A stretch of DNA of 26,275 bases from Thermincola sp. (GTDB taxonomy: Bacteria; Bacillota; Thermincolia; Thermincolales; UBA2595). Position 1 is the stretch's first letter, and the number at the start of each line of letters is the position of its first letter. Shown here one piece after another: positions 1 to 26,275 of this stretch. The stretch covers positions 111,268 through 137,542 of the forward strand of contig JAVSMW010000006.1 of the NCBI GenBank assembly GCA_032027005.1. Reading direction: 5' to 3'. Position numbers and translations under genes: made by a program. The notes beneath the pieces were generated by a model that worked only from the letters and a program-made list of their open reading frames with translations, did not search any database and was not told the DNA's origin.

Positions 1-1
1 A

Positions 2-937
2 GACCTCGATAGCGGGCGGCAGACAATGGGCATCCACCGCATCCAGGTACGCGGTCCAAAACGTCTTGGAGTATACCTGGCCAGCCGGACGTCGACAGAA
101 TTTTACCGTCGGGCAGAAAAAAAGAATATGCCACTGCCCGTAGCCATTGTAGTCGGTGTCCACCCGGCGATTTTAATGGCATCAGTGGCATGGTATCCTT
201 TTGGGGACAAATTGTCCCTGGCCGGGAGCTACCTGGGGGAACCGGTCCGGCTGGTAAAAAGTTTCAGTAGTAGCCTGGAAGTTCCGTCTGAAGCAATGTT
301 TGTCATTGAGGGTGAGATTTTGCCGGGAGTTATGGAAAAGGACGGGCCTTTTGGCGAAAGTTCCGGTGTTTATGTTCCGGACATAACTAATACCATTCAG
401 GTGACCGCAATCACCATGCGGCGTGAACCGATTTTTTCCGCCTTTGTGCCATGGTCAGGCGAAGATGGGCTGGTTTTTTCTCATGCTTACGGCTCTTTTG
501 TTGTGCAAGAATTAAAGCGTTCTTTTCCGGCGGTTATTGGTCAGTGTTTTGATTTTCGATGCGGAGGATTACTGGTGGTCCAGATTGAAAGCATGGCCAG
601 AACCGAAGTGCGGCGTCTCCTTTACCATGTATTGGTCAACAACCCTTATGTGAAACAGGTTGTTGTCGTCAATGGGGATGTCGACATCTTTGATCAACAG
701 GAAGTGAACTGGGCAATTCTGACCCGTAGTCAGCCGGATATTGACTGGCTGATTCTGCCGGATATCCCAGGTTCACCGATTGATCCTTCGACGAGGCAAG
801 GGACGGGGTCCAAAGTGGGAATCGATGCTACTTATCCACCGGAAAAAGAGGAGATCTTTGCCAAAGTTGCACCGCCTGAACAGGCCCGGGCCAGGGCGAA
901 GGAAATTTTGGGCAAGGCCGGTTTTAATGTGGGCTAA
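2..937 (+). CDS. UbiD-family (de)carboxylase, 5'-truncated by window edge
   Basis: Open frame from base 2; C-terminal UbiD features GIHRIQV, PLPVAIVVGVHPA, GEPVRLVK, FVIEGE, DGPFGESSG. Confidence 0.88.
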   Translation, partial: DLDSGRQTMGIHRIQVRGPKRLGVYLASRTSTEFYRRAEKKNMPLPVAIVVGVHPAILMASVAWYPFGDKLSLAGSYLGEPVRLVKSFSSSLEVPSEAMFVIEGEILPGVMEKDGPFGESSGVYVPDITNTIQVTAITMRREPIFSAFVPWSGEDGLVFSHAYGSFVVQELKRSFPAVIGQCFDFRCGGLLVVQIESMARTEVRRLLYHVLVNNPYVKQVVVVNGDVDIFDQQEVNWAILTRSQPDIDWLILPDIPGSPIDPSTRQGTGSKVGIDATYPPEKEEIFAKVAPPEQARARAKEILGKAGFNVG

Positions 938-1115
938 AAAGCTTAGCCTGCTCCAGTTTTGATGTAATGAGTTATTGATGTTATGCTTGTACAAATTTTT
1001 TATCAGGATATTTCGTATGCAAAATAATTCTCTGAAGAAAATCTTTTCGGCGTAAATACCATTGGAAACAGGCGATAATCGCGTTTAAGTGATGAAATGG
1101 AGGAGGGCGCTAAGT

Positions 1116-2540
1116 ATGAATTATAGGCAATTCCTGGATTGTTTAGAACGGCAGGGGGAGTTAAAACAGGTAGACCGGGAAGTGGATTGGAACCTGGAGG
1201 CGGCGGCGGTTTTGGCCATGGTTTACCGGATGGAAGGACCGGCAGTACTGTTCAATAAGATCAAGGGTTATCCGCCGGGATACCGGATGGCCGGAGCTCT
1301 ATACTCGGGACCGCGCCGCCAGCCGTGGCGGAAATTGGCCATGGCGCTGGACATCGACCCCGACGGCGGTTACCGGAAATGGCTGGAGGAGTTTAATCGC
1401 CGCCTGGATCATCCGATCAAACCGGTAGTTGTTCCGGATGGACTCTGCAAGGAAGTAATTCTTACCGGCGAGGAGGCGGATATCTTTAAACTGCCTATTC
1501 CGTACCTGCATTTAGGCGACGGGGGCCGTTACGGCGGCACGCTGCCGGTAACCGTCACGCGTCACCCGGTCCGGGACTGGGTCAACGCCGGCAACTACCG
1601 CTGGATGGCCCATGACAAACACAGGCTGGGTGGAGACTTTCAGCCAGGACAGCATATGGCGGATATGTATTTTGTTTACGAAAAAAAGGGTGAAGCTATG
1701 CCGTTCTGTATGGCCATGGGTGTCAACCCGGCCCTGGATATTGCCGCAGGGGTTTCTTTACCGGTAGGAGCTAATGAATATGACGTGGCGGGGGGACTGC
1801 AGGAAGAGCCTCTCCAACTGGTGAAAGCCGAAACCAACGATCTGCTGGTCCCGGCGGATGCCGAGATCATCATCGAAGGTGAAGTGCGACCGCATGAAAG
1901 GCTCGAAGAAGGTCCCTTCGGCGAGTATGACGGCTTTATGACTACGCGGCTTCCCCAACCGGTCTACCACATTAAAGCTATAACCCACCGCCGGAATCCG
2001 ATCTTGCCGGTAGCTCCGGAAGGGTATCGCTTCAATGATACCGGTGCCATGTCGTGCGCCATCCTCTCGCCGGTCCTGCAGTGGCGGCTGGAAAAAGATG
2101 GCTTTAATGATGTATTGTTTTACAATATCCCGGAGGCTTCCTGGGCGTGGCCGGTGGTGGCCACCAAGCCTATTTCCGATACCGACCTGGGGAAATTAGT
2201 TTCTGCCGTCTGGTCGGTACCGACCATGGGGTGGCTGGATAAACTGTTGCTGGTTGATGAGGATGTGGATATTACCAGTACCGAGGAACTTCTAGAGATT
2301 TTGGGTACCCGCCTGCAAGCGGATCGGGTATATCAGAGCAAACCCAATAAACCCATCTCCTTTATTGCCGCTTGGGCTACAGAAGAAGAGCTGCGGCGGG
2401 GTCTGGCCAACGCTTTGACGTATGATTGTGTTACGCGGCCGGAGGAGGACAAACCGGAGAAAATAACCATTGAAACCCTGTTGACGCCGGCAACGCGGGA
2501 ATGGCTGGACAATTTTTGGCTCCGGGCAGTTTCCCAGTAA
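1116..2540 (+). CDS. UbiD-family (de)carboxylase, canonical residue set (A-type)
   Basis: ATG at 1116 behind GGAGGAGGG; motifs VNAGNYRW, GQH, ANEYDVAGG, AEIIIEGE, EGPFGEYDG. The listed ORF start at 1089 lacks as good an RBS. Confidence 0.93.
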   Translation: MNYRQFLDCLERQGELKQVDREVDWNLEAAAVLAMVYRMEGPAVLFNKIKGYPPGYRMAGALYSGPRRQPWRKLAMALDIDPDGGYRKWLEEFNRRLDHPIKPVVVPDGLCKEVILTGEEADIFKLPIPYLHLGDGGRYGGTLPVTVTRHPVRDWVNAGNYRWMAHDKHRLGGDFQPGQHMADMYFVYEKKGEAMPFCMAMGVNPALDIAAGVSLPVGANEYDVAGGLQEEPLQLVKAETNDLLVPADAEIIIEGEVRPHERLEEGPFGEYDGFMTTRLPQPVYHIKAITHRRNPILPVAPEGYRFNDTGAMSCAILSPVLQWRLEKDGFNDVLFYNIPEASWAWPVVATKPISDTDLGKLVSAVWSVPTMGWLDKLLLVDEDVDITSTEELLEILGTRLQADRVYQSKPNKPISFIAAWATEEELRRGLANALTYDCVTRPEEDKPEKITIETLLTPATREWLDNFWLRAVSQ

Positions 2541-2597
2541 ACGGCGGGAAAGGCCGCAAGATTTACAAGTAAATAAATGAGGTAAAGGAGGATAATT

Positions 2598-4145
2598 ATG
2601 CTTTTCCGGGATTTTCTCGACGAACTTAAGCGCTGCGGTGAATTAACCGAAATAGCGGAAAAGATACATTGGGACCAGGAAGTGGCTGCGGTTACTGCCA
2701 TGTCCCAGCAGAAGGGTGGGGCGGCCCTCCATTTTACTCAAGTGCAGGACGGAAACGGTTCGTCGCTGGTTGGAGCTCTGTTTTCCGGACCGGGTACTTT
2801 ATACGGCAATCCTGGCGGTAGGACCCCTTGGACGAAGATGGCCATCGCGCTCGGTTTTAATCGCGATATTTCCTACGAGGAATTATGCGAGGAGTTACTC
2901 AAACGCCGGGAGCGACCGATGCGCCCTACTGTGGTCTCTTCGGGACCGTGCAAAGAGGTGGTAAAAGTTGACGATGAGGCGAGTCTTGCCGATTTTCCCT
3001 TTCCCAGGCACTACGCCAAGGACGGAGGCCGTTACCTGACGGCGGGCGTACTGGCAGTGAAAGATTATTACGGTCGCTGGGCTAACTGGGGAGTGTATCG
3101 CGCCATGGTGCTTTCGCCACGCGAACTGGTAGTCAACATCAGCCCTGAATCCCAGGCCGGTCGGCTGCTCGCGGAATACGAACAGCACGGCAAGCCGATG
3201 CCCTGCTGCTTCTTTTTAGGAGGTAATCCCGCGGCTTTTGTCGCCGCGGCGGCACCGGTGCCTGAAGGCATCTGGGAGGCGGAAATGGCGGGTGCGTACA
3301 TCCAAAATCCGCTGGAACTGACCAGCGCGGTAACCAACGACCTGCTGATCCCGGCAGATGCCGAAATGGTAATCGAAGGAATGATTATGCCGGGCGAGCG
3401 CCATGCCGAGGGCCCGTTCCCGGAATACGTCAGGTATGCTCCACCCCGGCCCCGGCCAGTGATGCGGATAACTGCAATTACCCACCGCAAAAGTCCGGTG
3501 CTTCCATTCGTAGCCGAAGGTTGCAAGGTGAGTGATTCCATGGCGCTGCGCTCAGTGCTGGCTTCCGTTGAACTGCTGTACAAAGTGCGCACTCAGACCC
3601 AGCTTCGGGTCAGGTGGATCTACCTGCCGGTAGAGAGTCGGCTTTCAATTTGCGTGGTCGGGTGTGATCCTTTCTATCGGGGGCACAACTTCTGGGTAGC
3701 CAATGTACTTAGCCGGTACAAGGAGATGGCCTGGTTTGACAAAATCCTGATGGTGGACAGCGACATTAATCCGTCGGACATGACGGAAGTAGTAAACGAT
3801 TGGGCTCAGAAAACCAGGCCCGAAAAAGGTTATGGCTTCTGGGCGGAAGAATATTCCCACGCTGCTGGGCGCACCGCCGCTTATGCCGGGGAAGGGGAAC
3901 CGACGCGAACGGTTGTCTGGGACTGTTGCTGGGACGATAGCTGGAAAAAAGAACAGATCAGGGCCAGGGTCAGTTTTGAAAGCTCCTTCCCGACGGAACT
4001 CCAGGAGAAGGTGGTCAGTTTCTGGCCCGAGTACGGGCTGCCCGGCAAACCGTTTAAAAAACTTGTAGAGCCTTCCTGGACCCGCGGGCCGCTGCACCCG
4101 CCTGAATTCACAAAAATACCGGGAATAGGAGGTGAAGACCAGTGA
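2598..4145 (+). CDS. UbiD-family (de)carboxylase paralog, B-type
   Basis: AAAGGAGGATAATTATG start; RWANWGVYRAM, AEMVIEG, EGPFPEYVR; C-terminus RARVSFESSFPTELQEK shared with ORF 8211-9707. Confidence 0.9.
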   Translation: MLFRDFLDELKRCGELTEIAEKIHWDQEVAAVTAMSQQKGGAALHFTQVQDGNGSSLVGALFSGPGTLYGNPGGRTPWTKMAIALGFNRDISYEELCEELLKRRERPMRPTVVSSGPCKEVVKVDDEASLADFPFPRHYAKDGGRYLTAGVLAVKDYYGRWANWGVYRAMVLSPRELVVNISPESQAGRLLAEYEQHGKPMPCCFFLGGNPAAFVAAAAPVPEGIWEAEMAGAYIQNPLELTSAVTNDLLIPADAEMVIEGMIMPGERHAEGPFPEYVRYAPPRPRPVMRITAITHRKSPVLPFVAEGCKVSDSMALRSVLASVELLYKVRTQTQLRVRWIYLPVESRLSICVVGCDPFYRGHNFWVANVLSRYKEMAWFDKILMVDSDINPSDMTEVVNDWAQKTRPEKGYGFWAEEYSHAAGRTAAYAGEGEPTRTVVWDCCWDDSWKKEQIRARVSFESSFPTELQEKVVSFWPEYGLPGKPFKKLVEPSWTRGPLHPPEFTKIPGIGGEDQ

Positions 4146-5074
4146 GCGAAAAACATGCTGCCGGATTACGGGAGTTGCAGGCGGTAAATATCAGCATGAG
4201 CTGCGATCTTGCTTGCGAGCGCTGCGAACGGTTTTTTGACTGCGAGGCTCCCCAGAAGCACGATATCTACAAGCGGGGGCGGATGGAAAAAGCCCGCCGG
4301 AATATGGAAAGAGTGCGCTATAAAATAGCTATTGTTGGGGGAAAGGGCGGGGTTGGCAAATCGACCCTGACGGCTAACCTGGCCTGTGCTCTGGCTAACG
4401 ACGGTAACCGGACCAGCGTTCTGGACCAGGATTTCGACGGGCCGACCATTCCGCGCATGCTGGGGGTAACTGATAAAAAAATGATGTTTTCCGAAAAGGG
4501 CATCCAGCCCGTGGAGGGGATATTGGGGATCCAGGTGGTTTCGACAGGCTGTGTTGTCGGCACCGATGAGGTGCTGACCTGGTTTCATGACATGCGGCGG
4601 GGCGCCACTGAGGAATTCCTGGCTCACGTGGATTACGGGGAACGGGATTACCTGCTGATCGACCTGCCGCCAGGGACCAGCTCGGATTCGGTAAACCTTA
4701 TGCAGTATATTCCCGACCTGGCCGGGGCAATTATTATTACCGTTCCCTCTGATGTATCCCAGGTAGTGGCCCGCAAGGCCGCACTGCTCTGCGGGAAAGC
4801 GGGAGTACCGATTCTGGGTGTGGTTGAAAACATGAGCGGGTTTGTTTGTCCTGACTGCGGGCGAGTAGTCAATATTTTCCGTAGCGGAGGAGGAGAAAAA
4901 CTCGCCGAATCTCTGGGTGTTCCTTTCATGGGGAATATTCCCCTTGATGCCAAGCTCAGTGATGCGGCGGACAGTGGCCGACCTTATGTCTTAGATTACC
5001 CGGATAGCCCTGCGTCCAAAGCTTTGCAAGGGATAGCTGCTTACTTGAGGGAGATACTGGAAAAGAAGAATTAA
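4142..5074 (+). CDS. Mrp/NBP35-like P-loop ATPase with N-terminal CX3CX2CX5C motif
   Basis: GGKGGVGKST deviant Walker A, DYLLIDLPPGTSS, CPDC; N-terminus CDLACERCERFFDC; GTG start overlaps the upstream TGA by 4 nt. Confidence 0.92.
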   Translation: MSEKHAAGLRELQAVNISMSCDLACERCERFFDCEAPQKHDIYKRGRMEKARRNMERVRYKIAIVGGKGGVGKSTLTANLACALANDGNRTSVLDQDFDGPTIPRMLGVTDKKMMFSEKGIQPVEGILGIQVVSTGCVVGTDEVLTWFHDMRRGATEEFLAHVDYGERDYLLIDLPPGTSSDSVNLMQYIPDLAGAIIITVPSDVSQVVARKAALLCGKAGVPILGVVENMSGFVCPDCGRVVNIFRSGGGEKLAESLGVPFMGNIPLDAKLSDAADSGRPYVLDYPDSPASKALQGIAAYLREILEKKN

Positions 5075-5082
5075 TTTTTTAT

Positions 5083-5106
5083 GGCCGGTTGAGGTATCGA
5101 CCGGCC
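5083..5106 (+). terminator. Hairpin after the first UbiD/Mrp operon, possible terminator
   Basis: GGCCGGT-(10 nt)-ACCGGCC stem followed by TGCTATTTTG; T tract is short. Confidence 0.5.
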
Positions 5107-5176
5107 TGCTATTTTGTGCGCTCGTTATGGTTGTTAAAAGTTAAAAAAAGAAAATAATCTTGTCTTAAGAGGTTAG

Positions 5177-5397
5177 AACCGTTAAAGCTTAATTTTGTCC
5201 AATTTAACCTATGATTTGTGCAGTTGCCAACTTAATAATTGTCTAAATGCAAAGATGTTATATAATTAAAACACACTTAATCTGGAAATTAACAAAATAA
5301 TAATAGCATTAAATTAGCGTGCGAACTGGGACCTGTTGTGGCGGGGGAGTGAATGGATTCGGCGGTTTGATTGCAAAACAAGTTCGTATACGAACAA
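5177..5397 (+). repeat. Direct repeat copy 1: promoter-bearing region fused to the 3' part of a small-ORF relative
   Basis: 5177-5326 matches 5671-5819 (AACCGTTAAA...TTTGTGCAGTTGCCAAC...GATGTTATATAATTAA...TAGCGTGCGAAC), then TGGGACCTGTTGTGGCGGGGG...GTTCGTATACGAAC matches the region after 5988. Confidence 0.85.
5239..5266 (+). promoter_or_regulatory. Sigma-A-like promoter, copy 1
   Basis: TTGTCT, 16 nt spacer, TATAAT. Confidence 0.5.
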
Positions 5398-5424
5398 AAC
5401 TGGTGAATATTTAATACATATAAA

Positions 5425-5646
5425 GTGATTTCCGGCTATAAAATAAATGAACTCCAGATATGGTCTAATATCAGGGAACGGCAAAAAATGCTCGAAATAT
5501 TACAGGAATGGGAATGCGTAGATAACTTTGAACACTGTATTCGTAGAAAATCCGGAGAAACAATTTGTGAGATACTTGCGGTGTGGCTTATGACAATGAC
5601 AAGTATCACAGTTTCAGAGTGTTTTAGGAAGAAAAAAAGGGGGTAG
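5425..5646 (+). pseudogene. Remnant of a PAS domain protein
   Basis: NELQIWSNIRERQKMLEILQEWECVDNFEHCIRRKSGETICEILA resembles the C-terminal half of PAS domains (..LW.NPEDRQ..LE.L...G.V.NFE...RRKDG....); no full domain or obvious RBS. Confidence 0.45.
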
Positions 5647-5670
5647 ATGAAAATGAAAATAAATACTATT

Positions 5671-6064
5671 AACCGTTAAATCTCAATTTTGTTCAATTTA
5701 ACCTAAGATTTGTGCAGTTGCCAACAAAATAATTGCCTAGAAATAACGATGTTATATAATTAAACCATACATAAATCTGGAAACTGAAAAAAATAATAGT
5801 ATTTAACTAGCGTGCGAACAATTTGTGAACAGGAGGTGAAATTGATGTTTAAAAAACAAAATACTACAATACCTAAAATGGGAGAAAAACTAGCAAAAAT
5901 TACCGAAGCAATTGCCGAAAAGGAAAACTCAAGAATCGAAGAAAAAACTTACCGTAGAAATTGTTATGAGGTTTTTCCATTTCTGACTGGAACCTGTTGT
6001 GGCGGGGGAGGGGATGGATTCGGCGGTTTGTTTGATTACAAAACTAGTTCGTATACAAACAAAA
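5671..6064 (+). repeat. Direct repeat copy 2: promoter region plus intact small ORF
   Basis: Contains the same promoter-like block as 5177-5326 plus 168 bp (5820-5987) absent from copy 1. Confidence 0.82.
5733..5760 (+). promoter_or_regulatory. Sigma-A-like promoter, copy 2
   Basis: TTGCCT, 16 nt spacer, TATAAT; both boxes present in both repeat copies. Confidence 0.55.
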
Positions 6065-6069
6065 ACTAG
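5845..6069 (+). CDS. Small Cys/Gly-rich peptide (74 aa)
   Basis: AGGAGGTGAAATTG-ATG start; MFKKQNTTIPKMGEK...RRNCYEVFPFLTGTCCGGGGDGFGGLFDYKTSSYTNKN. Confidence 0.6.
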   Translation: MFKKQNTTIPKMGEKLAKITEAIAEKENSRIEEKTYRRNCYEVFPFLTGTCCGGGGDGFGGLFDYKTSSYTNKN

Positions 6070-6082
6070 TTCGTATACAAAC
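6040..6082 (+). repeat. Tandem repeat, two 21-nt units AAAACTAGTTCGTATACAAAC at 22 bp period
   Basis: Identical units at 6040-6060 and 6062-6082; each holds the near-palindrome GTTCGTATACAAAC. Confidence 0.85.
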
Positions 6083-6277
6083 AAAAAAAGTTCTCGCACA
6101 ATCAAAAATTATTCGCATCCGAAGCTAGGATAAGTTTTCGGGACCAGGGTGGCGAAAATGTGTGGGAAATTTAAATAAAAATAATATTTGCCAATTTAAG
6201 AAGGGGGTGAAGCTTATGTTGTGAAGAACTTCAGTGGAGCCCGAATAAAACACATTAATAGGAGGTGCACAACTTTA

Positions 6278-7822
6278 ATGGCAGTAAAAAGAATTGATGA
6301 TCTGAGAGATTACCTTGATGTTCTGGATCAAATGGGTGAAATATGTCATGTTAAGGATGAAGTTGACTGGAAACTGGAAATGACGGGAATTGGAGCTATG
6401 TCCAACCGTATCGACGACAAAATCCCACTCTTTGAAAACATTAAAGGCTACCCCAAAGGTACCAGGGCGTCAACTGACCTCTACCGTGGCAGCCACGGAG
6501 CTTTGTGGCGGCGGATGGCCTTGTCCATCGGCTTATCCCCGGAAATTTCCTATTCAGATTACATGGATGAATACATTAACCGTTTCAATCACCCGATCCG
6601 CCCCATTGCCGTGGATAAGGGTTCATGCCAGGACGTTGTACTGATCGGGAAAGATGTCGATGTTTTAAAAACACTTCCGGTTCCGTATATCCACGACGGT
6701 GACGGCGGTCGTTACCTGACCATGCACGCGATGATTGTCAAGGATCCTGATTCGGAATGGGTCAACTGGGCCAATTACCGTGCACTAGTTAATACCAAGA
6801 ATAAGATCAGCTTTCTCTTCTGCCCTGGCCAGCAAAACCCCAACCTTTACTATTATAAGTATGAAGCTAGGAACCAGCCCATGCCGGTTGCCATAGCCAT
6901 TGGCGGGCACCCTGCGGTTTGGTATATGGCCACAACTCCATTGCCAGCAGGGGTCAGTGAGGTCGATTATATCGGCGGCATGATCCAAAAACCGGTTGAG
7001 TTGGTCAAGTGCGTGACGAATGATCTTTATGTGCCAGCAAATGCGGAGTATGTGATTGAGGGCGTTATGATGCCCCACGAACGCATTGATGAAGGTCCGT
7101 TCGGTGAGTATCTTGGTTACATGCACGGCCCGCGCCGTCCGATGCCTTTTGTTCGGGCTACGGCCATTACCCACCGGAAAAACCCGATCCTGCCGATCTG
7201 CGTTGAGGGAACCGGGGTAGGGGAGTCGAATAACGTCTGCAATACCAGTTTCAACGCTCTGTTAACCCCAGCGCTAATGGTTTTCCTGCGGCAGCTAGGT
7301 TATCCGGTCAAGTTTGTAACTGGTCCCGAACTTAACGCGTGGTCATCCCTGATTGCGGCTACCAAAATTCCTTATCCCGGGTATGCCAAAGAATTAGGCG
7401 AACTGCTACTGACCTGTCCCGGACCTTCCATGTACTATGACCTTACTTTCCTAGTGGATGAAGATATTGACATTACCGATATGGAAAAAGTTTGGGAAGA
7501 AATTGTTTTAAAAGCCCATCCAACAAAGGATTGGAATAACTTCGGCGACGCTGAAGCGCCAAGGTCGTCGCTGAATATCTACCAGACAGCCGAAGAAAAA
7601 GGAGCCCTAGCTAAGGCGTCCTCCAAGGGAAAAACGTCAAAATGCTGGATTGACGCCACAACCAAGGAATGGAACGAAACTACGGACGGACCGAAACGCA
7701 TGGAGTTCGATCTTTTATATCCGACCACTAAGGATTGGGTGACCAGCAACAAAGAAAAATACGACCTGCCAAAATATAAGGATTTCCGTGAGGAAGGTTT
7801 ACGCTGGATTGAACAAAAATAA
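6278..7822 (+). CDS. UbiD-family (de)carboxylase, A-type
   Basis: AGGAGGTG RBS before ATG 6278 (57 nt inside the listed ORF); EWVNWANYRAL, GVSEVDYIGG, AEYVIEG, EGPFGEYLG. Confidence 0.92.
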   Translation: MAVKRIDDLRDYLDVLDQMGEICHVKDEVDWKLEMTGIGAMSNRIDDKIPLFENIKGYPKGTRASTDLYRGSHGALWRRMALSIGLSPEISYSDYMDEYINRFNHPIRPIAVDKGSCQDVVLIGKDVDVLKTLPVPYIHDGDGGRYLTMHAMIVKDPDSEWVNWANYRALVNTKNKISFLFCPGQQNPNLYYYKYEARNQPMPVAIAIGGHPAVWYMATTPLPAGVSEVDYIGGMIQKPVELVKCVTNDLYVPANAEYVIEGVMMPHERIDEGPFGEYLGYMHGPRRPMPFVRATAITHRKNPILPICVEGTGVGESNNVCNTSFNALLTPALMVFLRQLGYPVKFVTGPELNAWSSLIAATKIPYPGYAKELGELLLTCPGPSMYYDLTFLVDEDIDITDMEKVWEEIVLKAHPTKDWNNFGDAEAPRSSLNIYQTAEEKGALAKASSKGKTSKCWIDATTKEWNETTDGPKRMEFDLLYPTTKDWVTSNKEKYDLPKYKDFREEGLRWIEQK

Positions 7823-7888
7823 GGTCGGGTTATAATATCCAGACCTTAAAAACCAAAACATCAAAATATAGGAGGTGCATAGTTAGAT

Positions 7889-8185
7889 ATGGCCAAGTAT
7901 GAGATGTGGGTTAAAGAGCTAAAAAGATTCAGGAATGAAATTCAGGATGGGACACCGGTAAAAGTGGATGTTCGAGACGAGAGCCTGAACTGGCATGCAG
8001 TGATAGCCATTATTTCGGAAACCCCGATCAAGGATGGAGTAGAAACAGTGATAGTTGGGGAAGGTGGACCGGTTTCCTATGTCAACAAGCCGGTATACCT
8101 TAAAATTGTCGAAGAACTGGACGAAGACGACCAATATGTTATCAAAGATATGGACAGATACAACAAAAGACTGGGTGATGTCTAA
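7889..8185 (+). CDS. Small protein (98 aa) between two UbiD genes, candidate carboxylase accessory subunit
   Basis: AGGAGGTG RBS, position between the A and B UbiD paralogs; function inferred from context only. Confidence 0.7.
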   Translation: MAKYEMWVKELKRFRNEIQDGTPVKVDVRDESLNWHAVIAIISETPIKDGVETVIVGEGGPVSYVNKPVYLKIVEELDEDDQYVIKDMDRYNKRLGDV

Positions 8186-8210
8186 TAATAAGCAGGAGGT
8201 GTAGTCATAA

Positions 8211-9707
8211 ATGAAGTTCAGAAACTTCCTTGAAGTCTTAACTGAGGAAAATGAGGTAAATGAGGTCAGTGAAAAAGTCAGCCCTGTCTTACAGGCGGGG
8301 GCGTTGGGGGCAAAAAATGTGGAACTGGATGGTCCGGCGATGCATTTTAAGAACTTAGAAGGTTATCCCAACGCGTCACTGGTCACTGGGCTTTACGCTT
8401 CGCCCAGCGATTTGTATCCCAAGCGACGTAAGGCGTGGATCAGAACGAATGTTGCTCTGGAGCGTGAGTTGGAGGGGACGTATGAAGAGCTCCAGGAACA
8501 TATTTATGACGGTCTGGAGCAGGGCGGACTCAAACCCCTTGAAGTAAGCTCCGGACCATGTAAGGAAAATGTCAAACTGGACGATCAGGTGGATCTGAAT
8601 GAGTTTCCATTTCCGTTAATCCATGAACAGGACGGAGGTAAGTATAGCACCCAGCATGTGATTATCGTAGAGGATCCAGAAAACGGGGTAATTTCTTGGA
8701 GCGACGAAAGGTTTATGATCAAGGATCGCAACCTACTCGTCGTTAACCTCGATCCGGAAGGAAGACTTTATGAAATTTATCAAAAGTACGTTAAACTCAA
8801 CAAGCCGATGCCCTTTGCCGTGGCCATCGGTGTAGACTCCAGCATCCCTTTAGCGACAGCCGTGTTCATGGAAAGAGTGGGGCTGGGCGGACTGAAACGT
8901 GAAGTTCCTGCCGCGGACCTTGCCGGATATTTGGGTGGCGAACCGATTGAACTGGTAAAAACCCAAACCAATGGTCTGCTTGTTCCGGCCAGCAGCGAAA
9001 TAATCCTAGAGGGTGTTGCTATACCGGGGGAAACTGCCTTAGAAGGGCCATATCCGAATTTCTACCGCATCGAGAAAGCAACATGGCAACCAATATTCAC
9101 CGTCAAGGCAATTTCCCACCGCACAAATCCTATTATACCATTTGACGTTACCGGTATCAAGGGTAGTGATTCTATGAGTCTCCGCTCTTGGGCCCACTCG
9201 TTTAAAATCTATCGGATTTTGAACAGCTGGTGGTGGGGGACCAAAATTGCCCGTTGGGTCTATTGCCCTGTTTCTATGCGTATGGGGATGGGTATAGTCG
9301 CCGTGAACGCCCTCTACCCAGGGTTTGAGTTCCACTTCTCCCGTATTGTTTTCGCTTACAGCCACTGGTTTGACAAACTAATGCTGGTTGATAACGCCCT
9401 CGGCGCCGAAGAGTTGGCTAGGGTTATGCAGGACTTTATCCAAAAGGCTTCGCCGGTGCATGCCTTCCATTTCTCTAAGGACGATGTGGCGGCAATTACG
9501 CGTTCTGCCAAATATCCGAACGACGGTGAGCGCACAGGGCGCTTGTATATCAATGCTTGTCTTGATCCCACTTGGCCCAAGGAGATGATCCCAACACGGG
9601 TCAGCTTTGAGACGACATGGCCTGTGGCGTTGCAAGAAAAAATAATAACCAATTGGAGCAAGATGGGGTTTGTTAATAAACCGCAAAAACGATTAATTAA
9701 CGCATAA
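8211..9707 (+). CDS. UbiD-family paralog, B-type with diverged active site
   Basis: FRNFLEVL, SSGPCKENVKLDDQVDLNEFPFP, GGEPIELVK, SEIILEG; motif reads EGPYPN rather than EGPFGE. Confidence 0.88.
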   Translation: MKFRNFLEVLTEENEVNEVSEKVSPVLQAGALGAKNVELDGPAMHFKNLEGYPNASLVTGLYASPSDLYPKRRKAWIRTNVALERELEGTYEELQEHIYDGLEQGGLKPLEVSSGPCKENVKLDDQVDLNEFPFPLIHEQDGGKYSTQHVIIVEDPENGVISWSDERFMIKDRNLLVVNLDPEGRLYEIYQKYVKLNKPMPFAVAIGVDSSIPLATAVFMERVGLGGLKREVPAADLAGYLGGEPIELVKTQTNGLLVPASSEIILEGVAIPGETALEGPYPNFYRIEKATWQPIFTVKAISHRTNPIIPFDVTGIKGSDSMSLRSWAHSFKIYRILNSWWWGTKIARWVYCPVSMRMGMGIVAVNALYPGFEFHFSRIVFAYSHWFDKLMLVDNALGAEELARVMQDFIQKASPVHAFHFSKDDVAAITRSAKYPNDGERTGRLYINACLDPTWPKEMIPTRVSFETTWPVALQEKIITNWSKMGFVNKPQKRLINA

Positions 9708-9726
9708 GTTGCTTATTCAGGAATTT

Positions 9727-9759
9727 GGCGGGGAGAGGGACTTTCCTCCCCCCCCCGCC
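9727..9759 (+). terminator. GC-rich intercistronic hairpin (attenuator or terminator-like)
   Basis: GGCGGGGAGAGG ... CCTCCCCCCCCCGCC; no clear T tract. Confidence 0.35.
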
Positions 9760-9800
9760 CCCATCAAATTAAATTATTTGGTAATGGAAGGAGCCGGAAT

Positions 9801-10730
9801 ATGAGCGAGGAGAGAAACGAGGAGAGAACTGTCCTCAAGATCAATGTGGATTTAAACTGCGATCACAAGTGTGAACGGTGCGAAAAGTTTTTTGAATGTG
9901 ATGACGATATTAAATGGAAGATTTATGGTCGACGCAGAATGGCTCGCGCAGCCCGAACCATGAAGAAAATCAAGTATAAGATCGCCATCGGGGGCGGGAA
10001 AGGCGGAGTCGGCAAATCAACCACAACGGCTAACTTGGCTGTGGCTCTGGCGCAAATGGGTTACAAAGTCAGCGTATTGGATCAGGATTTTGACGGTTCA
10101 ACGATTCCCAAGTTATTTGGGGTGATGGATAAAAGGATGAAACTGGGAGAAAAAGGCTTGAAACCAGTGGAGGGGTTACTGGGTATTCAGATGGTTTCTT
10201 TGGGCTTAATCCAAAAAGAATCCGAAGTGGTAACGATGTTTCATGATATGCGGAGGGGAACTACCGAAGAGTTTTTAGCCCATGTGGATTATGGCGAAAT
10301 TGATTTTTTACTGGTTGACCTGCCCCCGGGTACCAGCTCTGACGCGGTAAACCTAATGCAGTATATACCTGATTTAAACGGTCTGATTGTCATTACTATT
10401 CCGCCTTATGTGTCCCAACTGGCGGCGAGAAAAGCGGCGCAGATTGCCATGAAGGCGGAAACTCCTGTTCTTGGAATAATTGAAAATATGAGCGGGTATA
10501 TCTGCCATAAATGCGGGAAGGAATTTGACGTGTTACAGCGCGGCGGTGGTGAAAGGCTGGCGGAGGAGCTTGGGGTGAATTTCCTTGGAAGAGTACCTCT
10601 GAATAAGGAGTTAAGCGAGGCATCCGACGCTGGGGAACCGTTTGTTTACAAATATCCGGAAAACCCTGGCACAAAGGGAATGCAAGATATAGCTAAGCGC
10701 TTAGTTAAATTGCTTGAAGAAGGTGTCTAA
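9801..10730 (+). CDS. Mrp/NBP35-like P-loop ATPase with N-terminal CX3CX2CX5C motif
   Basis: CDHKCERCEKFFEC, GGKGGVGKST, DFLLVDLPPGTSS, CHKC. Confidence 0.92.
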   Translation: MSEERNEERTVLKINVDLNCDHKCERCEKFFECDDDIKWKIYGRRRMARAARTMKKIKYKIAIGGGKGGVGKSTTTANLAVALAQMGYKVSVLDQDFDGSTIPKLFGVMDKRMKLGEKGLKPVEGLLGIQMVSLGLIQKESEVVTMFHDMRRGTTEEFLAHVDYGEIDFLLVDLPPGTSSDAVNLMQYIPDLNGLIVITIPPYVSQLAARKAAQIAMKAETPVLGIIENMSGYICHKCGKEFDVLQRGGGERLAEELGVNFLGRVPLNKELSEASDAGEPFVYKYPENPGTKGMQDIAKRLVKLLEEGV

Positions 10731-10773
10731 AATAAAACAGGTGGGTGAAATTTAATCTGAAAGGGGAACCGTT

Positions 10774-11697
10774 ATGAGCGATTCAAGCATTAAAGAAGAA
10801 ATTGATCTGATTGGGATTAATGTGGATACCTCATGTTCTTACGACTGCGCCAACTGTGAGAGGTATTTTGAATGCAAGTGGCCGCAGAAGGAAGATTTTT
10901 TGAAACATGGTTTCTATCCCTTGGCCAAGGAAAACCTGAAAAATGTTAAAAGGAAAATTTTGGTTTTGGGTGGCAAAGGGGGCGTCGGCAAGTCCATGCT
11001 GGCAACCAACTTGGCGGCTGCTCTGGCTAAACTCGGCAAAAAAGTGTGTGTTCTGGACCAAAATTACGACTGTCCCGCTGTACCGATTATGCTTGGAGTT
11101 GAGGGCAAAAAGCTGAAGACTGGGGAAAACGGTTTTATCCCGGTTGTAGGAGCAGGCGGGGTCAAAGTGGTTTCGATGGGCCTGATTTTGTCTCAGGATG
11201 AAATAATTATCTGGTTCCATGATTCGAAAAGGGCAGCAACTGAGGAGTTCCTTACCAATGTGGACTTTGGAGAGTTGGATTATCTTATTTTTGATATTCC
11301 AGCGGGTACCAGCAGCGAAACTGTCAATGTCATGAAGTTAATACCGGACATGGACGGCAGTATTGTAATCACGGTTCCCAGTGAGGTATCTCAAAACGTG
11401 GCGAAAAGAGCCATATTAGTCAGCCAGCAGGCTGGTGTACCTGTCTTGGGGGTCATTGAAAATATGGGTTCGTTTACCTGTCCGGACTGCGGAGAGGTCG
11501 TAGGGATTCTGCAAAGCGGCGGTGGGCAAAAGCTGGCGAGCGATATGGGCATGGAGTATTGGGGCTCAATTCCGATGGACTTGGAAGTAAGCAGTTCTCT
11601 AGATCATGGCAACCCCTTCGTCTTGAACGATGAAAATTTTGTGGGTTCGCAAGTGGTTATGACCGCGGCGCAAAAGTTGATTAAAAAATATGATTAA
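10774..11697 (+). CDS. Mrp/NBP35-like P-loop ATPase, variant
   Basis: CSYDCANCERYFEC, GGKGGVGKSM, DYLIFDIPAGTSS, CPDC; VLDQNYDCPAVP replaces VLDQDFDGPTIP. Confidence 0.9.
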   Translation: MSDSSIKEEIDLIGINVDTSCSYDCANCERYFECKWPQKEDFLKHGFYPLAKENLKNVKRKILVLGGKGGVGKSMLATNLAAALAKLGKKVCVLDQNYDCPAVPIMLGVEGKKLKTGENGFIPVVGAGGVKVVSMGLILSQDEIIIWFHDSKRAATEEFLTNVDFGELDYLIFDIPAGTSSETVNVMKLIPDMDGSIVITVPSEVSQNVAKRAILVSQQAGVPVLGVIENMGSFTCPDCGEVVGILQSGGGQKLASDMGMEYWGSIPMDLEVSSSLDHGNPFVLNDENFVGSQVVMTAAQKLIKKYD

Positions 11698-11772
11698 TAA
11701 TGATGCCCAAATGATTGACATGCGAATCTAATCCATACTATGCGTAATGTTTGCAGAGGAGGTGAAACATGC

Positions 11773-12141
11773 ATGGCTAAGGTTTATCAAACAATAATAT
11801 CATTAGCAGAAAAGGAACTCAAGCCGTGGTGGAAAAAAGATTCCGGCTTAGTAGGGCTGAGCGAAGGGGACCTCGCTGAACCGAAACAGCTAAATCTGCA
11901 GCTAACTGATGAAGAAACAATGGAAAATTTCGATGCTGTAGCGTTAGTATGTAATAATCGGGAGAAACTCTCTGATAGCGATACATTGCAGGTTGTTGAT
12001 TTTGAAACATCAACATGTATAAAAGAACTGTTTATCAAAATCATTGAAAAAATAGAGGAGCCCGAAGTACAATTAAATTTTAATACTAAAAAACAGCGTC
12101 TCAGCCAAAAAGGAGATATTCTTAAGTCTCTTCTCAAATGA
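11773..12141 (+). CDS. Hypothetical protein (122 aa)
   Basis: GAGGAGGTGAAAC RBS upstream of ATG 11773; no recognised family. Confidence 0.6.
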   Translation: MAKVYQTIISLAEKELKPWWKKDSGLVGLSEGDLAEPKQLNLQLTDEETMENFDAVALVCNNREKLSDSDTLQVVDFETSTCIKELFIKIIEKIEEPEVQLNFNTKKQRLSQKGDILKSLLK

Positions 12142-12185
12142 CGTCCAAAAATAAAAATTAGAAATGTTAGACGAGGAGGGTAAAT

Positions 12186-12389
12186 ATGCCAATTTACGAA
12201 TATAAATGCGCCAATGGTCATGTTTTTGAAGAATGGCAAAATATCAACGACAAACCGTTGGAAAAATGCCGGATTTGCGACGCTGATGTGAAAAAATTGA
12301 TTTCCCGGTTCAAGACTCAGCGTTTATGGAACGGTTCAGGTATTTATGTTTTTGACCGGGCCGGCAAAAGTCCTGATTGGAACCGGTAA
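12186..12389 (+). CDS. FmdB-type putative zinc ribbon protein
   Basis: MPIYEYKCANGHVFEEW...EKCRICDA start typical of the FmdB/CxxC regulatory family; GAGGAGG RBS. Confidence 0.8.
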   Translation: MPIYEYKCANGHVFEEWQNINDKPLEKCRICDADVKKLISRFKTQRLWNGSGIYVFDRAGKSPDWNR

Positions 12390-12420
12390 CTTACCAGCTT
12401 GATAAAAGGGGGCGATCGGC

Positions 12421-12858
12421 ATGGAAATTGAGAGTTTAGTCGTAGAGGGACACTTAGTTTCCGGATTGGGAGAGGGGACTTACATGACCAAACTGGAGTG
12501 GGTAGAGTTGCAGTGCCAGAAAAAATTCGGTTTTCATCCTCAACCGGGAACATTTAATATCCAGCTCGATAAGAAAGAGAGCGAGCGCTACTCAATAGTA
12601 AAAAAATATCGGGGGATAAAAATCCTTCCGCCTTCCGATATCTTTGCTGCGGCAAAATGTTTTCCGGTTCAAGTAGGAAAAGTTAAAGGTATCGTAGCGA
12701 TTCCCCTGCTGGATGATTACCCCCCAAACATTCTGGAAATCATTGCGCCCATACGGATGAGGGATGCGCTGGGTGTCCGGGAAGGCGACCTGATCCAGGT
12801 AAAGATTGAATTGGGATCTTTTGTTAAACGAGGTGATGACCAATCGGAGTTGAAGTAA
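12421..12858 (+). CDS. CTP-dependent riboflavin kinase-like protein (DUF120/archaeal RibK family)
   Basis: GHLVSGLGEGTYMTKL, FGFHPQPGTFNIQL, YRGIKILP, PNILEIIAPIRMRDALGVREGDLIQVKI match the RibK family pattern as I know it. Confidence 0.75.
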   Translation: MEIESLVVEGHLVSGLGEGTYMTKLEWVELQCQKKFGFHPQPGTFNIQLDKKESERYSIVKKYRGIKILPPSDIFAAAKCFPVQVGKVKGIVAIPLLDDYPPNILEIIAPIRMRDALGVREGDLIQVKIELGSFVKRGDDQSELK

Positions 12859-13607
12859 TAAGCTTTGATGTTCACGGTACCCTTGTCGAAAAAGGTGGCG
12901 TAAAGGCTTTCAGGGCGGCAGTCAAATCGGTGGTATCTTTTTTGAATTCCCGGGATGTTCATTTGACTGAAGAAGATTATTTTTCGATCTGGAAAAACAA
13001 TTTGAAATGCTGGTCAAGCTATTTGCATGAAAACAAAGAAGTTGACTTTTACCGGTGGTATGAGGGCATATTGTACCGGGTCGGAATAGCTTACGACAAA
13101 AGTTTGATTGATTTATTCAATAATTATTGGATGGAGGGTTTCAAAAACTTTACTAAGCCGATTCAAGGTGCGGGAAAACTTCTTTCGGAACTCAAACGGC
13201 AGGGGTACAAATTAGGGGTTGTTTCCAACGGTTTAGCCCGAAATAATGTTTTGGATCTACAGCGGACCGGGCTGGAAAGTTATTTCAGTTCTATCGTCAT
13301 CTCCTCAGACGTGGGTTACAGAAAACCTGAGTCGGCACCTTTTTTAAAAGCACTGGCTGAATTGGAAACAAACCCTCAGAATGCGGTTATGGTCGGCGAC
13401 AGTATGAAAGAAGATATTTGTGGCGCTAAAAAAGTTGGCATGAGAACAGTCTGGGTAAGAGGATGCGATGGGTTGAGAACCGTTACCGATAAGGTATTGG
13501 ATTCGGATGCAGCCGTGCAGCCCGACGAGACTGATGTGGCTGATGTGGTCGTAGATCAGCTAGAGGAATTGTATTTGCTTCTTTCAGCAGGGCGCTGGCC
13601 AAGCTAA
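12855..13607 (+). CDS. HAD-superfamily hydrolase, start codon unresolved
   Basis: Reading upstream of the listed start (12930) gives VISFDVHGTLVEKGG (motif I). Later: VVSNG (II), GYRKPESAPF (III), VMVGDSMKEDICGAKKVGM (IV). No ATG/GTG/TTG in frame before motif I. Confidence 0.7.
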   Translation, partial: VISFDVHGTLVEKGGVKAFRAAVKSVVSFLNSRDVHLTEEDYFSIWKNNLKCWSSYLHENKEVDFYRWYEGILYRVGIAYDKSLIDLFNNYWMEGFKNFTKPIQGAGKLLSELKRQGYKLGVVSNGLARNNVLDLQRTGLESYFSSIVISSDVGYRKPESAPFLKALAELETNPQNAVMVGDSMKEDICGAKKVGMRTVWVRGCDGLRTVTDKVLDSDAAVQPDETDVADVVVDQLEELYLLLSAGRWPS

Positions 13608-13669
13608 GACCGCTCAAAGTCATGGCTGGTCTATAAAATTGTTATGGAATAAAGATAGGAGGGTTACTA

Positions 13670-14065
13670 ATGGAAAATTTTGTTGCTGATAAGTTAAGGG
13701 AAGGGTTAGAAATATTTCACAGCTTTCTTGATGCCAACCAGGATAAGATTAAAAATGGAGAGCCTTTTATGATGCTTGTCCTAGATCTGGACAACATTTG
13801 TGACAAAGTAGTGAAAGGAATTGTGGCCCAGAATAGCGAGGAAGAGGGCTGGATTGACCTATGGATTAAGGATCAAAATGATAAAATCAGGCATGATGTC
13901 TGGAAAATCAAGGTTCTTGAAGAATTTGACGAGGATGAGGTTGATGTTAGGAGACCTGAAGCGGATGCAACAATCGTGGCCGGGATGTTCGGGAGCACTA
14001 TGACCACGGAGCACATGGAGCAAGATGCGGTGAAATATAAAAAAGAGTTCGGGCGCAAGAAATAA
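13670..14065 (+). CDS. Hypothetical protein (131 aa)
   Basis: GGAGG RBS, in the operon run; no recognised family. Confidence 0.6.
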   Translation: MENFVADKLREGLEIFHSFLDANQDKIKNGEPFMMLVLDLDNICDKVVKGIVAQNSEEEGWIDLWIKDQNDKIRHDVWKIKVLEEFDEDEVDVRRPEADATIVAGMFGSTMTTEHMEQDAVKYKKEFGRKK

Positions 14066-14101
14066 ACGGATAAACGCATTCGATCGAGGAGGGAAATTGT
14101 A

Positions 14102-15151
14102 GTGGCGATTATTAAAAAAAAGAAAAGTGTAAACCAGGAAGAGGGTAGAAGGGAAATCAAAAGCGTAGTTTCGCAGGACATGAAATGCGATTTTATCTGC
14201 GAGTACTGTGAACGTTTCTTTGATTGCGACCGTCCGGAAAAGGCAAAAATTTACGAGCGGAGGAGGATGGTGAGCGCGCGGAAAGCCCTGGCCAATATTA
14301 AACACAAGATCCTGGTGGCCGGTGGCAAGGGAGGCGTAGGCAAATCGACCTGTTCCGCCAATTTGGCGGCGGGACTAGCCATGATGGGGTTACAGACTAC
14401 CGTCCTTGACCAGGATCTTGACGGCTCATCTATTCCCAAAATGCTTGGCGTGATGGAAAAACGGATGCAGATTGGCGAAGACGGGCTAATTCCGGTGGAA
14501 GGACCTCTCGGGATCCAGGTAGTGGCCATGGCCAATCTTAAAGAAGCAGGAGATGCGGTGGTCTGGTTCCATGAAATGCGGCGCAATGCCAGTGAGGAGT
14601 TTATCTGCCATACCGATTACGGCACCCGGGATATCCTGGTTGTCGATTTGCCGCCAGGGACCAGTTCGGATAATGTTTCAGTAGTTCAGCTTATCCCGGA
14701 GGCCTCCGGTTATGTCGTGGTGACGGCCGCCAGCAAAGTTTCTCAGGCCACGGCGCGCAAGGCAGTTATTTTCGGTAAAAAGGCCGGGATGAGGATCTTG
14801 GGTGTGATTGAAAACATGAGTGGTTATATCTGCGAACACTGTGGGATGGAGGATGACCTGTTGCCATTGGGCGGAGGATATGATCTGGCTAAAGAGGAAG
14901 ATGTGCCTTTTCTGGGCAAAATCCCGCTGGACCCGGGTCTGGCCCGTTCGTGCGATGAAGGACGCCCTTTAGTCGAGGCCTTACAGGGTAGCCCCCTGGC
15001 TAAAATTATTCAGCAAATTTTACTCAAAATATTGGCCCAGCTTAACAGCGATAAGCAATTCGGCTTTGCCGACAGCGACAAACTCATTGAAATTGGCGGT
15101 GACATAGATACAATTCTGGAAAGAATAAAAAGGAAGGGGGAAACGAACTGA
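14102..15151 (+). CDS. Mrp/NBP35-like P-loop ATPase with N-terminal CX3CX2CX5C motif and C-terminal extension
   Basis: CDFICEYCERFFDC, GGKGGVGKST, DILVVDLPPGTSS, CEHC; GTG start behind GAGGAGGG. Confidence 0.9.
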   Translation: MAIIKKKKSVNQEEGRREIKSVVSQDMKCDFICEYCERFFDCDRPEKAKIYERRRMVSARKALANIKHKILVAGGKGGVGKSTCSANLAAGLAMMGLQTTVLDQDLDGSSIPKMLGVMEKRMQIGEDGLIPVEGPLGIQVVAMANLKEAGDAVVWFHEMRRNASEEFICHTDYGTRDILVVDLPPGTSSDNVSVVQLIPEASGYVVVTAASKVSQATARKAVIFGKKAGMRILGVIENMSGYICEHCGMEDDLLPLGGGYDLAKEEDVPFLGKIPLDPGLARSCDEGRPLVEALQGSPLAKIIQQILLKILAQLNSDKQFGFADSDKLIEIGGDIDTILERIKRKGETN

Positions 15152-16158
15152 TGGCAATAATTAAAAAGAAAACTAATAATATTAAGAAAATTACTTCATT
15201 CAATGTTAATCTTTCATGTGTTATTGATGAAGAAAGTGGCCGTATCGCCTGCGAGAAGTGCGAAAAGTTTTTTGACTGCAAGGAACAAAGCAAGTGGGAC
15301 GTTTATAAACATGGGCGGCTAGCGCTGGCCCAGCGGAAAATGTCGTCAATTAAACATAAAATTGCCATTGTTGGCGGCAAGGGTGGCGTGGGCAAGACCA
15401 TGCTGGCCGTCAACATTGCCGCCGGACTGGCCAAGCGCGGGAAACGGGTGGCGGTCCTTGATTCCGATTATGACGGGTCCAGCGTCCCGAGGATGCTGGG
15501 GGTGGCTGATAAAAAGCTTTATATGGGTGCACAGGGTATTGAACCGGTGGAAGCTTTGCTGGGTATCAAGGTGGTTTCCATGGGGAACCTGAGGAATGAT
15601 AACGATATTGTTACGTGGTATTCCGATAGCCGACGGGGAGCCACAGAAGAGTTTATTACTCATGTCAACTATGGTGAGCTTGATTACTTGATTGTTGATT
15701 TGCCGCCGGGCACCAGCGCCGACACGGTGAACAGCATGCTGTTTATCCCGGATATGACCGGTATTGTCTTCATTACTGTTCCTTCCGAGGTTTCTCAGGG
15801 GGTAGCCTTACGGGCTGCTACGATCTGCGGCAAGGGCGGCGTCAAAGGAATCGGGATTGTTGAGAATATGAGCGGTCATGTCTGCCGGCACTGCGATCAT
15901 CGTTCCGAGATATATTCTACAGGGGGCGGAGAAAAACTCGCCGAAGCTACGGGAATACCACTGATCGGCAAGTTGCCGGTTGAAGGTTATGCCGGTATGG
16001 CCTGTGATGAAGGTGTACCGTTTGTGGTCGCCTACCCGGAAAGCGCATCCGCCAAAATTATGGAAAAAGTTGTTGATAAAATAGAAGAAGAAGTTCTTAC
16101 CAGTAGACGCGATTTGAGCCACCTTAACACGGATTACGGAAAACGCTCCTGGTGGTAA
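15151..16158 (+). CDS. Mrp/NBP35-like P-loop ATPase with N-terminal CX10CX2CX5C motif
   Basis: CVIDEESGRIACEKCEKFFDC, GGKGGVGKTM, DYLIVDLPPGTSA, CRHC; TGATG overlap with the previous gene. Confidence 0.9.
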   Translation: MAIIKKKTNNIKKITSFNVNLSCVIDEESGRIACEKCEKFFDCKEQSKWDVYKHGRLALAQRKMSSIKHKIAIVGGKGGVGKTMLAVNIAAGLAKRGKRVAVLDSDYDGSSVPRMLGVADKKLYMGAQGIEPVEALLGIKVVSMGNLRNDNDIVTWYSDSRRGATEEFITHVNYGELDYLIVDLPPGTSADTVNSMLFIPDMTGIVFITVPSEVSQGVALRAATICGKGGVKGIGIVENMSGHVCRHCDHRSEIYSTGGGEKLAEATGIPLIGKLPVEGYAGMACDEGVPFVVAYPESASAKIMEKVVDKIEEEVLTSRRDLSHLNTDYGKRSWW

Positions 16159-16173
16159 AAAAATGCGTAGAAA

Positions 16174-16187
16174 GTTCGTATAAGAAC
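16174..16187. promoter_or_regulatory. Candidate operator GTTCGTATAAGAAC
   Basis: Near-perfect palindrome upstream of the 16407-20681 gene run; matches the 5382 and 6048 motifs. Confidence 0.45.
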
Positions 16188-16406
16188 AATAAAGTACTCT
16201 GGGAGAGTTCTGATTAAGGGGAGGTGATAAAAACGTTTTTTGTATATGAACACAAAAGTAAACCGGGGGAATCGGAGGGGAGGTGAAAATAAAGAAAAAT
16301 TTTAAGACGATTGACAGGAAGAGGATAAGTTATCTAGGGTTTTGCTTCACACGTTGCGGGAATAATTTGTTTATTTAATTTAAAAAGCAAAGGAGGAGAG
16401 GTTTTA

Positions 16407-16787
16407 ATGTACGAAAAACCGTCAAACCGTTTGGAAATCCATAAAAATTTTACTTTTGGACCTGATCCTGATGAATTGAAAAAGCAGGAAGGCCGGGAGG
16501 TTTACGATGTAATCATCCTGTCGGACTCCATTGATGAGCTTACCAGTCAACAGAATCAGGAAATTACGCTAGCCATCAGGTTGCTTACTCCTAAAGACAG
16601 AAAGATGAGGTACTGCACTAGGACGGTCAGTGCGATGATCAGCAGCGATCCGACCAAATACCGTGATCGTTTGCATGTGCGGTTCCAGCGGGGGTTATTG
16701 CATCCGAAACCCTGGAGTATTGAAATTGTTAAAGAACTTGAGGGCTTGATGAGCTTGGAAGCCGATCACACCATAGCACGTTCTTAA
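16407..16787 (+). CDS. Small protein (126 aa), candidate small carboxylase subunit (AbcD-like by position and size)
   Basis: AGGAGGAG RBS; directly upstream of a UbiD gene followed by an aryl-CoA ligase and ubiX. No sequence comparison possible here. Confidence 0.55.
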   Translation: MYEKPSNRLEIHKNFTFGPDPDELKKQEGREVYDVIILSDSIDELTSQQNQEITLAIRLLTPKDRKMRYCTRTVSAMISSDPTKYRDRLHVRFQRGLLHPKPWSIEIVKELEGLMSLEADHTIARS

Positions 16788-16809
16788 ATATTGATAGAAA
16801 GGAAAGGTG

Positions 16810-18345
16810 ATGTCCAAGATGTATCGTGATTTAAGAGGATATATTGACGCATTGGAAAAAAACAACCAGTTAGTCAGAACCAATAAAGAAGTGGACTGGG
16901 ATCTTGAAGCCGGCGCCATAGCCCGGCTTGGTTACCAGTTAGACTCAAAAGCCATGTTGATGGAAAATATTAAAGATTATCCTGGTTTCCGGTATCTGGG
17001 TGGTGTATTTAGCAACTGGCAGCGGGCAGCGATCGCCATCGGGCTAAATCCTAACGCCTCCCGGCGCGAAATCCAGGATACATATCGCGAAAGGCTGGAC
17101 CATCCGATTAAGCCAATTATTATTGAGGATGCTCCCTGTCAGGAAAATGTCATTACCGATGAAGACGTCAACCTGTTCGACCTGCCGGCCCCCATGGTTC
17201 ACGACGGTGATGGCGGCAGATACCCAACTACCTGGTCTTTTGTAGCCACTCCTTCATATAACACCGACTGGATCAACTGGGGGATGTACCGCCAGATGAT
17301 TCATAACGAAAGGACATTGGGCGGCCTGGTGCTGCCTTCCCAGGATATTGGTATCCAGTATTACGGTGGCTGGGAACCAGCAGGTGAAAAGATGCCCTTT
17401 GCCGCTGTGATTGGCGGTGAGGTATTGACCACTGCTGTGGCTGCCGTTCCCTACGGAGTTGGACGGAGCGAGGTTGATTTCGCCGGGGGCTTGCTCCTGG
17501 AGCCGGTGGAGTTGGTCAAGTGCGTTTCAGTTGACCTTCTGGTCCCGGCCAATGCCGAAATCATTATTGAAGGATATGTCAGCCCGAAAGAACGCTGCTA
17601 TGAAGGGCCTTTCGGAGAGTATACCGGTTACCGGACTTCGCCGCGGATGCCGCGGGTGGCCTACCACGTGACCGCCATTACTTACCGCGATAACGCTATT
17701 ATGCCCTTTTCTAATATGGGCGTGCCGACAGATGAATGCGATATGATCGCCAATACGCTCTGGCGGGCCGACCTGATGCGGGTTCTGGAAGAAAACGGTA
17801 TACCGGTACTTGATGTATCGATGCCGACGGAAATGGTTATGCACTCAGCATTCATTTCCATCAAGAAACCTTACAGCAGTATTCCCAATAAGGTAGCTAA
17901 GCTGATCTTCGGTGAAAAGAATACTGGTCTTTTCCTTCACCAGATTTATGTTTGCGATGAGGATGTTGATGTTCAGGATCTATCTCAGGTTATGCATGTT
18001 TTTGCCACAAAATGGCATCCGAAACGGGGAACGCATTTCTTCGACAAGACGGTCGGCGTGCCGCTGCACCCATTCCTTGACATGGAAGAGAGAACCTGGA
18101 GCAAGGCATCTAAGGTTTGCTTTGACTGCACCTGGCCCAGCGAATGGTCGCCTACGGCGGAAGTCCCGGTCCGCTCCAGCTTCTGGGATATTTACCCAGA
18201 ACGGGTTATAGAAAAGGTCTGCAGCACCTGGAAGGAGTTTGGCCAAGATCAGGATATGCTGTCGGCACTGGCAGATTACAACCGCATCGGTCGTTGGCCT
18301 GGTAGTGAGACTTTTAATAAACCGGTAGTGACCAAGAAAAAGTAG
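16810..18345 (+). CDS. UbiD-family (de)carboxylase, candidate anaerobic benzene carboxylase large subunit (AbcA-like)
   Basis: DWINWGMYRQM, GRSEVDFAGG, AEIIIEG, EGPFGEYTG; neighbouring benzoate-CoA-ligase-type gene and ubiX. Substrate assignment inferred. Start 16810 or 16819. Confidence 0.65.
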   Translation: MSKMYRDLRGYIDALEKNNQLVRTNKEVDWDLEAGAIARLGYQLDSKAMLMENIKDYPGFRYLGGVFSNWQRAAIAIGLNPNASRREIQDTYRERLDHPIKPIIIEDAPCQENVITDEDVNLFDLPAPMVHDGDGGRYPTTWSFVATPSYNTDWINWGMYRQMIHNERTLGGLVLPSQDIGIQYYGGWEPAGEKMPFAAVIGGEVLTTAVAAVPYGVGRSEVDFAGGLLLEPVELVKCVSVDLLVPANAEIIIEGYVSPKERCYEGPFGEYTGYRTSPRMPRVAYHVTAITYRDNAIMPFSNMGVPTDECDMIANTLWRADLMRVLEENGIPVLDVSMPTEMVMHSAFISIKKPYSSIPNKVAKLIFGEKNTGLFLHQIYVCDEDVDVQDLSQVMHVFATKWHPKRGTHFFDKTVGVPLHPFLDMEERTWSKASKVCFDCTWPSEWSPTAEVPVRSSFWDIYPERVIEKVCSTWKEFGQDQDMLSALADYNRIGRWPGSETFNKPVVTKKK

Positions 18346-18469
18346 AATGAAGGGTTAAAAAAAGTATTCATGGTTTCTGGTTGTTAAACATGAGCAGGTA
18401 CAGAAGATGATTTTTAAAATGGAAAACGTAACTTTTGTGCCTGCTCAGACTAATTTTAAAGGTGGTGGA

Positions 18470-20032
18470 ATGATGACCGGGGGTAGCTTGATAATTCCTG
18501 AAAATTATAACGCTGTATCTTTTTTCGTTGACCGTCACCTGGCCGAAGGGCGTGGAGATAAGACGGCAATCTATTACCTGGATCAAAAGATTTCCTACCG
18601 GGAAGTAGCCGAAAATGTCAACAAAACGGGCAATGCCTTTTTAAATCTCGGAATTGAAACGGAGGACAGGATTCTTCTTTTACTTCTGGATTGTCCGGAA
18701 TTTGTTTACAGCTTTTTTGGCGCCATTAAAATCGGAGCTGTTCCTATACCCACCAATACGATGCTTAAGCCTACCGATTACGAATACCTTTTAAAAGACA
18801 GCCGGGCTAAGGCAATTGTTGTCAGTGAGGAACTGATTGAAAATATTAATGAAATTTCCAGCAACTTGCCCTCTGTTGAGCATATTATCGTCGTCGGTCG
18901 GTCGGGGCCGGGACAATTGAGTTTTCATAATCTTATTAAAAATGCCTCTCCGGTATTGAGCTTGGCTCCGACCATCAAGGATGATCCCTGTTTCTGGCTA
19001 TATAGTTCCGGCACCACTGGCTTCCCCAAAGGAGCAGTTCACTTGCAACATGATATGGTTTACTGTGCGGAGAACTATGCCCAAAAAGTTCTTAATATCA
19101 ATGAAGATGATGTGACATTTTCCGTAGCCAAGCTGTTTTTTGCTTACGGCCTGGGTAACGGGCTTTACTTTCCGTTCTCAGTGGGAGCGGCTACAGTTTT
19201 ATCTCCCCAACGTCCACTGCCTGAACATGTTTTTGAAGTTATTGAACGATACCGGCCAACGCTTTTCTTTGGTGTTCCGACTTCGTATTACGCTCTCCTA
19301 CAGTTAGCCGAGAAAGAAAACAAATATGATTTGAGTTCCATCCGTTTATGTGTTTCAGCAGGAGAAGCACTGCCGGAAATTATCTATCAACGCTGGATGG
19401 AAGAATTTGGCCTGGTAATTTTAGACGGTATCGGCTCGACCGAAATATTACACATCTTTATTTCCAACCAGCCCGGAGAGGTAAAACCCGGGAGCAGCGG
19501 CCGTCTGGTCCCTGGCTATGAAGCAAAAATCCTTGATGAGGATGGATGTGAAGTATCAACTGAAGAACAGGGGACCCTTTATATTAAAGGAGACAGCATT
19601 GCTTCTTATTATTGGAATAAACACGAAAAAAGCAAGCAGACTTTTGTTGGCGAATGGATCAATACCGGCGACAGGTATTACCGGGATAAGGATGGATATT
19701 TTTGGTATATGGGACGCGGGGATGATATGATTAAGAGCGGCGGGATTTGGGTGTCTCCGGTCGAGGTGGAAAGCACTTTGCTGCAGCACACGGCTGTTTT
19801 GGAGTGTGCCGTAACCGGGTGGGCCGATTCCGACGGGCTAATCAAACCCAAAGCCTTTGTGGTGCTGAAGCAAAACTCTCACGGAAACCAGGCCTTGGTG
19901 GAGGAGTTGCAGCAATTTGTCAAAAACAAAATTGCTCCGTACAAGTACCCGCGCTGGCTAGAATTTATTGATGAACTTCCGAAAACCGCTACCGGAAAGA
20001 TTCAAAGGTATAAGCTCCGGCAAGGGGGATAG
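18470..20032 (+). CDS. Benzoate-CoA ligase family acyl-CoA synthetase (BzlA-like)
   Basis: LWLYSSGTTGFPKGAVHLQHD-type AMP-binding motif (CFWLYSSGTTGFPKG), GSTEILHIF, YWNKHEKS, TGDRYYRDKDGYFWYMGRGDDMIKSGGIWVSP, PKTATGKIQRYKLR. Start 18470 has a GGTGGTGG RBS; ORF opens at 18407. Confidence 0.85.
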   Translation: MMTGGSLIIPENYNAVSFFVDRHLAEGRGDKTAIYYLDQKISYREVAENVNKTGNAFLNLGIETEDRILLLLLDCPEFVYSFFGAIKIGAVPIPTNTMLKPTDYEYLLKDSRAKAIVVSEELIENINEISSNLPSVEHIIVVGRSGPGQLSFHNLIKNASPVLSLAPTIKDDPCFWLYSSGTTGFPKGAVHLQHDMVYCAENYAQKVLNINEDDVTFSVAKLFFAYGLGNGLYFPFSVGAATVLSPQRPLPEHVFEVIERYRPTLFFGVPTSYYALLQLAEKENKYDLSSIRLCVSAGEALPEIIYQRWMEEFGLVILDGIGSTEILHIFISNQPGEVKPGSSGRLVPGYEAKILDEDGCEVSTEEQGTLYIKGDSIASYYWNKHEKSKQTFVGEWINTGDRYYRDKDGYFWYMGRGDDMIKSGGIWVSPVEVESTLLQHTAVLECAVTGWADSDGLIKPKAFVVLKQNSHGNQALVEELQQFVKNKIAPYKYPRWLEFIDELPKTATGKIQRYKLRQGG

Positions 20033-20087
20033 CTTCTCAAATATTGTTCTATGTAAATACTTGGACAGGAAAATGGAGGGATGAAGA

Positions 20088-20681
20088 ATGAAAAAGCTTG
20101 TTGTGGGGATATCCGGCGCAACAGGTGCCATTTACGGAATCAGACTATTGGAAGTACTACGCGAACTTGAGGTAGAGACGCATCTGGTTGTATCTGAAGG
20201 AGCGGCGCGGACTATCCGGATGGAAACGCAGTATGAATTTTCCGAAGTGACCAAGTTAGCTACACATGTTTATGACATTAAAAATGTCGGAGCTTCCATA
20301 GCAAGCGGATCTTTTCCAATCGATGGTATGGCTATCGTTCCCTGTTCCATTAAAAGTCTTTCGGCTTTGGCTAACTCTTACAATGATAATTTGTTAATTA
20401 GGGCGGCCGATGTTAACCTTAAAGAAAAAAGGAAAGTAGTGGTTATGGTTCGGGAGACGCCGTTGCATGTCGGCCACCTGCGCCTGATGATGCAGGTGGC
20501 CGAAGCCGGCGGGGTTATTCTTCCTCCAATGCCTGCTTTTTACCACCAGCCCCGGAGCCTCCAGGAAATAATTGATCAAACAATAGGGAAAGTTCTGGAT
20601 CAATTTGGTTTAGATGGTAAACTTTTTTCTCGATGGGAAGGCAGCGGAATATTAAGGTCTGTCAGCAAAAAAAGCATTTAG
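20088..20681 (+). CDS. ubiX: UbiX-family flavin prenyltransferase (prFMN synthase)
   Basis: MKKLVVGISGATGAIYGIRLLEVL, VPCSIKSLSALANSYNDNLLIRAADVNLKEKRKVVVMVRETPLHVGHLRLM, PPMPAFYHQP. Confidence 0.95.
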   Translation: MKKLVVGISGATGAIYGIRLLEVLRELEVETHLVVSEGAARTIRMETQYEFSEVTKLATHVYDIKNVGASIASGSFPIDGMAIVPCSIKSLSALANSYNDNLLIRAADVNLKEKRKVVVMVRETPLHVGHLRLMMQVAEAGGVILPPMPAFYHQPRSLQEIIDQTIGKVLDQFGLDGKLFSRWEGSGILRSVSKKSI

Positions 20682-20689
20682 GGAAGTAA

Positions 20690-20732
20690 ACAGGGCCGCT
20701 TTAGAAATCTTTGAATATGTAAGCGGCCCTGT
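20690..20732 (+). terminator. Hairpin downstream of ubiX, probable terminator
   Basis: Perfect 12-bp stem ACAGGGCCGCTT / AAGCGGCCCTGT, followed by TATTTACT (weak T tract). Confidence 0.6.
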
Positions 20733-20784
20733 TATTTACTCGCAGTTAGATGGGGAGGTTAATATTAGACGAGGTGAGGTTAGG

Positions 20785-21816
20785 ATGGATTCTCAGAAAA
20801 AAAGTTTGAGAGCCGTTATTTTCAACCCCGAAGGTGTTTTGTTTACTACTCGGGAAAACAGTAACCCACTGTCGGAGGGAATTCAAGAAGAGCAGCAGTT
20901 GATTTCTCCTTCTAAAATTGACATAAAGCCTGGCGCCGTAGAAAATTTGGTTTTGCTTAATCGAATGGGTTTCAAAATAGGCCTTTTGTTGTTAAGTCAT
21001 CACCGGGATTTTGAGCAGGCTTTAATTCATTTGGGCTTAATTTCCAAAAATATTTTTCTAATTTCCGATGCTAATACTCAAAATTACTATCAAGAAGGTC
21101 ATAAGTTGATCTTATTAATTAAAGAATGTCTGCAACAAATGGAAGTTAAGATTAACGAAACTTTTTACGTGGGAAGTACACCTGATGATTATTGGGCTGG
21201 GCATATTATCGGGATGAAAACATTAGCTATCGGCAATGGCTTAAATAATCAGAATTTGCATCAGAATTTGCCACAGCCGACTAATATTTTTCCGGAAATT
21301 CATGATCTGATAAATTTTATTTACGAGTTAGAAAAAAGTCAGCGTACACTCTTTTTAACCGAAAATATTTATAAGACTTTTCGCGGTTTAAGCTCAAAAT
21401 TCTCAGTTTTTTCAGAACGTTATGGGATTCCTCCCGCTCAAATGGCTGCCATGCAAAAACTTCGCAAGAAAGATGGGGTTGCTATATCTCAACTCGCCAA
21501 AGAGATGGGACTTTTGCTTAGTTCAATTTCCGGTTTGGTTAACAGGATGATTAAGCAAGGATTAATTACAAAAAAGAAGGATGAACGGGATAGCCGGGTT
21601 AGCAAGATTTATGTTACTGAGAAAGGAAGGGAAATCATTGGTAAATTATCTTCTTTTAGCCTGGAGATAGAGAACTATTTTGAAAATTATGTCGACAAGG
21701 AAGATCTTTTATGTTTAAGTAGAAATTTACAGAAAATTACCAGTGTACTGGATACGAAACCATATTTTAACTCTGAATCCAAAACATACACCGAGTTTCG
21801 GGAAGCGAATAATTGA
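20785..21816 (+). CDS. Degenerate HAD-like domain fused to MarR-family DNA-binding domain
   Basis: N-terminus LRAVIFNPEGVLF and FYVGSTPDDYWAGHIIGMKTLAIG (HAD-like); C-terminus QMAAMQKLRKKDGVAISQLAKEMGLLLSSISGLVNRMIKQGLITKKKDERDSRVSKIYVTEKGREI (MarR). Confidence 0.8.
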   Translation: MDSQKKSLRAVIFNPEGVLFTTRENSNPLSEGIQEEQQLISPSKIDIKPGAVENLVLLNRMGFKIGLLLLSHHRDFEQALIHLGLISKNIFLISDANTQNYYQEGHKLILLIKECLQQMEVKINETFYVGSTPDDYWAGHIIGMKTLAIGNGLNNQNLHQNLPQPTNIFPEIHDLINFIYELEKSQRTLFLTENIYKTFRGLSSKFSVFSERYGIPPAQMAAMQKLRKKDGVAISQLAKEMGLLLSSISGLVNRMIKQGLITKKKDERDSRVSKIYVTEKGREIIGKLSSFSLEIENYFENYVDKEDLLCLSRNLQKITSVLDTKPYFNSESKTYTEFREANN

Positions 21817-21884
21817 ATGTGAAGAACCTTAACTTAACCTTAAAAAGATTAATCCATTATATTGGCCAAATCCATTAATATCCA

Positions 21885-21926
21885 GGGTAGTGATTTCAGG
21901 TCAGTGTCAAAATCACTACCCTTTTA
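21885..21926 (+). terminator. Rho-independent terminator
   Basis: GGGTAGTGATTT ... AAATCACTACCC perfect 12-bp stem followed by TTTT. Confidence 0.75.
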
Positions 21927-22011
21927 AATAGATTCATTTGTACTGCATAAGTCCTGAAAAAAATCACGTATATATGACCATCTAAATATTTGGATTGGAA
22001 AATATTATAAT

Positions 22012-23853
22012 CTTGAATTCGGAAAGTAAACTATAGAAATTCAGTATTATCAAGGCTTTAAAACCATTTTTTAGTGTAAAAATATTGACAAAAAAGAGAG
22101 AACACCACTTCTTTTCCGGAATTGTTTAAGTACCCAAACCAAAACATTCCAAAGGATGGTGACCCTCTAAAATGATGGTATCACAACTCATAACCATAAA
22201 TCAATTAGAAAATTTGTCAAGGCAACAAAGGCGTCAACTAGAACGAGAATACGAGAGAAAACTACATTCTGTACAACGCCGGACACGCAATTGTAATCTT
22301 CCGGTTAGTTTCGACAATCTGTCTATTACTGCATTCGGTAACTTCGGTAATTTGGAGGCTTTCAAGCAGGCTATCGATTTTCGAAGTATGTTTAATCGGG
22401 TTCGACTTAATCGTCATCATAACTGCAAATATACTGACGCTGAGTTACTGGACACCATTATTGATGCCATTTCGCTGGGATTATTACGGTTTTCCCACAT
22501 GAATATCCTGCAAAATGATCCCGGATATCAGAAAATCAAAGAGATAAAGCGGATACCGGATGAGAGTACTTTGCGGAATTTTTTGTCTCTGATATGTGAG
22601 CAGAAGGCCTTAGTTCAACTGGCTCTAGTTAATCAAGAACTGCTGTCACTTAAGGCCAAATCTGATGCACCCCGTGAAGTTTGGCTGGATATTGACGACA
22701 GTGTTCTCACAGTTTTCGGAAACCAAGAGGGGTCCGAAGTAGGTTACAATCCCCGTTACCACGGGCGGCCTTCCTACAAAGTAAAGGTAGCCTTTATCGC
22801 TGGAACTTGCGAACTGGTAAATGCCAGATTATACTGTGGGAAAGTAGCCAGCAACGGTCAGTTTATGGATTTCCTTAAAGAGACCTTGGCCATATTAACT
22901 GCCCAGAATATCATTGTAAAAGGCATCCGCATGGATAAAGGCTTCTTTGACGAAGATAACTTTGCCTACCTGGAAGAACAAGGTATCGAGTATGTTTGCA
23001 AAGCCAAGCTAACCAGTACTATGCGTAAGGTCATCAAATATCTGGATGAACAAAACCAGTGGCAGCAGTTGAGTAAACATTATGCTGCAGCAGAAATCAC
23101 TCTTCCCCTGCCGAAATGGTCAAAAGCGCGCAGGTTTGTGTTAATCCGGGAGACCCAGAAGCCACAGGTAATTGATAATCAACTTTGCTTTGACCTGGAA
23201 ACCCATGATTATCAAGTGATAGTAACTTCCAGTGAGGAATACAACCCAGAGGAGGTATGGCACGAATACAACAAGCGCTGTAACATTGAAAATAAAATTG
23301 ATGAACTCAAAGTAGGCTTGGGTTTTGAAAAAATGAGCCAGGAAGAAATGGATAGAAATGTTGCCTTTATGTGGCGGAAAGTACTGTCCTACAACCTGCT
23401 CAATTGGTTTCGACTGGCCTTGTTGGATGGCAAGGATAGTCACGCAGAAGTGCCAACTATCCGGCGCAAAATATTGAATGTACTAGGGAATATAGTTGGT
23501 AGCAACCGTTATCGGCATGTAAAATTAGCCCCAAACCCTTGGTTGCAAAAAGTATTGAAGACTATCAAAGAGAAGTTGCAAATATTCCTCAGCCAACAGG
23601 TCTGGATTGCCGTAAGTTCGGGCTAATACTAAACAAGGACGAAAACCAAAACCCAATAACCACTTTCCCATTCATTTATAGGCGGGGCTTGTTAATTACA
23701 CTCTAAACTCTGGCACTTTTGGGTAATGTAACCATAATACCAATTGCCTGACAAGTCAGGTGTCTAATGAACCAAAAACCGCAGTGCCATATCCTGCAAT
23801 TTTGTATTTTTAAGCCATTAGGTGAAATCCGGGAAGTACTTTCCGATTTCAAG
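22012..23853 (+). mobile_element. IS1380-like insertion sequence (1842 bp)
   Basis: Terminal inverted repeats CTTGAATTCGGAAAGTA (22012-22028) and TACTTTCCGATTTCAAG (23837-23853), 16/17 match; flanked by ATAAT at 22007-22011 and 23854-23858. Confidence 0.85.
22172..23626 (+). CDS. DDE transposase, IS1380 family
   Basis: DIDDSVLTVFGNQEG, YNPRYHGRPSYK, GIRMDKGFFDEDNF, EVWHEYNKRCNIENKIDELKVGLGFEKMSQEEMDRN. Confidence 0.88.
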   Translation: MMVSQLITINQLENLSRQQRRQLEREYERKLHSVQRRTRNCNLPVSFDNLSITAFGNFGNLEAFKQAIDFRSMFNRVRLNRHHNCKYTDAELLDTIIDAISLGLLRFSHMNILQNDPGYQKIKEIKRIPDESTLRNFLSLICEQKALVQLALVNQELLSLKAKSDAPREVWLDIDDSVLTVFGNQEGSEVGYNPRYHGRPSYKVKVAFIAGTCELVNARLYCGKVASNGQFMDFLKETLAILTAQNIIVKGIRMDKGFFDEDNFAYLEEQGIEYVCKAKLTSTMRKVIKYLDEQNQWQQLSKHYAAAEITLPLPKWSKARRFVLIRETQKPQVIDNQLCFDLETHDYQVIVTSSEEYNPEEVWHEYNKRCNIENKIDELKVGLGFEKMSQEEMDRNVAFMWRKVLSYNLLNWFRLALLDGKDSHAEVPTIRRKILNVLGNIVGSNRYRHVKLAPNPWLQKVLKTIKEKLQIFLSQQVWIAVSSG

Positions 23854-24145
23854 ATAATATTATTTCACATTTTTTTGTAAACTAGGATTTTATTTTTCTG
23901 GCATAAGCATTATAATATAGATAAAAGTTTGTATGAAAAATATTGGTAACAAAAGTTTTCCAAACTTTCGAAAAAACAGTATCATTTCCTTAGCCGCAGA
24001 CTATACGAAACTGACCCGTAACCGATTGTGAGGTGCAGATCCAGTCGTGTTAGTAAGAAATTTGGCAGAAACTGTCTTCGGGTGTAATTCCCGGATCTTT
24101 TGTCAAAGTTTGGTATTTCTGAACACTTATTTGGGGGAGTATTTT

Positions 24146-24643
24146 ATGACGAATAACAAAACTTCTAATGAGGCTGCTGCAGTTACTCAACATCTTTTAA
24201 ATGTTTACCGGCAGCTTTATAACAGGTATAATGAATTTGCGGCACAATTTGATCTTACAGCAACCCAGTTGGCATCCCTTGACAAGTTATCGATAAGTGA
24301 TGGGATGACGGTAGGAGAATTGGGCCAAATTATTGGAATTGAACGCAGCAGCGCAACGGGCTTTGTTAATCGAATGGTGGCTAAAAAGCTGATTGTCAAA
24401 TATCAGGATCAAACGGATAAAAGGTTAATGAGGATATACCTGACAACGAACGCCAAAAAAAAATTAGAGGCCAAGAAATCTGAGCAGTATTCATTTTCAA
24501 GAACTATTGGCGCTTACTTGGAAAGCCAGCTAATTTCAGACGAAATTACTCAGTTAAATCTTCTACTCCAGACAGTGGGTACCGCATTGGAGAAATTCTC
24601 TGTGTGGAAGGGTAAGGAAACCGGGGCAAGAGAAGAAAACTAA
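24146..24643 (+). CDS. MarR-family transcriptional regulator
   Basis: ATG 24146 behind GGGGGAG; LTATQLASLDKLSISDGMTVGELGQIIGIERSSATGFVNRMVAKKLIVKYQDQTDKRLMRIYLT. Confidence 0.87.
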   Translation: MTNNKTSNEAAAVTQHLLNVYRQLYNRYNEFAAQFDLTATQLASLDKLSISDGMTVGELGQIIGIERSSATGFVNRMVAKKLIVKYQDQTDKRLMRIYLTTNAKKKLEAKKSEQYSFSRTIGAYLESQLISDEITQLNLLLQTVGTALEKFSVWKGKETGAREEN

Positions 24644-24737
24644 TATATCCAACTGAGTTTGAAACCCCAAAGTGACACTTGACAGGTGCATATAAACCCT
24701 TACTAAAATTTAGAGGCCCCTTACAGGTCAAAATAAA

Positions 24738-24760
24738 GGGCCGTCTTTTCGGCCCATTTT
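24738..24760 (+). terminator. Rho-independent terminator downstream of marR
   Basis: GGGCCG-TCTTTT-CGGCCC followed by ATTTT. Confidence 0.65.
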
Positions 24761-25005
24761 GGCAAATAATATGATTGAACGCAAAACGTCCGGGTTAATT
24801 ACAACCGGCGCCTCTGCGCACTATGCGTCATCTTTTATTATTTAAATATGAATCAACAAGTGTGATCTGCCCAGGTCACGCTTTTTTGTTTGGCCTTACC
24901 CTGCGGGTGAGGTGGTGTAAGATATTACTACATATAGAAGGGAAAATGGCAAATAATGTCGAAGTCACTTAAATTATAAATGCGGATACCAATTTGGAGG
25001 GTGCC

Positions 25006-26196
25006 ATGAACCAAGGTGAGGAATATTTCCGCAAACTTATACAGTTATCAGCTGAAGAACAGCTGAGTGCAAGTGAGGAGCGGTTCCGGAGTTTGGTAGA
25101 GGCATCTCCCCTTGGGATTATGGTTTTTGACACCGAGGGTGTAATTACAACCATTAATTCCAGTATGCTGAAGATATTGGGTTCGCCTTGTCCGGGAGAA
25201 GCTGCTGATATTACCCTGCCTTCGGGTCAACCGTTATTGGATCCAGTTATTTCAGACAGAATTTTAAAGTGCATAGAATCCGGAGAATCTGAGGTATATG
25301 AACACTCTTGTACCTTAGAAGAGAATTCAGTCTGGTTACAGTTTTACATCAGCCCTCTGAACAATGGCCATGGAAGGGTAACAGGCGCTCTGGCCCTGGT
25401 GGAGGAGATTTCTGACAGGAAGAATATGGAAAATGAACTTATTGAAAAAGACCGGAGAATCCAAAAGGAACTTCAATTGGCCAATGCCATTCAATCGAGT
25501 TTATTTCCTATCAATTTACCCCAGGTTCCCGGCGTTACCGTTGCTGCCACGGCAGTATCAGCCAATGAAGTGGGTGGGGACTATTGTGACCTGTTTGTCA
25601 CCAAATATAATAAACTAGGCATTGCTATAGGGGATGTGATGGGGAAGGGTGTTCCGGCTGCCCTTTTTGTGGCTTTGACTTACGCCTTCGTTAGAAACTA
25701 CGCCTTGGAGTTGGATGAGCCCAGCACTTTGGTGAACCGGGTAAACAGGGGACTTTACGCACAGCTTGAGCTGACCCAGCAGTTTATTACCTTTTTCTAT
25801 GGTATTTATGACCCCGAGTCCCGAAATATAGTTTATACCAATGCCGGTCACAACCCGCCATTAGTATATCGGGCGGCCACCGGAGAATGTGAAGGCCTGC
25901 CTGTTCGTGATTTTATAATGGGTGGGATGCTGAATGCCCAGTACCGGGAAGGCTTATTTTCCCTGTTTCCAGGAGATGTGGCGCTTTTTTACACTGATGG
26001 TTTGAAAGAAGGCCGAAATCGGGCTAAGGAACAGTTTGGTATGGATCGGATTATCAACTGTCTCAAAGAAAACCATATTCATGATCCTGCCAGCATTCAG
26101 GAAATCCTCTCTTATGAGTTTGCAGAATTTCTTGATGGAGAACCGCCCTATGATGATGTAACAATGGTTGTTATTAAACTTGAAATCGGAAAGTAA
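25006..26196 (+). CDS. PAS domain plus PP2C/SpoIIE (RsbU-like) serine phosphatase, 3' end overlapped by an IS end
   Basis: PAS: ASEERFRSLVEASPLGIMVFDTEGVITTINSSML; phosphatase: IQSSLFPINLPQVPGVTVAATAVSANEVGGDYCDLF, KLGIAIGDVMGKGVPAALFVAL, PPYDDVTMVVI. Confidence 0.9.
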   Translation: MNQGEEYFRKLIQLSAEEQLSASEERFRSLVEASPLGIMVFDTEGVITTINSSMLKILGSPCPGEAADITLPSGQPLLDPVISDRILKCIESGESEVYEHSCTLEENSVWLQFYISPLNNGHGRVTGALALVEEISDRKNMENELIEKDRRIQKELQLANAIQSSLFPINLPQVPGVTVAATAVSANEVGGDYCDLFVTKYNKLGIAIGDVMGKGVPAALFVALTYAFVRNYALELDEPSTLVNRVNRGLYAQLELTQQFITFFYGIYDPESRNIVYTNAGHNPPLVYRAATGECEGLPVRDFIMGGMLNAQYREGLFSLFPGDVALFYTDGLKEGRNRAKEQFGMDRIINCLKENHIHDPASIQEILSYEFAEFLDGEPPYDDVTMVVIKLEIGK

Positions 26197-26275
26197 ACTA
26201 TAGAAATACTGTGTTATCAAGGCTTTAGAACTATTTTTTAGTGCAAAAAATTTGACAAAAAAAGAGGAAACACCA
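26179..26275 (+). mobile_element. Left end of a second related IS1380-like element, running off the window
   Basis: CTTGAAATCGGAAAGTAAACTATAGAAAT...TTATCAAGGCTTTA...TTTTTTAGTG...TTGACAAAAAA.GAG..AACACCA matches 22012-22109. Confidence 0.85.

Follow-up and report, generated by a model that had tools for sequence, protein, structure and literature searches.

Organization of the locus

The window analyzed here is a 26,275-nucleotide stretch of a Thermincola sp. contig (JAVSMW010000006.1, positions 111,268 to 137,542) that encodes six paralogous UbiDs along with five P-loop ATPases of the Mrp/NBP35-like kind, every one on the plus strand. The locus consists of three co-oriented units (Table 1). 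Unit I is ordered U-A1-B1-M1, unit II A2-gamma-B2-M2-M3-gamma-zinc ribbon-riboflavin kinase-HAD-gamma, and unit III (14102-20681) M4-M5-AbcD-AbcA-BzlA-UbiX. An earlier sequence-only reading, made by a model, had reported the gene order UbiD-A, UbiD-B, Mrp and then UbiD-A, a 98-aa protein, UbiD-B, Mrp, Mrp across 1116-11697. The genes are arranged as it described, and the system is larger than that interval, as the UbiD at its upstream side (U) and unit III belong to it too.

Using Pfam, we found PF01977, PF20695 and PF20696 in all UbiDs (PF01977 and PF20696 in the 5'-truncated U) and PF10609 in all Mrps (230-260 bits). The A1 start was placed at an ATG preceded by GGAGG, the longest ORF beginning at 1089, and the start of M1 overlaps the stop of B1 by 4 nt. 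AbcD carries the NCBI name phenylphosphate carboxylase gamma subunit in Thermincola sp., and AbcA scored 431 bits against its TIGR02723 model, under the cutoff of 564.6.

Table 1. Annotated features of the window, with supporting matches or remarks
Feature	Coordinates	Strand	Support or remark
UbiD U, fourth type	26..937	+	5'-truncated by window start, C-terminal 303 aa; PF01977, PF20696
UbiD-A1, 474 aa	1116..2540	+	Pfam UbiD_N, UbiD, UbiD_C
UbiD-B1, 515 aa	2598..4145	+	Pfam UbiD domains
Mrp M1, Mrp/NBP35-like P-loop ATPase	4142..5074	+	PF10609, 260 bits
Terminator-like hairpin closing unit I	5083..5106	+	10-pair stem, 7 G-C, then T-rich tail
Low-GC duplicated promoter-like region	5177..6107	+	GC 34%; three copies of palindrome GTTCGTATACGAAC
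UbiD-A2, 514 aa	6278..7822	+	Pfam UbiD domains
98-aa gamma-like small subunit, A2/B2 interval	7889..8185	+	Profile comparison
UbiD-B2, 498 aa, predicted catalytically degenerate	8211..9707	+	Pfam UbiD domains
Mrp M2, m2 type	9801..10730	+	PF10609, 245 bits
Mrp M3, m3 type	10774..11697	+	PF10609, 230 bits
h133, 133-aa gamma-like small protein	11740..12141	+	hhalign
67-aa FmdB-family zinc-ribbon protein	12186..12389	+	PF09723, 51 bits; TIGR02605
CTP-dependent riboflavin kinase	12421..12858	+	PF01982, 101 bits
HAD-family hydrolase	12930..13607	+	PF13419
h131, 131-aa gamma-like small protein	13670..14065	+	hhalign
Mrp M4	14102..15151	+	PF10609
Mrp M5	15151..16158	+	PF10609
AbcD, phenylphosphate-carboxylase-gamma-like small subunit	16407..16787	+	PF09662, 30.8 bits
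AbcA, PpcA-like UbiD, putative benzene carboxylase alpha	16810..18345	+	TIGR02723
BzlA, benzoate-CoA ligase family	18407..20032	+	TIGR02262, 671 bits (cutoff 375)
UbiX flavin prenyltransferase, makes prFMN	20088..20681	+	NF004685, 265 bits (cutoff 188)

The proteins of the window have identical counterparts among the entries of a Thermincola sp. MAG (MDT36997xx), and several of them, UbiD-B2 included, equal 2010 UniParc entries (UPI0001DC12xx) that we take to be enrichment clone BF. All comparable protein fragments of contig-100_0 from Atashgahi 2018 also match the window; in that study the contig was mapped to BF AbcA, AbcD, BzlA and UbiX at 96-98%. The region belongs to the published locus for a putative anaerobic benzene carboxylase (abcD-abcA-bzlA-ubiX), of which it covers the upstream two-thirds, and its host is a Thermincolales bacterium of the NRBC/BF type that reduces nitrate and degrades benzene. 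Benzene carboxylation by this locus is still termed putative in the literature. The UbiD-A/UbiD-B/Mrp grouping is genuine and of ancient conservation, but it lies within an already published locus; our analysis adds the clade structure and shared history of the A and B types, the Mrp subfamily, the predicted degeneracy of B2, the gamma-like proteins and the co-transcription of M2-M5 with abcA.

Two UbiD types with different active sites

The copies are strongly diverged, as the sequence-only reading had noted: A1 and A2 are 40% identical, B1 and B2 36%, the A and B types 32-34% between them, and M1 and M2 59%. In UbiD trees the A and B types form distinct clades. A1 falls in a subclade (100% bootstrap) with orthologues in the metagenomic loci L001, L003, L006 and L027; A2 in one (100%) with L001, L058, L045 and one Haladaptatus protein; B1 in the B1 subclade (95-100%); and B2 in the B2 subclade. 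AbcA is placed in the AbcA/PpcA clade, and U clusters with L001_1542, L007_8271 and similar sequences (100%). A1, A2, B1 and B2 are therefore old paralogues, each with its own orthologues elsewhere, in line with the reading's view that the repeat is not recent.

We compared active-site columns across the paralogues. They read N R H E E E (intact) in A1, N R Q E E E in both A2 and B1, and N R D E E E in AbcA. B2 reads S R R A E N and is predicted to be catalytically degenerate because the equivalents of N168, E233 and E282 are gone; U has T/-/K at the Fdc1 metal-ligand columns N168/H191/E233. The A-type columns were intact in 31/31 sequences, and the E282 equivalent was retained in just 12 of 30 B-type sequences. 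The motifs SSGPCKE and RVSFE-x-LQEK (residues 114 and 457 of B1), which had been proposed as features of the B proteins, are indeed confined to B1 and B2 among the UbiDs of the window. They are less specific to B than proposed: GPCKE, the core that contains the Cys, is common to UbiDs in general, being found in 85/94 distant UbiDs (the column reads GLCKE in A1 and GSCQD in A2), and the C-terminal motif aligns to the C-terminal helix of AbcA and Fdc1.

A dedicated Mrp subfamily

The Cys-rich N-terminus attributed to the ATPases is present as a four-Cys motif in all five, C-x3-C-x2-C-x5-C in M1-M4 (Cys 21, 25, 28 and 34 of M1) and C-x10-C-x2-C-x5-C in M5. Each also has a Walker A KGGVGK[ST] and a C-terminal CxxC (CPDC at 236 in M1), and switch I of M3 reads LDQNYDC in place of LDQDFDG. 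By sequence, the nearest solved structures to M1 are A. fulgidus Mrp-like proteins (2ph1, 3kb1) and Cfd1 (6g2g); an AlphaFold model of M1 (pLDDT 84.7) gave ApbC (8zkc), 2ph1 and Cfd1 as top Foldseek matches. In the Mrp tree, the m2 and m3 clades have bootstraps of 78% and 98%, and m5 forms its own clade. The genes mostly occur in heterotypic pairs, m2 with m3 (an m2-type gene usually adjoins an m3-type gene) and m4 with m5, and the m4 clade accompanies AbcA-type UbiDs in L056, L083, L048 and L059. These Mrps are a dedicated subfamily, marked by the N-terminal four-Cys motif and the C-terminal CxxC, that accompanies A/B UbiDs.

Small proteins and accessory genes

Pfam and NCBIfam searches with the 98-aa protein returned no match. 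Profile comparison related it to the AbcD/Phenyl_P_gamma family (94.8%), h131 (97.4%) and h133 (87%), while hhalign linked h133 to the gamma family (96.4%) and h131 (97.4%), and h131 to the gamma family (98.4%). The 98-aa protein, h133, h131 and AbcD are thus four mutually homologous gamma-like small proteins, and in L001, L027, L058 and further loci a homologue of the first occupies the position between A and B. The zinc-ribbon gene recurs in L001 and L007 and the riboflavin kinase in L001, L005, L007, L019 and L045. The presence of UbiX and riboflavin kinase fits a local supply of prFMN/FMN cofactor, and BzlA is consistent with the product being converted to benzoyl-CoA.

Conservation of the grouping

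To survey the genomic neighborhoods of these ATPases, we performed a blind search for the N-terminal motif of the Mrps, which yielded 33 Mrp-bearing metagenomic stretches (≥5 kb); a UbiD gene was present in 32 of them. There were 22 adjacent A-B units, 19 of which had an Mrp within 700 bp, and each of the seven contexts around B homologues, which ranged down to 38% identity, included two or more UbiD genes together with Mrp genes. A Haladaptatus A-like pair had no Mrp within 10 kb. Dozens of independent metagenomic loci show the same grouping, which is therefore not due to chance. The proposed co-evolution of A, B and Mrp was borne out by trees and by Mantel correlations of A with B (r = 0.94, p = 1e-4) and of the m3-type Mrp with A (r = 0.98) and B (r = 0.96), although co-inheritance in any operon yields correlated distances and the correlation does not prove contact. 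Neither of the outcomes that would have spoken against the reading's proposal, unrelated histories of the three genes or ATPases never near UbiD pairs, was observed. What recurs is a core made up of A, B, a gamma-like protein and a heterotypic pair of Mrps, to which a PpcA-like UbiD and gamma are often added, rather than the one UbiD pair with one Mrp that the reading had envisaged. In non-aromatic, housekeeping-like contexts (L092, L077, L031, L096) there are minimal pairs in which a single Mrp accompanies a single UbiD, which suggests that the Mrps serve UbiD enzymes in general and not the A/B complex specifically.

Regulation and transcription

The palindrome GTTCGTATACGAAC lies upstream of units II and III, at 5382, 6047, 6069 and, as a fourth copy, 16174 (4 in the window vs 0.03 expected). 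The low-GC region also contains direct repeats D1-D6 and predicted promoter-like sites at 5239 and 5733. In published transcript counts, M2 (contig-100_0_18), M3 (contig-100_0_17; Atashgahi 2018), M4, M5, the gamma-like proteins, riboflavin kinase and HAD are transcribed and share a contig with abcA, and transcripts of the zinc-ribbon protein, h133 and h131 are present. AbcA is the top transcript among the genes of this contig, with 37338 reads in sample 2, followed by M4 (10145), M2 (7456), M5 (7210) and M3 (3657).

Relation to known carboxylases and possible role of ATP

The naphthalene/phenanthrene carboxylase clusters of N47, NaphS2 and TRIP_1 have the same parts list as this locus: three UbiDs with hypothetical proteins in between, a PpcA-like alpha, gamma, MRP, ParA/MinD-MRP and HAD. 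Association of UbiD with MRP/ParA-MinD ATPases has been described previously in these three and in Guaymas MAGs. Given this precedent and the published status of the benzene cluster, the carboxylase class that the reading suggested is not a new one. We read the Thermincolales locus as the same kind of system as the proposed ~750-kDa naphthalene carboxylase of N47. It probably specifies the published putative benzene carboxylase as a multi-subunit, prFMN-dependent UbiD arene carboxylase assisted by ATP. The A-type subunits and AbcA would carry out the prFMN chemistry, as we infer from their intact E-R-E and metal-ligand residues, and the B-type subunits, often degenerate like B2, may be structural or regulatory partners, the pseudo-enzyme half of a heterodimer. 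We infer a role for the Mrps in the carboxylase: as dimers they may bind Fe-S clusters and spend ATP on activating the enzyme or on sustaining its activity, either through conformational coupling or through control of the prFMN redox state.

Such a use of ATP, if true, would explain why ATP stimulates arene carboxylation in extracts, in view of a CO2-exchange half-reaction that is itself ATP-free. According to a 2025 review (PMC12016498), ATP stimulated naphthalene carboxylation fivefold in N47 extracts, recent work by its authors found a strong ATP dependency, and carboxyl exchange was reported in assays without ATP; the first N47 assays had found ATP-independent carboxylation, and the effect might stem from CoA ligase coupling. 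Of the energised or redox-activated enzyme that the sequence-only reading imagined, the link to ATP is plausible from these extracts, and redox activation is unsupported by our analysis.

We also considered that the Mrps could be transient, ATP-driven maturases or activases for the UbiD enzymes of anaerobes rather than stable subunits, acting for example in O2-independent oxidative prFMN maturation or in cofactor or metal loading, as ATPase-type HypB loads Ni. We regard this as possible but rather unlikely. It would suit the minimal pairs, the occurrence of the Cys-rich subfamily alongside UbiDs of all types (A, B, AbcA-like, X, U), the prFMN-supply genes that accompany the loci (UbiX, riboflavin kinase, RibBA), and the Foldseek ranking of M1, where ATPase-type HypB metallochaperones come next after ApbC, Cfd1 and archaeal Mrp-like proteins; nor did the UbiDs and small proteins of these loci contain a multi-Cys site suited to a conventional Fe-S client. 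Five Mrps in type-specific pairs, with co-divergence as high as that seen for A and m3, nevertheless fit stoichiometric partners better, the ATP effect was reported from turnover assays on cell extracts (PMC12016498), and the Mrps are summarised, with the pull-down given as a secondary citation, as part of the N47 complex.

A similarly doubtful alternative is that each A/B/Mrp grouping is an enzyme with a substrate of its own, or that one of the two is spare, instead of both belonging to one benzene carboxylase, with unit I acquired independently. Unit I may be a separate enzyme because its GC content differs (53-58% vs 42-52% in units II and III and 44.5% in the genome) and it ends in a strong terminator of its own. 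Its orthologues also form a separate lineage with one Mrp of the m1 type, it lacks within the window the palindrome common to units II and III, the assembled transcript contig ends at M2, and TRIP_1 has two complete carboxylase clusters. Against this, units I and II remain linked in L001 (an 85%-identical relative), L027 and L081, a PpcA-like UbiD is missing from unit I, where no gamma-like ORF was found either, and the start of the unit lies beyond the window.

It is improbable that the Mrps are ordinary ApbC-type Fe-S carriers for downstream enzymes such as benzoyl-CoA reductases, placed here by co-regulation only. Their best family matches are the Fe-S carriers MrpORP and ApbC, the bridging CxxC is conserved, and the L098 cluster adjoins BcrAD/HGD-D genes; yet the scores fall under both equivalog cutoffs, the distinctive N-terminal motif is retained in 117/118 homologues, two to five paralogues per locus are too many for a carrier, no Fe-S client is encoded in the window, and adjacency to UbiD across such diverse contexts goes far beyond loose co-regulation. 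Finally, a recent duplication or assembly artefact, favored by the repeated gene order and nothing else, was refuted by the trees, with identities of merely 36-40% (UbiD) and 59% (Mrp), separate orthologues for each copy, and the same arrangement on the independent assemblies L001, L027 and L081.

Gene content and correspondence to a published locus

All sizeable open reading frames of the window are on the forward strand. Assigning them with Pfam and NCBIfam reproduced the order and coordinates in which the sequence-only reading had placed the UbiD and Mrp genes. The window reads as three units: unit I, with UbiD paralogues U, A1 and B1 and the Mrp/NBP35-like P-loop ATPase M1; unit II, with A2, a gamma-like protein, B2, M2, M3 and the genes that follow, as far as the 131-aa protein; and unit III, with M4, M5, AbcD, AbcA, BzlA and UbiX. 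An Rfam search of the window returned no RNA families.

Annotated features of the window, by window position
Feature	Position	Strand
UbiD, U type, 5'-truncated by the window edge	26-937	+
UbiD-A1	1116-2540	+
UbiD-B1	2598-4145	+
Mrp M1	4142-5074	+
Non-coding gap, 34% GC	5075-6220	
UbiD-A2	6278-7822	+
98-aa protein	7889-8185	+
UbiD-B2	8211-9707	+
Mrp M2	9801-10730	+
Mrp M3	10774-11697	+
133-aa protein	11740-12141	+
67-aa FmdB-family zinc-ribbon protein (CxxC...CxxC)	12186-12389	+
CTP-dependent riboflavin kinase, archaeal-type	12421-12858	+
HAD hydrolase	12930-13607	+
131-aa protein	13670-14065	+
Mrp M4	14102-15151	+
Mrp M5	15151-16158	+
AbcD, Phenyl_P_gamma-like	16407-16787	+
AbcA, PpcA-like UbiD	16810-18345	+
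Benzoate-CoA ligase family protein (BzlA)	18407-20032	+
UbiX	20088-20681	+
HAD-MarR fusion	20785-21816	+
DDE (IS4-like) transposase	22172-23626	+
MarR (second in the window)	24047-24643	+
PAS-SpoIIE phosphatase	24994-26196	+

The window is the published putative anaerobic benzene carboxylase locus of nitrate-reducing benzene-degrading Thermincolales (NRBC) and enrichment clone BF (Abu Laban 2010; Luo 2014; Atashgahi 2018; Xiao 2024); the locus was thus already known and is no discovery of ours. Nine of ten tested window proteins exactly matched Thermincola sp. MAG proteins MDT36997xx, and some were also exact matches to 2010 UniParc entries. The published cluster shares the abcD-abcA-bzlA-ubiX order, the wider gene order, the transposase, the MarR and the MRP genes, and its proteins are identical or nearly so. 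According to Atashgahi 2018, a highly transcribed Peptococcaceae contig carrying abcA, abcD, bzlA and ubiX shared >96% identity with the BF cluster from Abu Laban 2010, with proteins 96-98% identical to BF AbcA, AbcD, BzlA and UbiX; wherever they could be compared, the proteins in its Table S3 matched the window. In the literature, the conversion of benzene and CO2 to benzoate by the AbcA/AbcD locus is still called putative.

In the portions available to us, the published accounts centre on AbcA, AbcD, BzlA and UbiX, and the A/B pairs upstream receive no treatment of their own. An additional BF-type ubiD, D8WWN4, appears there only among the transcribed genes, with 21% of ubiD transcripts; from accession order, our guess is that this protein is A2. 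The published reads place M2-M5, the gamma-like proteins, the riboflavin kinase and the HAD gene on one transcribed contig with abcA, at ~10-30% of the abcA level. The same source labels the Mrp genes "multidrug resistance protein MRP homologue" and assigns M2 to nifH (78% of that function). Both names are misleading: M2-M5 are Mrp/ApbC/NBP35-type P-loop NTPases, and the reassignment corrects a recurring error in which "MRP" is taken for a multidrug resistance protein or counted as nifH.

The 98-, 133- and 131-aa proteins and AbcD are mutually homologous (profile comparison, 87-98% probability), so the window encodes four gamma-like subunits, which probably correspond to the "linker proteins" of the naphthalene degrader N47. 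Flavin-supply genes also accompany these clusters: the riboflavin kinase, HAD and UbiX genes in the window, similar genes in four of the metagenomic and genomic loci used for comparison (L005, L007, L019 and L045), and RibBA elsewhere. This co-travelling suggests that FMN and prFMN are made locally. The FmdB zinc-ribbon gene, which follows the gene for the 133-aa protein and precedes the riboflavin kinase gene, is easily overlooked; it was transcribed in the Dutch culture and has counterparts in L001 and L007.

Divergence and active sites of the UbiD paralogues

All five complete UbiD paralogues contained PF20695, PF01977 and PF20696, although the UbiD_C score of B2 was 19.9 bits, below the gathering threshold; the truncated U protein contained PF01977 and PF20696. 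Pairwise identity was 40% for A1-A2, 36% for B1-B2 and 32-34% between A and B proteins; among the ATPases, M1 and M2 were 59% identical and other pairs 42-52%. The copies are therefore as strongly divergent as had been read from the sequence. A recent duplication, which that reading had also argued against, can be dismissed, as can an assembly artefact, given 36-59% identity between copies and separate orthologues for each of A1, A2, B1 and B2 in our trees.

Two strings had been proposed as specific to B proteins, SSGPCKE and a C-terminal motif. Among window proteins both indeed occur in B1 and B2 only, but their cores are not B-specific: the GPCKE Cys is present in 85 of 94 distant UbiDs and occupies the same column in A proteins and AbcA, and the C-terminal motif aligns to the terminal helix of AbcA and Fdc1.

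We read active-site columns from an alignment to AnFdc1 N168, R173, H191, E233, E277 and E282, presuming R173, E277 and E282 to be the triad and N168, H191 and E233 the Mn2+ ligands, a numbering that matched the 7ney alignment. In this order, the columns read NRHEEE in A1, NRQEEE in A2 and B1 and NRDEEE in AbcA, which we score as triad plus Mn2+ ligands; this set was not retained in B2 (S R R A E N) or in U (T R - K D E). Across loci, the N, E, E and E were kept in 31 of 31 A-type UbiDs and nearly always in AbcA-type ones. Among B-type UbiDs, the E282 equivalent was kept in 12 of 30, and N168 and E233 in 20 of 30; in U-type UbiDs, Lys replaces E233 (14/14). From this degeneracy, B looks like a frequently non-catalytic partner of A. 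The comparison points to the A-type UbiDs and AbcA as the probable catalytic subunits, as against scaffolds such as B2.

The Mrp ATPases

All five ATPases matched PF10609 at 230-260 bits and carry a KGGxGK[ST] Walker A and a CxxC, placing them in the Mrp/ApbC/NBP35 family; Walker A, switch II and CxxC are kept in all five Mrp types. In M1 this CxxC reads CPDC and aligns to CPNC in 2ph1, and the top Foldseek matches of the M1 AlphaFold model were ApbC, AF2382 and Cfd1 (TM 0.65-0.85), so that the modelled fold is that of ApbC, Cfd1 and the archaeal Mrps. The N-terminal 35 residues of this model have pLDDT 51-77, and we make no claim about the geometry of the Cys motif. None of the proteins reached the narrower equivalog models, with MrpORP scores of 225-252 against a cutoff of 450 and ApbC scores of 160-193 against 348. 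A NifH/BchL-type reductase was rejected: NifH, BchL, BchX and CfbC models scored 20-34 bits, far below their cutoffs and through the P-loop only, and NifH structures ranked below ApbC, HypB and MinD.

The window proteins thus resemble the Mrp/ApbC/NBP35-Cfd1 family in fold, in a deviant Walker A with its signature Lys and in the C-terminal CxxC. Their N-terminal CX2CX5C spacing resembles what we take to be the N-terminal cluster motif of eukaryotic Nbp35. They differ from known members in forming a subfamily of their own, marked by the motif CExCE[KR]F[FY][DE]C, and in being genomically tied to UbiD enzymes. More than 118 homologues of M1 were found at 55-64% identity, and the motif was kept in 117 of 118.

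Across loci, the Mrp types (clades m1-m5, after M1-M5) occur as adjacent heterotypic pairs that recall Nbp35-Cfd1: m2 and m3 form the common core, m4 and m5 accompany AbcA-type UbiDs, and m1 is single. In m3-type proteins, switch I reads LDQ[V/N]YDC[PA] instead of LDQDFDG, with the second Asp lost and a conserved Cys gained, whereas their m2 partners are canonical. The altered switch I hints at asymmetric m2/m3 heterodimers, and the sequences suggest that one ATP site of such a dimer would be impaired.

From their ligand motifs, the Mrps are predicted to bind [4Fe-4S] and hydrolyse ATP. We searched A, B, AbcA, X (a further UbiD clade), U and the small proteins for conserved multi-Cys sites that could mark an Fe-S client and found none; in A, B, AbcA and X, essentially the sole conserved Cys is the family-wide GPCKE Cys. 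The Mrps themselves are therefore probably the Fe-S components, rather than carriers to a client encoded in the locus.

Co-inheritance of UbiD and Mrp genes

Relatives of the B-type UbiDs are rare, and every B-homologue context retrieved (L001 and L003-L008, 85% to 38% identity) contained Mrp genes (PF10609) together with two or more UbiD genes. We also approached the association from the Mrp side, using a DNA pattern for the N-terminal Cys motif alone, which retrieved 85 metagenomic stretches. An Mrp was present in 33 of the 35 stretches of at least 5 kb, and 32 of those 33 also encoded at least one UbiD; after removal of four stretches (two contigs near-identical to the window), a UbiD remained in 28 of 29. 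By our own estimate, genomes carry a few UbiD genes each, so chance adjacency would be expected in a few percent of cases. The Cys-rich Mrps are a near-exclusive marker of these systems, and metagenome searches based on them could be more specific for such carboxylases than searches with abcA alone.

Neighbouring UbiDs fell into five clades that recur across loci: A, B, AbcA/PpcA-like (C), X and U. The trees were neighbour-joining bootstrap distance trees in which deep nodes are weak, and monophyly of all A proteins drops to low support in the large tree. A and B were adjacent in 22 units, and in 19 of these an Mrp lay no more than 700 bp away. The recurrent gene order across loci is m2-m3-A-(small protein)-B, to which some loci add X, U or C plus gamma. 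Distance matrices of A and B were strongly correlated (r = 0.94, p = 1e-4, 18 units), as were those of m3-type Mrps with A (0.98) and B (0.96; 8 units).

Unrelated histories of A, B and Mrp genes, or ATPases never found near UbiD pairs in related genomes, had been named as grounds for abandoning the idea of a multi-subunit complex; the correlations and the adjacency speak for a shared history. What stands of that idea is a functional, ancient and co-inherited set with plausible energy coupling. The suggestion of a distinct, newly recognised class does not stand, since published gene lists already document the coupling of multiple UbiDs to Mrp ATPases.

Comparison with known carboxylases

These lists cover the naphthalene carboxylase clusters of N47 (N47_K27540-K27460) and NaphS2 (NPH_5855-5865), together with both phenanthrene carboxylase clusters found in Desulfatiglans TRIP_1. 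They comprise a PpcA-like alpha, a gamma, "MRP, Fer4_NifH superfamily", "ParA/MinD ATPase like, MRP", HAD hydrolases, and three UbiDs with interspersed hypothetical proteins. The window has the same content: a PpcA-like UbiD with gamma, MRPs, at least three further UbiDs with small proteins, and HAD. An N47-like order, which we read as C-gamma-m2-m3-A-B, occurs in L036 and a related one in L098; their genes share the A, B, m2 and m3 clades with the window, and orthology to N47 itself is inferred from such look-alike loci. The window differs from the N47 type in its rearranged gene order, in having five Mrps instead of two, including the m4/m5 pair tied to AbcA, in its two A/B pairs, in including riboflavin kinase, UbiX and CoA ligase genes, and in its host, a Firmicute, with benzene as the presumed substrate.

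The phenylphosphate carboxylase PpcABCD of Thauera/Aromatoleum likewise combines two UbiD-like subunits (alpha, beta) with a small gamma. AbcA is closest to PpcA and AbcD matches Phenyl_P_gamma, but all window scores against the Ppc models (TIGR02723/TIGR02724/TIGR02725) fall below the equivalog cutoffs: 431 bits for AbcA and 159-220 for the A and B proteins against 564.6 (TIGR02723), and 32.5 for AbcD against 135.55. Phenylphosphate carboxylase acts on an already phosphorylated substrate, and the window has no phenylphosphate synthase. At the one PpcA-like plus gamma locus inspected for this (L009, 31% identical), no adjoining Mrp was found.

Possible role of the Mrp ATPases

How benzene and unsubstituted PAHs are activated under anaerobic conditions has been a problem for many years. 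To our knowledge, no active preparation of the purified enzyme has ever been obtained, and its ATP requirement is disputed. The best reading of the locus is an ATP-assisted multi-subunit prFMN carboxylase in which Mrp dimers would act on an early or activating step. For the N47-type carboxylase, a large complex has been proposed and ATP stimulation reported; a 2025 review (PMC12016498) gives ~750 kDa for the naphthalene carboxylase complex and describes stimulation of naphthalene carboxylation by ATP alongside carboxyl exchange in assays without ATP, leaving ATP dependence unresolved.

A serious alternative is that the Mrps are transient maturases, for example in O2-independent prFMN maturation. 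The HypB-like structural neighbours of the Mrps favour such a role, as do minimal two-gene units, one Cys-rich Mrp followed by one UbiD, in unrelated contexts. We found four of these, in L092 (4353-6706), L077, L031 and L096 (8001-10445), with a U-type UbiD in the first three and an untyped one in L096. Neighbours of the L092 unit are unrelated to aromatic degradation (SurE, ArsA, SelB, MeaB), and the L096 unit adjoins HGD-D genes. The link between Mrp and UbiD thus seems more general than arene carboxylases, and the Cys-rich subfamily accompanies every UbiD clade found here; our searches of the literature returned no description of a general link. We tentatively suggest, while considering it rather doubtful, that the CExCE[KR]F[FY][DE]C subfamily serves UbiD/prFMN enzymes across anaerobes, arene carboxylases being only one case, as their dedicated, ATP-driven Fe-S partner. 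Its task could be the O2-independent redox maturation or re-activation of prFMN, or the ATP-coupled driving of endergonic C-H activation.

The comparisons sharpen the gene sets to express together: A, gamma and B with m2/m3, and m4/m5 with AbcD and AbcA, each with UbiX and riboflavin kinase. The remaining interest lies in the role of the Cys-rich Mrps, their near-exclusive and apparently general link to UbiDs, and the degenerate B subunits.

Regulation and locus structure

A strong terminator (5083-5106) closes unit I. GC content is 50-58% in unit I (1-5106) and 42-52% in the rest of the locus, with a genome mean of 44.5%, and unit I may have a separate origin. The gap between M1 and A2 consists of a promoter-like duplicated unit of ~230 nt or more (5177-5400 and 5671-6064) and carries a pair of similar promoter-like sites, at 5239 and at 5733. 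At the corresponding place L001, 85% identical, carries a MarR gene that the window lacks.

Four sites, where 0.03 would be expected, carry the perfect palindrome GTTCGTATACGAAC or differ from it by one mismatch: three (5382-5395, 6047-6060 and 6069-6082) lie upstream of A2 and the fourth (16174-16187) upstream of abcD. The close relatives L027 and L081 have the palindrome as well. This placement suggests a common regulator for units II and III, and unit I may be regulated separately. The palindrome is probably an operator that units II and III have in common, and the MarR proteins encoded nearby are candidates for binding it. The locus also looks mobile: the Dutch-culture transcript contig has two transposase copies, and the N47 cluster has an IS4 transposase.

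Observations in other loci

In L003 and L004 (ERZ13693047 and ERZ13692955), the UbiD/Mrp cluster is directly upstream of genes for a molybdopterin oxidoreductase, an AMP ligase, a methyltransferase, radical SAM, CCG/Fer4 and B12-binding proteins and a RACo-like activase, an unusual combination that may reflect a different activation chemistry. Haladaptatus caseinilyticus, a presumably aerobic haloarchaeon (L095, 10001-12885), encodes an A2-like UbiD (98% bootstrap with the A2 subclade), directly followed by a second UbiD-like protein that lacks a central-domain match; paa genes are nearby, and no Mrp was found within 10 kb of this A/B-like pair. A ~650-aa open reading segment in L028 (2842-4791) scores as an m1-type Mrp; it could be either an Mrp with an additional fused domain or just an over-long ORF call. 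Finally, in a Dehalococcoidia MAG (L097, 8001-9868), a Cys-rich Mrp is followed by a UbiE-like methyltransferase, with SurE and ArsA upstream as in L092, and the contig runs out before any UbiD appears; this arrangement may hint at a role in quinone biosynthesis.

What the first reader, a model, noticed from the sequence alone, without database searches (positions are those of the whole stretch)
4142..16158. Five Mrp/NBP35-like ATPases in one carboxylase locus with an N-terminal CX3CX2CX5C motif
ORFs at 4142, 9801, 10774, 14102 and 15151 all carry GGKGGVGK[ST], a D-[LI]-P-[PA]-GTS motif and a C-terminal CX2C as in Fe-S carriers of the Mrp/NBP35 family. All also have an N-terminal Cys block followed by a basic stretch. 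One housekeeping Mrp is usual; five at a locus is not. The block resembles a compressed version of the eukaryotic NBP35 N-terminal ferredoxin-like motif (CX13CX2CX5C). Possible roles are Fe-S loading, ATP-driven reduction of prFMN or substrate, or a structural subunit. ParA/MinD-like ATPases have, to my recollection, been reported near naphthalene carboxylase genes, so the association may be partly known.
Basis: partly seen in the sequence, partly recalled or inferred. Interest (0 to 1): 0.75.

Follow-up and report, generated by a model that had tools for sequence, protein, structure and literature searches.

The report
Fe-S-type ATPases tied to arene carboxylases
Five related ATPase genes in the benzene-carboxylase locus of an anaerobic bacterium belong to a small, previously undefined branch of the Mrp/NBP35 iron-sulfur ATPase family; that branch sits almost only next to UbiD-type carboxylase genes and is the best candidate for the unexplained ATP requirement of anaerobic benzene and naphthalene activation.

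Summary
All five ORFs are Mrp/NBP35 P-loop ATPases (PF10609, 230-260 bits). Each has an intact deviant Walker A, a D-[LI]-P-[PA]-G-T-S motif, a C-terminal CX2C and an N-terminal four-Cys block. The block is CX3CX2CX5C in four ORFs and CX10CX2CX5C in ORF 15151.

The window is the benzene-carboxylase locus (abcD-abcA-bzlA-ubiX plus further UbiD genes) of a Thermincola MAG.

The link between such ATPases and naphthalene/phenanthrene carboxylase genes is already published for N47, NaphS2 and TRIP_1. I found no description of the following points:
- The N-terminal block C-D-x-[KR]-C-E-x-C-E-[KR]-F-F-[DE]-C is invariant across the clade and matches no Pfam model.
- The clade splits into two orthogroups in fixed A-then-B gene order, with one natural A-B fusion.
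- The clade is nearly always UbiD-linked: 30 of 33 metagenomic loci with at least 3 kb of flank on one side, against 0 of 56 generic Mrp/MinD loci.

No other protein in the locus has an Fe-S motif, so a plain cluster-carrier role lacks a local client.

My best reading (confidence about 0.5) is stoichiometric ATPase subunits, probably A/B dimers with bound metal centres, that couple ATP to arene carboxylation. Homology of the block to the Nbp35 N-terminus is not demonstrable.

The parts
4142..5074 (+). Type-A N-Cys Mrp/NBP35 ATPase, without a B partner. Cys block at 4202-4243, Walker A at 4340-4363, DLPPGTS at 4661-4681, CX2C at 4847-4858. Its start overlaps the stop of UbiD 2598-4145 by 4 nt.
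   Evidence: PF10609 at 260 bits. Falls in orthogroup A. Motif coordinates.
9801..10730 (+). Type-A N-Cys Mrp/NBP35 ATPase, first gene of a tandem pair. Cys block at 9858-9899, Walker A at 9996-10019, CX2C at 10503-10514.
   Evidence: AF2 model has mean pLDDT 85.5. Nearest solved folds are AF2382, ApbC and Cfd1.
10774..11697 (+). Type-B N-Cys Mrp/NBP35 ATPase, second gene of the pair. Cys block CSYDCANCERYFEC at 10834-10875. Switch-I reads LDQNYDC (second Asp replaced by Asn). DIPAGTS instead of DLPPGTS. CX2C at 11479-11490.
14102..15151 (+). Type-A N-Cys Mrp/NBP35 ATPase, first gene of the second tandem pair. Cys block at 14186-14227, CX2C at 14831-14842, with a C-terminal extension of about 40 aa.
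15151..16158 (+). Type-B variant, second gene of the pair, overlapping the previous gene by 1 nt. Cys block CX10CX2CX5C at 15217-15279. Retains LDSDYDG. CX2C at 15883-15894.
   Evidence: The same long-spacer variant occurs in L070, L132, P0172 and P0187.
26..937 (+). UbiD-family gene whose 5' part lies beyond the window edge; the frame is open to base 2.
   Evidence: PF01977 match starts at profile position 57. Frame check.
1089..4145 (+). Two UbiD-family genes of module 1 (1089-2540 and 2598-4145).
6221..9707 (+). Module 2: UbiD (6221-7822), a small protein (7889-8185) and UbiD (8211-9707). This is the conserved UbiD-small-UbiD unit.
   Evidence: The same cassette occurs in L059, L140-L144.
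11740..12141 (+). Small protein of 133 aa with no Pfam hit, in the position of the ~140-aa 'linker' ORF of the cassette.
12421..13607 (+). CTP-dependent riboflavin kinase-like gene (12421-12858) and HAD-IA hydrolase (12930-13607), probably for flavin/prFMN precursor supply.
   Evidence: PF01982 at 101 bits and HAD_2. NCBIfam. RibK-like hits also lie next to UbiD genes in L001, L069 and L094.
13670..14065 (+). Small protein of 131 aa with no Pfam hit, immediately upstream of the second Mrp pair.
   Evidence: A homologue sits next to an Mrp gene in L002.
16407..20681 (+). abcD-like small subunit (16407-16787, weak Phenyl_P_gamma hit), AbcA-like UbiD (16807-18345), benzoate-CoA ligase (18407-20032) and UbiX (20088-20681).
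   Evidence: Published abcD-abcA-bzlA-ubiX synteny in PMC13101534 and PMC5852087.

Best explanation
The five ORFs are paralogues of a distinct clade of Mrp/NBP35 P-loop ATPases dedicated to multi-subunit UbiD-type (prFMN) carboxylases of non-activated aromatic hydrocarbons. Here that is the putative benzene carboxylase of Thermincola, which is present as three modules.

The clade has two orthogroups. Type A comprises 4142, 9801 and 14102. Type B comprises 10774 and 15151. They are encoded in fixed order A then B.

The working unit is most likely a nucleotide-dependent A/B dimer, or an A2 dimer where no B gene is present. I expect it to hold one bridging cluster on the two CX2C motifs and one further metal centre, probably [4Fe-4S], on each N-terminal four-Cys block.

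The genes are encoded one-to-one with the UbiD and small subunits and are often translationally coupled to them. I therefore read the proteins as stoichiometric ATPase subunits. They would couple ATP binding and hydrolysis to the energetically uphill early step of carboxylation, meaning arene-prFMN adduct formation or closure of the UbiD domains. That would account for the ATP requirement reported for naphthalene carboxylation.

Shown: family membership, motif invariance, the orthogroups and the gene linkage. Inferred: dimerisation, metal content and ATP coupling.
For: (1) Family membership. PF10609 at 230-260 bits. Nearest solved structures are AF2382, ApbC and Cfd1.

(2) Conservation. Walker A, the Switch-I Asp residues, the Walker B Asp, CX2C and all four N-terminal Cys are invariant in 75 A-type and 37 B-type sequences.

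(3) Orthogroups. At the 0.5 distance cut, all 31 'first' genes of tandem pairs cluster as A and all 31 'second' genes as B, with no exception. P0168 is a natural A-B fusion of 638 aa.

(4) Linkage to UbiD. A motif-based metagenome scan gave 80 loci. A UbiD gene lies within 1 kb in 10 of 11 loci with at least 1.5 kb of flank on both sides (11 of 11 anywhere in the locus), and in 30 of 33 with at least 3 kb on one side. The figure is 0 of 56 for generic Mrp/MinD loci. The cassette MrpA-MrpB-UbiD-small-UbiD-small recurs in Syntrophales, Desulforudis and other MAGs.

(5) Co-duplication. The closest Mrp pair (4142 and 9801, 58% identity) mirrors the closest UbiD pairs (1089/6221 and 2598/8211). Gene overlaps of 4 nt and 1 nt are present.

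(6) No local Fe-S client. No other protein in the locus has a clustered-Cys motif.

(7) Literature. The homologues are counted as subunits of a ~750 kDa naphthalene carboxylase complex. In TRIP_1 they were detected in the transcriptome and, for three of the four listed, in the proteome. Net carboxylation needs ATP, whereas the carboxyl-exchange half-reaction does not.
Against: No biochemistry exists for any member of the clade.

The review states that the ATP dependence may instead come from coupling to the CoA ligase.

A purely conformational ATPase would not need eight invariant cysteines per dimer. The only characterised function of this family is Fe-S cluster scaffolding and transfer, including a carrier dedicated to its own operon, MrpORP.

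19 of 46 A-type genes have no B gene downstream, so the A/B dimer is not universal.

The N-terminal block has only moderate model confidence (pLDDT about 70-79) and no detectable homology to the Nbp35 cluster domain.

The original paper on complex composition (Koelschbach 2019) could not be read here.
Confidence: 0.5

Rival explanations
1. They are dedicated Fe-S cluster carriers or scaffolds, the canonical Mrp/ApbC/Nbp35/Ind1 role. They would assemble [4Fe-4S] on the CX2C bridge and hand it to a client protein of the aromatic-degradation pathway.
For: The family signatures, deviant Walker A plus CXXC, are exactly those of proven carriers. MrpORP is a precedent for an Mrp dedicated to the Fe-S proteins of its own operon (PMC6345978). 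Some related loci carry Fe-S proteins just downstream: an Sdh-like flavoprotein, Fer2_3 and Fer4 in L140/L141, with similar genes listed for N47. In L142 benzoyl-CoA-reductase-like genes lie upstream.
Against: No protein in this window's locus has an Fe-S motif. UbiD enzymes are prFMN/Mn/K proteins (established knowledge; PMC10176493). The Fe-S neighbours are not conserved across loci, whereas the UbiD neighbours are. Five copies that co-duplicated with UbiD modules are hard to explain for a catalytic-amount maturation factor. Both NCBIfam carrier equivalogs score far below their cut-offs.
Confidence: 0.2
2. They are cofactor-maturation ATPases for prFMN. This could mean an O2-independent route to oxidise UbiD-bound prFMNH2 to the active iminium form, or re-activation of off-pathway redox states, using the Fe-S centres as electron conduit. 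It could also mean an insertase or chaperone, as with other SIMIBI metallochaperones.
For: prFMN needs oxidative maturation, which uses O2 in the systems studied so far (PMC10176493), and these organisms are strict anaerobes. The locus also carries UbiX, a riboflavin-kinase-like gene and a HAD phosphatase, i.e. cofactor-supply genes. The Ni-inserting Mrp-type HypB and the nitrogenase Fe protein are structural neighbours. Sdh-like flavoprotein and ferredoxin genes in some loci could serve as the electron outlet.
Against: To my knowledge (not tested here), other UbiD enzymes of anaerobes, such as phenylphosphate carboxylase and phthaloyl-CoA decarboxylase, have no such partner. One maturase should serve all modules, yet each module has its own copy. 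The window contains no electron-acceptor gene.
Confidence: 0.2
3. The N-terminal four-Cys block is a structural zinc knuckle that merely docks the ATPase onto the UbiD core. The proteins would then be assembly or positioning ATPases (MinD/ParA-like) with no Fe-S chemistry.
For: The N-terminal profile weakly matches repeated C-X10-C-X2-C-x-K-Y-F-D modules of large, presumably secreted proteins (P0181, P0186, P0192). A few members give marginal zinc-finger Pfam hits, zf-CHY at E 0.012. The block has no regular secondary structure in the AF2 model.
Against: The CX2C bridge motif of proven cluster-binding relatives is invariant. The CX2CX5C spacing and the position relative to Walker A match the Nbp35 [4Fe-4S] site. 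The zinc-finger hits are not significant.
Confidence: 0.1

Closest known systems
ParA/MinD-like 'MRP, Fer4_NifH superfamily' proteins of naphthalene/phenanthrene carboxylase clusters (N47_K27520/K27510, NPH_5857/5858, TRIP_1 PITCH_v1_a1350002 and others)
   Same: Same clade by all evidence here. ORF 9801 is 62% identical to the homologue in an 'uncultured Desulfobacterium sp.' genome (P0074), which has the same Mrp-Mrp-UbiD-small-UbiD-small cassette and the same Cys block. The published tables list two adjacent copies next to UbiD genes.
   Different: This locus has five copies spread over three modules. One A-type copy has no B partner. One B-type copy has a long-spacer CX10 block. The host is a Gram-positive Thermincola with a benzene carboxylase rather than a naphthalene carboxylase. 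The N47 and NaphS2 sequences themselves were not retrieved.
Eukaryotic Nbp35/NUBP1 (CIA scaffold, partner of Cfd1)
   Same: Same Mrp/NBP35 core, with hhalign probability 100% and 34% identity over residues 46-309. Shares the C-terminal CX2C and an extra N-terminal four-Cys site ending in CX2CX5C, placed 31-33 residues before the Walker A glycine. Both work with a paralogous partner.
   Different: The first spacer is 3 or 10 residues, not 13. There is no detectable sequence similarity across the block. Both partners carry the block here, whereas Cfd1 lacks it. The genomic context is UbiD carboxylases rather than a general Fe-S assembly pathway.
Bacterial MrpORP (Desulfovibrio Orp9) and ApbC/Mrp
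   Same: These are the best NCBIfam matches over the P-loop domain. MrpORP is likewise dedicated to the protein complex of its own operon and has non-canonical N-terminal cysteines.
   Different: Scores are 225-252 bits against a 450 cut-off for MrpORP and 157-193 against 348 for ApbC. The window proteins have no Di-Nase domain and no DUF59 domain. The Cys pattern differs (CX3CX20CXC or CXCX5CX4C in MrpORP). The neighbours are not Fe-S proteins.
Nitrogenase Fe protein family (NifH, BchL/ChlL, CfbC): ATP-driven Fe-S dimers docking on a catalytic partner
   Same: What it may work like: a SIMIBI dimer with a deviant Walker A, a subunit-bridging [4Fe-4S] and ATP-gated interaction with a large catalytic complex. 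These are structural neighbours at TM 0.55-0.60.
   Different: The window proteins are not members of this family. The Fer4_NifH hits cover only the P-loop, the cluster ligands sit at a different position, and the carboxylation has no net redox change.
Phenylphosphate carboxylase (PpcABCD)
   Same: The partner enzyme is built the same way. It has UbiD-like large subunits nearest to phenyl_P_alpha (431 bits for the AbcA-like ORF) and a small Phenyl_P_gamma-like subunit.
   Different: To my knowledge (not tested here), the Ppc enzyme draws its driving force from the phosphorylated substrate and has a HAD-type subunit but no Mrp ATPase. The arene carboxylase loci carry the N-Cys Mrp genes instead.

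Membership tests
Mrp/NBP35 ATP-binding proteins (PF10609) | Deviant Walker A GKGGhGK[ST] | tested here: met
   GKGGVGK[ST] is present in all five ORFs and in 112 of 112 clade members. The signature definition comes from PMC6345978.
Mrp/NBP35 ATP-binding proteins (PF10609) | Conserved C-terminal CXXC motif | tested here: met
   CPDC, CHKC, CPDC, CEHC and CRHC in the five ORFs. Invariant across the clade.
Mrp/NBP35 ATP-binding proteins (PF10609) | Profile score above the Pfam gathering threshold and the Mrp fold | tested here: met
   230-260 bits against 27.1. Foldseek top hits are AF2382, ApbC and Cfd1 at E 1e-23 to 1e-20.
Mrp/NBP35 ATP-binding proteins (PF10609) | Dimer-bridging [4Fe-4S] cluster and ATPase activity | not testable with these tools
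   Requires anaerobic purification, spectroscopy and an ATPase assay.
Nbp35 subclass (N-terminal stable [4Fe-4S]) | N-terminal CX13CX2CX5C motif homologous to the Nbp35 extension | tested here: not met
   The spacing is CX3 or CX10, then CX2CX5C. hhalign against NUBP1 begins only at residue 46/43, and the N-terminal profile against yeast Nbp35 gives no match. Only the last two spacings and the position agree.
Nbp35 subclass (N-terminal stable [4Fe-4S]) | Hetero-complex with a Cfd1-type partner that lacks the N-terminal block | tested here: not met
   Both orthogroups A and B carry the four-Cys block.
ApbC (NF008669 equivalog) | Score above the curated cut-off | tested here: not met
   157-193 bits against a cut-off of 348.
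MrpORP (NF041136 equivalog) | Score above the curated cut-off and a C-terminal Di-Nase domain | tested here: not met
   225-252 bits against 450. Only profile positions 1-258 of 365 are matched, so there is no Di-Nase domain.
Arene-carboxylase-associated 'ParA/MinD-like' subunits (N47/NaphS2/TRIP_1 type) | Mrp-type genes immediately adjacent to UbiD-like carboxylase genes and small subunit genes in one cluster | tested here: met
   Window gene map. Cassette comparison. Published cluster tables.
Arene-carboxylase-associated 'ParA/MinD-like' subunits (N47/NaphS2/TRIP_1 type) | Physical presence in the carboxylase complex | not testable with these tools
   Known only as cited second-hand. The primary paper is not held.
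NifH/BchL-type ATP-dependent reductases | Full-length Fer4_NifH profile match with the NifH-type cluster ligands | tested here: not met
   Fer4_NifH hits cover only about 30-40 residues around the P-loop, at 21-33 bits. The NCBIfam nifH, bchL and cfbC models score 20-34 bits against cut-offs above 340.

The most novel reading that the evidence does not exclude
Anaerobic carboxylation of unactivated arenes (benzene, naphthalene, phenanthrene) is carried out by a new enzyme architecture. In it, an Nbp35-like Fe-S ATPase dimer is an obligatory working subunit of a prFMN/UbiD carboxylase. It would act like a nitrogenase-Fe-protein-style ATP-gated module. Either it drives the dearomatising substrate-prFMN step, or it sets the prFMN redox state without O2. 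That would be the first catalytic, non-carrier role for the Mrp/NBP35 family.
Probability: 0.3. Interest if true: 0.85.

Novelty: new variant of a known kind. Interest (0 to 1): 0.55.

Why it matters
How strict anaerobes activate benzene and PAHs is a long-standing open problem. Benzene carboxylase has never been demonstrated in vitro, and the origin of the ATP requirement of naphthalene carboxylation is unresolved.

This work offers three practical things:
- It defines the N-Cys Mrp clade, its A/B pairing and its near-exclusive linkage to UbiD genes. That gives a concrete candidate for the ATP-using component.
- It suggests a co-expression recipe (UbiD alpha/beta, small subunits, Mrp A/B, UbiX) for reconstitution attempts that have so far focused on AbcA/AbcD.
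- It provides a sharper genomic marker for arene-carboxylating organisms than UbiD homology alone.

It would also extend the Mrp/NBP35 family beyond Fe-S trafficking.

Tried and rejected
- The search for related loci on genome contigs picked the generic Walker A peptide as its pattern. It returned mostly unrelated MinD/ParA/Mrp loci, with only L001 and L002 as true members. I reused the other 56 loci as a negative control.
- Searching the word-indexed protein database with the 59-aa N-terminal profile found only 3 fragments. This was uninformative.
- The exhaustive representative search with the N-terminal profile gave only 29 hits. That library is clustered at 50% identity, so the number cannot size the family. 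It does show that the block occurs in no other strong domain context.
- Homology of the Cys block to the Nbp35 N-terminus was tested and not found.
- Pfam scan of 41 N-terminal segments found no family.
- Rfam scan of the window found nothing.
- BLASTP among the small ORFs (5812, 7889, 11740, 13670, 16407) found no significant pairwise similarity.
- The window's HAD hydrolase is not the phenylphosphate carboxylase HAD-type subunit; it is a generic HAD-IA.
- The primary papers Koelschbach 2019 and Heker 2023 are not in the library, so statements about complex composition and ATP dependence are second-hand.
- AF2 coordinates are not exposed, so Cys-Cys geometry could not be measured to separate Zn from a [4Fe-4S] site.
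- Heterodimer modelling was not possible.

Full report
**What is in the window.** All relevant genes are on the + strand. There are six UbiD-family genes: 26-937 (cut by the window edge), 1089-2540, 2598-4145, 6221-7822, 8211-9707 and 16807-18345. They are interleaved with five Mrp/NBP35-type genes (4142, 9801, 10774, 14102, 15151) and four small ORFs without strong family hits (7889, 11740, 13670, and 16407, which is weakly Phenyl_P_gamma-like). The locus also holds a CTP-dependent-riboflavin-kinase-like gene, a HAD hydrolase, a benzoate-CoA ligase and UbiX. Exact look-up assigns the proteins to a Thermincola sp. MAG (MDT36997xx). At least 90%-identical relatives occur in 2010-era UniParc entries. 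The segment 16407-20681 is the published abcD-abcA-bzlA-ubiX putative benzene-carboxylase cluster of Thermincolales and culture BF.

**Observation check.** Each of the five ORFs scores 230-260 bits on PF10609 against a cut-off of 27.1. The match starts at residue 56-67, so the N-terminal 55-65 residues are not covered. The five-way alignment shows as invariant the deviant Walker A GGKGGVGK (then S or T), D-[LI]-P-[PA]-G-T-S, the C-terminal CX2C and four N-terminal cysteines. The spacing is CX3CX2CX5C in four ORFs and CX10CX2CX5C in ORF 15151. A back-translated pattern for C-E-x-C-E-[KR]-F-F-[DE]-C hits four times in the window and never in 100 shuffles.

**The block defines a clade.** Of the 120 best database homologues of ORF 9801, 118 carry C-D-x-[KR]-C-E-x-C-E-[KR]-F-F-[DE]-C. 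The other two are truncated fragments. The block matches no Pfam family. No solved structure covers it. In an exhaustive profile search of 1.84 billion representatives, all strong hits lie at the N-terminus of Mrp-type proteins or fragments of them. The only other matches are three large proteins with unrelated Cys-rich repeats, which hit weakly. One hit, P0168, is a natural fusion of two complete N-Cys Mrp units.

**Two orthogroups.** I extracted 111 full-length genes from related loci and clustered them together with the five window ORFs. All 31 upstream members of tandem pairs fall in one group (A). All 31 downstream members fall in other groups (B). There were no exceptions.
- Type A has a conserved R-R-R-M stretch, D-Q-D-F-D-G and D-L-P-P-G-T-S.
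- Type B has K-G-I-L instead of the basic stretch, D-Q-[V/N]-Y-D-[C/G] and D-I-P-A-G-T-S.
- Both types keep every N-terminal Cys, the Walker A, the Walker B Asp and CX2C.

In the window, 4142, 9801 and 14102 are type A, and 10774 and 15151 are type B. In most B-type proteins, including ORF 10774, the second Asp of the Switch-I D-x-D is replaced. In MinD-type ATPases the equivalent Asp is needed for hydrolysis (my recollection of MinD D40, not tested here). An asymmetric A/B dimer with one fully competent site is therefore plausible. Of 46 A-type genes with enough downstream sequence, 27 are followed by a B gene and 19 are not. A-only units such as ORF 4142 are thus a regular variant.

**Genomic linkage.** A DNA-pattern scan of public metagenomes for the Cys block returned 80 loci, which I annotated by tblastn with the window proteins.
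- A UbiD gene is present in 11 of 11 loci with at least 1.5 kb of flank on both sides, and within 1 kb in 10 of them.
- A UbiD gene is present in 30 of 33 loci with at least 3 kb of flank on one side.
- The loci without a UbiD hit are short or have sequence on one side only.
- None of 56 generic Mrp/MinD/ParA loci, averaging about 15 kb, has a UbiD gene.

Precomputed annotations show the same cassette, MrpA-MrpB-UbiD-small-UbiD-small, in Syntrophales, Desulforudis-related and other MAGs. The clade is therefore not broadly present without UbiD. It is a UbiD-dedicated branch. Within the window, the closest Mrp pair (4142 and 9801, 58% identity) mirrors the closest UbiD pairs (1089/6221 and 2598/8211). 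This indicates duplication of whole modules.

**What is already known.** The adjacency of 'MRP, Fer4_NifH superfamily' or 'ParA/MinD ATPase-like' genes to UbiD-like genes is tabulated for N47, NaphS2 and TRIP_1. The TRIP_1 table gives transcript values for all four listed homologues and proteome values for three (PMC6849830). [quoted passage not shown] An 'MRP homologue' was noted as co-transcribed with abcAD, although it was read as a multidrug-resistance protein (PMC5852087). I found no paper that mentions the Cys motif or links UbiD with Nbp35. The 2025 review does not discuss these proteins mechanistically.

**Relation to Nbp35.** I verified human NUBP1 and yeast Nbp35 as exact database sequences. 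Profile comparison aligns the clade to NUBP1 with 100% probability, but only from residue 46/43 onward. The N-terminal profile finds nothing in Nbp35. What agrees is the CX2CX5C tail of the motif and its position: the last Cys lies 33 residues before the Walker A glycine here and 31 in NUBP1. The literature states that a stable N-terminal [4Fe-4S] is a peculiarity of Nbp35 and is absent from other characterised members. The block here is therefore either a very divergent or an independent counterpart. The AF2 model (mean pLDDT 85.5) is confident for the core. It gives only 70-79 for the block, with no regular secondary structure, as expected for a metal-dependent loop. Nearest folds, in order, are AF2382/ApbC/Cfd1, then the Ni-inserting Mrp-type HypB, then MinD/FleN, then NifH.

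**Mechanism.** Four observations favour an integral ATPase subunit over a classical Fe-S carrier:
- No other protein of the locus has a clustered-Cys motif.
- Each carboxylase module has its own Mrp copy or copies, and these co-duplicated with it.
- Genes overlap or are closely spaced.
- The homologues are reported as complex components.

The review reports that net naphthalene carboxylation needs ATP, whereas carboxyl exchange from naphthoate does not. This places the ATP-dependent event early, but the review leaves open whether the ATP is used by the carboxylase or by the CoA ligase. These ATPases are the only ATP-binding proteins in the conserved cassette apart from the ligase.

My model is an A/B (or A2) dimer that closes on ATP, like other SIMIBI dimers, and transmits this to the UbiD core. 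The invariant cysteines argue that metal centres are essential, but their role is not resolved. They could be structural, could sense redox state, or could transfer electrons to manage the prFMN redox state. Carrier, prFMN-maturase and zinc-docking alternatives remain viable and are scored as rivals.

**Verdict.** The finding is real. It is partly already known: the association is published, and the window proteins are new members of that set. It is also partly new: the definition of the clade, its invariant N-terminal block, the A/B orthogroups, the natural fusion and the quantified UbiD linkage. No function is demonstrated. Its value lies in making the ATP question of anaerobic arene carboxylation directly testable.

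Noticed in passing
window 5177-5399 and 5671-6107: The AT-rich gap between module 1 and module 2 contains a duplicated segment of about 220 bp (86-92% identity). Each copy has a promoter-like TTGnCn-N16-TATAAT and a conserved 49-nt element. That element encodes ...TCCGGG(G/V)xGFGGL, which is also the C-terminus of the small ORF 5812-6069. Each copy also has the palindrome GTTCGTATAC(G/A)AAC, present once in copy 1 and twice in copy 2, which could be an operator for one of the MarR regulators. A terminator-like hairpin lies at 5083-5106 after ORF 4142. No Rfam family matches.
   Followed up: partly
window 12421-13607: An archaeal-type CTP-dependent riboflavin-kinase-like gene (PF01982) and a HAD-IA hydrolase sit in the middle of the carboxylase locus. 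RibK-like hits also lie next to UbiD genes in L001, L069 and L094. This suggests a dedicated FMN/prFMN precursor supply.
   Followed up: partly
window 1-5074 versus 6221-21816: Module 1 (UbiD 1089, UbiD 2598, Mrp 4142) has GC 54-57% and GC3 about 0.60-0.62. The rest of the locus has GC 38-51% and GC3 0.32-0.57. This hints at a different origin or age for module 1.
   Followed up: no
window 1089-9707 and 16807-18345: UbiD paralogues come in two kinds. ORFs 1089, 6221 and 16807 keep E-G-P-F-G-E-Y. By my recollection of Fdc1 E277/E282, this is the catalytic Glu pair; I did not test it. ORF 2598 has E-G-P-F-P-E-Y, and ORF 8211 has E-G-P-Y-P-N-F, having lost the second Glu. This looks like alpha/beta-type pairs with one possibly non-catalytic subunit.
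   Followed up: partly
P0168 (638 aa, metagenomic protein): This is a natural head-to-tail fusion of two complete N-Cys Mrp units. Each half has its own four-Cys block, Walker A and CX2C.
   Followed up: partly
L140 15721-17978 and L141 10563-12820: In some related loci the cassette is followed by a succinate-dehydrogenase/fumarate-reductase-like flavoprotein, a Fer2_3 protein and a small 2x[4Fe-4S] ferredoxin. Similar genes are listed for the N47 cluster. They could be a redox partner, but they are absent from this window.
   Followed up: no
L142 1230-5437: In a Syntrophales MAG the Mrp-UbiD cassette is directly preceded by benzoyl-CoA-reductase/2-hydroxyacyl-CoA-dehydratase-type genes (two HGD-D and two BcrAD_BadFG) and a sigma-54 activator.
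   Followed up: no
window 14102-14122 and 15151-15171: The adjacent A-type and B-type genes both begin with the same peptide, MAIIKKK, although they are only 43% identical overall. This may reflect local gene conversion or a shared 5' signal.
   Followed up: no
window 20785-26196: Downstream of UbiX lie a HAD-MarR fusion protein (20785-21816), a DDE transposase (22172-23626), a second MarR (24047-24643) and a PAS-SpoIIE phosphatase (24994-26196). This region has the lowest GC in the window (34-41%).
   Followed up: no
P0181, P0186, P0192 (large metagenomic proteins): The N-terminal Cys-block profile weakly hits 5-7 tandem repeats of C-X10-C-X2-C-x-K-Y-F-D in large proteins. P0181, the only one whose sequence I read, starts with a signal-peptide-like N-terminus. 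The repeats resemble the long-spacer variant of ORF 15151 and are probably convergent.
   Followed up: no
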